Shown here: positions 1 to 64,000 of the stretch, piece by piece
Numbering within the stretch: the stretch's first letter is position 1
How the letters are laid out: the number at the start of each line of letters is the position of its first letter
Origin: a virus
Taxonomy: Duplodnaviria; Heunggongvirae; Uroviricota; Caudoviricetes
Strand: one strand, 5' to 3'
Length of the DNA: 64,000 nt
IMG/VR virus record: IMGVR_UViG_3300042549_006728
Translations under genes and position numbers: made by a program
Notes under the pieces: generated by a model
Database searches by the model: none
Seen by the model: only the letters and a program-made list of their open reading frames with translations
Told to the model about the DNA's origin: nothing

Positions 1-2297
1 GGGTTATGACTGATTAATAAAATAGTGTCATACATCTTTTTAATCTTATCAAAAAATATTTTAACTAAATCCAAATTAGTATTTGCTACTTTACCTAGTA
101 CTTCATCAAACACTATCACATTTGGTTTTGGTAATGTGGATATCCTACCTAAAACTGACCTCAGAGCTAAGGATGCTAAAGTAGTTTCTAAACCAGATCC
201 TGTTCTTAATTTTTTAATGACATCATTTTTTATTAAAAGAAAATCTACTTCATTTTTATCATTTATTTCTAACTGAACCTCAAAATCACAAACTTCATCT
301 AATAATCTAGTTAATTCATAGTTGATAATTGGTATTACTGAGGATAAGACTAATTTCGATATCCCATTTTTACCTATCATTTTTGAGTACACCTCAAATA
401 TTTTAAGAACATCCTCTTCTTTTTTTATTTGACTGATTATGTTTTTATTTTCCTCAATAGTATTATTTTTTAAAGATATATCATTCTCTAAAGATTGTAT
501 TTTATTTTTAGAATTATCTTTTTCCGCTTCTAAAGTCTCTATTAATTGATTATAACCTAATATCGTACTTTCTAATTTTCTATTCTCCTCAATAAAAGTA
601 GAGTTCTTTTCATAATCTTTTAATAGATTATTTTTTTCTTTATAATCTACTCTCATTTTATCTATTTCGATGTCTGTTTTATCTTTAGACATACTTAATC
701 TATCATATAAATCTGAATTCTTCTTCTCTTCAGAAATATCAGTTAAATTACTTTGGATTTTTTTTAGGGACGTACTACTTTTTTCTAAATCTATTTTTAT
801 ACCTTCTAAAATTTTTTCATTTTCTTTAATTTCAGAAGTGTGATCAACATCCTCCAAAGATCTTTTACAGGTTGGGCATATCTCACCTTCTTTTAAATTT
901 AATATAGTTTTTTCAAGATTTTTAATTTCTATCTCTATATTATTTTTTTCTAACATTAATTTTTTCTCTTCATCTCTTAGATTATCATGTGTTTGTTCAT
1001 CATAAGAAAATTTAGGTAATTCTTTAATACTTTCTTTTATCTCATCTAATTTTTTATTGAGTAGTGTACCAGTATTAGTTAACTTCTCCAGTTCTATTTT
1101 TAATGTATCAGGGTTAACTTTAATTATATCATCGTCAATAATATACCTTTTACCTAATAACTCTTCTTTTTTAGTGACTGACTCTTTAATTTTATCTAAT
1201 GTCTTTGTTAAAGAATTTTGACTTTCTTTTATTTCTATTCTACTCTCACCAATTATTCTATTAAATTCTTCATTATCAATTTCTAATTGTTTAGTATTAT
1301 ATAAGTTAGATTTCATCTTACTTTTAAATTCGGACATTAAAGTTTTATTAATATCTTCTTTTTTCTCAATAATTTCTAAACCAATAAATTTAGTTAATAA
1401 TCTACCTCTTTGTGTGGGTTTAGTTTCTATTAAATCCTCCAAATTTTTTGAGGTTGCAACTATAGTCAACATAAAGTCATCATAAGAACCTATAGTTTCT
1501 ACAATTAATTTATCAGTTTCTCTCCTTTGTTCACCCTCTAAATTTTCTTTAGTACCATCAGATAATATCTTATAGAAATCAAGTGTTGACGCAACTTTAT
1601 ATTCACCACTTTTAGATAACTTTCTACTTAATCCCCTTTCGATAATATACTCATCCCCGTCAATTTCAATATGTCCACCAACAGTTACGTTATCCTCTTC
1701 ACTAAACGTATTAAATATCTCAGAGGTTACTTCTGTCTTAGTAGTTTTCCCAAAAAATAAAAATAATAAAGAATCTATTGTAAAAATAGTCTTACCTCCT
1801 TGATTTGATGGTATTGAATTGACTACAGTTAACCCGTTTAAACTTTTATAAGTAATTTCGTTGTTTCTACCAAAAGATAAAAAATTATCTAACCATATTT
1901 TTTTAATACTCCATCTTCTATATCTTACATCTTCTTCTTCGCTATTAACTAATACCTCATTTACTTTATCATCTAACCTACATAACCTATCATATTCAAT
2001 ATTTACCTCATTTAACTTTAACCATTCAACAAATAAAGTTCTCTGATAGGCGGTATCCATTATATTATCTATTAACCCATCTGTTATGTCAATAACTTTA
2101 CCTGCAGTATTTTTGAAAATAGGGATAAAATTAATTTTTATTAACCCTTTAGGGATATTATATTTTTCAGAAAAATATGTTTTAACAGTATTAACTGTTT
2201 CCAATGTTCTTTCTTCTGGATAACCTTTCCAGTCTATCCTTATTTGTGCCTTTTCAGGTAAGATTATTTTATTTTGAGTATCTGCTATTGTATTCAT
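1..2297 (-). CDS. sbcC: SbcC/Rad50-like SMC ATPase (T4 gp46-like) with ~128-aa N-terminal extension; 3' end cut by window edge
   Basis: Missing from the ORF track because no stop lies in the window. Manual translation from ATG 2297: MNTIADTQNK...; WSIKKIWLDNFLSFG (first ATPase strand), variant Walker A SNQGGKT, zinc hook CPTCKR (~860-880), long coiled coil, signature SGLE, Walker B VIVFDE, H-loop LISHN at the left edge. Confidence 0.93.
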   Translation of the reverse strand, partial: MNTIADTQNKIILPEKAQIRIDWKGYPEERTLETVNTVKTYFSEKYNIPKGLIKINFIPIFKNTAGKVIDITDGLIDNIMDTAYQRTLFVEWLKLNEVNIEYDRLCRLDDKVNEVLVNSEEEDVRYRRWSIKKIWLDNFLSFGRNNEITYKSLNGLTVVNSIPSNQGGKTIFTIDSLLFLFFGKTTKTEVTSEIFNTFSEEDNVTVGGHIEIDGDEYIIERGLSRKLSKSGEYKVASTLDFYKILSDGTKENLEGEQRRETDKLIVETIGSYDDFMLTIVATSKNLEDLIETKPTQRGRLLTKFIGLEIIEKKEDINKTLMSEFKSKMKSNLYNTKQLEIDNEEFNRIIGESRIEIKESQNSLTKTLDKIKESVTKKEELLGKRYIIDDDIIKVNPDTLKIELEKLTNTGTLLNKKLDEIKESIKELPKFSYDEQTHDNLRDEEKKLMLEKNNIEIEIKNLEKTILNLKEGEICPTCKRSLEDVDHTSEIKENEKILEGIKIDLEKSSTSLKKIQSNLTDISEEKKNSDLYDRLSMSKDKTDIEIDKMRVDYKEKNNLLKDYEKNSTFIEENRKLESTILGYNQLIETLEAEKDNSKNKIQSLENDISLKNNTIEENKNIISQIKKEEDVLKIFEVYSKMIGKNGISKLVLSSVIPIINYELTRLLDEVCDFEVQLEINDKNEVDFLLIKNDVIKKLRTGSGLETTLASLALRSVLGRISTLPKPNVIVFDEVLGKVANTNLDLVKIFFDKIKKMYDTILLISHN

Positions 2298-2298
2298 A

Positions 2299-2814
2299 TT
2301 ATTTATTTAATAAATTTGATCCATATAAACCACCTTTACGTTCATCACCGTAAATGTCATCTTTTTTATTTTGATTTTTCTTTTCTTCTTCTATAGATTT
2401 TTTTACTATATCTAACTCTTTATCTTTTTTAGATAGTTCATGTTGGAAATTATTTTCCATTTCTTTGGTTTTAGTGGAAAAAATTTGTCTTTCTTCCTCT
2501 ATTTTTAGTTTTAACTGGAAAATATTTTCTTCCAGTCCACCAATCTTCTCAACAAGTTTGTCTTCACTATCTTTGTCAGAAATATATTCTATTTTTGTGA
2601 CAATCTTTTCAACAGGTATTTCTTTTTCGATAATTACTTCCTTTATAACCTCAACAATTTTTTCTACTTCCATACCACCCATTGGGGTAGACCCGTATTT
2701 TTCAGCAGTAAACCCTTGTCTTATCATTCTTAAAATGAAATCATCTACATTAGATATATTGTTAATTCTACAATATTCCCATAGTTCGTCTTTTATTTTT
2801 TTAGGAACGTCCAT
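2299..2814 (-). CDS. hypothetical coiled-coil protein with VEKIVE-type repeats
   Basis: 171-aa ORF tightly packed between sbcD and sbcC; VEKIVEVIKEVIIEKEIPVEKIV repeat, then charged heptads. Confidence 0.8.
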   Translation of the reverse strand: MDVPKKIKDELWEYCRINNISNVDDFILRMIRQGFTAEKYGSTPMGGMEVEKIVEVIKEVIIEKEIPVEKIVTKIEYISDKDSEDKLVEKIGGLEENIFQLKLKIEEERQIFSTKTKEMENNFQHELSKKDKELDIVKKSIEEEKKNQNKKDDIYGDERKGGLYGSNLLNK

Positions 2815-3632
2815 TAAAAATTTGTTAAATATTCTCTTTCGTTTTCAATATCCTCCAAAGAATTTATTCTAAAAACATAATAACCGTAATCAGATTTAAT
2901 ATTATGTTCTGTATATGTTAAATCATCGACATTCCAAACTAAATAACCATGATTGTCTACTCGTTCACCAAAATCTTGTTGTATTAAACTACCACAATAG
3001 GCTATATTAATACCTTTATATTTAAAATTTTGTCTATGGTGTATATCACCCATTAGAACTGCATCACATCCATCGAATTGGGATAAATCTGTACTATCCT
3101 CAAACTCAAAACCAATAGATGTGATTGCACCTGTTACGGGTGCATGATATAATCCTATATATTTTTTATTGTTACCCAATTTTTCTCTACTTTCTTTTAT
3201 ATCAGGTTTCTTATTCTCCTCAAAAATAGAATAAACACACCAAACTATATTGTCATCTTCATAACATAAACTATCTTTGTAGTAACTAACTTTATCATTA
3301 TTAATCGCATTGACTATCGGTGTAATACTATCTAATCTATCTTTATTATTTTCTAAAAGATCGTGATTACCTGCGATAATAACCACAGGACATATTTTAC
3401 TACATTGATTGAAAAACCAAGTTATCAATGCAAATAATTCATTTGATATTGTAATTTTTTGGTGTACAATATCTCCAGCAATTACAATTCTACCCTCATC
3501 ATAATTTAATTTGTTTTCATCAAAGTAATCTGAAACATCTTTTAAGAATCTTTTACATACTTCTTCTGATTCTTCTAATCTTTTATACGTCCTGAAATGT
3601 AAATCGGCGCAGTGGAATAATTTTTTTATCAT
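2814..3632 (-). CDS. sbcD: SbcD/Mre11-like metallophosphoesterase nuclease (T4 gp47-like), nuclease domain only
   Basis: Phosphoesterase motifs ADLH, AGD, GNHD, YHAP, GDIH; next to the Rad50-like gene; only 272 aa. Confidence 0.92.
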   Translation of the reverse strand: MIKKLFHCADLHFRTYKRLEESEEVCKRFLKDVSDYFDENKLNYDEGRIVIAGDIVHQKITISNELFALITWFFNQCSKICPVVIIAGNHDLLENNKDRLDSITPIVNAINNDKVSYYKDSLCYEDDNIVWCVYSIFEENKKPDIKESREKLGNNKKYIGLYHAPVTGAITSIGFEFEDSTDLSQFDGCDAVLMGDIHHRQNFKYKGINIAYCGSLIQQDFGERVDNHGYLVWNVDDLTYTEHNIKSDYGYYVFRINSLEDIENEREYLTNF

Positions 3633-3636
3633 TTTA

Positions 3637-3667
3637 CAAATATAACAATTTTATTTATTAATACAAA
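3637..3667 (-). promoter_or_regulatory. Bacteroidota-type housekeeping promoter TTTG-N19-TATATTTG
   Basis: Minus strand reads TTTG tattaataaataaaattgt TATATTTG taaa ATG, matching the -33 TTTG / -7 TAnnTTTG consensus. Confidence 0.75.
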
Positions 3668-3670
3668 ATA

Positions 3671-4585
3671 TTACGAGAAAAACAATTCTTTTTGTGTTCT
3701 CAACATATGAAACATCTCATCAACATAATTAGAATAATCTTCACATTTAATAATTTCATAGTTAGGGTTTTCTTCGTTATACCAAACTAAATAACAACCA
3801 CCAAATCTTAGATTTGTATTCTTTTCTATTATTTTTTTATAGACATTTAACTGTAACGAATACGTATTAAATTCACATTCATCTAATTCAGATAAACAAT
3901 ATTTCATTTTATTACCAAATTCATTAAACATTTTCAATAAGGTATTAGTTTTCCAATCCCATATCTGAAGACACTGGTGTTTAACATTCCAAAAAATTTG
4001 ATCTATCATCCCACATAATAATAACTCTTCATCACCAACAACTAATTCAGATTTAACAGGTATTAATTTACCTTGTGCGATTGTATCATTATAAAAGTTA
4101 TGAAAATAACCTTTCATTACATTATACGTAGACTCAATTTCCTCAAACATTAAACCTTCAGGACTTATTTTAGGTTCAGGTTTAATCTTATTACTTATAT
4201 AGTTCTCAATGTAGTCGTGTAAAGTAGAACCCTCATAGGTTGCGTGAATATTCTTATATCTCCACTCTGATTTTATTTGTTCTTCTGTAATCCATTCATT
4301 AATCGGTTTAGGTTTTGAGTAGTCAGGTCTACCATACTTATCCGATTCCATTGGGTGGAAGTTTTGTTTGTGAGCATATCTATCAGCCATACTATTGGCT
4401 TTATATATATGTCCCTGTTTTTCTGCCCATCTATCGGGTTTTAAAATCCCATCTTCAAACTCATGCCCAAATTTATGGATTAACCCAGTACAGGATATTG
4501 ATTTAACACCGTCAATATAATAAGTGTGTGGTTCATCATAATATTTTATATTATTAAAAACCGATAACTCTTTTAAAATTTGCAT
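3671..4585 (-). CDS. PD-(D/E)XK (RecB-like) exonuclease
   Basis: GSTLHDYIE helix, SELVV, GMIDQIF, WDWKT and YSLQLNVY motifs. Confidence 0.85.
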   Translation of the reverse strand: MQILKELSVFNNIKYYDEPHTYYIDGVKSISCTGLIHKFGHEFEDGILKPDRWAEKQGHIYKANSMADRYAHKQNFHPMESDKYGRPDYSKPKPINEWITEEQIKSEWRYKNIHATYEGSTLHDYIENYISNKIKPEPKISPEGLMFEEIESTYNVMKGYFHNFYNDTIAQGKLIPVKSELVVGDEELLLCGMIDQIFWNVKHQCLQIWDWKTNTLLKMFNEFGNKMKYCLSELDECEFNTYSLQLNVYKKIIEKNTNLRFGGCYLVWYNEENPNYEIIKCEDYSNYVDEMFHMLRTQKELFFS

Positions 4586-4593
4586 ATATAAGT

Positions 4594-4602
4594 ATATTTA
4601 TA
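4594..4602 (+). promoter_or_regulatory. putative late-promoter motif ATATTTATA (orientation ambiguous at a divergent junction)
   Basis: Same motif precedes many structural genes. It lies upstream of the plus-strand island but also reads TATAAATA just upstream of the minus-strand exonuclease. Confidence 0.4.
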
Positions 4603-4641
4603 ATTAATAATAATAGTAATTTTTTACTTAAAAAACAAATT

Positions 4642-5073
4642 ATGAATAAAAAAATATTATACAGATTAATTTTACTTCTTAATGATTCATTTGGAGAATA
4701 TTCCGTAGATGAATATTATAGTGATAGACATACTTATATGACAGTTTCCGAATTCATACAAAATGATTTAGGTTTTAGTGACTCAGATGAAGTAGATTTT
4801 ATTTACGCATCTTTTTATGAGACATTAAAAAAATTAAATGGAGATTTATCAAATTTTAGTGAAAACGATGTAGTATTACCAATAAAATATGAATTTCGTG
4901 GTGAAAGAAGTTATTTTGCCACAGTCCGATATAACGAAAGTTTCTATTATGACACATACCTACCAGTTATATTAGAATATATGATAGATGAATATATGAT
5001 AAATGAAGACAATGTTGAAACAGATATTAGAGATACTTGGGATCATGAAACAGAAATAGTAAAAGTAAAATAA
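4642..5073 (+). CDS. hypothetical acidic protein
   Basis: 143-aa ORF, first of three coupled plus-strand genes (TAATG overlap with the next). Confidence 0.75.
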   Translation: MNKKILYRLILLLNDSFGEYSVDEYYSDRHTYMTVSEFIQNDLGFSDSDEVDFIYASFYETLKKLNGDLSNFSENDVVLPIKYEFRGERSYFATVRYNESFYYDTYLPVILEYMIDEYMINEDNVETDIRDTWDHETEIVKVK

Positions 5074-5642
5074 TGAACAAATTAATTAAGAGGATTTTAA
5101 AAGAAGAGTTTGAGGTTATAAGTCAATACGAAGAAACTGATTTTTTATCACCTGAAGAAGAGGATTCTTTACCAACTGTTATTTTGGTTGGTGGGTTAGA
5201 TACTGGAGGTTATAAAAATATTACACTACAAAAAAGTTTATTACAAAAAGGTTTGGGTTCAAATTTTAAAGTAATTGCACATAGATGGACTGAGAAAGAA
5301 AACGCAAAAAATTCTATTTTAACTTACCCTAACTCATATGTAGTATTATTCAGTAAGGGTGGGGAATATTCAGAAAGTTTCGCATCCTTTTTAAAAAATA
5401 GTGGTGGTTATTTAAGTAGAATGTATATTGTAGAACCTTATAGTTGCAGTAGTGGTACTAAAAATTCTGTTGATGGTGCAGTATCTAGAGGTGTACCAAA
5501 AAGAAATGTTTTAGGTGGGGGTAGTGACTGCACAGGTAAAAATGTTGCGGGAACTAGAACTACTTGTGGTAGTAAAAAAGGTAATGAAGTTCATTGGTGT
5601 GCGTTGACTGAGGCAGGTGAAATAATATCGTATGGTAGATAA
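5073..5642 (+). CDS. putative alpha/beta-hydrolase-fold protein with N-terminal leader MNKLIKRILKEE
   Basis: VILVGGLD strand, nucleophile-elbow-like VVLFSKGG, acidic IVEP, C-terminal His (VHWC). Confidence 0.65.
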   Translation: MNKLIKRILKEEFEVISQYEETDFLSPEEEDSLPTVILVGGLDTGGYKNITLQKSLLQKGLGSNFKVIAHRWTEKENAKNSILTYPNSYVVLFSKGGEYSESFASFLKNSGGYLSRMYIVEPYSCSSGTKNSVDGAVSRGVPKRNVLGGGSDCTGKNVAGTRTTCGSKKGNEVHWCALTEAGEIISYGR

Positions 5643-5646
5643 AAAT

Positions 5647-6222
5647 ATGAAAAATTTAATTAGAAAAATACTTAAAGAAGATATACCGATATATAAGGAA
5701 AATAATCCTTATAAAAGGATGTATGATAAATTAAGGACTTATTATAACTCTACACCCGAATATGTATTAAAAGATATTTTCTATAATAATTTATTACCAA
5801 ACTCAATGGAGGACATTAAAAAAAATTATTATGGGGATCCTATCTTATTTTTATCTAGATTCGATGGGGGTTACTGGGATAGGTTTCTAAAAGGTTCTTG
5901 GAAATTAGAAATATTAAATGTAAATCCAGAAGACTTTGATGAAAATACTATTAATGCATTTTTAGAAAGGGATTTTGGTAATATAGACTCATATTTAGTA
6001 CCAAAAGATGAAGAAAGAATGTCCACACAAAAACAGTTAGCCAAATCTACTGGTACAAATGAACCTATTATTGTTCTGAAAAATCCTAATGGTAAATATG
6101 AACTTATCGAAGGATGGCATCGAACTATGTCAATATTATTATTAGGTGATAATGGGGAAGATTTGAAGAATTGGGATAAAGTAAAAATTAGAGCTTTTGT
6201 AAAAGATTTAAAAAAATATTAA
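5647..6222 (+). CDS. ParB/Srx-like N-domain protein with leader MKNLIRKILKED
   Basis: NEPIIVLKNPNGKYELIEGWHRTMS matches the ParB/sulfiredoxin (D/E)GxHR motif. Start moved from 5632 to 5647 to begin at the shared leader. Confidence 0.75.
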   Translation: MKNLIRKILKEDIPIYKENNPYKRMYDKLRTYYNSTPEYVLKDIFYNNLLPNSMEDIKKNYYGDPILFLSRFDGGYWDRFLKGSWKLEILNVNPEDFDENTINAFLERDFGNIDSYLVPKDEERMSTQKQLAKSTGTNEPIIVLKNPNGKYELIEGWHRTMSILLLGDNGEDLKNWDKVKIRAFVKDLKKY

Positions 6223-6596
6223 GTATATTTTTTAAAAATTTCTAAATACAACTCTATATTTTTTTTACCTTCAGGATTTGCAGAATGTACATAATATTGT
6301 GGTAATGTATGTTCATTCTCTAAACAATATTCTACTAACCACTTAGCTGAATCATAACCAGTTTTTTCCTCTAAATTCTCATATACAATACTTTTCTGAT
6401 TTTCTTCTAAGTAATGATCATACGATAAATCATGATCGAATGATATAAACTTTGGTAAACCGAATTTCTGTATTGCGTTTATAAATTCGTAATAGTTACG
6501 CACTATAACCCAATCGTCATTTTTTTCATACAATGGATTAATTGTATTTTTAAAAACATCGTAAGGGACTCTTATATCATCTAAAAATAATAACAT
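6219..6596 (-). CDS. cyclic-phosphate-processing receiver-like (cREC) domain protein
   Basis: LFLDDIR, ISFDHDL, TGYDSAKWL and HSANPEG motifs typical of this stand-alone phage receiver family. Confidence 0.75.
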   Translation of the reverse strand: MLLFLDDIRVPYDVFKNTINPLYEKNDDWVIVRNYYEFINAIQKFGLPKFISFDHDLSYDHYLEENQKSIVYENLEEKTGYDSAKWLVEYCLENEHTLPQYYVHSANPEGKKNIELYLEIFKKYT

Positions 6597-6597
6597 A

Positions 6598-6861
6598 TTA
6601 ACAGTATTTTTTATTTAGAAATTCATCAATATCTGCACCACAAGAACAACTCTTAGTTTCCACATTAAATTGACATCCTTTTCTTACACTTAATTTATTT
6701 AACATAAATACGTGTCTTTGGGATTCTAAGTCATTATAGTCTTCATCATACCCAACAACTGTTTTAACCCTCATAGGTTTTAAAATTCTTTCTTTTTTAG
6801 AAATAATATTTAATTTTCTCATTAAAATTAAAACATTAGTCTTTACCCCACCTCTTTCCAT
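6598..6861 (-). CDS. hypothetical protein
   Basis: 87-aa ORF with a Bacteroidota-type promoter directly upstream; C-terminal C-x8-CSC. Confidence 0.65.
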   Translation of the reverse strand: MERGGVKTNVLILMRKLNIISKKERILKPMRVKTVVGYDEDYNDLESQRHVFMLNKLSVRKGCQFNVETKSCSCGADIDEFLNKKYC

Positions 6862-6878
6862 ATATTTTTATTTTAAAA

Positions 6879-6910
6879 CAAATGTATAACAAATTTTTGA
6901 CTATAACAAA
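6879..6910 (-). promoter_or_regulatory. Bacteroidota-type promoter TTTG-N20-TACATTTG
   Basis: Minus strand TTTG ttatagtcaaaaatttgtta TACATTTG, ending 17 nt before ATG 6861. Confidence 0.7.
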
Positions 6911-7851
6911 CTTTCTTTAATTTTTTTTGCGGTAGTTAAAATATCAATGACACCTTTCTTACCTAATTTCTGATTAATGTCTGAAATATCATAACCCTCT
7001 GGTAGTTTAATAATCATAACTCTATTCATAAGTTTAGTAGAGTTTAATCTCTTATATAGTTTAATTGCATCATTATGAGCATCTGAATCTAATAATATGA
7101 TAACCTTACATTCCGCTTTCTTTACCAAACGAATAAATAGGTTTTCACTCATAACTTTACCTAACATTGGTATACTATTAGGTACCACTATGTGATCGAA
7201 TACTCCTTCTACTATGTAGATATTTGAATCCCAAATAACTAAATTTTCGTTAAAAATTATTTCTGATTTAGGTATATCAGGATTTTTATATTTTAGTTTA
7301 CTATATTTATCATAACTCCTACCTAAAAAATAATTAACATCTCCATGTATATCGTATGATGGAAATATTACCCTACCACCATAATCACCATTTTCACAAT
7401 AACCTATATTATATTTTTTTATGGTTTCTAACCCTATATTCCTTTTCTGTAGATACTCCATTGATTTTCTATATCCCTCAGTAAATGTCTCAATCGATAG
7501 TGGTTGGAACTCTTTGGGTAACCCCTCTAATATTTTTATTTCCTCTTTTCTATAGTTATCTATTAAATCAGGAGTTACTAATTTATATTTTTTAATGTCA
7601 GATTTAGTACCATATTGTTTAATTAGTTTATGTATGGATCCATGTGTGTTATTAGTTTCTGAACATGCCCAACATTTATAAACATTACTCTCATAATTTA
7701 TTTCTAAATTACCTTTACCATCTCCTTTATCTAAACCTTTAATATCATAAGAGCATACTGGACAGTCAAAAGAAATTTGTGATTTTTCTCTATAATGTTT
7801 TTTAGATTTACCTAAAACACCTTCTAATATTTCTACTACTAGTTCTGACAT
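6901..7851 (-). CDS. dnaG: DNA primase (Zn finger + TOPRIM)
   Basis: CPVC...CWAC zinc finger, GRVIFP, FLGR, IVEGVFD and LLDSDA TOPRIM motifs. Confidence 0.92.
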   Translation of the reverse strand: MSELVVEILEGVLGKSKKHYREKSQISFDCPVCSYDIKGLDKGDGKGNLEINYESNVYKCWACSETNNTHGSIHKLIKQYGTKSDIKKYKLVTPDLIDNYRKEEIKILEGLPKEFQPLSIETFTEGYRKSMEYLQKRNIGLETIKKYNIGYCENGDYGGRVIFPSYDIHGDVNYFLGRSYDKYSKLKYKNPDIPKSEIIFNENLVIWDSNIYIVEGVFDHIVVPNSIPMLGKVMSENLFIRLVKKAECKVIILLDSDAHNDAIKLYKRLNSTKLMNRVMIIKLPEGYDISDINQKLGKKGVIDILTTAKKIKESLL

Positions 7852-7857
7852 TTAATA

Positions 7858-7865
7858 CAAAGATA
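7858..7865 (-). promoter_or_regulatory. Bacteroidota-type -7 element TATCTTTG
   Basis: TTTTACTATCTTTG, then 6 nt to the primase ATG; no clear -33 TTTG. Confidence 0.55.
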
Positions 7866-7894
7866 GTAAAATTCTAAAGAAAAAAAAATATATT

Positions 7895-7924
7895 AAAAAA
7901 AAATATCGCCTAAAAAGACGATAT
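7895..7924 (-). terminator. intrinsic terminator after the RuvC-like gene
   Basis: Minus-strand RNA AUAUCGUC-UUUUUA-GGCGAUAU (8-bp stem with one G-U pair) followed by a U-run. Confidence 0.7.
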
Positions 7925-7951
7925 CACTAATTATCGGTATTTAAAACGATA

Positions 7952-8584
7952 TTATTTCCACTTACCTTCTTTTCTCATTTGTCCTAAAACACATGCGTAA
8001 GCGTCTGTCATATCATAATTTTCTTTTACTAATTTCTGATGTTTATCGTACATCCATACAATTTGTGGTTCTCTTTCATTAACCCTTTCCCAAATAACTA
8101 CTTTTTTATCTGTATCCCAAGAATAAGAACCAAACAACACTGGTTGTTTTTTATCAATTTCCTTATCAGTATATGGTTCACCTTTTTTATTGTGGGTTCT
8201 AACCTGCATTAAATCAGGGAATGCGTATTTTCTAGCATCATATGATGATATAAATTCTGGTATAATATTTAAAACTTCGTATACTGATTTACATATCATC
8301 CCATTAAATCTTAATAGTGTTGACACTGTATTTACATTATTTGATTGCAATAAAGGTTCTTCTATAATAACTCTAGTGATATCGATATCACTATATTTTT
8401 CTAAAAACTCGAACTGAAAGACTTGTGCCTTTTTAATTAATAATTCAATATTGTCAGTAGGTTTGGGTTTAATGACAGGTGTTATATGTGTTAACATCTG
8501 TAATTTACCATTTTCACCGATATCCTCAAATAATGAAATACCTATTGTTTTAGTCGAAACGTCTAGTCCTAATATTCTACTCAT
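7952..8584 (-). CDS. RuvC-like Holliday junction resolvase
   Basis: RILGLDVSTKTIG (RNase H-fold strand 1), IIEEPL and DMTDAYA acidic catalytic motifs. Confidence 0.8.
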   Translation of the reverse strand: MSRILGLDVSTKTIGISLFEDIGENGKLQMLTHITPVIKPKPTDNIELLIKKAQVFQFEFLEKYSDIDITRVIIEEPLLQSNNVNTVSTLLRFNGMICKSVYEVLNIIPEFISSYDARKYAFPDLMQVRTHNKKGEPYTDKEIDKKQPVLFGSYSWDTDKKVVIWERVNEREPQIVWMYDKHQKLVKENYDMTDAYACVLGQMRKEGKWK

Positions 8585-8604
8585 AAAAACTTTTATATAA
8601 AATG

Positions 8605-9900
8605 TTATATTATAATTTGTACATCGAAAACTACAAAATCATTTTTCTTTTTAACTATGTGTCTATCTGTTTTACCCATTGCCAAAACATTTCCAGCTAT
8701 ATCTGTTATCGCCACTTCACTTATTCTAACATCATCATACACTGTTAATGTTTCATTTTGTGAGTTGTAAAATTCACCTCTTGCTGCGATACAAACAATA
8801 TTCTGTACTAAATCCTTTTGTATACTATCGATTACTGTATTATATGTGCTAGCACTATAATAGTAAAGTCCTAAACCATTATTTATTATATCTGTATCCG
8901 TATCACCAATAAAATTAGTTGCAATATTATCAACTATTGTTGGGTTTGTTATTGCAAAAATACCTTTATCTAAATAAATGACTCCTGCTATTTCATCTGC
9001 ATTAATGCCTGTTGATGATACTGTTTGGACATTTATTAATTCCTTACCGTTTAAACTATATGGTTTAAATGTATCATAACCAGTTGACCAACTTTTAGTA
9101 TTATCGTTATTAGGTTTTTTAATTTTATCTGATACTAAATATGAAACATTTATTTTTCTCCCATATATCGATTGCGGATAACTACTTTCATCTATATATT
9201 GGTTATCTAATTCAGTTTTTGGTATAGTTGTTCTAGGGAATGTACTATACAATTCATACGTAGTAATTCCTGTTGGTGTTCCACCAACAGTATATCCCGT
9301 ATATACAGGTAAACTTATTTTTACACTTTTACCATCTATTATTTCACCGTATTGACTGTTATCAATAATACCCATTAATACTTTAGTAACCCCTAAACCA
9401 CTAAAAGGTGTATCTGACCACCCACCATTTTGGGATGTGGTGCCTGTGAATATATTAACAGTTGCGTCTTTAATTGGTAGAGATAAACTTTTAAAATAGT
9501 TTGAGTTTCCATTTGAATTATCGTTTCTATTAATTGATACATATGTTAAATTGGATCCTGTAACTATTGTTTCACCAATTTCAGAAGTTATTAAATTAAC
9601 TTTAGAAGAATTAGGTTCTACAATTTTTTTTATAACTGGTGCAACTGTAACAAATATTTTACTATATACATCAACATTCGATGATATATTATCATTTGTA
9701 CTACTATTACTACCTAAATCACCACTATCAGCAGGTACCCTACCAGTAGTTAATTTAAAATTTGTATTGTAATTGGAATCAGAATCTCCCAAAATAAAGT
9801 GAGAGAAAACTGTATTTGTACCAGTTAATAATCTCTGTCTTCCAAGATTAGTTAATCTAGCCCTTATTGTTACTGTTGTTGCACTATTTATAAATCCCAT
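8605..9900 (-). CDS. putative virion baseplate/tail-fibre collar-type protein
   Basis: N-terminal RARLTNLGRQRL and C-terminal ISEVAITDIAGNVLAMGK resemble the two halves of tail-collar/fibre N-domains; paralogous ends with 9911..12154. Confidence 0.6.
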   Translation of the reverse strand: MGFINSATTVTIRARLTNLGRQRLLTGTNTVFSHFILGDSDSNYNTNFKLTTGRVPADSGDLGSNSSTNDNISSNVDVYSKIFVTVAPVIKKIVEPNSSKVNLITSEIGETIVTGSNLTYVSINRNDNSNGNSNYFKSLSLPIKDATVNIFTGTTSQNGGWSDTPFSGLGVTKVLMGIIDNSQYGEIIDGKSVKISLPVYTGYTVGGTPTGITTYELYSTFPRTTIPKTELDNQYIDESSYPQSIYGRKINVSYLVSDKIKKPNNDNTKSWSTGYDTFKPYSLNGKELINVQTVSSTGINADEIAGVIYLDKGIFAITNPTIVDNIATNFIGDTDTDIINNGLGLYYYSASTYNTVIDSIQKDLVQNIVCIAARGEFYNSQNETLTVYDDVRISEVAITDIAGNVLAMGKTDRHIVKKKNDFVVFDVQIII

Positions 9901-9910
9901 TTTTTTTTAT

Positions 9911-12154
9911 TTAAAAATCTATTGTTAATTCTATTGAAGCCGTGGTAGAATCAGCCAATCTTATTGGTCTCGAAAGTTTACCTACTAAAACTAAGTTTTG
10001 GTTATTGTCTAATATCCCTATTTCACTTATGTATCTATCATCACCAAATTCATAAGTAGGATTACTACTAGATGAAATAGTTGCCCCATCTACGTTTATA
10101 TTAAATAAAGATTTATAAATGGTTGCACCTATATGTGTTCTAAGGTTACCATAGAATAATCTTTCATCACCTAAAGTCATTTTATCATAGTAACTTGCAT
10201 TTGGCATATCTAGTTCTACCCCTAAATTGAAGTTAGTAGATCCTGTGAATAATGAACCTGTCATTATAAATCCAGTGATGTTAGGATTTTGATTTTCAAA
10301 TAAAAGTGGATTTATTGTTTCCCCACTGTTACCTGTAATATTTGGAGATGTGAAGTCCATAACTTTCCAATTAGATGGAACTGGTCTAGACTGACTATTT
10401 AAATCTACTACTTGTGCAATAACTTTAAATGTATCCGCAAAGAAACCAAAACCATCATATAAAACATCTTCTCTTTTTCTCATGTAAGGTAACTCACCTA
10501 AATTGTTTATTCTGAATTGTACATCTTTATCCGAACTAGTTGTATTATCTATTACAGTATATCTTTGAGATGGTAAGAATGGTGTTGTTACAGTTGTTGT
10601 ACCTGTTGATCCTGTTCCTGTATTTTCTAACCAATAAGTTAAATACATTCTTTCACCAGATTTAAGGACACCCGTACAGTTACCATTAACTGGTGTGATT
10701 AATTCCGCAGCCAAATCAGGTAATGTAAAATTCCTATTTGATGCATAAGACATAGATGCAATCAATTCCTCATTATCTATAACTACTATTTGTAATTGTG
10801 GGAATACTTTACCAACTGTTAATGGTAGTGTTGGTGATACAGACATACCACTGTACTCTATTAAATCATAATATTCAATGTCATTATTAGAAGATAATGT
10901 TTTCTTTATAGTATCTGAAGTAAATCTCATTCCTAATGTTGTCCCACTTGCAGTTCCAACATCATTTCTTCTATGCCACATCACTGGTATATCTAAATTT
11001 AATAATTTACCTGTCTCACCGTCAATATAGAATTGTTCCCCATAAAAATTGGAGATACAACTATTTGAATAATGTATAATAGAGATTGATTTTTTATAAG
11101 GATCCATATAACTGATAGATTCGTTAACACCACATATAGATGTACCATCATTTGTATCACATACTAAATTTTCATTATACCCTAAATATTGTTTCGTACC
11201 TGTATATTGTTCTGAACCAAACAAATTATGTTCGTGATAATTTATTGGTGAGTCTTTAAATAATCCCGCAGGATTTTCTGTCCAAACATTATTCATATTC
11301 CAAACAGGTATATTTTCTACACAAATATCACAACTACTATCAAATGACAGAGTTCCTGTATTCCAATATGCAGTTAATGAATTTAATCCATAATAATCAT
11401 CAGTAGGACTATCACCACCAGGTAATGTGTAATATGTAATAATTGTACCCGAATATGCACTTAATGTAGGTAATGTTCTATCTACTCTTATTGTGGATCC
11501 ACTTAAATATGTGATATTATATGTTGTATTTATTGTTGCCGCAGTCATTGTGTCACCAGTGACATTACCCAATGTTGGATTACTAAATCTAAATATTATA
11601 TAATCGTTAACACTTGTTGCCGTTAGAGGTGTGTCTAAAACTAAAATTCCTTGTGTGTAAGTTGTTAAATCATACGAACCATCAAACTTACTCAAATCTA
11701 TTGTTCCGCTTTCTTTTATGAATCTATTTCCTGTTTGAGCAACTAAACCACTGTCTACTGTTGATCCAGAAAAGAATCCTCTATCCTCAGCTTCGTTGGT
11801 TACAATACCTTTTATTAATTGTATATTACTTTGTTGATTTAAAGGGAAAAGAAACTGATTACTTTGGTTCAATAAAAAGGTAGAGAAAAATGGGTTATCG
11901 TCTTTTGGTCTCAATACCTTAGAAAATATATTTTTTTGGATATTCCCATCTGCCTCAACAAAATAAAATTCTCCTGTTGACGCACCTATAGACGGAACAA
12001 ATTCTTTCCACCCCTTAACGTAATTGTAATCCACTTCCGAATCCCCAATTACGTAATTACTGAAAGTTAATTGTCCTTTAGCTAATTGCTCTCTACCAAC
12101 ATCACTTAATTTTACTCTCACTAATGTTGTACTCTGTTTATTGATATAACTCAT
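9911..12154 (-). CDS. putative virion baseplate/tail-fibre collar-type protein
   Basis: N-terminal RVKLSDVGREQL...GDSEVDYN and C-terminal ISEIGILDNNQNLVLVGKLSRPI; G/T/S-rich middle. Confidence 0.6.
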   Translation of the reverse strand: MSYINKQSTTLVRVKLSDVGREQLAKGQLTFSNYVIGDSEVDYNYVKGWKEFVPSIGASTGEFYFVEADGNIQKNIFSKVLRPKDDNPFFSTFLLNQSNQFLFPLNQQSNIQLIKGIVTNEAEDRGFFSGSTVDSGLVAQTGNRFIKESGTIDLSKFDGSYDLTTYTQGILVLDTPLTATSVNDYIIFRFSNPTLGNVTGDTMTAATINTTYNITYLSGSTIRVDRTLPTLSAYSGTIITYYTLPGGDSPTDDYYGLNSLTAYWNTGTLSFDSSCDICVENIPVWNMNNVWTENPAGLFKDSPINYHEHNLFGSEQYTGTKQYLGYNENLVCDTNDGTSICGVNESISYMDPYKKSISIIHYSNSCISNFYGEQFYIDGETGKLLNLDIPVMWHRRNDVGTASGTTLGMRFTSDTIKKTLSSNNDIEYYDLIEYSGMSVSPTLPLTVGKVFPQLQIVVIDNEELIASMSYASNRNFTLPDLAAELITPVNGNCTGVLKSGERMYLTYWLENTGTGSTGTTTVTTPFLPSQRYTVIDNTTSSDKDVQFRINNLGELPYMRKREDVLYDGFGFFADTFKVIAQVVDLNSQSRPVPSNWKVMDFTSPNITGNSGETINPLLFENQNPNITGFIMTGSLFTGSTNFNLGVELDMPNASYYDKMTLGDERLFYGNLRTHIGATIYKSLFNINVDGATISSSSNPTYEFGDDRYISEIGILDNNQNLVLVGKLSRPIRLADSTTASIELTIDF

Positions 12155-12168
12155 TTCCTTTTATTTTT

Positions 12169-12178
12169 TAATAAATAT
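12169..12178 (-). promoter_or_regulatory. putative late-promoter motif ATATTTATTA
   Basis: In the short intergenic gap, 14 nt before ATG 12154. Confidence 0.5.
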
Positions 12179-12193
12179 TCTAAATTTTAATTA

Positions 12194-15100
12194 TTAGTAT
12201 GTATTACCAACATTTGTTAGTACTTCTATCTTATTTGTGTCACTATATTCTACCGTATAGATGGTTTCACCTATTATTGGGGTATAAAATTTTTCATTTT
12301 TAATTCTATATATAAATTTATCACCAGCAACCGCATTTGTCAATGTTACTAACTTACTATATGTTTTTTGTCCTACCACATATTCCACAATTTCACTATA
12401 TATCACATTCTGATAGTTTATATCTGATGGACTTGTAACTTCAATAGTAAATCTACCTAAAATTTCGTTAGAAGGTTCACTATTTATTGACCAACTCAAT
12501 ATAGGTGTGTTAGTAGATATTCCACCATTAATCGATGCATTAGGGACATAAAACGCCTCAATAATATCACCCATTATTAAAGTTTCTTCTAATATAATCC
12601 TTCTAGCGTCTGTAGTAGATTTATAATATTCAATATCTTTAGTTAGTATTGCCCCATTTAAAGAAAAAACTACGTCTGAAGCAGGTGAACTAACTAAATA
12701 AAATTCATATTTTCCTGTTGTCGTATTATAATATACTCTATCGGATGTTAATTGATTTCCAGTTGTCCCGCTATTAATTAAAGAATTTATAGGATAAACA
12801 TCTGCGAGTAAATCATTTTTCTTACTATCAACTATAAACGCATAAGTCAATATTTGTTTATCTAATGGTGTAAATAATAATTTTATGAATTGAGTATTTG
12901 CAGTTGTTATTGCACTATACTCAATGTCTTTTGCCAAAACAGAACCATTATAACTAACTATCGGATCAGATAATCCATTCACTATATATTCAGTTTGACC
13001 TGTTTGAGTGAATTGTGACGATACTGTTAGTGTATTTAATGGTGGTGGTGACGGTGCAACACTATTATTAAAGATAGGTTTTTCCGCTGCAAAAATATTA
13101 ATAAAATACCAATCTGTTTCTGGATAATATAAACCATATAAGTTACCTCTTTTATAAGTGTCTATATTATTTTTTCTCGTCAACTGTTGTTTAGCCAATA
13201 AAGTGTTTATATCATAGTTCCAATAAGATTTTATTAAAAATTCACCTTCTCCTATATTGAATGTCGGAATAAAAATTGTATTTCCAGTGGTACCCGTTAA
13301 ATCTTCATATGCCAATGAAAAATTATATAACGCGGAGGTGTTAAATGTTACACTATTCTGATTATACTTATAAATTTCACCATAATAAGATAATTTATTT
13401 GTATCAATAACACCATTAACATCATTTACTAATAAGTCGAATTCAAAACCAGTTCTACTTTTAGGTGTAATGTAAACACATCTATCGCAAGATAAAGATT
13501 TTGTTGTAACTACATTCGGTAACCCCCAATATGAGGATGTTCCTGTTATAGTAGTAGATGTTAGACTTAATGCATCAATTTCAAAATTACATTGTACCCC
13601 TAACCCATTTGGTCTATGTATAATATGTAAATTAGTATTGTTAAAATCTGCAACATAAATTCGTTCATCAGGACCCATTTGCAATGCCCCTAATGTTGAC
13701 CCACTTATATCTGCAACTGTTATTACATTTTCTACCATATCGGTTGCGGATGTATATGTTAAATCAAACTGATGAACTTTTTCACCTGCACCATCCGTAA
13801 CATAGAACTTTGATGAATCGGATGAAAACTCTAACCCATATGGTCCAACATTGAATGTCATTCCCGTAATTGTAATTAAATTACTCAAAGTACCCGCAGA
13901 AGATTCAAAATCTAAAATATCTATAATATCTTCATCATATAACAAAGATATTAGTTTTGTTGAGTCAGGTGATGTTTTCATATAACCTCTAGCGGTATTA
14001 TGTACACTACCAATATTACTTATAATAGGTCCTGTCAATCCAGATGATGATACATTAAAACTATAATAAGTACTATCTCCACTAGTGTGGGTAATAACCC
14101 AATAACTTTCATCATTCATATTATTACACGCAGTAACCTTTTCGGTTATAGGTGAATTAATTAACTTAATATTTTTAGTTTCTACTTCACCATCACCATT
14201 TTGTAAATCCATATTAACTACGGAATACTCAAACCCATTTGGTGATCCATTGTAGTCTGTAGTAAAAATAAAGTATTTATTTGATTCAGGTTTTGGTACA
14301 ATAATTGCCGATTGTGTTGATGTTCCTGAACTTGATAATCCAGTACCGTTTACCATTATTGTATTTCCACTAGTATAAACAGTTTCACCATTAGTATAAA
14401 ATAACAACTCACCTATCTGATTAGATATTGATGATGATCCTTCTTGTGTCACCATACCACCACTAAATATAACGGGTTTATTTCCCGTTATAATAGGATT
14501 AAAACTAATTCCTACATTTTTTCCGAATAACCAATTATAGTTAATTCTATCATAAGTATAACCAGTATAAGTAACTGGTCCACATAAAGTATCCGCAGTT
14601 GTCGGAGGTATTTTACGAACACCTCTCATAGTTATTTGAGGGAAATCAAAACTATCAAAATCTGATCTTTCAATATGCACATATTTTGCGTCATTACTAA
14701 TATCTAATTCCCAATTATAACTTTCATTTCTACTAGATAATAATTTATATTTTTTACCTCCATCTACATAACTTATTTGATTATTTGGGAGTATCGGTTC
14801 TAATGATGAACTATCACTACTATTTCCCGATAAAGATAAAATAATAGTTTTTTCAGTTAACCTATCCCTAAATATAGATTGACCATATTTACCTGGATTA
14901 GAAATTAAAAAAATATCGTTTACCATAGTTAAATTAGTCGGTAAAAATAATGCAGATTCCGTTTCTAAGAATGGTGACAACGATGCCGCTTGATAAGTTA
15001 TATCAGTACCCACTCTAATCAATACAGGTGCCTCTATCTCGTTAATTATCTCACCCCTAGTATTTATAGGATTAATTATTTTACCACTTATTTTTGCCAT
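12194..15100 (-). CDS. putative tail-fibre/receptor-binding virion protein with inserted beta-propeller
   Basis: NWLFG...QEGSSSISNQIGELLFYTNG...STQSAIIVPKP...GLPN propeller-like segment; two C-terminal NG-x2-L-x-KDIEY repeats. Confidence 0.65.
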   Translation of the reverse strand: MAKISGKIINPINTRGEIINEIEAPVLIRVGTDITYQAASLSPFLETESALFLPTNLTMVNDIFLISNPGKYGQSIFRDRLTEKTIILSLSGNSSDSSSLEPILPNNQISYVDGGKKYKLLSSRNESYNWELDISNDAKYVHIERSDFDSFDFPQITMRGVRKIPPTTADTLCGPVTYTGYTYDRINYNWLFGKNVGISFNPIITGNKPVIFSGGMVTQEGSSSISNQIGELLFYTNGETVYTSGNTIMVNGTGLSSSGTSTQSAIIVPKPESNKYFIFTTDYNGSPNGFEYSVVNMDLQNGDGEVETKNIKLINSPITEKVTACNNMNDESYWVITHTSGDSTYYSFNVSSSGLTGPIISNIGSVHNTARGYMKTSPDSTKLISLLYDEDIIDILDFESSAGTLSNLITITGMTFNVGPYGLEFSSDSSKFYVTDGAGEKVHQFDLTYTSATDMVENVITVADISGSTLGALQMGPDERIYVADFNNTNLHIIHRPNGLGVQCNFEIDALSLTSTTITGTSSYWGLPNVVTTKSLSCDRCVYITPKSRTGFEFDLLVNDVNGVIDTNKLSYYGEIYKYNQNSVTFNTSALYNFSLAYEDLTGTTGNTIFIPTFNIGEGEFLIKSYWNYDINTLLAKQQLTRKNNIDTYKRGNLYGLYYPETDWYFINIFAAEKPIFNNSVAPSPPPLNTLTVSSQFTQTGQTEYIVNGLSDPIVSYNGSVLAKDIEYSAITTANTQFIKLLFTPLDKQILTYAFIVDSKKNDLLADVYPINSLINSGTTGNQLTSDRVYYNTTTGKYEFYLVSSPASDVVFSLNGAILTKDIEYYKSTTDARRIILEETLIMGDIIEAFYVPNASINGGISTNTPILSWSINSEPSNEILGRFTIEVTSPSDINYQNVIYSEIVEYVVGQKTYSKLVTLTNAVAGDKFIYRIKNEKFYTPIIGETIYTVEYSDTNKIEVLTNVGNTY

Positions 15101-15132
15101 TTATTTTTTGTTTTTAAAAACAATATCGTTAT

Positions 15133-15142
15133 TAATAAATAT
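15133..15142 (-). promoter_or_regulatory. putative late-promoter motif ATATTTATTA
   Basis: Intergenic, 32 nt before ATG 15100. Confidence 0.5.
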
Positions 15143-15159
15143 TAGTTTTTATATTATAA

Positions 15160-18100
15160 TCATTCACAATTGTGAATTAATTCTTGATTATAATAGAATC
15201 CTGATATCTGAATCGGTGGAAATGTTTTTATGAATTCTGGTGGATCAAAATCTGGATCCCCTATTATTGTAACATTACCCTCATATTCATTAGTATCATA
15301 TATTTGAGTTATAAATACTGTATTATAATCACTTATTAACGTATTTGTTTTTCTAACACATTTATCATACTTATTTCTAAGTCCAGCAATATAGTTTCGT
15401 TGTCTTTCATATGATGTTGTACCAGGTATGAAATTAGATAAATTATTTTGTGCAGTTATTAATGATTGTGTTATACCACTACAACTCATAAAATTATTAT
15501 AGAAATTATTTTGTTGGTTTATATATTCTATCTCTAATTGTGATAATTGTTCAAATAGAGTACTAAGTTGTGTATTTAACTGTGTTAATGAGTCATTCAA
15601 TTCCGTTATAGTTTGAGTTACCTCTAAAATACTTTGAGTTAAATTCGGAGTAGTAGTATCTTGTAAATTTAAAGAACATAGTCTACCATTATACAATACT
15701 ATTTGTTGATTTACTATTGCAATTTCAATCTCTTTATTTCTTATATCATTTTTAATTGATTTTATTTCTTCATTCGTTGGGTATATTGGTTTTTGTTCTA
15801 CCAAAGAATGTATAGATTCTTGACCCACAATAAAATTAGTCTGTGCACTTAATGGACAATCTAATTCCGTATCAATAAAATTTAAACTATATTTTTTATA
15901 TTTAAATTTATTTTGATCAAATATTGTATTCCTATAAATTTTTCCTGAATTATCACAACCTTCCCATATTGTAGTTGCAGGAACTACTTGTTCTAATAAA
16001 TCCAACCAATAATCACCAACTTTATCCATAAAATCAAACATAGTATCATATGTGAATTTACCAGATAAATCTTTACCACAATTACTAGCTCTTAAGTATA
16101 ATTCATAAAATAATCTAAGTAATGGATAATCACTTATTGTTTGTCTACTTTTGGCATCAATTAAGTTACTTAATACCATTTGATCAAATACATCCTTAAC
16201 CATAATAGTAGATGGATCATAATCTAAAAAGTCTAAAGGGTTAATACAAACTGAATATGTATTATTAGTAGTAACTCCCGAAACACATTCTTTCATTTTA
16301 CCACAATACTCACAATCTCCTTTACAATTTGCACATTCATCAATATCCCTCCAATAACATACTTCATTAAGTTCATTCCAACGATAGTTTTTACCTAAAC
16401 CTAATCCATCTACACCATTATCATTTAATAATTTATTAATAGATAAACAACATTCTTTTGTGATTTCACTACTTTGATTAAATGTTTGTGCAGTTATCCC
16501 CGCACCAATTTGTTGTTCAACACCACCATTATAAAGTGGTGTACCTGAATAAACGTATATCTCAAATAAATTAATTGTCCCATCACTATCTTCAACAATA
16601 AGACTGAATAAATTATCTAAATTTTTATTATTGTTTAGAACTAAGATGTCGCTATCACAACTAGTCCCATCAATATAGAATTTAGAAAGTGATTCACCTT
16701 TATTTAGTAAATCATAATAGTTTGAATTTAATGATTCAGAATAATTCGCAGTTAAAGTGTAATATTCATTTTTAAGTTCTATTACTTGATTTTGTAATAT
16801 ATTAGTGAATGTTTCACAACTAAATGGAATGACACTAGATGTGGATGCACCTAAATCAATAGTATAATTCGTAAGTGTATTATTAATATTTAATACCCCA
16901 TTAAAATTAATGTATGTTGCTATTTGATCCTGAAAAATATATTCTTCACTACCCATAAACAAATAATCTTCGTCAGATTGGAAAATATAGTTATCTGTAT
17001 TACAATCGGTTGGACAATTATCACAATCTATTCTTTTCCAAAAATTAAATACATCACACTCTATAGATTTTGCAGGATCAATACTAAATGATGTGTTTTT
17101 AACGTTTAAAATTAAATCAGAATGGTAGACATCATAATTAGTATATCTATATTCTAAATCAAGCCATAATCTTTCCTCTGGATTGGTAATTCTTACTATT
17201 TCATAGTTATTAGTTGATCCTGTATTACATTCACCATTAGGGTAGATAGTTTCTTTTACTACACCACCGTCATAATATACCCAAGATTTTTTATTATCGA
17301 TAACACAATTTAATTGTGGTATTAAACAATCATTAATAGATAGTATCCTATTTGTTTTACAATCAGAAACATTTACCATTATATTATCTACCAATAGACA
17401 AAGATTACATTCGTAATTCTGAATCTCTATACTAAAGAAAAAGTCCTTATTAGGGTATAATCTTCTTAAATCATCGCAAACACATTCAGGTATTGTGAAA
17501 TTAAATGTTTTCCAATCTGGTTCAAATAAATCCGAATTATAACTTATTCCTTGAGAAGACAGTTGGTTGAATATTGACTCCTCAATTTGAGCCATCAATT
17601 GTTCATCACCTTCTATAAAAATTCCACTGTATCCTTCATTAGGATTAAATTCCCATATTGGGTTTACTGACTGCGTATACGGTAAATAAGTTAATGAAGT
17701 ATCAATATTATTCTGAACGTCAATATTATTATTATCTACAAACAATTTAAAATTAATTTTTAAGTCGTCTATGTAATTTAAATAATTATTATTGTTTGAT
17801 TCTTCGTATACATTATATTTTTTTATTAATGACTCATACCATTTATTATAACAAATATAAGTTTGTTCTTCTACATATAATAACGAATTTTGTATACTAT
17901 CTAATAATTGGTTTAGTTCTTTTATTTTACCACTTCTATTTAATTCAATAATGAAAGGACAACATTGTACATCATATGTAGTTGTTGTGGAAGATTCACT
18001 ACCAATAACTCTAGGATTAAGAATACATTCTTTATTTACATAACTTACATCTAAATTTAATGTGGCTTTATTACAACAATTCTGTGGGATATTTTTCCCA

Positions 18101-21100
18101 TTTGTTAATACCACATAATTAGGTGTAATCGTTAAACTATTACTAGTTATTCCCAAACATTCTTTACTATTTACTGATATTGCATCTGTAGGTAATTTTG
18201 GGTTGGTTATTGCATCCGCAGACTGCAGATTATCTGCAGGTAATTTAGGCAAATCCAATATAACATTGGTAGATATACCAACAACTGGTTTCGACATTAA
18301 TGGGCTTAACTCAACAGTTCTAAATGCATTTTGTTTAAATTCTGTACCTACTTTTACAAAAGTTTGGTTTTTAAGATTTTGAGTAAATAAATCAGTTTTT
18401 TGTTCTCTTTCAGTTATTAATCCCGATATTTGAGACTGGTTCTTAGTTAATTCAACATTTAATTTAACTTTTTGTGAATCAGTTAACTGTAAGTTACCAC
18501 TATTATCTGTAATACTTTTAGTACTTACAGATAAAATATCTGCAGTTTTATTAATCGTATTTTGAGTATCATTCTGTAATAACTGAGATTTTTGTGCCGA
18601 TTCATCATAACTTATAAAGTTATTTACATCGGTAGTTAATGTGTTAATTGTATTACTTAAATCCTGAATTTGTTTTTCTAATTCAGTTATTAATACAGTA
18701 TTATTATCAAATTTTGCTTTAACTAATTGATCCGTTAATTGCGTTTTTAAAACACAAGATTCAAATAACTGAGAATAAACTATTATTTGATCCTGATTTT
18801 CTTTTGTTTTAGATGATACACAATTACTATACTCTTTAGTTTTTGTACCATCATTTATAGAATCCCCATATATTATAGTATTACAATATGAAACATAATC
18901 AAAGTTTTTAAGTTCTTTAATAGTATTTTCATAAACACTACAATCTAAATTAGTGTTAACATTAGTTAATGCTTTTTCTATTATAACATTACTTTCTTGT
19001 TTTTCCGCAATTTCATTATTTATTTCTAATATACTATTTTTTAGTATTGTTTCATTAATAGTGTAATTATCTAACTGAACATTTTTTTGTGTTGTTAATG
19101 AATTATATACCTTTATGTCTTCAATTATTTCTAATTGTGGTTTAGTTGCATATCTTTTAAATGTATCTGTAGGTAATTTTGGGGTTATTACATCTGCAGG
19201 TAATTTTGGGTTGGATATTACATCTGCAGGTAATTTTGGGTTGGATATTACATCTGTAGTTACGTTGACTTGTGAATTCTTCAAACAAGGTTCTAAATTA
19301 CGGTTTATTAATTCAATTAACTCGCTTATTTCAGAAGATAATTGTTCATAATCACCGTATAATTTACTCCATAACCCACATTCTAGTGGAATCTGTAATG
19401 AACATACATTTTGTGTCGTAATATATTTTTCATATTTTATTTCACAAGCCCCAACATTAAAATTAAATACGAAACAACTTGTTGGTAAATTAGAAACAAT
19501 AGTTAATAATTTATTTTTAATTTCATCGTATTTTTTTATTTCTCCCAATATAGGTGTATAATCAAAATTTAAAGATGAAAGTGTTTGACTATTTTGAGAT
19601 AGAATATCATTATAAGTTTGTGTAATATTATTAACCCATGATTGGTTAGTGCCTGACCATTGCGTAAATGATACCACATTACCATCTACTGCCCTACAAC
19701 AATCTGTATTAGGTTCTAAAATATTACTATTTTGCCATATTACATACTCATCAGTTAGATTTTCAGAGTCATTGAAGTTAGATTGTAAATTTTGTGATTC
19801 TTCGTCACTATTAGTAAACGCAACAAAATTTAAACACTTTATATTATTAATTGTATTATCATAAATAAAAGCTGGAAAACAACTTATATTGTCCGCACAT
19901 TTTATAAGATTATCTGCAGTATATTTTAACATATAATCAAATGAAAAGTCTATAGTACAACTACAATCATCTAATTGTGGTAGTTTAAATCCTTTCCATT
20001 TTTCACTAGCGAAAACAACCGCAACGCTATTAAAGTCACCACAACCAATTCTAGAAGGATCGACTGCCGCAATTATTATAGAATTAGGATTGGTACTGTA
20101 TTGATTGTCCCCATTGTACGGTATTAAAATATTATTGTCATAGTCAAATGTGAATTGTCCGAATTGATACCCGTAATAATTTGCTACGTCCCCATATAAA
20201 TCACTTAATAAGTCAGTACTATACCAATCTAATATAAAATTATTATTATATATTGATGGTGTAAAACTAACTCTTCCATATTCATCAATAGACTCAACCT
20301 TCCAGTTTGATGGATTCATAAGTGATGGATCCTCTAAAATGGAGTTTGGTTGCGGAGATAATGATGTTGATCCCTCAACTACACCTTTTACTATTCTGGA
20401 CTCATTAAAACAATCCCAAAAAATTTCAGTGGAGTAATACTCATATATAGAACCTATAGGATTTTGTAAATCATAGTAACTATTATTAACTGAAAAATCT
20501 ATAATCGGTAATGTGTAATTTGCATCTGGTGTAGTTAATTCAGTAGCACTATTCTCATTATTTTTTTTACATACAATAAATTTATTACCATTTTGTTCCA
20601 ATATTTGGTAATCGTAACCATACCAAGCACAACATTCAGGACTACTGATTATAGATGTTTTTTTACAATTAACCTCAGTAAAAAATTTATTACATGATAT
20701 TATAGGTGAGTCCTTTTTAAAAGTATCAGATAATCTTTTTTTACCACAATAGTTATTGATAAAAGTTTTTGGTTCCCCATATTTAATAATGAAATCTGAT
20801 AAAGAAATTTGTGTATTACTATATTGGTAACATTTACCCCCTATCTGATAAGTACCCAATTGAGGTGTCGTATTATTAGTCATAGTAAACTCTATCACAC
20901 CATTAGGTAATGTTCCTGAAGGTGTACCGACACAAGGTGCCAATTTAGAACAATATTCCGTTTGTCTACCGTATTCATTTACATATGAAATATAATTAGC
21001 GTCTTGTGTTTTACAACAAGCTGGGAATTCATCAAAAGAAACTTTAATACCATCACTATTAGTATAATAGATAAATGGACTACAATCTTCTAAATTTAAA

Positions 21101-23430
21101 TTATCACAACTATATTCTACTACATTTTTTGGTTTTTCTGATAAACATATTTCTAATGTTTTGTTAATATCACAATTTTCTGTAGATATTTCATTTAAAC
21201 AATTTTTTAAAGATAATTCATAATTATTTTTTATTGTTTGCCACTCAGGAGAATAAATTAAATAACCGTCTTTTTCAATTAACAATAAGTATTGGTTATA
21301 ATTCGCTTCTGCTTCATTAAATGCTTGTTGTAATGTAGTCTTACCATCATTCTGTAATGGTGTCTCAATAATACTATAATCGACATCTATACAATCCTCT
21401 ATCGGTTGATACCCATTTGTTGTAGGGTTAAACGTTAACTGAGTAGTAAATATATCTGAATTATTACTAATTCCATTAAAAATACCATAATTATAATTTA
21501 TAAAATAATTTTCTACTATAGTTGTAGCAGTTAGTGTTACAGTTGGTTGGTTATCAAAATTAGGTATATAACACCTACTAAAATATTGTAAGTATTCGTT
21601 ACCACCATCGTATTTACCAACGTGAGGGTTATTACCCCTTAAAACTGAAACTACATTTGATCCGTAAGTTTCTCTATACCATCCGCCCGCTTTTTGAAAG
21701 TACATTTCTGTAAAATCATTTTCTACTAATTCTCCTGTTTGAGGATCAATAAAATTGGTAATTACGACATCACCATTTACAGGTGGTAATGGGAATCCTT
21801 CATCGTCATATGGTATACCTTCTAAATTAACTTCACCAGTATAAAGGTATAAAAGTTTTTTTATCTCCTCTATATCCAAAGGCTTATCAAGTATTACTAT
21901 ATATTCATTAAAATTAACTAATGATTCTGGTGCCCCTATAAATCTAAATAAAAATTCTACCGCTTTTCTTGTACCCTTACTTTTCCAAAGCCAAGCTATG
22001 TTTAAAATTAATCTTCTATATAATTCAATATCTATTTCTGATTGAGTTAGGTTTGTTGATGTCCCACTAAATGAACCCGAACCATTACTAGGTAAAAATA
22101 ATTTACTAAAAGATGCGTCATCTATAAAATTAATTGGTTCTATACCTAACATATATGCCAAATCTTTAACTAAAGTATCAGGTACATTGTTTTTCTTATC
22201 GTAAGTTACTACATGAGCAAATTTGATTGCATTAATATATTTTTTAACATAATCGAATTCCACCCCATAAATTCTAAGTAATTTAGTTGCTTTTTCACCA
22301 TTTAATACTATATCTGCTCCATCTGCTCTAGGTATCGTATCAAAACTAGATATTGCTTCAGTCGTATACTTTCTTACAATGGTATCAGTTTTTGTCCCAT
22401 CTAAACCTTCACCTAATTTATTTAATTCATCAATATAAGCAATATAAAAACTATCAAAAAAGTTTAAATTATAACCATCCTCTAAGATTGGAAATGTTAA
22501 AACTGATTTAGATGTTAATAAAACCCCATCATCAGTATAATTTGTACTTATAATTTCCGATTTATATTTAGGGTATAAGTTTTTATTTAAAATATTACTT
22601 TGAAAATCATTTAAACTAGTAAAGAACTTTTGATTCTCACTTTCATTTGGTTTAATGAAATACGGTATGGATGCAGTAACATTATTAAATAAAAAAGAAA
22701 GTTGTGGTATAAAAATACCAGTCAACTCAGGAAATGGATTACCTTCCACTATCAATTCTAAAACTGAATTTGTTTTTTGTGGAGATGGTGTAATACTTTT
22801 AATTTTTTTAATAATACCATTATGTTCTATTACATATGAACCATAGTTTACAGTAAAATTTCTTAATGGATTAGTTATATCTGTATCCGAAATATATTGA
22901 GCATCTAAAGTATACTTTATTGCGTATGGGTTAACAAAGAAATTACTATTAACTGAAAAAGTGGATTCATCTGCTTCTATATCGTAAACATAATCAGTGA
23001 TGTTATTTCCCGTAACACTACCTACTTTAGTATCAACATATATCGCAGCTGGCCATTTCTCTTGAATATCCAATAAAGAAGCTCTTATCAATTCTTTTGC
23101 GGATCCATACCAAACATAACTTAATGGATTTGATAAATCTAAATTTAATTTAGTTTTAACATTTTTTTGTATATCTAACTGTGTCGTTCCTGATGCGGCA
23201 ATATCATCTAAAGTATAAAATCTAGATTTAGTACCTTGTTTAAATAAAACATCTGGTTTTGGATCTAAATTTACTGATATAGAGAAATTACCATTTGTGA
23301 ATAGCGTAGTTCCTCCATCACTAGTAAGTTGAAACCCTACTAAATCAGGACTAAAATCCCTATATTCAATGTTATCATTGAAAAATATTCTTTGGGCATA
23401 TCCTGCGACTTTTATTTTTTTATTTGCCAT
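15160..23430 (-). CDS. giant (2756 aa) baseplate wedge-like protein (P2 gpI / T4 gp7-like core)
   Basis: LVKDLAYMLG...LYRRLILNIAWLWKSKGTRKAVEFLFRFIG motif (~21930-22170); Cys-rich segments and coiled coils; lies in the baseplate block. Confidence 0.7.
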   Translation of the reverse strand: MANKKIKVAGYAQRIFFNDNIEYRDFSPDLVGFQLTSDGGTTLFTNGNFSISVNLDPKPDVLFKQGTKSRFYTLDDIAASGTTQLDIQKNVKTKLNLDLSNPLSYVWYGSAKELIRASLLDIQEKWPAAIYVDTKVGSVTGNNITDYVYDIEADESTFSVNSNFFVNPYAIKYTLDAQYISDTDITNPLRNFTVNYGSYVIEHNGIIKKIKSITPSPQKTNSVLELIVEGNPFPELTGIFIPQLSFLFNNVTASIPYFIKPNESENQKFFTSLNDFQSNILNKNLYPKYKSEIISTNYTDDGVLLTSKSVLTFPILEDGYNLNFFDSFYIAYIDELNKLGEGLDGTKTDTIVRKYTTEAISSFDTIPRADGADIVLNGEKATKLLRIYGVEFDYVKKYINAIKFAHVVTYDKKNNVPDTLVKDLAYMLGIEPINFIDDASFSKLFLPSNGSGSFSGTSTNLTQSEIDIELYRRLILNIAWLWKSKGTRKAVEFLFRFIGAPESLVNFNEYIVILDKPLDIEEIKKLLYLYTGEVNLEGIPYDDEGFPLPPVNGDVVITNFIDPQTGELVENDFTEMYFQKAGGWYRETYGSNVVSVLRGNNPHVGKYDGGNEYLQYFSRCYIPNFDNQPTVTLTATTIVENYFINYNYGIFNGISNNSDIFTTQLTFNPTTNGYQPIEDCIDVDYSIIETPLQNDGKTTLQQAFNEAEANYNQYLLLIEKDGYLIYSPEWQTIKNNYELSLKNCLNEISTENCDINKTLEICLSEKPKNVVEYSCDNLNLEDCSPFIYYTNSDGIKVSFDEFPACCKTQDANYISYVNEYGRQTEYCSKLAPCVGTPSGTLPNGVIEFTMTNNTTPQLGTYQIGGKCYQYSNTQISLSDFIIKYGEPKTFINNYCGKKRLSDTFKKDSPIISCNKFFTEVNCKKTSIISSPECCAWYGYDYQILEQNGNKFIVCKKNNENSATELTTPDANYTLPIIDFSVNNSYYDLQNPIGSIYEYYSTEIFWDCFNESRIVKGVVEGSTSLSPQPNSILEDPSLMNPSNWKVESIDEYGRVSFTPSIYNNNFILDWYSTDLLSDLYGDVANYYGYQFGQFTFDYDNNILIPYNGDNQYSTNPNSIIIAAVDPSRIGCGDFNSVAVVFASEKWKGFKLPQLDDCSCTIDFSFDYMLKYTADNLIKCADNISCFPAFIYDNTINNIKCLNFVAFTNSDEESQNLQSNFNDSENLTDEYVIWQNSNILEPNTDCCRAVDGNVVSFTQWSGTNQSWVNNITQTYNDILSQNSQTLSSLNFDYTPILGEIKKYDEIKNKLLTIVSNLPTSCFVFNFNVGACEIKYEKYITTQNVCSLQIPLECGLWSKLYGDYEQLSSEISELIELINRNLEPCLKNSQVNVTTDVISNPKLPADVISNPKLPADVITPKLPTDTFKRYATKPQLEIIEDIKVYNSLTTQKNVQLDNYTINETILKNSILEINNEIAEKQESNVIIEKALTNVNTNLDCSVYENTIKELKNFDYVSYCNTIIYGDSINDGTKTKEYSNCVSSKTKENQDQIIVYSQLFESCVLKTQLTDQLVKAKFDNNTVLITELEKQIQDLSNTINTLTTDVNNFISYDESAQKSQLLQNDTQNTINKTADILSVSTKSITDNSGNLQLTDSQKVKLNVELTKNQSQISGLITEREQKTDLFTQNLKNQTFVKVGTEFKQNAFRTVELSPLMSKPVVGISTNVILDLPKLPADNLQSADAITNPKLPTDAISVNSKECLGITSNSLTITPNYVVLTNGKNIPQNCCNKATLNLDVSYVNKECILNPRVIGSESSTTTTYDVQCCPFIIELNRSGKIKELNQLLDSIQNSLLYVEEQTYICYNKWYESLIKKYNVYEESNNNNYLNYIDDLKINFKLFVDNNNIDVQNNIDTSLTYLPYTQSVNPIWEFNPNEGYSGIFIEGDEQLMAQIEESIFNQLSSQGISYNSDLFEPDWKTFNFTIPECVCDDLRRLYPNKDFFFSIEIQNYECNLCLLVDNIMVNVSDCKTNRILSINDCLIPQLNCVIDNKKSWVYYDGGVVKETIYPNGECNTGSTNNYEIVRITNPEERLWLDLEYRYTNYDVYHSDLILNVKNTSFSIDPAKSIECDVFNFWKRIDCDNCPTDCNTDNYIFQSDEDYLFMGSEEYIFQDQIATYINFNGVLNINNTLTNYTIDLGASTSSVIPFSCETFTNILQNQVIELKNEYYTLTANYSESLNSNYYDLLNKGESLSKFYIDGTSCDSDILVLNNNKNLDNLFSLIVEDSDGTINLFEIYVYSGTPLYNGGVEQQIGAGITAQTFNQSSEITKECCLSINKLLNDNGVDGLGLGKNYRWNELNEVCYWRDIDECANCKGDCEYCGKMKECVSGVTTNNTYSVCINPLDFLDYDPSTIMVKDVFDQMVLSNLIDAKSRQTISDYPLLRLFYELYLRASNCGKDLSGKFTYDTMFDFMDKVGDYWLDLLEQVVPATTIWEGCDNSGKIYRNTIFDQNKFKYKKYSLNFIDTELDCPLSAQTNFIVGQESIHSLVEQKPIYPTNEEIKSIKNDIRNKEIEIAIVNQQIVLYNGRLCSLNLQDTTTPNLTQSILEVTQTITELNDSLTQLNTQLSTLFEQLSQLEIEYINQQNNFYNNFMSCSGITQSLITAQNNLSNFIPGTTSYERQRNYIAGLRNKYDKCVRKTNTLISDYNTVFITQIYDTNEYEGNVTIIGDPDFDPPEFIKTFPPIQISGFYYNQELIHNCE
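18181..18252 (-). repeat. dispersed copies of the PKLP(A/T)D repeat
   Basis: Encodes LPKLPADNLQSADAITNPKLPTDA; DNA closely matches the unit at 19164-19257. Confidence 0.75.
19164..19257 (-). repeat. 30-bp in-frame tandem repeat (DVISNPKLPA), about 3 copies
   Basis: catctgcaggtaattttgggttggatatta at 19191 and 19221, plus a 27-bp variant; protein DVISNPKLPADVISNPKLPADVITPKLPTD. Confidence 0.92.
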
Positions 23431-23438
23431 TTACGTTT

Positions 23439-24341
23439 TTAAAAATTAGTTATGTCATCAAAATCTTTTGTTGGATCAATAGTAAATTTCTGTTCTCTAA
23501 CTTCGAACAATGGTTTACCGCTAAATTGATCTTTAACTTCATATAAATTGTATTGTCTATAAATTTCATTACCGAAATTGTATATAGTATAAATACCATC
23601 TTCTAGAGATTTTGTTTGATTGGAGAACAGTGCGTATGCTAAAGTTTCTTCATCAAACTCTACCATTTCTATTTCCATCATAACTGGATTAAAAAACGTA
23701 TTAGTAATGATAACCTCTTGTTGTGGGTTACCTATGAATGGTGTTGCATTTGGTTTAAATGATGGTGCAGATGCGGGAGTTACTGTACAAAATACACTTG
23801 TCGAATTATCGTTGAAGGTATATGCTTGTGACGCATTACTATTACCTTGATTTTGTGTTATTGGTAAAGCCCTATTATTTGAGGTAATTATTCTAAATAA
23901 ATTTTGTATTTTATCTTGTCCCGTACCTGTTTGTTCTTTAAGGTACTCTACTCTATAACCTACAAGATTTCCATTCTCAAATCTATTTTGTAACTCTAAA
24001 GGTATCTGATTAATATCAAAAACAATACCTTTTACATCTTGATTATCTATTAAAACTGCACAATCTTGTATGGTTACTCTAATTTGTTTAGGTCTTATTA
24101 TAATACTATAATACCCCTTAGTACCAAATACTGATGTAGGTAATTTTAATGTATATAACCCACCAAATATTTCAGTTACATTATTTGGGTTAGCAGCAGG
24201 TATCAAAACTTGTGCTGGATCTAACGATATTAATTCTACCGATGTGATAGATTCTCTACTTGGGGTATAACTGTAAAAAATTTCTACATCTTCTACTGAT
24301 ACGTCTGCTGGTCTTATTGTACCATAATTTCCTGTTGCCAT
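23439..24341 (-). CDS. putative virion structural protein
   Basis: 300-aa ORF within the contiguous tail block; no enzyme motif seen. Confidence 0.6.
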   Translation of the reverse strand: MATGNYGTIRPADVSVEDVEIFYSYTPSRESITSVELISLDPAQVLIPAANPNNVTEIFGGLYTLKLPTSVFGTKGYYSIIIRPKQIRVTIQDCAVLIDNQDVKGIVFDINQIPLELQNRFENGNLVGYRVEYLKEQTGTGQDKIQNLFRIITSNNRALPITQNQGNSNASQAYTFNDNSTSVFCTVTPASAPSFKPNATPFIGNPQQEVIITNTFFNPVMMEIEMVEFDEETLAYALFSNQTKSLEDGIYTIYNFGNEIYRQYNLYEVKDQFSGKPLFEVREQKFTIDPTKDFDDITNF

Positions 24342-24351
24342 AACTTTATTT

Positions 24352-25227
24352 TTAAATTCTTATAAACCCACCTCTATTTGTGTCTATATCATTAGTTGTC
24401 TTAATTTCTGATAATAATGAGTGTCTTTCAAATATATCAACAATACCTCTATTTATAAATACTACACTCTTAACTTCTGGTTTAAAAACTATACCTAAAT
24501 ATTCTTCTTTTTTTATGTTAGCACTTAAAGATGTGTTATATTGGTTCCATCCACCGTTTGATGCGGTGAATTCTGTTTTATTAAAAGTTAATTCCTTACC
24601 ATATTCGTCAAATGTTTTTTGGAATATATTTTTATATGTTTTAAAAGAAACACCTGTATTTTGTATATCACTAACATTTGCACCTATTTTATAAAGTGTT
24701 TCATCTTGATTCTCACTTAACACACCGTTAAATATATTTTTAGGATCATAAGAAACATTTAAATTAGGAACATAAATATCATTACCTGATAAATCTTTCC
24801 TATATGATTTTACTTGTTTAAGTAATCCATCGTCAGTTGTACCAGTAATAGTGGCAACGTCACTATAATAAAAATTAACTGGTGCGCCCGCCAATCTACC
24901 ATATTCAAAGGAATTAAATCCTTCAGGTTCACTTAGTAATATTGGTGTTTTAGGGATAAATTGTTGATCACTAAAAAGTCCCATATCATCGATATCTTGT
25001 TTTAAAAAAATATCAATGTTTATTGTGTTTATTATTTTCTGCCCGAAAGAATCTAATCTAAAATTACCCTCTTTATCTACCTTATAAACAGGTATTTTAC
25101 CATAATAGTAATTTGGGTTACTTTCATCTATAATGGTTTTACCGTTTGAGTCTTTTTTTAAAACACTTTTAGGTATACTTCTTATAGTATAATTTTCTAA
25201 ATTTCTTTTTTTCCTTATAATTTCCAT
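24352..25227 (-). CDS. putative virion structural protein
   Basis: 291-aa ORF in the tail block, preceded by the ATATTTATTA motif. Confidence 0.55.
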   Translation of the reverse strand: MEIIRKKRNLENYTIRSIPKSVLKKDSNGKTIIDESNPNYYYGKIPVYKVDKEGNFRLDSFGQKIINTINIDIFLKQDIDDMGLFSDQQFIPKTPILLSEPEGFNSFEYGRLAGAPVNFYYSDVATITGTTDDGLLKQVKSYRKDLSGNDIYVPNLNVSYDPKNIFNGVLSENQDETLYKIGANVSDIQNTGVSFKTYKNIFQKTFDEYGKELTFNKTEFTASNGGWNQYNTSLSANIKKEEYLGIVFKPEVKSVVFINRGIVDIFERHSLLSEIKTTNDIDTNRGGFIRI

Positions 25228-25232
25228 ACTAT

Positions 25233-25242
25233 TAATAAATAT
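25233..25242 (-). promoter_or_regulatory. putative late-promoter motif ATATTTATTA
   Basis: Fills most of the 16-nt gap, 5 nt before ATG 25227. Confidence 0.5.
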
Positions 25243-25243
25243 A

Positions 25244-26134
25244 TTAAGGAGTGATTTGCCAAAAAGTTAATGTCGGTATTCCTCCACTTGATGGATTAAG
25301 ATTAACTCCTGGCGGTAACTGTATTTGTCTAGGGTTTGGTGTAAATCTGTATTTATATACTCCATTATCATTTTTTAAAATAATTTTAAGATATAATATA
25401 CCATTATCACCCTCTAAGTTAGTTACCGTTATGTTATTAGGGTCAATATCTTTAGATGCTGCCATATCATATGTTTTACCATTTGATGCATTGTTGAACT
25501 GTACTACACCATAAAGTTCATATTCTTGATTGGGTGAGTTGTCAACTAAATCTTTAAACCAATATATTTGAAACCCTTCATGTATTTCATCGGGGTGCGT
25601 AACTGGATCACCTAAAGTAAAAGTTATAGGACATATATCAATAGGTAATGTAAACCCAAATGCGTTTTCCTGTTCTTTACCTACTTGAACAAATACGTCA
25701 TAAAATGTGAGTAATTTATTTTGCCCACTATATGGTTTATCATAAAGAGAAAATCGGAAAAAACTATTTATAAATCTGTTTGTCCTACAAAATATATCAT
25801 CAAATACGAAACCTAGATCTTTATAAAGTCCAGGAACCGCACCAGTTCCCCTATGTAGTGGTGCACCTAAGGCAATACTTTCAGGAGTATAAAAATTTAA
25901 ATTAATTTTAAATTTATCAATAATATTCCAATTATTATCTGCAGGTTTAAATATAACTTTTTTATAGTCAATTATTGGGTTTATAGAATTTTCTACCTCC
26001 TCATCGACAAATTTAACTTGTATAAGTTCTGAATTGTCAACTGGGAAAAAATTAGTACCCAATGCGATATCTATGGTAGTCCCACTACCAATATTATCTA
26101 TTAATATTCTTCTTTTATCAACAAACATCGTCAA
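25244..26134 (-). CDS. putative virion structural protein
   Basis: 296-aa ORF overlapping the upstream gene (true start may be 26128). Confidence 0.55.
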   Translation of the reverse strand: MTMFVDKRRILIDNIGSGTTIDIALGTNFFPVDNSELIQVKFVDEEVENSINPIIDYKKVIFKPADNNWNIIDKFKINLNFYTPESIALGAPLHRGTGAVPGLYKDLGFVFDDIFCRTNRFINSFFRFSLYDKPYSGQNKLLTFYDVFVQVGKEQENAFGFTLPIDICPITFTLGDPVTHPDEIHEGFQIYWFKDLVDNSPNQEYELYGVVQFNNASNGKTYDMAASKDIDPNNITVTNLEGDNGILYLKIILKNDNGVYKYRFTPNPRQIQLPPGVNLNPSSGGIPTLTFWQITP

Positions 26135-28133
26135 TTGTTTTTTCTTTAAGTAATGAAAAGTCTATACAACCTCCACCAATATCTCTTTTACCTAATTCAT
26201 ATTCACCTATGTAGTCACCCAACGTAACTTCTATCTCTAAAGGTGTTACCCCATTATAATTGACTAAATTAAATACTCCGTCTGTACCACTTGTATTAAC
26301 AAGGTTTGATATCGCAGTACCTGATTTAAAACCATACTGTAAAAATGTTGGATCTTGTAACAACTTTAAGAATTTATTCTGTTGTACGTTTCCTATATCA
26401 GAGGAACCTAATGTAATATCTTCCGATATTAATAAAAATTCACATGGTGGATCTTGTCTTTGGAAATAAAATCTTTTATCTAAATATAAATAATGTGCAC
26501 CATCCTCAAATGGGTAATCTACACCATTTCCTGTACTATCAAACTCCCCAATTTCCATTATATCTCTCCATTTAAATACATTTGGTGCAATCTCAACCGC
26601 ATAATCAGGTATTTGAAATGATTTTTTTAAGTCCAATATCTCAATTGGGTTAGTTATATTATATTCGTCAATGACAGATTGTAAGTCAACTACGGGATTT
26701 ATATAGTTCATAAATTCCTTAATTTTTATTAAATTAAAAGGTGAATATATATATCCCTCTTTTTTGTTTTCTTTACTACTATCTATTTGATTTAACTTTT
26801 CTCTATATGTGGTATTAATTCTATGATATAATAATTCTAGTCTTCTTTCTAATAATTCGTTTTCATTATATTCTACAATGTCACCATCAAAAATATTATC
26901 AGACTCATCTATATTTTCAAAATAAAGTGAACCTGTATAATCCGTACTACCGTAAGATCTAATATTGTAATTTATATTTACATCATTCTCTAATAAATAA
27001 CCCGCAGAAATTTTAGTCCAAAATCTAGTATTAAAAGGTACTTGTAGATTTTGTTGTTTACTAATCCAATATTGGGATGATATAGATGTCGATGAACTAT
27101 CATTATCATTTTTTATGATTGTTAAATATAGTTCTGTTAATGGTCTATTTAAGTTATCCACTAAACCGTCTACATTAATATCTTTTTTAAAGTTAAATGC
27201 GGCAACTCTGTCATCAAAATATGTGACACCATATGCAGCAGGATATAAATCATAATCTTTATAATCTGAACTTGATAAGGATTTAAATTGTCTTACATAA
27301 TATTTTGAAGGTTTATCTCTGATAACTCTTTTAACTGTACTTATACCTATTGTAAAATTGATATCATTCGGATCCACATCTAAAACAAAAGTTCTAAGTT
27401 TATTATCATTTGTTTGATTACCTAATTTAAAAACCCTATAAAATTTAGTGGTTAAATTTAAAGAATTAATAGATGTAGTATCAATAAAATTTAGTAGACT
27501 GATTCTATCCCCCTCAATTAAACCATGATTCATTGCAGTTCTAAAACCCGTATATTTTCTACCATTTAAATCAATGACAAATTTTTCTATAATAGGAATT
27601 CCATCCTTTAGAGATACGTTTGAATTGTTTTTTACTAATACAATATCCTTACTATTAAATGGGTAAGTTACCTTTAATAAATAATTCTGAATTCCATCAC
27701 TATCTAAAAAATTTAACCTATCGTAACCAGGATCAAACGGGAAAAATTCACATAACGCACTTTTATTATCGTTAAACTGTAATGCGTCTTCGTCAGGTTC
27801 ATCATTATAATATCCAACCCACCCATCTTTTTCAAAAATTGCACTACTTAGTATCGGTTTACTAACTATGTCATCATTTGAATCAGAATAAATCTTTATA
27901 TTTTCGTTAAAAAGTGTGTTAGTGATTACTGGTTTTATTATACCGTAAAATCTATATATGTTACTTTCTATTCTTTCCTTTTCAAATTGTTCAAATTGAC
28001 TTACTGTAGTGTCAACATTATTTAGTGGTATTGGTCGATTATGATTTTCAATACCTAATTGGATTTGTGTGTCTACATTAACATTGTTAGGTAATCTAGC
28101 ACTATTTAATAATATTTTTTTAGTTTCTTCCAT
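26118..28133 (-). CDS. putative virion structural protein
   Basis: 671-aa ORF tightly packed in the tail block. Confidence 0.55.
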   Translation of the reverse strand: MEETKKILLNSARLPNNVNVDTQIQLGIENHNRPIPLNNVDTTVSQFEQFEKERIESNIYRFYGIIKPVITNTLFNENIKIYSDSNDDIVSKPILSSAIFEKDGWVGYYNDEPDEDALQFNDNKSALCEFFPFDPGYDRLNFLDSDGIQNYLLKVTYPFNSKDIVLVKNNSNVSLKDGIPIIEKFVIDLNGRKYTGFRTAMNHGLIEGDRISLLNFIDTTSINSLNLTTKFYRVFKLGNQTNDNKLRTFVLDVDPNDINFTIGISTVKRVIRDKPSKYYVRQFKSLSSSDYKDYDLYPAAYGVTYFDDRVAAFNFKKDINVDGLVDNLNRPLTELYLTIIKNDNDSSSTSISSQYWISKQQNLQVPFNTRFWTKISAGYLLENDVNINYNIRSYGSTDYTGSLYFENIDESDNIFDGDIVEYNENELLERRLELLYHRINTTYREKLNQIDSSKENKKEGYIYSPFNLIKIKEFMNYINPVVDLQSVIDEYNITNPIEILDLKKSFQIPDYAVEIAPNVFKWRDIMEIGEFDSTGNGVDYPFEDGAHYLYLDKRFYFQRQDPPCEFLLISEDITLGSSDIGNVQQNKFLKLLQDPTFLQYGFKSGTAISNLVNTSGTDGVFNLVNYNGVTPLEIEVTLGDYIGEYELGKRDIGGGCIDFSLLKEKTIDDVC

Positions 28134-28134
28134 T

Positions 28135-31100
28135 TTATGATCCTTTACCGTTAAAAGAAATAAAATTATTGTTAGTTAAAACAGGTGGTGTTCCAATTTC
28201 AACTTTTTTGATTAATGTTTCACCTAAACAAGTTTTATAAATTGTAAAATTATTTTGAGTTTCATTTGAAATATTAGGTGAGTTATTAATATTTTCCTCT
28301 ACATTAGAGTTTGATGCACCAATACCTTTAAGTGTTGTCGCATTAATTTTATCAGCAAAGAACTGAGATACTGTCTTATGTAACGCTGTTTTTCCTGGCA
28401 CTAATCCAAAATAAAGATAATAGGGAGTCTGACTCTTATTAAATTTAATTCCTTTTATCGATACATCACCATTTATTTCATCATCGATTAAATCGATACC
28501 TCCAGTTGACGTTTGACCAAAATTCAATGACTGACCACCATTAGGGTAATTAATGAATGTCGATGTTTGCCCAGGTGCCAAACCATAAAAATAATCTGAA
28601 GTTCCATTTGTATTTTTGTAACCACACGCATCACCAGGAATAAATGAGTCTCCGTCATTATATTCTGAACGTATATATTCACCATCTAATAGATAATATA
28701 ATGGTGTTCCATCAGTTAATGTTATTGGTTGGTAAGTTTGGTAAGTATTATCAAATTCTAAAGATCCTGGTCTAATATGATGAAAATTAAGGTTAGTTGT
28801 CTTAAACCCATTAAATCTTCTACAAAAATATTGTCTAACATCAGCATCGTGATCAAATCTTAAAAAACAATTCCCAATTTCAATACCTATATCATTTGCG
28901 TCAATCATTTCTACCCCTATTTGGGAGTGGTTAACGGTTGCAGCAATATTAGTACAAACTGTATTAAAACATGAAAATTCTATATATGCTCTAAGGTTTA
29001 ACGATAAATCTTTTTTATCGTCAAATTTTAATATAGGTTTAGTTGATCCATCTAAATATGGTGTTTCGTTACCTATTTTATATTTAATTTCTTCATAACT
29101 AACGTTAAAAGTAGTTGTTGGAATAGAACTGATTATGAATGGTACATCATCTATATCACAGAAAACACTACTTCCTAATTCCATAATAGTCGTAGGTAAC
29201 ATTAAATTAGCTTTATACTCTAAATTATTAAATTTAACATCTCCTTTAGGAATATATGGGGTATAATATATTTCATTATCCCACCAACTTATAAGACCAT
29301 GTTTTATAATTTTACTATAGTTATCATATTCACTTTGACTATATATACATGGTGCGACACCGTTTGATCCACAATCAGGTATACAACCAGGTTTAGGACA
29401 ATTAGGATCGTTATTCGCATCTGCTTCTTCACCTTCTGGTTGATCGATGGGTCCAAATGTATTTTGATCTTCAGGTAAAGATCCATCAGGAAAAGTTTCT
29501 GAATTACTATATGTGACACAATCCAAACTATTTTTAAAGTATTCTTTTCTTTCTACCATTCTAGTATTGTCACATATATTTCTATGGTGTCCATGTCCAC
29601 CTATGTTTTCCCAAGAAGTAGTTCCATCACCACCATCTGTCTCCACATATTCAGGTTTACCATGAACTCCTTGTATTTCCCTATCTTTTATTGTGTAAGG
29701 TATACCTTGACTATTAAATGCGTTTTGGAAGTCACTAAATGTATTAAATTTTATTGTACAACCATCAAAAGAAATTGTGTTACCTTTAAAAACTAATTCT
29801 TGAACCGCCAAATTTAAATTAGGGGTTTGTAAATCATTTTCCTCTGTTCCATACCATTCAGTAACTCTTCTACCTTTTATTTTTGCGGTACAACCATTAA
29901 CACTTATTGTTGGGTTAGAAAATAATATTGCAGGTATTTTTATCCTCCATTGATCAAATGTTGGATCCCCTTGAAAATTGACACTGTTGTTGCTCTCTCT
30001 ACAATCAAAATCACAGAATTTATCTTTTTTAATTTGTCCAAATTTTCTTTTTGATTTCTTTAATTTAAATTTTCTTTTTATCAATGGGAAATATAGTACA
30101 CCACCTACCCAATCATTATAAAAATCAAATTTTAACATTCTTAGGAAAACTGCAATAGGTTCCATAACACAGGAAACCCAATCTTTTATTCCTGGTGTTT
30201 GTAAACCACCACAATTTTTACAACTAAATGGTTTAACATATGCGGAATTACAACCTTGTTGGTTACCAAATGGCGTTTCAAATAATGTTACTCTAAGTTC
30301 AGTACCCTCATCTGCACACCTTAATGGTATTAATGGTATTTTAACACAACATTTAGAACAACATGGTATGTTATCTGGCGGACCCGAACTAGCTGATACA
30401 TCTATTGTATCATTGGATGGGCACCCTGAAGCATATGAACTAGGGCAACAACTATGATTTGCAGATGCAGGACAAATACCTTTACATTTTTTACATAATA
30501 GTTTACTAAATATACACCTCCATTTGATAATAAGTGATAACGAAAAAAACGAACCTCCGCTATCTGCACAGTCTTCAGAACAGTTATTGCCGTTACACAA
30601 TTCAAGATTAAGTGGTAAATTTATACAATAGTTCAATGTTATACCTATCCCAACAGGTATTTTAACCGAACAAACAGATGTAATTAACCCATTAATGATA
30701 TTAAGAATCCCATTAATAAATCCTACAATGTGACCGAATAATGTCATTAATAAACATATTATACTGTACAGTGGATTTAAATTAACATCTATTCTATTAG
30801 TTGGAAATTTATTAACACCTTCACCATTTAAAATATCTTTAATACCTATAAACCCTCTAGCCTCATCGTTTTTCAGTTTTTGCATTCTACCAATGTACTG
30901 TTTAACTGTATAAACTTTTTTCCATCTAAAAGGGTAGAATTCTTCTAAGTAATTATATTGATTCCTTAAATCATTTGCATAAGGAGTACCTGTAGTAATT
31001 GTTGATAATTGTTTATTAATAGTGAAATCCTGACTATTTTTTAAATCATCAGAACCGTATTCACCAAAATTAAAGTTATTGTTTGTATTAGGTACTAAAA

Positions 31101-32235
31101 ATTTTGCCCTCTGTCTCAACCTTTTATCGTTAGAAGTTGCATCCATAGATATTCTAAATCTATAATCACCTTCTGTTGCAACACCTTTAATACCATCTGG
31201 AGATGGGACTAAATTACCAAATTCATCCGTTACTACTTTTCTAACATTCATTGGTACTAATAATGACCAATTACCGTTTTCATCTACACCATTACCCTTA
31301 AAACTATATTTTTCTATTGCACCATCTACCGTTCTTCTAATTGCCTCTACATTACCAGGTCCTGTAATTACCTCGTTCATTTTACCCATTTCTCTAGTGG
31401 GTTTACAATTCTTATTTAAAGAATCTTTTTCATCATCCGAAAAAACACTACCCATAAAAATTGCGGTAGGAACTAGTTCTAAATTATCTATAGAAATATC
31501 GTACCTATTAATCCCTAATGCACTACCCACACTTAGACTATCACACCAATAAGGTTCTACCCTCACAGGAATGTTTTCTGAAAAAATTTGTGGTAAACTA
31601 TCTAAATTATTTGAGGATTTGAATTTAAACCTATCTTTAAATAAGTCATCACTATAACCTTGTTCAATCATTTCAAATGGTCGAACAGATAAGAACCCTA
31701 TATCACTTACATCCATATCATAGTGTAAGAAATGATCACCAACTGGTACCCCAAATAAAATATAATCTCCCGCCTCATTGGTAGTCGTAGTATATTTATA
31801 ATACTTTTCGTAAATTTCTAATGTCGTATTATTATCTAATACCTCTCTTTTTTTAGGAAATGTACCAACAGGTGTATGATCTAACTTTTGTTGGTTTTTT
31901 GGTAATACATTATATCTTATACCATTTCTATTTTTTTGATCAGGAAATGGTTCAGTATATGGGTAAATTGCGGATTTTACTGGATCTGTTAAATCAGTTT
32001 CATCAACAGGTACAAATATAGAAACTCTTACATTTGGGACACCGAATCCGTTATTTATTATAACTCTTCCAGCTATAACACCATATTCGGCACAAAAACT
32101 TTGGTAATCGTCTTTTTGTGATATTTTTAAACTTAATATTTCTAAATGATCATAATTTTGACTAAGATCAACATTAACCTTTAAATATCCATTTTCATTA
32201 CCTGGTTTTGTCCTAATTCTATATGATTTAGACAT
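28135..32235 (-). CDS. large Cys-rich putative virion protein with an internal hydrophobic segment
   Basis: 1366 aa; N-terminal beta-sandwich-like GRVIINNGFGVPNVRVSIF; hydrophobic LYSIICLLMTLFGHIVGFINGIL; dense Cys clusters. Confidence 0.6.
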   Translation of the reverse strand: MSKSYRIRTKPGNENGYLKVNVDLSQNYDHLEILSLKISQKDDYQSFCAEYGVIAGRVIINNGFGVPNVRVSIFVPVDETDLTDPVKSAIYPYTEPFPDQKNRNGIRYNVLPKNQQKLDHTPVGTFPKKREVLDNNTTLEIYEKYYKYTTTTNEAGDYILFGVPVGDHFLHYDMDVSDIGFLSVRPFEMIEQGYSDDLFKDRFKFKSSNNLDSLPQIFSENIPVRVEPYWCDSLSVGSALGINRYDISIDNLELVPTAIFMGSVFSDDEKDSLNKNCKPTREMGKMNEVITGPGNVEAIRRTVDGAIEKYSFKGNGVDENGNWSLLVPMNVRKVVTDEFGNLVPSPDGIKGVATEGDYRFRISMDATSNDKRLRQRAKFLVPNTNNNFNFGEYGSDDLKNSQDFTINKQLSTITTGTPYANDLRNQYNYLEEFYPFRWKKVYTVKQYIGRMQKLKNDEARGFIGIKDILNGEGVNKFPTNRIDVNLNPLYSIICLLMTLFGHIVGFINGILNIINGLITSVCSVKIPVGIGITLNYCINLPLNLELCNGNNCSEDCADSGGSFFSLSLIIKWRCIFSKLLCKKCKGICPASANHSCCPSSYASGCPSNDTIDVSASSGPPDNIPCCSKCCVKIPLIPLRCADEGTELRVTLFETPFGNQQGCNSAYVKPFSCKNCGGLQTPGIKDWVSCVMEPIAVFLRMLKFDFYNDWVGGVLYFPLIKRKFKLKKSKRKFGQIKKDKFCDFDCRESNNSVNFQGDPTFDQWRIKIPAILFSNPTISVNGCTAKIKGRRVTEWYGTEENDLQTPNLNLAVQELVFKGNTISFDGCTIKFNTFSDFQNAFNSQGIPYTIKDREIQGVHGKPEYVETDGGDGTTSWENIGGHGHHRNICDNTRMVERKEYFKNSLDCVTYSNSETFPDGSLPEDQNTFGPIDQPEGEEADANNDPNCPKPGCIPDCGSNGVAPCIYSQSEYDNYSKIIKHGLISWWDNEIYYTPYIPKGDVKFNNLEYKANLMLPTTIMELGSSVFCDIDDVPFIISSIPTTTFNVSYEEIKYKIGNETPYLDGSTKPILKFDDKKDLSLNLRAYIEFSCFNTVCTNIAATVNHSQIGVEMIDANDIGIEIGNCFLRFDHDADVRQYFCRRFNGFKTTNLNFHHIRPGSLEFDNTYQTYQPITLTDGTPLYYLLDGEYIRSEYNDGDSFIPGDACGYKNTNGTSDYFYGLAPGQTSTFINYPNGGQSLNFGQTSTGGIDLIDDEINGDVSIKGIKFNKSQTPYYLYFGLVPGKTALHKTVSQFFADKINATTLKGIGASNSNVEENINNSPNISNETQNNFTIYKTCLGETLIKKVEIGTPPVLTNNNFISFNGKGS

Positions 32236-32242
32236 TTAAATA

Positions 32243-32677
32243 TCACTTTTTTTTCTTATTATTCTTTTGTTCAAAAATCTCTATATCATCAAAATCTTTA
32301 TTTTTTTCAGAATCTTTTTTTAATTCTTCTACATAATCCACATTTTCACTAAATTGATTTTCACGTTTTTTAATTTCTCTATTATATTTGAACTTAGCAT
32401 AACCATTTAATATAGACATAAAAAACCCTTTTAATTTTTTAGTTACTTTAGGTAATGATTTAGGTAAAAAGAATGTCATAAAAATTTGACCCACTAAAAC
32501 TAAAATAATTAGTGGTAACGCAATTAAAATAACAAAAAATGCAATTAACTTAAAAAAGAAATTTCCGTTATAGTTCCCATTCTGAATAGATTCAGGAATT
32601 AAATTAATATCTATAGTTTCTTGTTTTTGTTGATTCATACTTTTTTTACTTTTTTCTTTACATGTTTTACATTCCAT
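32243..32677 (-). CDS. small membrane protein with N-terminal CxxC
   Basis: MECKTCK start; long hydrophobic stretch FFFKLIAFFVILIALPLIILVLVGQIFMTFFLP. Confidence 0.75.
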   Translation of the reverse strand: MECKTCKEKSKKSMNQQKQETIDINLIPESIQNGNYNGNFFFKLIAFFVILIALPLIILVLVGQIFMTFFLPKSLPKVTKKLKGFFMSILNGYAKFKYNREIKKRENQFSENVDYVEELKKDSEKNKDFDDIEIFEQKNNKKKK

Positions 32678-32727
32678 AACTTATATTTTTTATAATAAAA
32701 CTAATTAGTTTTTCAAAAAAGTAATTA

Positions 32728-34557
32728 CTATGATGTAGAAATAGTGACTTTTATATCTTTATTTGGGAATTTTACCTCAAACATCGCATTAGGTGCACCA
32801 AATAATGTATACCTACCTAATAGATCTATCTGTCTAGTTGTATCATCAATATATGGTTGAGCTATCTCATTTAAAGAATATTTACCATTTTCATTAACTT
32901 TATTAAATACTCTAAGATCGGTAACATTTAAAACTCCCGCCACATTATTTATATTCTCTACTAATTGAGATATGTAGATATTATCACCCATATCCCATTT
33001 GTTGATATCAAAATATTGTGTAACTGATGAGATAACACCTGATATAACTTCTCCTTTTGGAGTTGCCTTATCTGCAAAAATATCTATCTCAAAACCTAAA
33101 TTAATTACCCTACCATTTTTAACAGTGACGTAATCATTTATCATTCTATAATCCGCCAAATATTCTGCAATATTTTGTTTTAGGGTTGAGGTTGACTCAG
33201 TAGTTAATTTACTAGCCGAATCTAATGCCAATATATAAACATTAATTTTATTTCTTTCCTCCCATACACCTGTTCTAAATGGAACACCAAATTTACCAGG
33301 CATTAGTGGAACTCTACTTTGGTAATCTTTTATAGTTACACATCTATCTTGTGCAGAAAAATTATACTTAACTAAATTTCTTATTTCTTCAACTGATGGT
33401 TCTTCTTTACCCCCTAATGCAGGAATTGGGTTATTAACACTAATACTATTTTTTACAATTCTATTAATGTTACTGTCATCACCATTTATGATACTACTAA
33501 CAGTACCTAAAGTAGTAATAGTATTTGGACCAATATTCGAATCTTGTCCACCACCTATTCTATATCTAACATATAGTGTGTTATTTGTTTGTGGTATCGC
33601 ACCTAATGATAAATTATTAACTACTCTACCTATTCTATCTATTTGTCCTCTACAACCGATGAATTCATTTAATTCTGAAATATCTGAATCACCTGCACCA
33701 AATGTTATTTTACAAAAACCATTATCAGTAAATTCTTTAATAAATCTTTGCGGTGCATTCTTCCATTTACCTACAACAACTCCTTCTCTATCAGAAACAG
33801 TATTCTCATCTTCTATATAAATCTCTGCCTGTGCCAATGCAGGTACCTCAAACCAATTATAGTTGAAATTGGAAAAGTCTGCTTCCGTTGGGTTGTTAAT
33901 AAAATTAGTACCTTCTTTAGTTATTATGTTTTCTATCGATAATACATTATCTTCAGGTAATATAATCTCTAAAAATGGTCTGTAATCTTCTCTACTTAAT
34001 GTTTTTTTAAATATCTTTGTGAAACCATTTAACATGATTTCCCTTTTTGTAAGAGAGTAGTTTTGAATTATCCCACTACCATCTATATTAGGTATTATTA
34101 ATCTATTAGGTATACCTCCTGTCGTAAATGGAGATGAGAAATCACAATCTTCTATTAATTCAAATACCTTTCCAGCACCAGTTGCCTGTGAACCTTTAAG
34201 TATTTTAGGTGCATAACTTATGTCAAATGTATCACCATTTACAGGAATATTAGTCACAGTCCAATCCACAATCGTAATACTTGGTCGTTTACCTGGTATA
34301 TTTAAACCAAAAGTTCTTGCCAATTCTAAAACTGATGATCTTTCTTGTGCATAACTTATTTGTGTCTCATTAAACATCCTATCAGTGTGGAATGATAACA
34401 TATCACCTACTGCAGCGTTTAATTCTAATAACATCATACCTACAGAGGCATCGTTAAAATCTGAAAAAATCTCAGGATAATACTTCTGTATAAATTCAAT
34501 AAGTTGTAATCTCACATCTGTGAAGTTACGTGCATTATAATCTATTTTTTTTGCCAT
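32728..34557 (-). CDS. baseplate wedge subunit (T4 gp6 / baseplate J-like)
   Basis: IDYNARNF, FSDFNDASVGMMLLE, YAQERSSVLELARTFG, YRIGGG, GGKEEPSVEEIR, AQDRCVTIKDY. Confidence 0.88.
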   Translation of the reverse strand: MAKKIDYNARNFTDVRLQLIEFIQKYYPEIFSDFNDASVGMMLLELNAAVGDMLSFHTDRMFNETQISYAQERSSVLELARTFGLNIPGKRPSITIVDWTVTNIPVNGDTFDISYAPKILKGSQATGAGKVFELIEDCDFSSPFTTGGIPNRLIIPNIDGSGIIQNYSLTKREIMLNGFTKIFKKTLSREDYRPFLEIILPEDNVLSIENIITKEGTNFINNPTEADFSNFNYNWFEVPALAQAEIYIEDENTVSDREGVVVGKWKNAPQRFIKEFTDNGFCKITFGAGDSDISELNEFIGCRGQIDRIGRVVNNLSLGAIPQTNNTLYVRYRIGGGQDSNIGPNTITTLGTVSSIINGDDSNINRIVKNSISVNNPIPALGGKEEPSVEEIRNLVKYNFSAQDRCVTIKDYQSRVPLMPGKFGVPFRTGVWEERNKINVYILALDSASKLTTESTSTLKQNIAEYLADYRMINDYVTVKNGRVINLGFEIDIFADKATPKGEVISGVISSVTQYFDINKWDMGDNIYISQLVENINNVAGVLNVTDLRVFNKVNENGKYSLNEIAQPYIDDTTRQIDLLGRYTLFGAPNAMFEVKFPNKDIKVTISTS

Positions 34558-34559
34558 AT

Positions 34560-34943
34560 TTAGAATGTTAAGGTTATAGTATCAGTACTTGCGAAAGTTC
34601 CTTCCGTAACCGTATAAGTTAATTCCACAATTATTAATTCTTCTATATCATCATTTCTAAATGATATATCGTTTATAAGTAAGTTTGGTATATACAGTTT
34701 AATTGTGTCGTTTAAATTATCCCTAATTTGATCATGCGTAATTGCATCATTTGGTTCAAAAATGTATTTTTTTAAATCACTACCGAAATCTGGAAGATAT
34801 AGTCTTTCTCCTTTATTAGTTAGAAGTAAATGCAATAAATCTGATCTAATAGCATCTTTATCAGTTTTATTCATTTTAAAATAAAAACCGTTATCACTAT
34901 CTCTAAAAGGGAAATCTATATTTATATACCTAGTCTTTGCCAT
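34560..34943 (-). CDS. baseplate wedge subunit, T4 gp25-like
   Basis: INIDFPF and LLHLLLTNKGERLYLPDFGSDLKKYIFEP motifs; directly upstream of the gp6-like gene. Confidence 0.9.
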   Translation of the reverse strand: MAKTRYINIDFPFRDSDNGFYFKMNKTDKDAIRSDLLHLLLTNKGERLYLPDFGSDLKKYIFEPNDAITHDQIRDNLNDTIKLYIPNLLINDISFRNDDIEELIIVELTYTVTEGTFASTDTITLTF

Positions 34944-34948
34944 ATGTA

Positions 34949-34957
34949 TATAAATAT
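34949..34957 (-). promoter_or_regulatory. putative late-promoter motif ATATTTATA
   Basis: 5 nt before the gp25-like ATG. Confidence 0.5.
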
Positions 34958-35003
34958 AATAGTATAAAATTTTTGAAAAGAAATATTAAAATAATAATTA
35001 ATA

Positions 35004-36905
35004 TTACTCACATTTAACTTCCATGTTAAATATTGTTCTTTCTAATGGTGAAAATGCTAATACAATAACATTAAAATTTTCATTCTCTTTAGTTATTTTA
35101 AAGGATGTACCCGATTTCATTATACCTTTATATTTAACTATATTATCTTTAATGTTACCTGTTTTAATAATTTCGTCAGTTATTTTTTCTGCTTCAGAAT
35201 CCCCATTTTTGAAAATATCGGTAACATTTAATTTCCCTCCTTTAGATTTAATTGATGCATTGATGCTTTCTAATAAACCATCTTCACGTTTATACATTAT
35301 TAATTCACCAACAAAGTTTCTGACAACATTATCCATTCCACTATAATCATTATCACCCGCATTCAATTCGTCTTTAACAATTTTTTTAACGTAATCAGAT
35401 TGTAATGGTAAAACTTTTTTCTTTTCCAATACACTTAGAGCAACTTGTTTATATTCCATATTATAAACATCACCCATAAATCCACTAAAAAATTCTTGAT
35501 CACCATATTTTAGATAAAATGCGTCTGGAACAACTAATGAGTCAAATGAAATTGTCACTGTGTCTCCTTCACCTACAGGAAAACTACTATCTAGTGACGC
35601 AGCAACAAAGTTATTTTGTTTTGTACCCCTACCACCTTCTTTTTTTGTGGAAGAATTACATTTTATAGGTGGTTTTGGTGTAACACAATTACACGCTTCT
35701 GGAATAGGTTTTACCTTACCTTCAGGGCAATCACATTCTTTTGTCTCCTCATTGTATTTCATTCCATCAGGACATTTACACTTACCATCCTCATCTCTTT
35801 TCATACATTTATTAGGACATTCTTCTGGTGGTAATTTTACACATCTACAATCCTCTGTCTTTTTAAAATCTTTAGGGCAATCACATTCTTTTGTCTCCTC
35901 ATTGAATGTCATTCCTTCTGGACAATCACATTTTTTTGTTTCTTTATTAAATGTCATACAAGGATCTGGACAACTATTACATTCACAATTTTCATCTGCC
36001 TCTTTACCGTTAGGGCAAAAACATTTACCATCTTTTTCTGTTAACCCTTCTTTACATTTACATTTTTTTGTTTGTGTATCCCTAATCATACATTTGGGAC
36101 ACGGATCATTAGGTGTAAAACATAAAATTGCATCTATCATTACAAATTGACCAGCATTTAATTCACCACTTTTAATAGATGCCATTACACTAGAATGTGT
36201 ATCAGTTTTATCAGTAGTATATATTGATCCCGATTCAACTGATTTTACTTCTTGTTTAAAATTATCTGCTACTTTAATATTATTTTGTTGTGCGTACGCA
36301 ACAATTTTATTTGTAAGTTCATCTAAAACTTTTTGTGCTCTTCTTTTTGCTAAATCTTCATTCTTCTTTTTACCTGTAGCATTTTTATCATATGTCGCTT
36401 TCGGAGTTTTATCAAAACCCTTACAACCCGAACCCCAAGGTTTTAATGATTTTATACCAACATTAACATCATATTCGTTACAATATTTAGGTTCTACCGC
36501 AGGAAATTTATTACTATTACTACCTTTCCAGTAATTACTAGCACCACCAAATACATTAATGTCCTCAACAGTGAACTGTCCATCTTCAAATAAACCAAAT
36601 TGTTCTTCTACTTTTTGTTTAAATTTTTGGAAGAATTTTTCAGGTACTTCGGTATTTACATCACTTTCAGTGTTATATCTTTCAGTGTTTGTAATATAAA
36701 CACAATTTTTTTTATCTGTTTTTTTTAACTCAGTAGTAGGTTCTGGTTTAGTTTCTGTAGATTTATTACTATCATTTGTTTTAGTTTCCGCAGGTTTAGA
36801 TGAAACCCCTTGAACTGAGGAAGTACTCACTTCATTAATATTTGAGGTGCTATCATACACCATTAAAGACTTAATTCTTTGCAACTCTTCAAAAAGATTC
36901 TTCAT
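35004..36905 (-). CDS. leader-bearing protein with OmpA-like segment and CxC Cys-rich repeats
   Basis: Leader MKNLFEELQRIKSLM; FGGASN...NEDLAKRRAQKVLDEL (OmpA-C-like); 26 Cys over 35658-36122; C-terminal SFDSLVVPDAFYLKYG domain. Confidence 0.75.
   Translation of the reverse strand: MKNLFEELQRIKSLMVYDSTSNINEVSTSSVQGVSSKPAETKTNDSNKSTETKPEPTTELKKTDKKNCVYITNTERYNTESDVNTEVPEKFFQKFKQKVEEQFGLFEDGQFTVEDINVFGGASNYWKGSNSNKFPAVEPKYCNEYDVNVGIKSLKPWGSGCKGFDKTPKATYDKNATGKKKNEDLAKRRAQKVLDELTNKIVAYAQQNNIKVADNFKQEVKSVESGSIYTTDKTDTHSSVMASIKSGELNAGQFVMIDAILCFTPNDPCPKCMIRDTQTKKCKCKEGLTEKDGKCFCPNGKEADENCECNSCPDPCMTFNKETKKCDCPEGMTFNEETKECDCPKDFKKTEDCRCVKLPPEECPNKCMKRDEDGKCKCPDGMKYNEETKECDCPEGKVKPIPEACNCVTPKPPIKCNSSTKKEGGRGTKQNNFVAASLDSSFPVGEGDTVTISFDSLVVPDAFYLKYGDQEFFSGFMGDVYNMEYKQVALSVLEKKKVLPLQSDYVKKIVKDELNAGDNDYSGMDNVVRNFVGELIMYKREDGLLESINASIKSKGGKLNVTDIFKNGDSEAEKITDEIIKTGNIKDNIVKYKGIMKSGTSFKITKENENFNVIVLAFSPLERTIFNMEVKCE
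35724..35904 (-). repeat. 31-bp perfect direct repeat 150 bp apart (50-aa Cys-module duplication)
   Basis: agggcaatcacattcttttgtctcctcattg at 35724-35754 and 35874-35904; encodes NEETKECDCP twice. Confidence 0.92.
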
Positions 36906-36920
36906 ATTCTTTTAAAAATT

Positions 36921-36951
36921 TTTGTTTATTAAAAAAAAACTATTATATTTG
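36921..36951 (+). promoter_or_regulatory. Bacteroidota-type promoter TTTG-N19-TATATTTG
   Basis: Plus strand TTTG tttattaaaaaaaaactat TATATTTG, ending 24 nt before ATG 36976. Confidence 0.75.
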
Positions 36952-36975
36952 TTCTTATATAAATACAAAACAACT

Positions 36976-37542
36976 ATGAAAAATTTAATCATCATCCTAT
37001 TATTTTTAAATCCTTTTGTGGATTTTTCTCAAAATCTTTTTACTAAAGAAGAAATTTTACTTGCCACAGAAGGTGGGGATAGATGGCATAAGGATATTAA
37101 AATATCTTTATATGGTAACTACAGTAAACAAGATTCTTTAGATGTAGTTGAAAACATTAAGATTTTTAAACCATTAATAAAACCTATCAATATTAGTATG
37201 GTTAAAAATATTGATTCCGCCAATGTAGTTATTTATTTCTTAACTGATGATGAGTTTGGGACTAAGTTCAAATGGAGTAAAGAATTTGTTAAGTTAAGTA
37301 TAGGTCAATCTTTTATAGAACCTATTAAATACTCAATTAAACGTGTTGATATTCATATAGATATTGTTGAAAATAAAGAATTTAAATCTTTTTCTAATAC
37401 AATTAGACATGAAATGTTTCATATGTTAGGTTTTTATCATTATAGTAAAGAGAATAATTCTATATTAGATCACGATCATTATTTAACTGAAAAAGATAAA
37501 CAAATGATAAAATATCTTTATTCAGATAAATTTAAGGTATAA
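36976..37542 (+). CDS. putative exported zinc metalloprotease (zincin)
   Basis: Start moved to ATG 36976 (downstream of the promoter); signal-peptide-like MKNLIIILLFLNPFVDFSQ; HEMFHMLGFYH = HExxHxxGxxH. Confidence 0.75.
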   Translation: MKNLIIILLFLNPFVDFSQNLFTKEEILLATEGGDRWHKDIKISLYGNYSKQDSLDVVENIKIFKPLIKPINISMVKNIDSANVVIYFLTDDEFGTKFKWSKEFVKLSIGQSFIEPIKYSIKRVDIHIDIVENKEFKSFSNTIRHEMFHMLGFYHYSKENNSILDHDHYLTEKDKQMIKYLYSDKFKV

Positions 37543-37570
37543 AAAAAATCACTACGATTGTAGTGATTTT
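37541..37570. terminator. bidirectional intrinsic terminator between convergent genes
   Basis: Perfect 11-bp stem aaaatcactac-gatt-gtagtgatttt with an A-run before and a T-run after. Confidence 0.8.
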
Positions 37571-37776
37571 CTTATTTTTGTATTACCTTTTTCATATTTT
37601 GGTTCAAACGGACAATGTTTACATCCGTTACCACAACATGATTTTCTATTTAAGTGGTATGATTCAGTCAATACCATTTTACCATCTTCCCAATAGAAGT
37701 CAGTAGGTTGTAATTTAGGTCCAAATTCCCTAACATATAATTGTTGTATCCAATCTTTTGATGCCCCTACATTCAT
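37552..37776 (-). CDS. DUF5522-like small Cys/His metal-binding protein
   Basis: DFYWEDGKMVLTESYHLNRKSCCGNGCKHCPF pattern. Confidence 0.8.
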   Translation of the reverse strand: MNVGASKDWIQQLYVREFGPKLQPTDFYWEDGKMVLTESYHLNRKSCCGNGCKHCPFEPKYEKGNTKIRKSLQS

Positions 37777-37799
37777 AATTAATTATTTTTTCTTATATT

Positions 37800-37837
37800 A
37801 TATAACGCTAACAGTACTTGATGTGTTAGCGTTATAT
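37800..37837. other. 14-bp perfect inverted repeat downstream of nrdJ
   Basis: atataacgctaaca-(10 nt)-tgttagcgttatat; no poly-U tail on either strand. Confidence 0.8.
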
Positions 37838-37862
37838 CATTACCCCATTTTACTTTCATATC

Positions 37863-39722
37863 TTATATAATTTCACAAGCTCCTCCAGCACAAGCAACTT
37901 CACCAGAAAGATTAGTATTATCTTGTAACTCAATTACCTTTGTTAAATCGACAGAAGTTAATGATTTCAATAATGTATCGTAAGTTTCTATTGTACAATC
38001 TTCAAATGGTGCCTGTTGGTAAGTACCTCCATTGTATGGTAAAACAGATAATCCATTATATGATTTCCTATTTGTCCACATCCATTCACCAGCTAATTCC
38101 CAATCTTCCTCTTTTAAAGATATTGTTGCAGATACATTATGACTATTTTGTCCACCTCTATGTCCTGGTTTAATCCATTCTTGTGATACTTTTTTAACTC
38201 TATCCAATAAATCAAAAGGTGATTCATATCTTAAAATTGATCCTTCTGGTGATTTTTGTGGGATAGAAATAACTGCGGTATCATGCGGTCTAAAAATTTC
38301 ATCCTCAACTAATTCTGGATGATTTACCGATAGGTATGTATAGATTGCCTCATTTTTACCAACTCTAATTCTTCTAACATAATAATCATTATGCCAAGCA
38401 TGAATACCAGAAGAAGTTCCTAAAACTAATGATGAGGTACCTGATGGTTTAACTGTTGTAGTTCTAGCTGCCGAATTAATCCCAATTAATTTTGCGACTC
38501 TAGAATTCTCTTCTTTAACTGCGTTAGCGGCAGCTTTCATATCATAACCTAAAACTACACCTGATCCTATTCCTGTCATTCCAACACCTATTAAGGCATC
38601 TTTTTCTGTAGTTCTTTTCCAAACATCTCTTAAATAATGGAAGTCAGTATATCCTGCCTGAAGTGTTCCAATAAATGCTGCCCCTTTAACTCTTTTTTCA
38701 AAATCTTCTTGTGATTCTATATCCGATGCGTTTACCTCACATAGATTACAGAACTGATATGGTCTCAAACCTATTTCACAACATGGATTTGTTCCCCAAT
38801 CTTTATCATTTGAAAAGTAGATTCCTGGTTCGCCAGCACCACTCAATTCAATTCTTTTCCATAAATCTAAAAAGAATTCTTTAGTAACTTTATGTCTTAA
38901 TAAAACTGCTGAATTATTAGCTCTACCTCTTTGTGGATTTAATTCCCACCAATTACCTGATTTACAAGAAATCATTTCGTTATCATCTGCAGAAAATAAA
39001 CTTATTAATGCTGCTCTACGAATACCACCTGCCAAAACTGCATCTGCAATATGACAAACAATATCATGAACTTCAATCGCAGTAAGTTTATCACCATCAT
39101 TTTTAGAATCTAATACTTTTTTAATATTGTGTATACAATCTTTTAATGGTTGAGGACCTGGAGCTTTACCACCAGAAGTTACTAATAACGCACCCTTATG
39201 TCTGATGTCAGAAAAATCAAATGTCGGTGTTGATGACTTAACACCTAAATATGATTCAACCAAAAGTTTAATTGCGTCTGCCCATCCCTCAATAGAATCA
39301 CTGATTAGATACCTTCTTTTTCTATCGGGATTAGGTTTTCTAATTTCAGGTAATTTTTCAACATGATGTTTTTGTACTGAATATCCTACTCCAGTTCCAC
39401 CTAATAAAAGGAACATAGTTTCAGAAAACGCATCAACATGATCAATAGGTAAATATGCACAATTATATACCCTATTTGGAGAAATTTCAATAGGCTTACC
39501 TCCAAATTGTAAACTTCTCATTGAAGGTAAAATCTTTTTATCATAAACTAATTCATATACTTCCTCAATATCATCTTTAATATGAGGATATTTTTTTTGG
39601 TGCATTTCTTTATTTCTAGTAACCAATTCTTCCCATGTTTCTCTTCTGTTTTTTTCAGGTAGATACTTGGCGTATTTCATGTAAACAGTAATGTCGGATA
39701 AAATCCTATTTGTTAATTCCAT
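37863..39722 (-). CDS. nrdJ: class II (adenosylcobalamin-dependent) ribonucleotide reductase, monomeric RTPR-type
   Basis: ILPSMRSLQFGG, GGTGVGYS, GGIRRAA, NPCCEI, CNL, TTVKPSGT and C-terminal CAGGAC. Confidence 0.93.
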   Translation of the reverse strand: MELTNRILSDITVYMKYAKYLPEKNRRETWEELVTRNKEMHQKKYPHIKDDIEEVYELVYDKKILPSMRSLQFGGKPIEISPNRVYNCAYLPIDHVDAFSETMFLLLGGTGVGYSVQKHHVEKLPEIRKPNPDRKRRYLISDSIEGWADAIKLLVESYLGVKSSTPTFDFSDIRHKGALLVTSGGKAPGPQPLKDCIHNIKKVLDSKNDGDKLTAIEVHDIVCHIADAVLAGGIRRAALISLFSADDNEMISCKSGNWWELNPQRGRANNSAVLLRHKVTKEFFLDLWKRIELSGAGEPGIYFSNDKDWGTNPCCEIGLRPYQFCNLCEVNASDIESQEDFEKRVKGAAFIGTLQAGYTDFHYLRDVWKRTTEKDALIGVGMTGIGSGVVLGYDMKAAANAVKEENSRVAKLIGINSAARTTTVKPSGTSSLVLGTSSGIHAWHNDYYVRRIRVGKNEAIYTYLSVNHPELVEDEIFRPHDTAVISIPQKSPEGSILRYESPFDLLDRVKKVSQEWIKPGHRGGQNSHNVSATISLKEEDWELAGEWMWTNRKSYNGLSVLPYNGGTYQQAPFEDCTIETYDTLLKSLTSVDLTKVIELQDNTNLSGEVACAGGACEII

Positions 39723-39818
39723 TTTTAAATTTTTTTTAATTTTTTATTTATTAATTTTTGGTGTGTAAATTTCCATATGACTTATTGTTTAAACCATTAT
39801 ATCTTTTTAAAATCTACT

Positions 39819-41201
39819 TTAATTGAAATTTTCTCTTTTTTTATTTAAAGTATCCTGTATAAATGAAGAATCCTTTTTCTTAGATAATTTATCATGTTCT
39901 AATAAAGTAACATCTCTACTATCACTAGTGTCAATAACTAACGTTCCATTATCAAATAAGATGTCTTCAAATACAACACCATCTTTACCAAATCTAGATT
40001 TAAGTATGGCTAAAGTTGCTCGTCCCTCTTCTTTCTGTTCTAATGTTTTAGCTGCGGATAAAATAAAGTGTCCGATTTGTCCTTTCTTAATAGAACCACC
40101 CATCATATGAGCTTCCACTAAATCTGCACCTATTGAACTTCTATTACCTTGAACTGCAGTCCAACCAGCGACATCTAATTCAGAAATCATAGTTTCGAAT
40201 TGTCTCATTACATTTCCTTCACCACTATATTCATCTTTAAATTGTTTAGTCGGTTGAACACAATCAATATAATCAAGGAATATAATATCAGGTTTTATAC
40301 CGTTAGATATTAATTTTCTAAGATATTGTCTAATATGTGGTATTGTAGTACCATCACTAGGCATTTTCTTTAAAATTAAATTTCCTGATGTATTTTGGAA
40401 ATTAGATAACTTTTGTTCAACTTCTTCTTTTCTATCACTAAGTTCACCTAAAGGTACTTCTGTAAAACAAGTAAAATGTTTTCTTTGAATTACCTTCGGG
40501 TTATCCTCAAAAAATATTTGAACAACATTTTTACCCATTTTATAGGCGGTGTTCGCCATTCTAGTCATTAATGTAGTTTTACCTACACCAAATGCCGCTA
40601 AAATAACACCTAACTCACCTTTGGATAAACCTCCACCCATTAAGTTATCTATCCCCACTAACCCAGTAGGTATAGGACTCCTAAAATCATCTGACAAAAC
40701 ATCTTCAATTGCATGAAAAATATCAACACTATCGTCTTTTTCAGTACCTACAGTTATAGCTTGTTTAACAATTTCCTCACACTCATCGTAACGATCAAAA
40801 TCTCCCGTATCTAAGATTTTTTGAATTTTTAAAGTAGCCTTCTTAAGTTCCTGTTGCTTACAGAATTTAATGGCAACGTCTTGTGTGTGTAAACAATCTT
40901 TATTATCTGAATCTTTAACCTCTTTAATTAACTCATTTGCCGATTCTCTCGTAATTTCTCTTCTTACTTCTGTTTTAATAAGGTTAAATATGGTTTCATA
41001 AGACGGTATGGTCTCATACTTTTCATAATAGTTCTTAACACTAGCAACAATCAATCTCATATACTCATTATCAAAATAATTTGGATCGATTATAGAAATA
41101 ATACTCTCCGAAAATTTTTGATCTTCTACCAATTGTTTTACTAGTTTTACTTGGAAACTGTATCCCAAATACCCTAAATTAGAACTTTCATTTTTTGACA
41201 T
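39819..41201 (-). CDS. dnaB: replicative DNA helicase (DnaB / T4 gp41-like)
   Basis: IPTGLVGIDNLMGGGL, Walker A AFGVGKTT, FFED, FLDYID, VQGNRS, ILKSRFG. Confidence 0.92.
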   Translation of the reverse strand: MSKNESSNLGYLGYSFQVKLVKQLVEDQKFSESIISIIDPNYFDNEYMRLIVASVKNYYEKYETIPSYETIFNLIKTEVRREITRESANELIKEVKDSDNKDCLHTQDVAIKFCKQQELKKATLKIQKILDTGDFDRYDECEEIVKQAITVGTEKDDSVDIFHAIEDVLSDDFRSPIPTGLVGIDNLMGGGLSKGELGVILAAFGVGKTTLMTRMANTAYKMGKNVVQIFFEDNPKVIQRKHFTCFTEVPLGELSDRKEEVEQKLSNFQNTSGNLILKKMPSDGTTIPHIRQYLRKLISNGIKPDIIFLDYIDCVQPTKQFKDEYSGEGNVMRQFETMISELDVAGWTAVQGNRSSIGADLVEAHMMGGSIKKGQIGHFILSAAKTLEQKEEGRATLAILKSRFGKDGVVFEDILFDNGTLVIDTSDSRDVTLLEHDKLSKKKDSSFIQDTLNKKRENFN

Positions 41202-41209
41202 AACTTTTT

Positions 41210-41716
41210 TTAGATTTGTTTATTAATAAATATATGACTTAACTCATAACCGCAGTAATTTTTTGTATAATTTTTTTGCCCCATTCCTATTTGGATAGTA
41301 TCGATGATTTTTGGAATTATTTTTCTTATGTCCACATCATATCTTACTTTAGGTGGGAAATCATTTCCAGTGAAAATCTTCTCAATTATTACTTTACCAT
41401 CTAACTTAATTTGGAAGGTGAAGAAGTCTTCATTTTCATATATATCTTTTACCTCTGTATTTTCATCACTATTCTCCACAAAATAATTGTAATACTTATA
41501 AAGGTATTCATATGTATTATTTTTGAAGTGTAATTTAATTACATCAACAACATCGTCTATAATATCTCTCAACTCTATCGAATTAACACAATCTCTGTTA
41601 AAATTTTTGATTGGGAAATTTCTACCTACTATTGGATTCCCATTAATCATAAACAAAAATTCATATGGGTAACTTTGATAACTCTTTTTCGTAACTGCAT
41701 TCATAACTGTATTCAT
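41210..41716 (-). CDS. hypothetical protein
   Basis: 168-aa ORF coupled between the exonuclease and helicase genes. Confidence 0.75.
   Translation of the reverse strand: MNTVMNAVTKKSYQSYPYEFLFMINGNPIVGRNFPIKNFNRDCVNSIELRDIIDDVVDVIKLHFKNNTYEYLYKYYNYFVENSDENTEVKDIYENEDFFTFQIKLDGKVIIEKIFTGNDFPPKVRYDVDIRKIIPKIIDTIQIGMGQKNYTKNYCGYELSHIFINKQI
41224..41233 (-). promoter_or_regulatory. putative late-promoter motif ATATTTATTA
   Basis: Inside the 3' end of the upstream ORF, 22 nt before the helicase ATG. Confidence 0.35.
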
Positions 41717-42756
41717 TTTAAACTATTATAATATTTTTTTTCTTTTTTAATTAACGATAAAAATGGTTGTAAAAAATTTATATACCCATCTTGTCCTCCA
41801 GGTATCGCCATCATTAAACCATCTTCCATCATCATCTTTATCACGTTTTTTATTTCTCTACCTTCAGGATCAATTGTTGTGGACATTAAATAATCTATAT
41901 CAGATTTTGTGTTTTCAGTTATTAAAGGTTCACTCAGATCAATTAATTTTTCATTAACTTCAAAAATTTTGTCTTTTTGGATACCTTTAGTCACTCTATT
42001 TATAATATTGTCCAACGATTTTAAATTACTTTTTCTTTCCTTTTGTATATATTCAATCTTACTAAAAATATACTCCAAAGTCAAAGTTTTTTCTTTAATT
42101 TCAGGAAAAAATTTAAATAGGGTTTTTTCACTTACACCTGTGATTCCTTTTATGTTATCACTAGTGTCACCAGATATAATTTTAATTAATTTTAGATTAC
42201 TATAATGATGGTTGAAGTGTTCTAAATAGTTATCTTTCGTCACTATCTTTTTAAGGTTAATTAGGTATATTGCAACCCTCTCACCTATTAACTGACACAT
42301 ATCTCTATCATTAGTCATTATAACAACTTTCTCATCTTCTGAGATGTTCTTTACATAATAACCTATTAAATCATCTGCTTCGACAATATCATCACTGTAC
42401 TGTCTTATAAACAATTCTTCACAATAAAATTTTACTCTTTCTTTCTGTAGATATAAATCTAGTTCAGATGGTGGTTGATCAACATAAAAATCTTTTTCCC
42501 TATTTAATTTATAATCTTTATAAATTTCATATCTCAACCTTCCACTAAATTGACCGTCCCAAAAAACATAAACTTTATCAAATTTATATTCATTCATCAT
42601 TTTTCTTAACATAGTAAGGAATTGAAAAATTCCACCTATATGGGTATCTTTATGGTAAAGATCTTTAGCCCCATAATAGGCGGTTTTAATCAATGAATCT
42701 CCATCCACTAATAAAGTTTTTTGAAACGTACTTTCTCTTTTACTTGGGATTTTCAC
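41713..42756 (-). CDS. 5'-3' exonuclease / flap endonuclease (T4 RNase H / PolA N-domain-like), GTG start
   Basis: LLVDGDS, VFWDG, RYEIYKDYK, VEADDLIG, TNDRDMCQL, GDTSDNIKGITGV. Confidence 0.9.
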   Translation of the reverse strand: MKIPSKRESTFQKTLLVDGDSLIKTAYYGAKDLYHKDTHIGGIFQFLTMLRKMMNEYKFDKVYVFWDGQFSGRLRYEIYKDYKLNREKDFYVDQPPSELDLYLQKERVKFYCEELFIRQYSDDIVEADDLIGYYVKNISEDEKVVIMTNDRDMCQLIGERVAIYLINLKKIVTKDNYLEHFNHHYSNLKLIKIISGDTSDNIKGITGVSEKTLFKFFPEIKEKTLTLEYIFSKIEYIQKERKSNLKSLDNIINRVTKGIQKDKIFEVNEKLIDLSEPLITENTKSDIDYLMSTTIDPEGREIKNVIKMMMEDGLMMAIPGGQDGYINFLQPFLSLIKKEKKYYNSLK

Positions 42757-42781
42757 AAACCATCATTTAATGGTTAAACAA

Positions 42782-43831
42782 TCAAACATCTGAGTAGTCA
42801 ACAGGTGAATCTATAAATCCTTCTTCTACTACGTCAAAAGATACATCATCACCGAAGCCTTCAAATACTTCTGCCCAATAATCTTTATTTTCAGTTTTGT
42901 AGTCATCTATAGCCTTTTTATCATCTTCGATAAAACCATGTGTAGTTGCCAATATTTTATTATCAGCGTAACCCAAACCATTCATATGATTTTTATGAAT
43001 ACCTACTTTAGTTCTAATTGCGAAGTTGACTTTTCTACCTTTATTGGTTGCAGATAATTTAGATACACTAGCACTTTTTTGGTTTCCAAATAAGAATACC
43101 AATGCACAAGATAAATAAATTGAATTTCCACCTTTTGGTTGAATTGTAGGTTGTCCGAATGGATTATCAGGTATTGCTACCCAAGGTTGGTTCACAAATA
43201 TCATTGTATTTGTATATGGGTAACTTTCTTTTCTTGATGATGTAATTCTCTGAGCCAATCCCATACCCCATTTTTCAGAAATAACTCTAGCAGTATGTTG
43301 ATTACCTCCCTTACCCTCAAAACTCATTTGACAAGGTATAGTTCCTATTGAGTCCCATAAAAATACGATATCATAAGGGATTTCACCATTCTTTTGTGCG
43401 TTTAATACTTCATTAACATATTCAAATGCTTGTTCTATAAAATCAAAACCTAATTTATATAACAAAAATCCATCCCAATACGCACTTACCTCACCTGTTT
43501 TCTCATCTACTTCTTCAATATACTCAGTTTCTAACCCCATTTGTTTGGCGTGTTCAAAACTAAATTTTTGTTCTGTAATAATAAAAACAGGTAGGATTCC
43601 TTTTTTCTGTGCATCTACTGCACTCTTAATTAAGGCAGTAGTTTTTCCTGTGTCAGAATGTCCTAATAACATATTAATCTGACCCATAGCTGGTCCTGGT
43701 AATCCAGTTGACTTCTGAAAGGCTTCACCTAGATCAAAGTACTTTTGTTCTTTGTACTTATCACTAGATGAAAATTTCTTTCTTATAGAAGAGAATTCAG
43801 ATACTTTTTTCTTTAATGGTGTCTTAGCCAT
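42782..43831 (-). CDS. recA: RecA/UvsX-like recombinase
   Basis: Walker A GHSDTGKTT, TEQK, FLWDSIG, VNQ, KGGNSI. Confidence 0.88.
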   Translation of the reverse strand: MAKTPLKKKVSEFSSIRKKFSSSDKYKEQKYFDLGEAFQKSTGLPGPAMGQINMLLGHSDTGKTTALIKSAVDAQKKGILPVFIITEQKFSFEHAKQMGLETEYIEEVDEKTGEVSAYWDGFLLYKLGFDFIEQAFEYVNEVLNAQKNGEIPYDIVFLWDSIGTIPCQMSFEGKGGNQHTARVISEKWGMGLAQRITSSRKESYPYTNTMIFVNQPWVAIPDNPFGQPTIQPKGGNSIYLSCALVFLFGNQKSASVSKLSATNKGRKVNFAIRTKVGIHKNHMNGLGYADNKILATTHGFIEDDKKAIDDYKTENKDYWAEVFEGFGDDVSFDVVEEGFIDSPVDYSDV

Positions 43832-43840
43832 AGTTTATAA

Positions 43841-44752
43841 TTAAAATGGTAATTCATCATCATCCTCATCCAAACTAGTTGGTGCGAAATCATCCTCATC
43901 ATCATCATCATCTGATGCATCTTGACTCACCAAATCTTTTGATTTAAATGTTTCCGATTTCATCATGTTGATCTCTTCACTCAAAGAGGCAGTTTCTTTT
44001 TCCTCTTTATCTTCTTCCGCAACAAATTTCTTTTGTTCAGAATCCCAAATAGGTGTTTTATTTGTCGCCACAATATCTAAGTACTCTTGTGGTTTTTTAG
44101 AATACACATCTCTATGTGTCTCTACATTACCAAACCACACATTCGCCTTTTCTTTGTCAGTAGTTAAAATAGAAACATCGTCAGCCATAATAGAATTTAC
44201 AACACTGTGTTGTTTATCATTTCTACCTGTAGTCATTAGTAAATCTCTACCTTCTCTAGGATCACTAATATCACCTTTAAGTTTAAAAAGTGGTATGATT
44301 TTATCCATAATACCGTCACCAGTATATTTATGTTTAAATCTCCAAAACTTAACCCCATCTTCCTCGTTATCTCTATCAATTCCTTTTACTACATAGAATT
44401 TTCTAGCGATAAACTCCTTTGCCAATTTTTTAGCTCTCTCAGAACCATCTTCGTAAAGGGCATCTTTTGCTTCACATAAAGGACAGTGTTCACCATCGTT
44501 TAAATGACTACAATAAATCTTTTCCCATTTACCATTAACTTGTTTTTCATGATAATATACCTCGGTGAAAGGACTATTTCCATCTTTGTTAGGTAAAATC
44601 CTAAACCTTTTTGTTTGTGACTTAACACCTTTCGGTAATTTTTCACTGAAATACTTCTTCAGTCTGTCTTCACTAGACATCTTAGTAGTAGTTTTTTTAT
44701 CTTCAGTATTTTTTTCGTACTGGGATAAAATTGCATCTAAAGTTTTACTCAT
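43841..44752 (-). CDS. single-stranded DNA-binding protein, T4 gp32-like
   Basis: RFRILP, PFTEVYYH, C-x8-CPLC zinc site, KFWRF, EGRDL; acidic tail ending DDDELPF. Confidence 0.85.
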   Translation of the reverse strand: MSKTLDAILSQYEKNTEDKKTTTKMSSEDRLKKYFSEKLPKGVKSQTKRFRILPNKDGNSPFTEVYYHEKQVNGKWEKIYCSHLNDGEHCPLCEAKDALYEDGSERAKKLAKEFIARKFYVVKGIDRDNEEDGVKFWRFKHKYTGDGIMDKIIPLFKLKGDISDPREGRDLLMTTGRNDKQHSVVNSIMADDVSILTTDKEKANVWFGNVETHRDVYSKKPQEYLDIVATNKTPIWDSEQKKFVAEEDKEEKETASLSEEINMMKSETFKSKDLVSQDASDDDDDEDDFAPTSLDEDDDELPF

Positions 44753-44780
44753 TTTTTCTTTTTTAATGATTAATAATATA

Positions 44781-44811
44781 CAAATATACTCATTTTTTAT
44801 CCGAAAGTCAA
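44781..44811 (-). promoter_or_regulatory. promoter TTG-N20-TATATTTG (also reads TTGACT-N17-TATATT)
   Basis: Immediately downstream of a terminator and upstream of the SSB-recA-exonuclease-helicase block. Confidence 0.75.
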
Positions 44812-44833
44812 TAATCTACAGAAAAATAAAAAT

Positions 44834-44861
44834 AAAAAAACCCCACTTTGTTAGTGAGGTT
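44834..44861 (-). terminator. intrinsic terminator
   Basis: Minus-strand RNA AACCUCACU-AACAA-AGUGGGGUU followed by a U-run, 22 nt after stop 44883. Confidence 0.8.
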
Positions 44862-44882
44862 CTTAAATTTTTTCAATTTTGT

Positions 44883-45626
44883 TTAGTCTTCTTCCTTATC
44901 TTTATAATTAAAAGAACTTTTTATTTCATTCCTATCAAAATTTTCTACATCACTTTGTCTTAGAACATATTCTTCTTCGTTTTCTTCAGTGGCTTCATAA
45001 CCTTCTTTGTCTTTCCAAAAATCTGTTAATTTTACACTATATGGGAATGATTGCATAGATCTCATTTCTAATCTTTCTACTGGAGTAGGATTTCTTTTTT
45101 CAATTTCCTTTTCTAAAGTTTCTATTTTATCAATTACTTTATCCATACCAGATACTTGATTTTCAAGATCTGTTAATTTTGTTAATAATTCATCCATTTT
45201 AGTACTAACTCCTTCAACTGAAGTTTTTGTTGCTTCTGTATTATCAACAATATCTGTGACATCTACCTCTACTGTATCTTCACCAGATTCAACTTCTGTA
45301 TCGGCAAATTCATCTTCAATCTCCACATCCTCTTCTTCACCTTCTTCTGGTTCTTTATCAGTTTTGGTATCTCCTTCAGGTGCAGGTGTTTCTGTTTTTG
45401 ATTCGGCTCCAGGTGCGGGTGGTGGGGGTGGAGGTGTTGTAGTCTCTTCATCCGCCACATCCATAAATGGATCATCACCAGCAGGATCTTGTTCAGTTAA
45501 AAAAGAATCATCAAGTAATAAATCACCATTCTCATCTTTTTCCTTATCTTCAGGAACATAAAAAGTATATTCTAAAAGTTGTTTATATCTTTTTAAATCC
45601 TCAGAAATCAATTTTTTATTATTCAT
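44883..45626 (-). CDS. acidic leader-bearing protein, possible prohead core/scaffold
   Basis: Leader KKLISEDLKRYKQLLEY, FLTEQ site, poly-Pro and E/D-rich linker, coiled coil. Confidence 0.6.
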   Translation of the reverse strand: MNNKKLISEDLKRYKQLLEYTFYVPEDKEKDENGDLLLDDSFLTEQDPAGDDPFMDVADEETTTPPPPPPAPGAESKTETPAPEGDTKTDKEPEEGEEEDVEIEDEFADTEVESGEDTVEVDVTDIVDNTEATKTSVEGVSTKMDELLTKLTDLENQVSGMDKVIDKIETLEKEIEKRNPTPVERLEMRSMQSFPYSVKLTDFWKDKEGYEATEENEEEYVLRQSDVENFDRNEIKSSFNYKDKEED

Positions 45627-45631
45627 AATTT

Positions 45632-45820
45632 TTATATTAAAAGTTGTCTACCATCGTTAGTTTTGTAAACTTTATTTACTCTCTCGACAATTTCTTTTCC
45701 GTCATTAATTAGACATTCATCACCAACACATTCCTCTTTTTGAGTTTTTTTGTTAGATAAAAAATAATCTAATTCATTTTCTAAATTGTCACTATTTTTT
45801 TTATTTTTATTATCTTCCAT
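45632..45820 (-). CDS. small hypothetical protein
   Basis: 62 aa, preceded by the ATATTTATTA motif, packed against the next gene. Confidence 0.7.
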   Translation of the reverse strand: MEDNKNKKNSDNLENELDYFLSNKKTQKEECVGDECLINDGKEIVERVNKVYKTNDGRQLLI

Positions 45821-45835
45821 AACATTTTATTTTAT

Positions 45836-45845
45836 TAATAAATAT
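45836..45845 (-). promoter_or_regulatory. putative late-promoter motif ATATTTATTA
   Basis: Intergenic, 15 nt before ATG 45820. Confidence 0.5.
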
Positions 45846-45852
45846 CTTATTT

Positions 45853-46263
45853 TTAAGAAAAATCTTTATTTATATCTATAATTTTTAACTCATCATTTTT
45901 TATGATAATTATTTTATTCTGATACTCATCCCAGTTAATTTTATATTCTAAATAATTTATGTTTCCATTTTCTAAATTATTTAATGTTTCTATAAGTTTA
46001 TTTAAGGCATTAATGGTGTAAAAACACTCACCTTTTTTGTGAACTATTATTGTTGGGGGATATATAGATGACATATCAATTTTAGTATTATCTACTAATG
46101 ATACCCTATAAGTGATTATTTTTTTATTATCCTCAAAATATGAGTACTGAAATATATTTTCTTCTGATATTTTGAATCTTTTCTGTAGATATTTTTTAAA
46201 GGTATCTACTTTATCAACATATACAAATGATGCTAATGTAATAATTTTAGTTGTTGTCTCCAT
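45853..46263 (-). CDS. hypothetical protein
   Basis: 136-aa ORF overlapping the upstream gene. Confidence 0.75.
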   Translation of the reverse strand: METTTKIITLASFVYVDKVDTFKKYLQKRFKISEENIFQYSYFEDNKKIITYRVSLVDNTKIDMSSIYPPTIIVHKKGECFYTINALNKLIETLNNLENGNINYLEYKINWDEYQNKIIIIKNDELKIIDINKDFS

Positions 46264-46849
46264 TTTTAATAATATAGGGGATAAGTCTGTTTTTATTTTT
46301 TATCTTAAATAAAAAATCCCTGTAATTATTAAATATCTTAGAATCTATCAAAACACTATTTTTTAATTTTTTAATTCTATCTAATACCTTTTCTTTTTTA
46401 TCATCAAAATATCCAATAATATTCAAATCGATACCAAAAATTATATTTTCACCAAAGATATAAACCATATTATTTTCAGACATAAAAATATGTGATTCTT
46501 TTAATGTTAAGATTTTCTTTATTATTTTTTTAGTAGTTGATTTTTTACTATATAAAATATCTAGATATACATATGGTACATTGTCACCAAAGATATTATA
46601 AGTGAACTCTTTGAACTCCTCTATATCTACTTCATAATCTACTTTTCTTTCTTTTGTGTTGAATGTCCAAAACGTTTTTTGATCAATACATTTATGTAGT
46701 ATTGATATGGTATTACCATATAATTCTTTAACTAATCCCCAACCAACAATTATAGTCGGTAAGTCATTATCTATAGAGTGATAATCACTAAAATATTTAA
46801 ACCCATCTATGTGGATTTCTGAACCTGATACTACATTTCCAAAATACAT
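46247..46849 (-). CDS. hypothetical protein
   Basis: 200-aa ORF with a TAnnTTTG element 4 nt upstream. Confidence 0.75.
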   Translation of the reverse strand: MYFGNVVSGSEIHIDGFKYFSDYHSIDNDLPTIIVGWGLVKELYGNTISILHKCIDQKTFWTFNTKERKVDYEVDIEEFKEFTYNIFGDNVPYVYLDILYSKKSTTKKIIKKILTLKESHIFMSENNMVYIFGENIIFGIDLNIIGYFDDKKEKVLDRIKKLKNSVLIDSKIFNNYRDFLFKIKNKNRLIPYIIKNGDNN

Positions 46850-46853
46850 AATA

Positions 46854-46861
46854 CAAATATA
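46854..46861 (-). promoter_or_regulatory. Bacteroidota-type -7 element TATATTTG
   Basis: TTTTTACTATATTTG tatt ATG; same TTTTACTA-n-TTTGTA context as the primase site. Confidence 0.6.
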
Positions 46862-46880
46862 GTAAAAATATTTTAAAAAG

Positions 46881-49800
46881 TTAAGGTCCTGGATTAAAAT
46901 AATTAATTAATGGTTCCCCATTTTTTTGTGTAAGGTTAGTTAAAACCTTTTCAAAAGTAATAAATGCATTTTCTATAGGTTTTGCATTATACTGATGAGA
47001 TACCCCAATACATTTAGAATAAACGGTTGCAGAACCACTATCCAAACTAGAAAAATCATATGCAGATTTATTATTATCTTTCAAATAATTCCACATTTTT
47101 ATACTAGTTCCCATAGCAGCTACTTCTGTGTCGGATGCCACTTTAGGGTTAGTTTGCCCTAAATCTTTTAAAATATCTGTATATTGTTTCCTACCTATTA
47201 CATATAAATAACCTCTAGGTTTGTATCTATATGCGTCACCTTCAAATATGTTATAGTATTTAAGGGTTTTAATTAAATTACTTTCGTCTTTTAATAGTTT
47301 TGATAATTCTTTTTCTAATTTTTCTTTCTCAGTTTTTTCTGTGGCAATATTAATATCTAATTTAGGTAATCTTTCGTTAATTTCTTTTTTCCTATTTTCT
47401 ATTTGATTGTTGATTGCGAATTCTTTTAAATCATCGTTACCTGGAATATTATATGAAATATCATCTATACTTCCACCCGTAAAAATAGGTAGGGATAAAA
47501 GATAACCTTCAATATCTGGTGTACTTGTATTACCATAATATTTATTTTTACCTTTGTTTAATAAATCACTATTAGGGAATTGGTTTATGTATGTTTCTTT
47601 ATTTTCTACACTCCATTCCATATCTTTATTTAATAAATTATTTGAATTGGATAATATTGAAGATAAAAACATAGTTACTTGTGAATTTGTTTTTATGTTT
47701 GATCCTTGTAATAGTATTCTCGTATCATTTAGTAGTTTACCTAAAACTTCATCTGTAAATTGAGTGACCCCAATTCGTTTAAATTTATCAATTGATGTTG
47801 CATTATTACTTAGGTTATTTTCAAAATCAAATGCGTCTTTAGGGTTTAAAACACCAATACTTAATAAACTATTTTTATTATTTAAATTAGTAAATTCTAT
47901 TTTAGGTGTCTCACTACTTTCATTTAAATCGACATCTAAATCTGCAGTTATTTGTTTTGCTGGTGATGTAATATATCTAGATTGTCTTAATCCCTCAAAA
48001 CTTGTAGACATTTGATTTGGTGTAATGTTATGGGTGACACTGGTGATTAAATAAGCCCCATTAAAGAATGGTACATTTTGTAAATCAAAATACATTAATG
48101 GTTGTATATTCATACAACCCATAGCCTCAACTTTGCAACTATAAGATCTAGTTTTAAATAATTTTAATAAATCTGTCCCTACATATGACTTTTGAGTTCC
48201 ACCTCTTTTATCAACTAAATCCGATATCGCTTTGAAATATTCTCCAGTCTCTCTATGTTCTTGTTGACTTAATGATACATTCTTAAAAACTGTTTGGTTT
48301 TGTGCACCAAAGGATACTCTAAATGCCACTAAAGACGATTCGTCTAGATTAATATCACCATTTTGAGCTACCGCATCGGAAGTGGAATTTGGATCAACTA
48401 AATCTGTAGGTAAATTTCCCGTAGTCAATGAAAATCCGTCATCTTTAAAGTAGTAATTACTCCTTTCACCAATATCTAAAGACTGAGATGCCCCACCAAC
48501 ATAAATACAACAAAATATCGGACCCGATGACTCATTTCTTTCTAATACTGTCTGTGGTTGAAATATCTTTGCAACTTCTTTCGCACTTTTAAAATTTATA
48601 TATGTCGGTAATATCTGAAATAAAAAGTTACTATCCCTTAATAGTTTTGATATGAAGAAATATACACTAGTATTTAAATTACTCCCTAAAGTAAGAAAAC
48701 TTTTTAAGTTAAAAGTCGCTTCATCACCAATGAATCTCCAACCCCTATCTATAAATTTAAAATACTCAAATAAATTTTTATCTGCTGAATCACCACATAT
48801 ACTAAATGAACCATCATTCCCAATCCATTTATTACTTATATTTTTAAAATAATTATATAATTGTAACTTTATGATATTAGTACTTTTATTATCATTTTTT
48901 ATCTCTTTATTTTCTTCAGTACCATTAACATTTTCTTTACCTACCTCGTTGAATTTTTTTCTAAAATTAGTAACATAATTTAAAAGAATCGATTTATCTA
49001 CAACTAATCCCTTTTTAGTTTTATTCTGATCAATTTTAGTTTTATCAAAAATATCGGGATTTAATAAAATTAAATCTGTTGTTTCTATTATTTTTTGAAA
49101 GATAAAAGATTTTGCGTTCTTTTTTTCTTCTTTTGTTAATGTAGGTTCTGTTATAATATCTGGAATATATAATTTCATATTCCTCTCAAAAGTGCCATTT
49201 TTTGTAGAATTAAAATTATCACTATCTACCCAATTTTTAAATTTATTAATAAGGGTATCTTTAACAGATTTAGGTAAATATATTAACTCATCTTCCAATA
49301 ACTCATTATCAATTTTATCCAATGTTTTATTATCTTTTATTAATTTATATCCAATTTTATTTAGGTAACAATTAGATGGAGTACTAAATAGACTATAATT
49401 TTTTTGTGGTGTTGTTGGAAATGTTAGAGGATCAGCATTAGTTATTGATTCTTCATATCTCCATAATAAAGCACCGATATAATAAACATAAAATTTAGGT
49501 AAGTTTATTATTCTAGCACCATCTTTTACTGTGGAATCAAAAACTGATTGTATAAAACCTTCTTTAAAGTTTCTAAATGGAAAAGTAGATAATAATAATA
49601 ATGCTCTAGAATAGTTAGATGCTTGTATATCATATAAATCTGAATATGTTAATACATCTTCATAATCAGTAGAACTATTAGAAGCGTTTTTAAAATATGT
49701 TCTATTAAGATACGTACTGTTATATGTAGTACCACTAGGATTTATATCCTCTAATGTGGACTTGTTTAAATTTCCTAATATTTCATTATTACTAGATTTT

Positions 49801-52571
49801 AATATATTATTACATATATCTTTATACCAAACATTATACGAATTATATGTGGTAAAATTGTTAGCACCTGAATAAAAGTTTTTGTAGAACAAAGGTCCTT
49901 TTGATTCTTTTACAGGTGGGCTAGATTTAGGATCAACCAATTTTCTGTAAGATTCGTCATCTCTTATTTCTTGAAATAATTTTTTACTATTACCTATTAT
50001 TCCAGTATCATCGAATAAAATATAATCTACTTTATCTGAGAATGTTCCACTTATGGGAAAATTTCCTATTTTTTGAAACTGATTTTCTTCATTAATTGTG
50101 TAGAAATTATTATCTTCTATTATAAAATCTTTATAAAAATTAGATTTTTTAAGGTTAAATTTTTCACTATCTACTACTGGTGTATTAGGATTATTTAATT
50201 GATTTTCTATATCGATTAAAATATTTGATATTAGTAACCTAGCTTTTTCAGAAAAAATTGTTTTATTAGCAGCAATAGATTCTAATCTAGCGTATCCATC
50301 GACATCCTTTATACCACTACTTGGAGAAAATCTACTATAATTTATTAATAATGCTAACCTAGTAAAGAACTTTTCTACTAATTCATTACCCATTGATTGT
50401 ACGTCATTGATTGAGTTAAGCCTAATCCAAGGATTAATTTTATAATCTATAGGGTTAATCGGGAACCAGTTATCTGTATCTAAACCATTTTTTAATACAC
50501 TTGCCTTAGTTACATCTTCAAGTGATTTTGTTTTACCAACTAAATTTTCAAAAACTCTTTCTACAAAATCCCACTCTGGAAAATCTGAACTATTTATCGT
50601 CAATACTTCACCAATATAAATTTCTTCTAAATCACCTTTATCGTTTTTTTGGTATATAGAAGGCCAAGCTACACCATCAATACCTGTAGGGACATCTGTT
50701 TCATATGTTTGTAAAATAGATTGTCTATTAGTAGATTTTGATTTATCTTCCGCACTAACACTTATATCATAAACAGTTTCAACCATTGCTTGAGTATTAT
50801 TAGCGATAATTTCAAAACATTTACCAATAGTAGGATCGAACTGAACATTTAAACTTTCTCTGAAATTCTTCAAAAGTTTTTCATTTAATTCTATCTGAAC
50901 TATTTCTTTCTGAATTTTAATTATCTCTTCTAAGTCTTTAATACTATCCTCAACCAATGCCCTCTGTTTTCTAAAGTCCGCTACTAAAACATTTGAGGTT
51001 TCTAATAAATTTGTTGTAGGTGAATAAAAGTTTTTACCCTCAACTTGTTTTATAAATTGTTGTATACTGAAATTAGTATTTATTTCAGGTCCTTTTTCAT
51101 AACTAGGTTTTAATAGGTATATTGGTGAATTAGGTGTATAAAAATCGAATAATACAGATATTAAAGTAATTGGTTCTGGTTTTAGGTTATCATTCTTTGT
51201 TGGGAAGACAATATAATTTTCCCAACTATTTTCGTCCGACCCATTATCAGTAAAAGATTTAATTAAATCATTATCTTTAGGTGATATAATTGTTTCATTT
51301 TCTTTTATCTTTTGAGTTTTTAAAATGTCTTTTAATTTTGCACTCTCTAAAGTATTATCAGGTTTAAATTTTACCCTTTGATCCGATTTAAGATACTCTT
51401 GATATTTTAAAATTATTGTATTAAGTGTTGAAATGAATGATTTAAATGAAGCCCTATTTATAGAATTAAATACTATGTAGTCTCTAATAGATAAACAATT
51501 TTTATTAATAATTATTTCATCATCTTTAATTGCGGACGATTGGATTACATCATTTCTATTTTCTAACTCTAAATAAGATTTAGTCTCTACATTTTTTTGA
51601 TCACTCCCTTCACCTGATTTTTTAGGTTGTTTTGGTAATGGTGCACCAATAAAAGATTTTATAGTTTTTAATAAAGTTAATTTACCATTTAAATCTTTTA
51701 GTAATTGGAAACTATTAAGATCGGTTTTAATAATTTCGGACTCTACTTGTAACTTACTTATCTGAGTAAAGAAATCATCTATTTTTCTAATATCTAAATC
51801 ACCTGTTTTTCTTAAATCATCTAAGGTTTTACCTTTAAGATTTGGTGAGGTTATTTGGGTATTACTATTTTCAAATATTTTATTCAGTTTATTATAACCT
51901 TCTGGTGTATTAACAACTCCAATAATATTACCTAAAACCATGTCATTTAAGAAGGCTTGTTGAAACCCTAAAAAATTTGCACTTATTTCAAAATTACCTG
52001 TAGAACCATCAAAATTAGATGTCCAATTAGTCATATGTAAACAAAAATCTACTTTTTGACCAAAGTAACCTTTTATAGATAAGTTAAATACAGGATATGG
52101 CATTTTAAAAAATATACTATACGGTGATAATCTTTCATCATCCTTTATAACATCAAATAATGCCCCACCTCTAACATCTGTAAATGTTATGTCTACTGTT
52201 GGGACTAAACTAGAGTTATATTTAATATCTATAGATTTTATACCAAAACCTTCTAATGCTCCCGCACTTCTACCGTCACTACCATTAAAACCACCTATGT
52301 TTGACCAATCAGTTGTCGCATATGATTTTTGTAACGCAGGATCTAATTTACCTGTTGTGTTATTATATTTTAAATTTGTAGATATGAAATGAACTTCATC
52401 TTCTATTCCTGAATTAAAATTTTTATTTTGACCTCCATATGTAACTCTACTTCTAGGGTATGCAGAAAATTTAACATATATGAATAAATCTTCAGGTGGA
52501 ATTATTGACGTACCTGGTGGGTTTGGGTCAACAATAAACGCCTTACCAATCTTTTCTACTTTTGGATCCAT
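46881..52571 (-). CDS. baseplate hub-like protein (gp27/gpD-like) with C-terminal degenerate GH19-like domain
   Basis: N-terminal FGIKSIDIKY...VDITFTDVRG; hub-type SCKVEAMG...IQP...GAYLITSVTHNITPNQMSTSFEG; C-terminal GDAYRYKPRGYLYVIGRKQY. Confidence 0.7.
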   Translation of the reverse strand: MDPKVEKIGKAFIVDPNPPGTSIIPPEDLFIYVKFSAYPRSRVTYGGQNKNFNSGIEDEVHFISTNLKYNNTTGKLDPALQKSYATTDWSNIGGFNGSDGRSAGALEGFGIKSIDIKYNSSLVPTVDITFTDVRGGALFDVIKDDERLSPYSIFFKMPYPVFNLSIKGYFGQKVDFCLHMTNWTSNFDGSTGNFEISANFLGFQQAFLNDMVLGNIIGVVNTPEGYNKLNKIFENSNTQITSPNLKGKTLDDLRKTGDLDIRKIDDFFTQISKLQVESEIIKTDLNSFQLLKDLNGKLTLLKTIKSFIGAPLPKQPKKSGEGSDQKNVETKSYLELENRNDVIQSSAIKDDEIIINKNCLSIRDYIVFNSINRASFKSFISTLNTIILKYQEYLKSDQRVKFKPDNTLESAKLKDILKTQKIKENETIISPKDNDLIKSFTDNGSDENSWENYIVFPTKNDNLKPEPITLISVLFDFYTPNSPIYLLKPSYEKGPEINTNFSIQQFIKQVEGKNFYSPTTNLLETSNVLVADFRKQRALVEDSIKDLEEIIKIQKEIVQIELNEKLLKNFRESLNVQFDPTIGKCFEIIANNTQAMVETVYDISVSAEDKSKSTNRQSILQTYETDVPTGIDGVAWPSIYQKNDKGDLEEIYIGEVLTINSSDFPEWDFVERVFENLVGKTKSLEDVTKASVLKNGLDTDNWFPINPIDYKINPWIRLNSINDVQSMGNELVEKFFTRLALLINYSRFSPSSGIKDVDGYARLESIAANKTIFSEKARLLISNILIDIENQLNNPNTPVVDSEKFNLKKSNFYKDFIIEDNNFYTINEENQFQKIGNFPISGTFSDKVDYILFDDTGIIGNSKKLFQEIRDDESYRKLVDPKSSPPVKESKGPLFYKNFYSGANNFTTYNSYNVWYKDICNNILKSSNNEILGNLNKSTLEDINPSGTTYNSTYLNRTYFKNASNSSTDYEDVLTYSDLYDIQASNYSRALLLLSTFPFRNFKEGFIQSVFDSTVKDGARIINLPKFYVYYIGALLWRYEESITNADPLTFPTTPQKNYSLFSTPSNCYLNKIGYKLIKDNKTLDKIDNELLEDELIYLPKSVKDTLINKFKNWVDSDNFNSTKNGTFERNMKLYIPDIITEPTLTKEEKKNAKSFIFQKIIETTDLILLNPDIFDKTKIDQNKTKKGLVVDKSILLNYVTNFRKKFNEVGKENVNGTEENKEIKNDNKSTNIIKLQLYNYFKNISNKWIGNDGSFSICGDSADKNLFEYFKFIDRGWRFIGDEATFNLKSFLTLGSNLNTSVYFFISKLLRDSNFLFQILPTYINFKSAKEVAKIFQPQTVLERNESSGPIFCCIYVGGASQSLDIGERSNYYFKDDGFSLTTGNLPTDLVDPNSTSDAVAQNGDINLDESSLVAFRVSFGAQNQTVFKNVSLSQQEHRETGEYFKAISDLVDKRGGTQKSYVGTDLLKLFKTRSYSCKVEAMGCMNIQPLMYFDLQNVPFFNGAYLITSVTHNITPNQMSTSFEGLRQSRYITSPAKQITADLDVDLNESSETPKIEFTNLNNKNSLLSIGVLNPKDAFDFENNLSNNATSIDKFKRIGVTQFTDEVLGKLLNDTRILLQGSNIKTNSQVTMFLSSILSNSNNLLNKDMEWSVENKETYINQFPNSDLLNKGKNKYYGNTSTPDIEGYLLSLPIFTGGSIDDISYNIPGNDDLKEFAINNQIENRKKEINERLPKLDINIATEKTEKEKLEKELSKLLKDESNLIKTLKYYNIFEGDAYRYKPRGYLYVIGRKQYTDILKDLGQTNPKVASDTEVAAMGTSIKMWNYLKDNNKSAYDFSSLDSGSATVYSKCIGVSHQYNAKPIENAFITFEKVLTNLTQKNGEPLINYFNPGP

Positions 52572-52577
52572 TAATTT

Positions 52578-52904
52578 TTATTTTTTAATATAATAATTTA
52601 TATATTTTTGTGTTTGATCAATATATTGTTGTATACTGTCTTTAAAAGGGAAGGGTATTCTTATAATTTCACCATCAGGTATGTTTTCCTCAACACCACC
52701 ATATTGTGGATTCGCTAATAATATTAACCATCCATGATAAGGATTATTATAAAATTTTTGACTCATTTTATCCAATCTAGATATTTGTGATTCATATACC
52801 ACACTTTTATCCGACCCTTTAGGTGGGATTGCGATATAAGGTAATGGTAAGTATTTACCATCAAATTTAAAACTCTGATATCTATCAAAATATTCTTTTC
52901 CCAT
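52578..52904 (-). CDS. LysM-like baseplate wedge protein (T4 gp53 / P2 gpX-like)
   Basis: RLDKMSQKFYNNPYHGWLILLANP...IPDGEIIRIP. Confidence 0.8.
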   Translation of the reverse strand: MGKEYFDRYQSFKFDGKYLPLPYIAIPPKGSDKSVVYESQISRLDKMSQKFYNNPYHGWLILLANPQYGGVEENIPDGEIIRIPFPFKDSIQQYIDQTQKYINYYIKK

Positions 52905-52909
52905 TTATA

Positions 52910-55900
52910 TTAAGTTAAACCATTTTCAGTGATAGTAAATGTTTTATTTACTGTAGTTGTTTTTTTATTCTTAGAAAGATATGCGGTTACTTCAACTGAA
53001 GAGGATACACTACCCTCATATTTTTTTAATTCTTTCTCTTTATCATTAAAATCGTTTTCTGCTTTTTTTAATTGTGCGTTAGTAATTGTATTATCACCAT
53101 TTACTTTTTGAGTTTTTAAAACAATATAGGCTGCCAATGCATCTTCAACTGCCTTTTTTTTCACCGTTAATGTTTCAAAATTAACTATCTTACCCTTAAA
53201 TTTTGGATTTTCTTCTGAACAATCTATGTCAAATGAGGTTGCAGTATTAAGAGATGTACCATCATCTGAAGACTTACCTACTTTTACTTTCACTACTATT
53301 GAATTGTCTGGCGATTTTTCACCATCGATTTCAATATCAGATGCTGCTTTACCGTCTTTTGTTTTCACCACTATTTTACTTGGTTTTTCTACCGATATAT
53401 CTAAAACACCTGTATTTTCACTACCTTTACCGTTATCAGAATTTTCATTATCTTTAGTTTGATTAACAATACCTTCTTTTTTAAGACTATTTATATACTT
53501 GTTAAGATTTTCTTCACCAACCAATTGTTTTTTAAGTTCTCCTAATTTTATACCGTCAATAACTTTTCCTGTATTATAATCTACTTTATCTGATCTTACA
53601 TCATACATTTCTGTATTTGCGTAATAATTAAATGATACTGCATTTTGTAATCTATTAAGTGGTCCAACTAATGAATGTCCACCTATATAATCAATACCTA
53701 ATGATACTGTCGCAATCATAGGTTGGACACCGATGCCTTCAGGATTTAAATCCCATTGTGGTCCATCATATGTTATAGATAAACTATTAATTGCTACTTT
53801 AGTATGGAAAAAATCCCCAATCCTTAATATACATATAGGAGGTCTACCAAATGATAAATTTTGTGGTTGTACACCTACTTCTGTACCATCTTTTTGGGTT
53901 ACCCTATCATAAATACTTGGACCTTGCCTCATACACTGATTTAAAAACGTCAACCTACTATTGAATCCTTCAGGTGTAATACTATGAAATCCAGCATGAA
54001 AATATTTTATTTTTTCTGAAATATATTTAAAATAATTTGGGTAATTTTCATCTATAAAGTCAAAATATGTCCCTTCATCTATAATTAGATTATCAATTAG
54101 TCTAATATCTTCTGGAATAGTGAAAGAACCATCGTCTTTTTCTTCCTCTTTTGGTTGGGAATCTTTAGAATTTTTTGTATCATTTTCCATTACTACATCA
54201 ACTCTATATGAATTAGTATCCTCAGTAGATAATGATGAATTACCTTTAGATTCAATAGGACTTATATTAGATATTAATTTTGGATCAATGCCTGAAGATT
54301 TTAATCTACTATCAATTTCCGATTTTACTATATCCGCAAATTCTTTACTTAATTTTGTTCCGTCATCACCTGTTGGGGTACCGAAACTATCTACAGTAGC
54401 CCCTACTCCAACCCAACCATTTAATGTTATTTTTACTTTAGGGTTAGTATTACCACTTTGTTTTTCAACAAATTCTTTTATTAATGTTACTATGGAAGTT
54501 AAATCAGTTTCAGAAGGAGTTCTTTTAGCTTTACAATTTTCAGTGGATGAGTCACAATTAACATCTTGTTCAAAAATTACTCTACCATCTTTCTTTGAAC
54601 TTTCAACATCAACTTTTTTTTGTGGTTCTTTTTCTTTAATTTTCTTTTTTATTTCTTCTAAATCACTTTGAGGTACAGAACATTCTAATGCCCTTAAAAA
54701 TTCATCTGGTGTAGCACAACCCGCAAAAAATCTTTCGGTTAAATTAGTACTATTTCCCCTATAACAATTAATAACTCTAGGGTGGTCAACAATTATTTTA
54801 AAACTTAATGATCCTGATCTACTTGAATTATTATATGTATATACTGGTTCACTTCTACCGATAAAATCAGTTTTGTTCCAATTTGCGGAAGTATTCTCAT
54901 CAAAAGTTAATTCATATGGAGGAAACCACATTATTCTTCCTTTGTTACCACTTAATAAATCACCAGGTCCAATTTCACTTAATGGTAAATCTGCCAAATT
55001 ATCTGTCCAAGCCAAATTTTCTATGGATAACATAAATTTTTTACGTGTGGTACTTGAGTCTAATATAGAGGGGTGAATTTTCGGAATACCATTACTCATC
55101 AATACACTTTGAGATGCCTGATTATTTGACACTGAAAATCCTTGTAAGTCTATACTAGGTGAACTAAATAATCCAGTATTTCTTATAGCGTTTGCGTAAC
55201 TATATCTATCGTTAACTGTCCATACTCTACAGAAATTACCATTTCCATCTATATCTATTAAATCAAGTGTTTTAATTGCGTTACCTCTACTTATTACCCT
55301 ATTTTGTTCTTTATCTTTAAAATATTTTTTAGTCTGATTTATAAAAACATCATTCTGAAAATCATTAACTAATTGTTGAGTTTTATATAATAATGTCTTC
55401 TCATTGAAATTTTGTTCCCCACCTGTTGTCCAGAAAAATTTATTATCTTCACCGAAAGGTTCACCGATACCCTCAACTGTAGTCCTTTTAGCGTTACCTG
55501 AAGTATCCACCGCACCATTAAAATCGGCACTTGTAAATTTTTTAGTTATTAAACTACCTCTATTAGTATTTTTTTCCGTACCAACATAATATCTTGAATT
55601 TAAACCTGCGTCAGATGTACCCGCCAACCTTCTATCTTCATATAACGGTCTATAATCATTTCTATTCATTAGATTAAATGCAAATGAAACTTGTGTCGAA
55701 CTAGTTCTACTCAATAATGTATTCATTCTTATTTCAGTAGACAGAGTTGGTTCTACACCTTCTTGTATATCTAAATCTGATTTTATTAATTCTGATCCTG
55801 ATTTCGCACTACTATTGTACTCATTCCACCCAACTGCGTTATTGGGTAATGTGTTGAAGAATTGATCACTACCTCTTAGTTTATTAACATAATTGTCAAC

Positions 55901-56515
55901 AATGTTCCCAATAGGTTCAGTTATAAATCCAGTTTTTTTATTGGAGTTACCTGTTTCTTCAGAAATTTGTGATATTTTATTTAAAATTGTTTTTTCTAAT
56001 TCTTGTCCACCTATTAAACCTAATGAACTTTCTCTTTGGAAATTTAATGATTTATATGTGTCAATAACATTAAAAGGAAATTTTACACCTTTTTGATCAC
56101 CTTTATTAATTAGAAAAAATTGTTCTTGATTATAAAATGATGGGTAGTCATCTCTTACTTTTTCACCAAATCCTTCAGGTAGTGGATATCCTAATTTAGG
56201 TGGATATGAAAATTCAAAAACTTCATATACATCATCTTGTGGTATATATCTATTAAAATTAACATTTTGTGTTGTTCTATATAAATTACCTAATGGGAAT
56301 AATCTTTTATTTACATCATAATGAACTGGAATATTTTCATTGGCTTCACCATTTACTGGTACACTTATAACTGTTCCAATATCCTGTAATTTAGAAACTA
56401 ATCCTGATTGTGTTAATGTTTCATTAACTGGTAAAGGTAAATTTCTATTTAATAGACTATTTCTAAATCCTTGTGTAGAATAGATACCTTTATTATAATC
56501 TAATATTCCTGCCAT
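52910..56515 (-). CDS. baseplate tube-initiator-like protein (gp48/gp54-type fold) with OmpA-like insertion
   Basis: FPPYELTFDENTSANWNKTDFIGRSEPVYTYNNSSRSGSLSF and PPICILRIGDFFHTKVAINSLSITYD tube-fold halves flank an OmpA-like segment. Confidence 0.6.
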   Translation of the reverse strand: MAGILDYNKGIYSTQGFRNSLLNRNLPLPVNETLTQSGLVSKLQDIGTVISVPVNGEANENIPVHYDVNKRLFPLGNLYRTTQNVNFNRYIPQDDVYEVFEFSYPPKLGYPLPEGFGEKVRDDYPSFYNQEQFFLINKGDQKGVKFPFNVIDTYKSLNFQRESSLGLIGGQELEKTILNKISQISEETGNSNKKTGFITEPIGNIVDNYVNKLRGSDQFFNTLPNNAVGWNEYNSSAKSGSELIKSDLDIQEGVEPTLSTEIRMNTLLSRTSSTQVSFAFNLMNRNDYRPLYEDRRLAGTSDAGLNSRYYVGTEKNTNRGSLITKKFTSADFNGAVDTSGNAKRTTVEGIGEPFGEDNKFFWTTGGEQNFNEKTLLYKTQQLVNDFQNDVFINQTKKYFKDKEQNRVISRGNAIKTLDLIDIDGNGNFCRVWTVNDRYSYANAIRNTGLFSSPSIDLQGFSVSNNQASQSVLMSNGIPKIHPSILDSSTTRKKFMLSIENLAWTDNLADLPLSEIGPGDLLSGNKGRIMWFPPYELTFDENTSANWNKTDFIGRSEPVYTYNNSSRSGSLSFKIIVDHPRVINCYRGNSTNLTERFFAGCATPDEFLRALECSVPQSDLEEIKKKIKEKEPQKKVDVESSKKDGRVIFEQDVNCDSSTENCKAKRTPSETDLTSIVTLIKEFVEKQSGNTNPKVKITLNGWVGVGATVDSFGTPTGDDGTKLSKEFADIVKSEIDSRLKSSGIDPKLISNISPIESKGNSSLSTEDTNSYRVDVVMENDTKNSKDSQPKEEEKDDGSFTIPEDIRLIDNLIIDEGTYFDFIDENYPNYFKYISEKIKYFHAGFHSITPEGFNSRLTFLNQCMRQGPSIYDRVTQKDGTEVGVQPQNLSFGRPPICILRIGDFFHTKVAINSLSITYDGPQWDLNPEGIGVQPMIATVSLGIDYIGGHSLVGPLNRLQNAVSFNYYANTEMYDVRSDKVDYNTGKVIDGIKLGELKKQLVGEENLNKYINSLKKEGIVNQTKDNENSDNGKGSENTGVLDISVEKPSKIVVKTKDGKAASDIEIDGEKSPDNSIVVKVKVGKSSDDGTSLNTATSFDIDCSEENPKFKGKIVNFETLTVKKKAVEDALAAYIVLKTQKVNGDNTITNAQLKKAENDFNDKEKELKKYEGSVSSSVEVTAYLSKNKKTTTVNKTFTITENGLT

Positions 56516-56534
56516 ATATAATATATTCTTATTA

Positions 56535-56543
56535 TATAAATAT
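56535..56543 (-). promoter_or_regulatory. putative late-promoter motif ATATTTATA
   Basis: 19 nt before ATG 56515. Confidence 0.5.
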
Positions 56544-56646
56544 TAGGTCAATAAAATTCAGGAAAATTAAATAGTATTATTTATATATATTCTTGTTTTT
56601 TATTAATTAAGATATAAATTAATAGTTAAATATGCAGGTCCTTGTA

Positions 56647-56675
56647 ATAATAGGAAATTTATTTCGTAAAGTCAA
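56647..56675 (-). promoter_or_regulatory. sigma70-like TTGACT-N17-TATTAT element
   Basis: Exact 17-nt spacing, in the largest intergenic gap; could be chance in AT-rich DNA. Confidence 0.35.
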
Positions 56676-56701
56676 TAGTAAAATGAAATAATTTTAAAAA
56701 A

Positions 56702-58672
56702 TTATCCCATATAGTCACTTGCCTCTTTACTTGATGGAACTCCACCATTTCTAAATGTACCGTTTAAGTGAGAAATTATAGTTTTTATAATATCAGGTTT
56801 AATAGATTCTATATCCATATTTTTAGTAGAACCATCAGGTGAAACTATTTCTATTCTCCCTGAAACATCTAATGTCCCAAACTCAATTTTGGAAGGTATC
56901 GTACCACTATTACCACCTGATGATAGATTTTTATCCATTAATTTATCTAAAGGTCCACCTCTTTTAGCTCCGATAATATCATCTTCATTAGTGAAGCTAG
57001 TTACTTCACCAGAAGACCTCATCATAAAATCCTCACGAACAATTGGATCTCCAGGTTTTTTTATCACATCTTCCCCACCCATTTTCTTTAACTCTGTTAA
57101 TATATCTTCTAAAGAAGTTTTTAAGTCAAGTTCTTTTAATGCATCCTTTAAACCCTTAGTAAAGTCAGCATCAAATACCTTTTGAATTCCTTCACCAGTA
57201 GTAATACCTAGTAATTGTGCCTGTTCTAACATAGCTTCCCTAAGTTTACCATAAGGTGTTGTTTGGAGATATTCTATTGTCTTCTGAATTTGTTTTTCAG
57301 TACCTTCCATAAGTGAATCCATACCTGGTCTTAATATGTCCTCAGTCAATTCATAAACATTTGTTTCTGCCACATACCCTGTTTTCATAGCTTCTAAAAT
57401 GTTCTGTAGAATTTGGTTGGTAGTCATTGAATTTTTAGCCATATCCATTATCGCCTCTTCTTCATTTTTAGGTGCTGCCAACATTTTTTCTGCCATATCA
57501 ACACCAATCTCATCTATACCTATTTCTTTACCATCAAAATCGACTACCCATTTACCATCTTTCATTTTAGCCATACTAGCTAAACCTTCTCTCATATCTT
57601 CATCAACGATATTGCCAGAAACATTCATTTTGATGTCTTTTATTTTTGCGGATTGTCTAGCCATATCAATAAGACTTTCAGCACTACCACCAATCGTTTT
57701 TGATAAAGCCTCAAATTGTTGTCTAGCTTCTGGAGGTAATTCATATTCACCAGATTCTTCGTTAAACTGTAACATGTTTTCAGTCATTTTACCAACCTTC
57801 TCAGCCAACTCTTGAGGTTTGTTTCTTGCTAAATACATAGTTTCGAAAGGATCACCAAACGCTTCTGCAATATCACCACCTAAAAGTTGTAATTCTGCTG
57901 CTGCCTCTATTGCCCCCTCAGGATTGTAAAATTTATCTGCCATAGATAACATATCACTGACATCCATTCTCATCTTAACTGCCAATTTAGACATCTCCAT
58001 CATTCCTTTGACACCACCTTTAAATGAATAAGATGACATTTTATCAAAATTATTTGCCAATGTCTTAGCTACTTGACTAGCATTTAAACCTAATTTTTGA
58101 CTATCTACAGTTAATTTATTTAAAAATTGTGAGGAGTTTTGAACACTGACACCCATCAAATCCATTCTTTCAGCTAATGCTGATGCACTCTCAATTCCTA
58201 CCCCTAATCCCTTTTCTAAAAGAAAGATATTCTTAACTTCTTCTGGTGAGATAATTCTAGCCCTACCATTTGCATCAGAAAACTTTGTCATTATAGTATT
58301 AACATTTTCCGCAGTACCCCCAAATTTTTGAACTTCCGCAGTCGCCCTATTAAATGATTTAGTAAATTCGTGACTTCTACCTACTGATATACCAATGTTT
58401 ACCGCAGTTGACTTACTTGTTTCCGCCAATTTTTCGGCATACTTATATTGTTCTTTACTATCTGTTGCAAATTTTCTAAATTCAGAAGATATATTTCTTA
58501 CAGATAAAACCGCATCTTCTAATAAATTTTTACTATCTCCTATATTTTTACTTACACCCTCAGAATCCTTATTAATCTTAGCCATATTACCAGACATTTC
58601 ATCTAGTTTTTCATTTAACTCATTAATTTGTTTTTGTAACTTTTTTATATCGTCTTCAGTAGGTGCTGCCAT
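56702..58672 (-). CDS. tape-measure-like protein
   Basis: 656 aa, helical A/G/M-rich (AIEAAAELQLLGG), C-terminal DFMMRSSG...DDIIGAKRGGPL; lies between chaperone and baseplate genes. Confidence 0.65.
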   Translation of the reverse strand: MAAPTEDDIKKLQKQINELNEKLDEMSGNMAKINKDSEGVSKNIGDSKNLLEDAVLSVRNISSEFRKFATDSKEQYKYAEKLAETSKSTAVNIGISVGRSHEFTKSFNRATAEVQKFGGTAENVNTIMTKFSDANGRARIISPEEVKNIFLLEKGLGVGIESASALAERMDLMGVSVQNSSQFLNKLTVDSQKLGLNASQVAKTLANNFDKMSSYSFKGGVKGMMEMSKLAVKMRMDVSDMLSMADKFYNPEGAIEAAAELQLLGGDIAEAFGDPFETMYLARNKPQELAEKVGKMTENMLQFNEESGEYELPPEARQQFEALSKTIGGSAESLIDMARQSAKIKDIKMNVSGNIVDEDMREGLASMAKMKDGKWVVDFDGKEIGIDEIGVDMAEKMLAAPKNEEEAIMDMAKNSMTTNQILQNILEAMKTGYVAETNVYELTEDILRPGMDSLMEGTEKQIQKTIEYLQTTPYGKLREAMLEQAQLLGITTGEGIQKVFDADFTKGLKDALKELDLKTSLEDILTELKKMGGEDVIKKPGDPIVREDFMMRSSGEVTSFTNEDDIIGAKRGGPLDKLMDKNLSSGGNSGTIPSKIEFGTLDVSGRIEIVSPDGSTKNMDIESIKPDIIKTIISHLNGTFRNGGVPSSKEASDYMG

Positions 58673-58691
58673 TATACTTTATTTTAGTTTT

Positions 58692-58844
58692 TTAAGGTGT
58701 TTTTTTATTTTCTTCAAAGTCTTTTTTTATTTTTTCAAAATCTTTTTTTATTTTATCAAAAATTTTTAATATCTCACTAAATTCTGTTTTATTCACAGAA
58801 TTATTTACAATTTTTTTTATATTATTAGTTAAATCACCTAACAT
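58692..58844 (-). CDS. small 50-aa basic protein absent from the ORF track
   Basis: MLGDLTNNIKKIVNNSVNKTEFSEILKIFDKIKKDFEKIKKDFEENKKTP; starts 1 nt after the upstream stop and fills the gap. Confidence 0.65.
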   Translation of the reverse strand: MLGDLTNNIKKIVNNSVNKTEFSEILKIFDKIKKDFEKIKKDFEENKKTP

Positions 58845-58845
58845 A

Positions 58846-59343
58846 TTATCTTTTTTCAATTATCTCAAAAGATACTTTTTCTTTTAAACTACTTCTTGTT
58901 TTTACCGCTGAACTGACAAACCCATCTTGACTGTAAAATAATTGGATGTCCCCTTCTTGAGATAAACTTGTCCGTAATGTCCTATAATTTAATATCAAAC
59001 CGACTCTATAATCCCAATCATCTTTTTGTAGAATTATATAACTATCTGTAACAGATAAAACATTAAATCTATTTCTCCCATAAAATTCGAATTCTAGCTT
59101 TTCAACTGCCGCACGTAAAGACAATTTTATTTTATCTATAAAAGATATACTTATTTCAGTAAAAGGCAGTGATTTTTGGGTATTTTGTTGATCTAATCTA
59201 CTTTGAATACGAGCATTTAACATATCCATCTTCTCTTTAGTCTTATCAATACTATACTGAACATCTTGTATATCTTGAGTGGAAATACTTTCTATTAGAA
59301 TATTTATATCTTCTATAGTTTTTAAATACTTATTTATATCCAT
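58846..59343 (-). CDS. hypothetical protein
   Basis: 165-aa ORF preceded by the ATATTTATA motif. Confidence 0.75.
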   Translation of the reverse strand: MDINKYLKTIEDINILIESISTQDIQDVQYSIDKTKEKMDMLNARIQSRLDQQNTQKSLPFTEISISFIDKIKLSLRAAVEKLEFEFYGRNRFNVLSVTDSYIILQKDDWDYRVGLILNYRTLRTSLSQEGDIQLFYSQDGFVSSAVKTRSSLKEKVSFEIIEKR

Positions 59344-59357
59344 AACATATTTTTATA

Positions 59358-59366
59358 TATAAATAT
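59358..59366 (-). promoter_or_regulatory. putative late-promoter motif ATATTTATA
   Basis: 14 nt before ATG 59343. Confidence 0.5.
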
Positions 59367-59379
59367 TCTATTTTTTAGT

Positions 59380-59523
59380 TTATTCTTTTGGTATTAGATA
59401 ATCTATATAATATTTACGCATATAAGTTGGCATAATCAGAATATCTGAATATGAAAAACCTCTATTAACTAAAAATAATATCTCCCTAAGAAGATATTGT
59501 TGATGGTTAGATGTCAGGCCAAA
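59380..59523 (-). CDS. tail-assembly-chaperone C-terminal extension (gpGT/gp51-like), probably reached by frameshift
   Basis: +1-frame segment FGLTSNHQQYLLREILFLVNRGFSYSDILIMPTYMRKYYIDYL overlaps the end of the 258-aa gene; no convincing start of its own. Confidence 0.6.
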   Translation of the reverse strand, partial: FGLTSNHQQYLLREILFLVNRGFSYSDILIMPTYMRKYYIDYLIPKE

Positions 59524-60283
59524 ATAAATTTTTATTGATTCTAAGAAAGGTATTAACGGACTCTCCCCCCTGAGTCCTAGCAATGACATTAAAATTAATT
59601 CCTGGCTCAATCTCTAACAAATACTTATTAAGATTTCTAATATCCATGATAGGTAACGCTTTTAAAATATTGGATATTTTAATCTTATCTCTTTCACCGT
59701 CTATATCCATTATCGATCTTTCTAATCTTAAAGTTGTTTTAGTAGAAATTTCATTTTTAGACCTTTCCATAATTTGTTGATCTAAAATTTCTATTTCTTC
59801 CTCATCTTTACCTGTCAATAATCTAAATTTTAAATTTTTATTTGATTTAGGAAGAATGAAATCAAATAACCCATTTTCGTCTGGTTTAACAGTTAATTTT
59901 TTTTGTTCTAAAGTAGATAAATCAACCTCCCCTTCTACCACCTTTTTAGAAAAAGGATCAATAATAGGTTGTATATATTTTTCACCAAATGCAGAAACTC
60001 TTAAGAAAATAATTATTGCCATTCTATCACCTTCCAAAAGTAACTTATGATCAAATCCTAAATCTTTAACTTTTCTTTCTAATAAAACATCTATAAGTTT
60101 CCCACTAGCCAATATATTTGGTGATGTCAATATGTTCTCATCAAAAGCAGTTAAGTATTCTACTTTAATTTTATCTTTTTTATTTGGGTATAATAAACCT
60201 TGTGAAGGTAATTCTATTATATCGTAAGGTACCTTATAATCTTCAGGTACAAAGTTTGGGTCATTAAAGCTATTTTTATCCAT
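59507..60283 (-). CDS. T4 gp26-like baseplate hub assembly / tail assembly chaperone
   Basis: IELPSQGLLYP, YLTAFDENIL, LLEGDRMAIIIFLRVSAFG, FRLLTGKDE and C-terminal FWP. Confidence 0.75.
   Translation of the reverse strand: MDKNSFNDPNFVPEDYKVPYDIIELPSQGLLYPNKKDKIKVEYLTAFDENILTSPNILASGKLIDVLLERKVKDLGFDHKLLLEGDRMAIIIFLRVSAFGEKYIQPIIDPFSKKVVEGEVDLSTLEQKKLTVKPDENGLFDFILPKSNKNLKFRLLTGKDEEEIEILDQQIMERSKNEISTKTTLRLERSIMDIDGERDKIKISNILKALPIMDIRNLNKYLLEIEPGINFNVIARTQGGESVNTFLRINKNLFWPDI
59519..59527 (-). other. candidate +1 ribosomal slippery site TTA TTT TGG
   Basis: Frame 0 TTT-TGG becomes TTT-GGC in +1, which is open for 47 codons. Confidence 0.5.
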
Positions 60284-60319
60284 ATTATAAAACTATTTAT
60301 TAATTATTAAAAGTAAATA

Positions 60320-62488
60320 TTATACTATTTCTATTGGTTCAACAAGAACTTCTATTTTACCAAACATTTTATCTAATTCATTTTGATCGATAACTTTATT
60401 GGTATCTACATCATCATCAAAATCGTCTGGATCTACAATTATACCACCTTCTGATCCTGCATCAACTTCTCTTTTCTTATTCCAATACTCTGAACAAGTT
60501 TGATCTAATTTATTTTCTAAATCTACTAATTTCCCAACAGATAAAGGTTTCCCATCTACACTTGTTTTAGGTAAAAATCCCGCTATTAATTCGTCAACTG
60601 TTGGGACTTTGGGGAATGCACCACCGACCAATGGGGTATTTCTTAAAAAATCACTTATGTCTTTGAACCATTCATTATCTCTTTCTTTACCTTTAAATTG
60701 TTCATTAGTTTCTTTTTCAAAATTTTGTAAAGATTCCTTTAAGTATTTTATACGCTCTCTTAATTTTGTAGATTTACCTTCTTTATCATTACAAAAATCT
60801 TCAATTTCTTTTTGATTCCATGAGGCAATATTTACTATATTATTATATTCTACACTAAATTCTTCTAATGCCGTCATATATTCATCTTTTTTATTAAAAA
60901 AAGCGTCTACTTTTTGGTTACATTCACTTATACAACTATTAGTATTAGCATTACCATAACCGAATTTACTTTCACATTTTGATCTACATCTAGCGTAACC
61001 AATTTTCCTTAAATTTTCTAAATCTCTTTTAACAGATTTCAGTGGTTCTACTACTAAAAATCCTAAAGGATGATACTTCCATAGTTTACTATTACCATAA
61101 TCGGCACCTGCAGTCATTATTAAGGATTCTGAATCAGGTAAACTACCTCTTTGGGTTGATACATAAATTTCATTTAAACTAATTAAAGCGACTTGTTCTA
61201 CCACAATTATTCTAAGGACATCTTCTATATTTTTCATTCTTTTACCTGACCAACCTTCAGCATTTTTAGGCATGTTATAGTCAACAAAACTAAATCTTTT
61301 ATTACTATATAACTTTTTTCCTGAAGTAAGAAAACGAACCACTTTTAAACTTTCAGATATTGTTGGGAATATATATCTAAAAGTTTGTCCTAGTTTATCG
61401 TTAATTTTACCCGCAAAATTATTTTTTGGGGTATTGTCTACAATTGTTTTTTGTATTATTGGGTTTTCACCACTAGTTGGATCTACGTCAAAGTCTTTAA
61501 TAGGACTCGATGGTGGAGTAACATCTATAGGTTTTAAATTTTTCTGACTAATTAAATTTAAATTATCATCAAATATCAATTCAAACCCCTCAACAATATT
61601 AACACTTCTATAACCACCATTTGGTAATTTTACTATTAATACTTTCCCACCGTCAATTTCTTTTGCTAATCCTTCAGGTGTAATACTTCTCCCTTTTCCG
61701 TCACCTAAATTTTTAAGTGCTCGTTCAATAGCATCTATTATTTCACCTTTTATTACATCAGGATTACCATTCGCATTTATTTCATCTGTTGTTGCTTTAG
61801 TTGGTCCAGCAGAAGAACCACCATCAACACCATCATAATAGTCATTTACTTCCTTACTAGCACTATTAGGATCATATGTATCATCTTTTTTAATATTATC
61901 ACCTTCTATTTTATAAGTTTCTATTTTTTCTTTACCACCCACAGTCTCTACTTTATGAACAACATTTTCACCTGTATTAGATTTAGTAACTATGGTAGTT
62001 TTAGATTTAGTTTTTGGTGGTGTATATTTACCTTTACTTTCTTTCCATAAATCAAATACCATACCTCTTAAATCACCTTCAGCGGGTAAATCATTTATCA
62101 CCTGTAAGATTAATTTATCATCCGCAGTTTTTAAGAATCCACTATCTGACCATTTTTTAAATGATAAAATTGCGTCATTTGCGTAATCCCAGTTAATGCC
62201 CATAGATCTCCATAAAGATTTATAGTCGTTTAAATGTCTAGCTAAATCATCAAAAGTATTAATTTCGGCATTTAAAAAATTAGTTGCAAGTTTTGGGTCA
62301 ACATTTTTAATAGCTTTTGCAACTGAAGAACTAGCCGTCTCTAATGCATCAGATAATCTTCTACCAATACCTTGTTCAGTTAATAGTTTATTTTCTTTTA
62401 AATTACCATATAATCTTTCCTCAGTAAATAAAGATTTAATTCTCTTCATTTCTTCATTTAAATTATTATATTTTTTTTTCATATTCAT
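60320..62488 (-). CDS. leader-bearing putative internal head/ejected protein
   Basis: Leader NNLNEEMKRIKSLFTEERLYGNLKENKLLTEQ; 722 aa, mostly helical with amphipathic segments. Confidence 0.6.
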   Translation of the reverse strand: MNMKKKYNNLNEEMKRIKSLFTEERLYGNLKENKLLTEQGIGRRLSDALETASSSVAKAIKNVDPKLATNFLNAEINTFDDLARHLNDYKSLWRSMGINWDYANDAILSFKKWSDSGFLKTADDKLILQVINDLPAEGDLRGMVFDLWKESKGKYTPPKTKSKTTIVTKSNTGENVVHKVETVGGKEKIETYKIEGDNIKKDDTYDPNSASKEVNDYYDGVDGGSSAGPTKATTDEINANGNPDVIKGEIIDAIERALKNLGDGKGRSITPEGLAKEIDGGKVLIVKLPNGGYRSVNIVEGFELIFDDNLNLISQKNLKPIDVTPPSSPIKDFDVDPTSGENPIIQKTIVDNTPKNNFAGKINDKLGQTFRYIFPTISESLKVVRFLTSGKKLYSNKRFSFVDYNMPKNAEGWSGKRMKNIEDVLRIIVVEQVALISLNEIYVSTQRGSLPDSESLIMTAGADYGNSKLWKYHPLGFLVVEPLKSVKRDLENLRKIGYARCRSKCESKFGYGNANTNSCISECNQKVDAFFNKKDEYMTALEEFSVEYNNIVNIASWNQKEIEDFCNDKEGKSTKLRERIKYLKESLQNFEKETNEQFKGKERDNEWFKDISDFLRNTPLVGGAFPKVPTVDELIAGFLPKTSVDGKPLSVGKLVDLENKLDQTCSEYWNKKREVDAGSEGGIIVDPDDFDDDVDTNKVIDQNELDKMFGKIEVLVEPIEIV

Positions 62489-62498
62489 ATATTTTATG

Positions 62499-63182
62499 TT
62501 AATGTTGTAATAATTTTAATATTTCTGTTTTATCCATACCCTTATTGAGAACATTACCATTAACAATATTACTACTATTTAGATAATAAGTAAGGACATC
62601 ACCAAATTTTAATACACCTGAAGGTATATTCATAGAACTAGATTCACTACTACTAATTGTCACATCTACTAAACTACCTGAACCATCTTTCTTTTTAAAT
62701 GGTGAATTTTCCCAATCAGAGCTACCTCCTTTAAAAACACCTACATATTTAAAGGTAGAGGTTCCGCCTTTTATTTTGATGTCGGTACCATCACATTCGT
62801 ATTTTGATCGGTACATTAATTTTTTACTACCATTTTCTGGATTTAATAAAAAAGTTAATATTAATTGATTATCGGAATAAAATGTTAAATGAAAAGTAGG
62901 TATACCACTTGTTTTATAATTACTTTTAGCCAATACGAAACAATCTTCTACAGTATTACCAGCAGAAGCAACAGATATTCTACCACTTACATCTGATAAA
63001 GCTTGTTTTGTACATTTTATATTGTCGTTACTATCACATATATTTTCAGATTCAGTAGGATTAAAAACTTTATATCCATTAGATTCTAAATCTTCCTCAC
63101 ATTGTTCTAAATCTCCACCACATTGTTCTTTAAGCAACATTAAAGTTTTAATTCTATTTAATTGCTCCGTTAAGTTCTTCAT
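62499..63182 (-). CDS. leader-bearing putative internal head protein
   Basis: Leader MKNLTEQLNRIKTLMLLKEQ. Confidence 0.65.
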   Translation of the reverse strand: MKNLTEQLNRIKTLMLLKEQCGGDLEQCEEDLESNGYKVFNPTESENICDSNDNIKCTKQALSDVSGRISVASAGNTVEDCFVLAKSNYKTSGIPTFHLTFYSDNQLILTFLLNPENGSKKLMYRSKYECDGTDIKIKGGTSTFKYVGVFKGGSSDWENSPFKKKDGSGSLVDVTISSSESSSMNIPSGVLKFGDVLTYYLNSSNIVNGNVLNKGMDKTEILKLLQH

Positions 63183-63342
63183 TAAATATTTTTTTTAATT
63201 CTTCTTTATATAATTGTATTTCTTCTTGTAAGATTTCAATACTCTCTTTATCATTTATATTATAAATATTAAATAAATTATTAATTTCATCTAATCTATT
63301 TTTTATAATATCTATTCTTTCTTGTATTTCTAAAACTATCAT
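63154..63342 (-). CDS. small coiled-coil hypothetical protein
   Basis: 62 aa, ATGA overlap with the upstream gene, heptad-like charged sequence. Confidence 0.55.
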   Translation of the reverse strand: MIVLEIQERIDIIKNRLDEINNLFNIYNINDKESIEILQEEIQLYKEELKKIFNEELNGAIK

Positions 63343-64000
63343 TTTTGATTTTTTAAATAATCCTCTTGTTGTTGATTTAATAAATCTATTGCATCCGATC
63401 CTTTTTTACCGTCATCTACACCAGACACTGCATCCATCTCTTCTTTATTATCAACGTATCTAACATTATCTTTTCTATTCTTTTCATCGGTAGGTGCCAT
63501 TTCTATATTAGATACTTCTTTACCACTTATACTTTTATTCATTAAATCAGAAGTTTGTGTAGATAACCAATCCTTAAATTTTTTAGTTTGAAATTTAGGG
63601 TTATTTAGTAACCACTCTCTTGATTTTTTTATATCGTCTTCAGTTGGTATTTCTTCACTTTTTGTCCAAGGTCTCCATCCTTTAGTATAAGCGTTATTAA
63701 GTAATGTATTATCTGTAATTGATCCATCAGAAAGAAATATTTCTTTAGTAGACTTCCAGTCATAACCATCATTTTTAATATTAGTTTGCACAGTTGGTTT
63801 AAGAGAATGTTGTACTAAATTAATTTTATCCGATAACCATTTAGCTACTTCAGGTTCACTTAAAACCTCTGATAATATAACATACATACCTAACTCTTGT
63901 AAAGCTTCTTTTCCTGCAATAGTTTTCATATACGCATTTAATGATGTAACTACATCACCATTATTTTGTAAAACTAAATTTTTAAAGTTTTTATTTTTTG
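63339..64000 (-). CDS. hypothetical protein, 5' end outside the window
   Basis: The frame of the listed 196-aa ORF stays open to the edge (KNKNFKNLVLQNNGDVVTSLNAY-MKT...), so Met 63929 is probably internal. Confidence 0.75.
   Translation of the reverse strand, partial: KNKNFKNLVLQNNGDVVTSLNAYMKTIAGKEALQELGMYVILSEVLSEPEVAKWLSDKINLVQHSLKPTVQTNIKNDGYDWKSTKEIFLSDGSITDNTLLNNAYTKGWRPWTKSEEIPTEDDIKKSREWLLNNPKFQTKKFKDWLSTQTSDLMNKSISGKEVSNIEMAPTDEKNRKDNVRYVDNKEEMDAVSGVDDGKKGSDAIDLLNQQQEDYLKNQK

Follow-up and report, generated by a model that had tools for sequence, protein, structure and literature searches.

Short helical leaders on about 40 otherwise unrelated proteins of a T4-like giant phage are, judged from sequence, best read as portable prohead-address tags, and capsid targeting followed by protease clipping is moderately probable. 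One leader type (type B, core R-[IM]-K-x-L-M) copies the terminal helix of the phage scaffold, and the tags therefore most likely load proteins into the head; the presence of an [LI]-x-E behind each type B core favours targeting to the capsid with clipping by the protease. The phage is marine and uncultured, and its host probably belongs to the Flavobacteriia. The genome record (254 kb, 78% complete) has a G+C content of 29% and many genes that start with MK(K/N). The window analysed here comprises 64,000 nucleotides. In an unbiased census of the genome, tagged proteins make up ~11% of the 339-gene proteome.

All six leaders quoted in a preliminary description of the window were found at their reported positions as N-termini of long open reading frames (Table 1). 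The A2 frame is open from 5632, and its ATG at 5647 comes after an upstream stop. The two leader types recognized in that description were an undercount, because the genome also carries types C1, C2, D and E; the whole-genome census comprises six type A, nine type B, 13 C1, five C2, three D and two E members. Type A has an 11-residue format, M-K-x-h-I-[KR]-[KR]-I-L-K-E, and was found, always N-terminally, on at least 43 cargo families from uncultured viral contigs in IMG/VR. Type B occurs in IMG/VR on at least 20 cargo families, mostly at the N-terminus and occasionally at the extreme C-terminus. The C-terminal copies in relatives have N-L-x-E in front, and M23-peptidase-like proteins of relatives carry the tag at this end.

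Table 1. Tagged genes and their leaders in the window
Feature	Position	Strand	Description
A1 type A leader, MNKLIKRILKE	5073..5105	+	residues 1-11, ending in L-K-E
A1, 189-aa cargo	5073..5642	+	alpha/beta domain; leader MNKLIKRILKEE
A2 type A leader, MKNLIRKILKE	5647..5679	+	11-residue format as in A1
A2, 191-aa cargo	5647..6222	+	weak ParB/Srx-like C-terminal motif; leader MKNLIRKILKED
B3 type B leader, MKNLFEELQRIKSLMVYDSTSNINE	36831..36905	-	residues 1-25, ending in I-N-E
B3, 633-aa cargo	35004..36905	-	first gene of gp25/gp6 baseplate operon
B7 divergent type B leader	45492..45626	-	residues 1-45, F-L-T-E then Q
B7, 247-aa coiled-coil protein	44883..45626	-	very acidic; prohead-core-like composition
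B5 type B leader	62375..62488	-	residues 1-38; L-K-E at 30-32, L-T-E at 36-38
B5, 722-aa cargo	60320..62488	-	no family assigned
B6 type B leader, MKNLTEQLNRIKTLMLLKE	63126..63182	-	residues 1-19
B6, 227-aa cargo	62499..63182	-	beta-rich domain, confident model
612-aa gene, 3' part	63339..64000	-	type C1 leader MKKKIFITENQYKRIFLKEE; N-terminus just outside the window, genome 191920

The leader pattern greatly exceeds what chance would produce. A leader HMM and genome scan, as proposed in the preliminary description, set the type B leaders clear of other ORFs. The model, built from seven leaders and searched against the genome's full set of 878 ORFs, returned these seven at E<=4e-5, all with matches at residues 1-8, and the next ORF at 0.31, a fall of four orders of magnitude past the true leaders. 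An unbiased comparison of all proteins with one another yielded 57 high-scoring pairs for residues 2-31 and two for residues 42-71; similar pairs at N-termini were 16-fold above control segments. The sequences after the leaders are unrelated, as had been claimed: BLASTP beyond residue 45 (E<=1e-3) found nothing except two paralog pairs. The description of the tag as modular also holds, with leaders that stay constant in orthologues while the linker drifts and that are swapped between paralogs. Leader residues are under purifying selection and unchanged among orthologues of 43-93% identity, the adjoining linker being variable or deleted, and synonymous codon variation inside the leader shows that this conservation acts at the protein level. 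For instance, I5, I8, L9, K10 and E11 are invariant in nine A1 orthologues while residues 13-32 vary, and 16 B6 orthologues all keep M15, L16, E19, Q20 and C21. B5 and its paralog (genome 193636-196632) have different leaders and are 67% identical from the L-x-E-Q junction on, the identity beginning with N-K-L-L-T-E-Q-GIGRRL.

The new observation in this work is that the type B core matches, and co-varies with, the C-terminal helix of the scaffold in the gp22 position, which indicates the prohead over other destinations. Only its position, its acidic coiled-coil make-up and its homology across these phages identify this protein as the scaffold; it gave no Pfam, PHROG or T4 gp22 match. The motif [MI]K[DNST]L[MF], defined after the likeness had been seen, occurs in the 339-gene proteome in six type B leaders, once at a trivial M1 and in the final nine scaffold residues, with no further occurrence. 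The likeness between scaffold tail and leaders spans 6-14 residues. Related scaffolds end in ...QF[LK]RMKDLM..K, with the same hexapeptide as IMG/VR leaders such as NRMKDLMVY, and scaffold C-termini rank directly below the true leaders in searches with the leader-only HMM. In all scaffolds examined, an [LIV]-x-E precedes the end by 13-20 residues. In the cultured Flavobacterium phage immuto, the scaffold ends in SEQVSRWQKLAGIIK and two proteins start with MKKQILSEQF[RK]RMQ[KF]LAGIITE; QKLAGII is common to leader and scaffold tail and has no third place in the proteome, and among 50,630 immuto residues 'QKLAG' is confined to two places, the start of gp083 and the end of the scaffold. With the immuto scaffold tail as query, the leaders scored 48 and 41 (95th percentile 18.6), and the scaffold N-terminus as query found no leaders. 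The scaffolds of Mel-JY01 and RM378 end in ERMKKLAGIVK and ERIKRLAGL, respectively. Types A and C showed no likeness to any of the head-protein termini compared.

Behind the leaders, (L/I)-x-E exceeds its background rate. An [LI]-x-E lies at most 27 residues from the type B core in 9/9 genome proteins (background 0.33 each) and in 42 of the 49 IMG/VR examples. Leaders homologous to that of B3 keep I-x-E, followed by [VI]-S-T, at 35 IMG/VR loci, and the B7 homolog in sister lineage G001 has a drifted leader with the I-T-E|Q junction retained. The (L/I)-x-E motif is of low information, occurring at 1.5% of positions. The gp21-like protease that the preliminary description had suggested looking for is encoded in a T4-ordered head module (Peptidase_S77, PF03420, E=4e-24). 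It is 32% identical to T4 gp21, bears His and Ser motifs (...HP... and ...SSRG...) and stands with the scaffold and capsid protein in T4 gene order; an S77 protease was found in every related record at least 65% complete, save one. The gp23-type capsid protein has an N-terminal propeptide that aligns with that of T4; at the T4 cut site, its nearly invariant L-L-N-E60|S corresponds to F-L-T-E|A. The earlier proposal of a packaging tag is partly supported, by the modularity, the protease, the (L/I)-x-E excess and the scaffold match, and not by the T4 capsid-targeting sequence (CTS) MKTYQEFIAE, to which no sequence similarity of the tags was found.

Most cargo families have no homolog even in the sister lineage; homologs of B3, B5 and B6 were not found in G001. 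Among the functions suggested earlier, ParB-like holds weakly (A2 residues 135-180 match PHROG ParB-like families, best E=1.2e-5), whereas the OmpA label falls below the cut-off (E=0.08). What had been called hydrolase-like is a generic alpha/beta fold: A1 gave no family in Pfam or PHROG, and its AF2 model (pLDDT 69) has weak matches of lipase/SGNH-type (TM<0.5). B3 consists of a disordered linker, a weak OmpA-like stretch, Cys-rich repeats and a C-terminal domain. Family matches of B7 were to coiled-coil families only, below cut-off. In the AF2 model of B6 the leader is a detached helix of low confidence, and pLDDT exceeds 90 for most residues from ~80 to 227 (134 residues in total); this domain had no structural match in PDB or BFVD at E<=0.001.

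It is improbable that type B tags send proteins to the tail or baseplate (tube lumen or hub) for cell-wall delivery, in the manner of the N-terminal signals by which extracellular contractile injection systems are loaded. The baseplate/tail operons that contain B3, B5 and B6 are strictly conserved, B3 being first in the gp25/gp6 operon with a gp25-like gene downstream in 21/21 related loci; B6, B5 and a hub-like gene are syntenic in relatives; further tagged genes adjoin tube and sheath genes; and some cargo looks wall-directed, namely the OmpA-like stretch of B3 (weak) and the C-terminally tagged M23-peptidase-like proteins. However, in three proteomes the sole look-alike of the tag is the C-terminus of the scaffold, a head-assembly protein, and no tail protein shares it. 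G001 has the same virion architecture without B3, B5 and B6, type B genes also lie outside tail operons (genome 9647, 36828, 225860 and 227668; window 44883), and a tail destination gives the conserved (L/I)-x-E junction no role.

Somewhat less unlikely, yet still doubtful, is a role of the tags as all-purpose helices for docking or oligomerisation, independent of the virion (chaperone, membrane patch, host factor, degradation); to a similar degree we doubt that shared coiled-coil chemistry explains the scaffold-tail likeness. The helices are short and amphipathic, many of the ~40 tagged proteins are small and encoded in early-looking small-gene clusters at 2-65 kb, a C1-like motif lies behind a lipoprotein signal peptide (genome 229726-229944), and TATTTAT, a promoter-like motif common to structural genes, precedes just 14/40 tagged genes. 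Nevertheless, co-variation with the scaffold tail in several lineages and proteome-wide uniqueness of the motif are hard to obtain from generic helices, and strict placement at the extreme terminus with a conserved (L/I)-x-E boundary suits a removable address. A RiPP-like recognition sequence for a modifying enzyme, e.g. a radical-SAM/SPASM maturase, follows the known logic of a single maturase serving many precursors via a common leader, but is very improbable here: tagged proteins are 90-1000 residues long, and Radical_SAM was unmatched in the 254-kb record and matched in all control genomes, an absence that is not absolute since the record is 78% complete. Least credible is a likeness without function, produced by recombination scars or by an AT-rich codon bias that makes gene starts rich in MK(K/N). 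The low G+C content and numerous MK(K/N) starts would suit it; it is contradicted by the N-terminal excess, the HMM gap, invariant leader residues in orthologues, synonymous codons and the identical motif at C-termini.

Returning to capsid targeting with clipping, we infer that tagged proteins dock, are cleaved, are present in the virion and are ejected. Late in infection they would co-assemble with the scaffolding core of a T4-type prohead. Type B would duplicate the amphipathic helix at the scaffold C-terminus and may therefore dock at the scaffold-tail site, either on the core or on the capsid protein's inner face, while type A would be a leader in T4-CTS format. The gp21-type protease would cut behind the Glu of (L/I)-x-E between tag and cargo, with equivalent putative sites directly ahead of the terminal helix of the scaffold and closing the capsid propeptide; the freed cargo would remain in the head and exit with the DNA.

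In T4, a CTS on IPI, IPII, IPIII and Alt is removed by gp21 (Mullaney and Black 1996, as cited in PMC9026906, PMC3012670 and PMC5694885). The first 10 residues of IPIII are enough for packaging, gp21 cleaves behind L/I-x-E, and gp21 and Alt lose C-terminal pieces too (PMC9026906; PMC5694885). The present tags, known from sequence alone, are likewise short N-terminal leaders on unrelated proteins that end in (L/I)-x-E, in a genome that also encodes a protease of the gp21 family and a head module in T4 order; the format of type A is a close match (11 residues vs 10), and the occasional C-terminal tags recall the C-terminal propeptides of gp21 and Alt. In contrast to T4, with its handful of tagged proteins, several tag classes coexist here, and type B, with 19-45 residues up to the putative cut site, is longer, occurs at either protein end and copies the scaffold helix. 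At ~40, the tagged proteins are far more than T4 packages. T-even internal-protein loci are polymorphic and encode varied defence-countering proteins with the CTS as their sole shared part (PMC3012670). Varied fast-turnover cargo is here similarly united by the tag alone, at a far larger scale and in another host group; no tagged protein matched IPI.

Giant phages phiKZ, 201phi2-1 and SPN3US have long N-terminal propeptides on ejection proteins (PMC5694885, PMC10052503). Many of their head-internal proteins are cut after Glu by a gp21-related protease, and SPN3US paralogs gp53 and gp54 have identical N-termini, but these propeptides mostly exceed 100 residues, the cleavage motif is S/A-x-E and no short tag spans unrelated families. 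In an engineered P22 system, cargo is encapsidated through fusion to the C-terminal, coat-binding portion of the scaffolding protein (PMC9962691). A terminal scaffold helix is the procapsid entry address there, as it would be here, and type B resembles a natural version of this scaffold-tail trick. A C-terminal tail likewise targets the proteases of herpesviruses and HK97. The P22 construct is artificial, with a large piece of scaffold, whereas here a 13-residue helix occurs naturally on many proteins, mostly at the N-terminus, with a putative protease release site. Encapsulin cargo-loading peptides are comparable as short terminal peptides (C- or N-) with flexible linkers, varied cargo and an HK97-fold shell; lacking a protease step and DNA, and with an unrelated motif and evolutionary context, they offer an analogy of mechanism only. 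By extrapolation from T4, the tag might be usable to load foreign proteins. If our reading is true, the T4 capsid-targeting-sequence principle would operate in these phages in altered form.

Each of the leaders quoted in the preliminary description was found at the start of a long ORF. An HMM of seven type B leaders, a scan already suggested there, was run against all 878 ORFs of the genome and separated the seven clearly (E <= 4e-5, all located at residues 1-8) from the next ORF at 0.31. The cargo parts differ, as had been stated: past the first 45 residues they show no BLASTP relation at 1e-3, except for two paralog pairs, one distant and one close. An unbiased all-against-all comparison gave 57 strong pairs for residues 2-31 versus 2 for residues 42-71, and from the leader clusters found in this way about 40 of 339 genes are tagged. 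The two leader types first proposed, A and B, are therefore real within the window but undercount the genome, which carries the further classes C1, C2, D and E. Since the codons of the leaders differ synonymously, a DNA-level repeat was rejected; together with the HMM separation and the all-against-all excess, these differences also exclude chance or codon bias as the source of the likeness. A C1-like motif (ITERQYDRILKRAYKE) was also observed in a small predicted lipoprotein with a signal peptide and an LTSC lipobox, where it lies directly behind the lipobox and not at the N-terminus.

Tagged proteins, leader classes and other features in the window, the whole record (genome) and related records
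Feature	Coordinates (strand)	Number of proteins or length	Motif	Basis
A1, type A-tagged	window 5073-5642 (+)			
A2, type A-tagged	window 5647-6222 (+)			
B3, type B-tagged	window 35004-36905 (-)			
B5, type B-tagged	window 60320-62488 (-)			
B6, type B-tagged	window 62499-63182 (-)			
B7, type B-tagged (divergent)	window 44883-45626 (-)			
Paralog of B5	genome 193636-196632			
Type A		6 proteins		all-against-all clustering
Type B		8 proteins and the divergent B7		all-against-all clustering
Type C1		13 proteins	MKIIITE[NS]Q[FY]K[RK]LI[NK]E	all-against-all clustering
Type C2		5 proteins		all-against-all clustering
Class D	genome 15334, 21384, 26047; outside window		..IYL[ND]KI[VL][EK][YW][LF]VDD	all-against-all
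Class E	genome 5198, 119971; outside window		..KIKR[QE][VM]I[LM]EAN[RK][KR]LL[GN]E	all-against-all
Gene preceded by TATTTAT (example)	window 34560-34943 (-)			
Gene preceded by TATTTAT (example)	window 52910-56515 (-)			
Gene preceded by TATTTAT (example)	window 9911-12154 (-)			
Capsid protein	genome 248884-250641 (-)	585 aa		
Predicted lipoprotein	genome 229726-229944 (-); outside window	72 aa		
Protein adjoining B3 on the opposite strand	window 36976-37542 (+)	188 aa	HEMFHxxGxxH	
Protein with C-terminal C2 motif	L134 (related record) 11171-11527 (+)	118 aa		
Immuto gp067	NC_055915 125626-126867			

The tags behave as units that can be exchanged. B5 and its paralog carry different leaders, type B in the former and C-like (MSKLFSEKEIKKLKKFL) in the latter, and their 67% identity begins exactly at N-x-L-[LI]-[TS]-E-Q-GIGRRL. 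Among the orthologues of A1 and of B6 the leader residues are invariant, and in those of A1 the linker that follows differs from one to the next or is missing. Tag and cargo are thus separable, with a conserved L-x-E at the boundary of the tag.

The source virus is a distant T4-like giant phage, represented by a single IMG/VR virus record of 253,879 bp (29% G+C, estimated to be 78% complete), of which the window occupies bases 126744-190743. The phage has a gp23-family capsid protein (PF07068, E = 4e-62) and, as the preliminary description had advised looking for, a gp21-family prohead protease (Peptidase S77; PF03420, E = 4.4e-24; PHROG head maturation protease, E = 1.7e-39) that is 32% identical to T4 gp21 over 170 residues and conserves the HP and SSRG motifs. 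At the contig end, two small genes are followed by the protease, a very acidic coiled-coil protein of 435 aa and the capsid protein, which is the order of T4 67-68-21-22-23. The window itself holds chiefly a baseplate and tail module (gp6-, gp25-, gp53- and hub-like PHROG matches) and replication genes. By capsid protein, the nearest cultured relatives are Flavobacterium phage immuto, Microcystis phage Mel-JY01 and Rhodothermus phage RM378, and the lineage is very abundant in metagenomes, with at least 8,000 capsid-protein clusters scored. Relative to T4 gp23, the capsid protein has a large variable Cys-containing insertion of about 200 residues after the conserved N-terminal region.

The T4 protease gp21 cleaves L/I-x-E behind the Glu, IPIII needs no more than its first 10 residues to be packaged, and C-terminal pieces are removed from gp21 and Alt as well (PMC9026906, PMC5694885, PMC3012670). 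The proposal that the leaders end in L-x-E holds at the level of the motif for both types in the window. Type A leaders end in an invariant I-L-K-E, and in type B an [LI]-x-E lies at most 27 residues from the core in 9 of 9 proteins; with a background chance of 0.33 each, the probability comes to about 4e-5 for nine independent proteins, or about 1e-3 when they are counted as six independent families. An [LI]-x-E within 28 residues is seen in 42 of 49 type B examples among the IMG/VR matches listed. The N-terminal region of the capsid protein aligns with the T4 gp23 propeptide and places L57-L58-N59-E60, followed by S, at the position of T4 F-L-T-E and its A; these residues are nearly invariant in 23 sequences. 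Likewise, [LIV]-x-E precedes the terminal helix in the scaffolds of five lineages. The tags accordingly carry the gp21 cut motif and have predicted cleavage sites.

The 435-aa protein was assigned as the scaffold by its synteny and gp22 position, its acidic coiled-coil composition and its homology with the scaffolds of these related phages; no tie to T4 gp22 was obtained by BLASTP, Pfam or PHROGs. Its C-terminus reads ...NLNE, with a predicted cut after the Glu, and then STAYVDPQITAIKDLMRRIS to the stop. Apart from this C-terminus, the pattern [MI]K[DNST]L[MF] is limited in the entire proteome of 79,324 residues to six type B leaders and one trivial M1. Within this genome the likeness between leaders and scaffold tail is moderate, short and recognized post hoc, the best match being that of the leader at genome 9647 (NRIKDMMRIVSE versus the terminal TAIKDLMRRIS). 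The homologous scaffold of 11 related records ends in ...LIE, the predicted cut and SKTYENPQF[LK]RMKDLM.K.K, and the hexapeptide RMKDLM recurs in IMG/VR leaders such as NLLEQLNRMKDLMVYEKG. When an HMM was made from N-terminal leaders alone, scaffold C-termini ranked directly behind the true leaders, at single E-values of 0.4-2.6 that are not significant and for sequences that are mutual orthologues. Protease C-termini resemble type B in one clade only (..KMKNLMGKLDSFL..) and were for this reason set aside as evidence.

The strongest case comes from immuto (vB_FspM_immuto, NC_055915), an independent lineage with a different sequence. Its gp067, located between the prohead protease and the major capsid protein and annotated as 'DNA polymerase phi-like protein', is homologous to our scaffold (E = 5e-12), so that it is most likely a misannotated head scaffold. 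It ends in ...IISE, again a predicted cut, followed by VSEQVSRWQKLAGIIK. Two other immuto proteins begin with similar segments, gp083 (111675-112139) with MKKQILSEQFRRMQKLAGIITE and gp230 (25061-25456) with MKKQILSEQFKRMQFLAGIITE, both continuing with S behind the predicted cut. In the 50,630 residues of immuto, 'QKLAG' is confined to two places, the start of gp083 and the end of the scaffold. A search with the scaffold tail scores the gp083 and gp230 leaders at 48 and 41, versus 26 for the next match and 18.6 for the 95th percentile; a control query with the scaffold N-terminus retrieved no leaders. In our genome and in the sister lineage G001, cross-genome queries retrieve the MMG[IV]I[NT]E subtype of type B leaders, which places the immuto leader in the type B tag family.

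The scaffolds of Mel-JY01 (...ILNE, then SNNVVERMKKLAGIVK) and RM378 (...SVE, then DPLLDLERIKRLAGL) end in the same manner, each with the predicted cut after the Glu, and the terminal helix with its preceding [LIV]-x-E is therefore an old scaffold feature. A terminal register Q-h-x-R-h-[KQ]-x-L-[MA]-x-x-h-K, closing at the stop, is shared by the scaffolds of our genome, G001, immuto, Mel-JY01 and RM378. Between lineages, the motif at the cargo terminus co-varies with the scaffold tail. A scan of Mel-JY01 and RM378 with the pattern R-x-[KQ]-[KR]-L-A-G matched the Mel-JY01 scaffold alone and no leaders. Judged by these comparisons, type B appears to copy the terminal helix of the scaffold, and the tag may have originated by copying of the scaffold tail. 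Searched in 12 relatives with HMMs of types A, C1 and C2, the head-module proteins gave no look-alike; in format, types A and C are T4-like leaders.

Both main tag types are widespread. When the type B core was back-translated and scanned against IMG/VR, at least 116 stretches were obtained; 91 of the 119 matches listed lie within a few residues of the first Met of the ORF, and the unique ORFs comprise at least 20 cargo families. About 18 of the matches listed, in 12 distinct proteins, place the tag at the extreme C-terminus behind a Lys/Glu-rich linker, and several of these proteins are M23-peptidase-like, have about 180-225 residues and end in ...NLNEEINRIKELLK. The M23-peptidase-like carriers come from the related loci L018, L020, L023, L024, L051 and L081 and have a hydrophobic stretch, then the linker, before the tag. 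The type A scan gave at least 144 matches in at least 43 cargo families; 108 are strictly N-terminal, typically MK[ND]LI[KR][KR]ILKEE, and none of the 144 listed is C-terminal. In one protein of a related record a type C2 motif (KKIVRLSERELIRIIKEIINEQLK) stands at the C-terminal end, from which it follows that C-type tags can also occupy either protein end.

Clues to the function of the cargo are weak. Against Pfam and PHROG, 18 tagged proteins gave at best weak ParB-like matches above the cut-off, and B3 had no tblastn match among 50,697 phage records. Among the cargo labels proposed earlier, the ParB-like one is reflected in a weak ParB/Srx-like motif of A2, and the acidic scaffold-like one agrees with B7, which is acidic and coiled-coil like prohead-core proteins. 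For the OmpA label there is an OmpA-like stretch in B3, below threshold. Fold searches with AF2 models of A1 and B6 against PDB, AFDB clusters and BFVD found no convincing relatives. The A1 model suggests an alpha/beta domain with weak lipase/SGNH-type structural matches only, and 'hydrolase-like' therefore remains a weak hint. The B6 domain, which is modeled confidently, matches nothing in PDB or BFVD at E <= 0.001 and possibly represents a new fold. The protein adjoining B3 on the opposite strand has an N-terminal signal-like segment and a zinc-metallopeptidase motif; its Pfam matches to DUF2927, SprT-like and astacin families are weak and all below the cut-off.

The T4 late-promoter consensus TATAAATA was found upstream of none of the tagged genes. 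TATTTAT, which may be a late-promoter element, stands 10-55 bases in front of 53 of the 299 untagged genes (about 3% expected), including sheath, tube, protease and baseplate genes. Its presence upstream of 14 of 40 tagged genes is only suggestive of late co-expression.

Several destinations and functions other than the head were considered. A RiPP-like leader read by a radical-SAM maturase is unlikely because the record lacks such an enzyme: PF04055 has no match in the 254 kb (78% complete), versus matches in 14 of 14 control genomes, and this reading was rejected on that absence. For the type B-tagged proteins a tail destination is also conceivable, since all 21 related loci have B3 ahead of a gp25-like gene and the B6-B5-hub synteny is conserved; yet G001 lacks homologs of B3, B5 and B6, no tail protein resembles the tag, and we regard such a destination as very improbable. 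The other live alternative, a generic docking helix unconnected with the virion, appears unlikely to us, though less so than the tail.

Targeting to the head is, in our judgment, the probable role of the tags. The terminal helix of the scaffold would anchor it in the prohead, proteins with the same helix would co-assemble there, and the protease would then free them at the adjoining Glu. The preliminary reading of a capsid-loading and cleavage system is thus supported in part, and for type B it gains a proposed mechanism in scaffold mimicry. The principle is that of the T4 capsid targeting sequence (CTS) in a new form: short N-terminal leaders of 10-20 aa stand on otherwise unrelated proteins, and the tag format is common to both systems, whereas the T4 sequence MKTYQEFIAE is not. 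No sequence relatedness was found between the tags and the N-termini of T4 ipI, ipII and ipIII (NC_000866). More tentatively, in these abundant marine T4-like giant phages a small code of interchangeable terminal helices could load about a tenth of the proteome into the capsid, one of them being a transplanted scaffold docking helix usable at either protein end. In the literature searched we found neither virion proteomics for this lineage or immuto nor a published description of these tags.

Proteins injected with the phage DNA are a main route to disarm host defences. To our knowledge, virion proteomics of cultured phages is the only way to find them beyond T4 and a few giant phages. The link between type B and the scaffold helix offers a concrete, testable docking mechanism, and since the cultured immuto has the clearest pair of tag and scaffold, the idea is directly testable. 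The type B tag would be the natural counterpart of the engineered scaffold fusions used to load phage capsids and, if the interpretation is true, a natural protease-releasable loading tag distinct from the T4 CTS. Should the tags prove to be capsid addresses, sequence alone would be enough to list the packaged cargo across a lineage of this abundance, and the proteins that thousands of uncultured phages inject could be read directly from their sequences.
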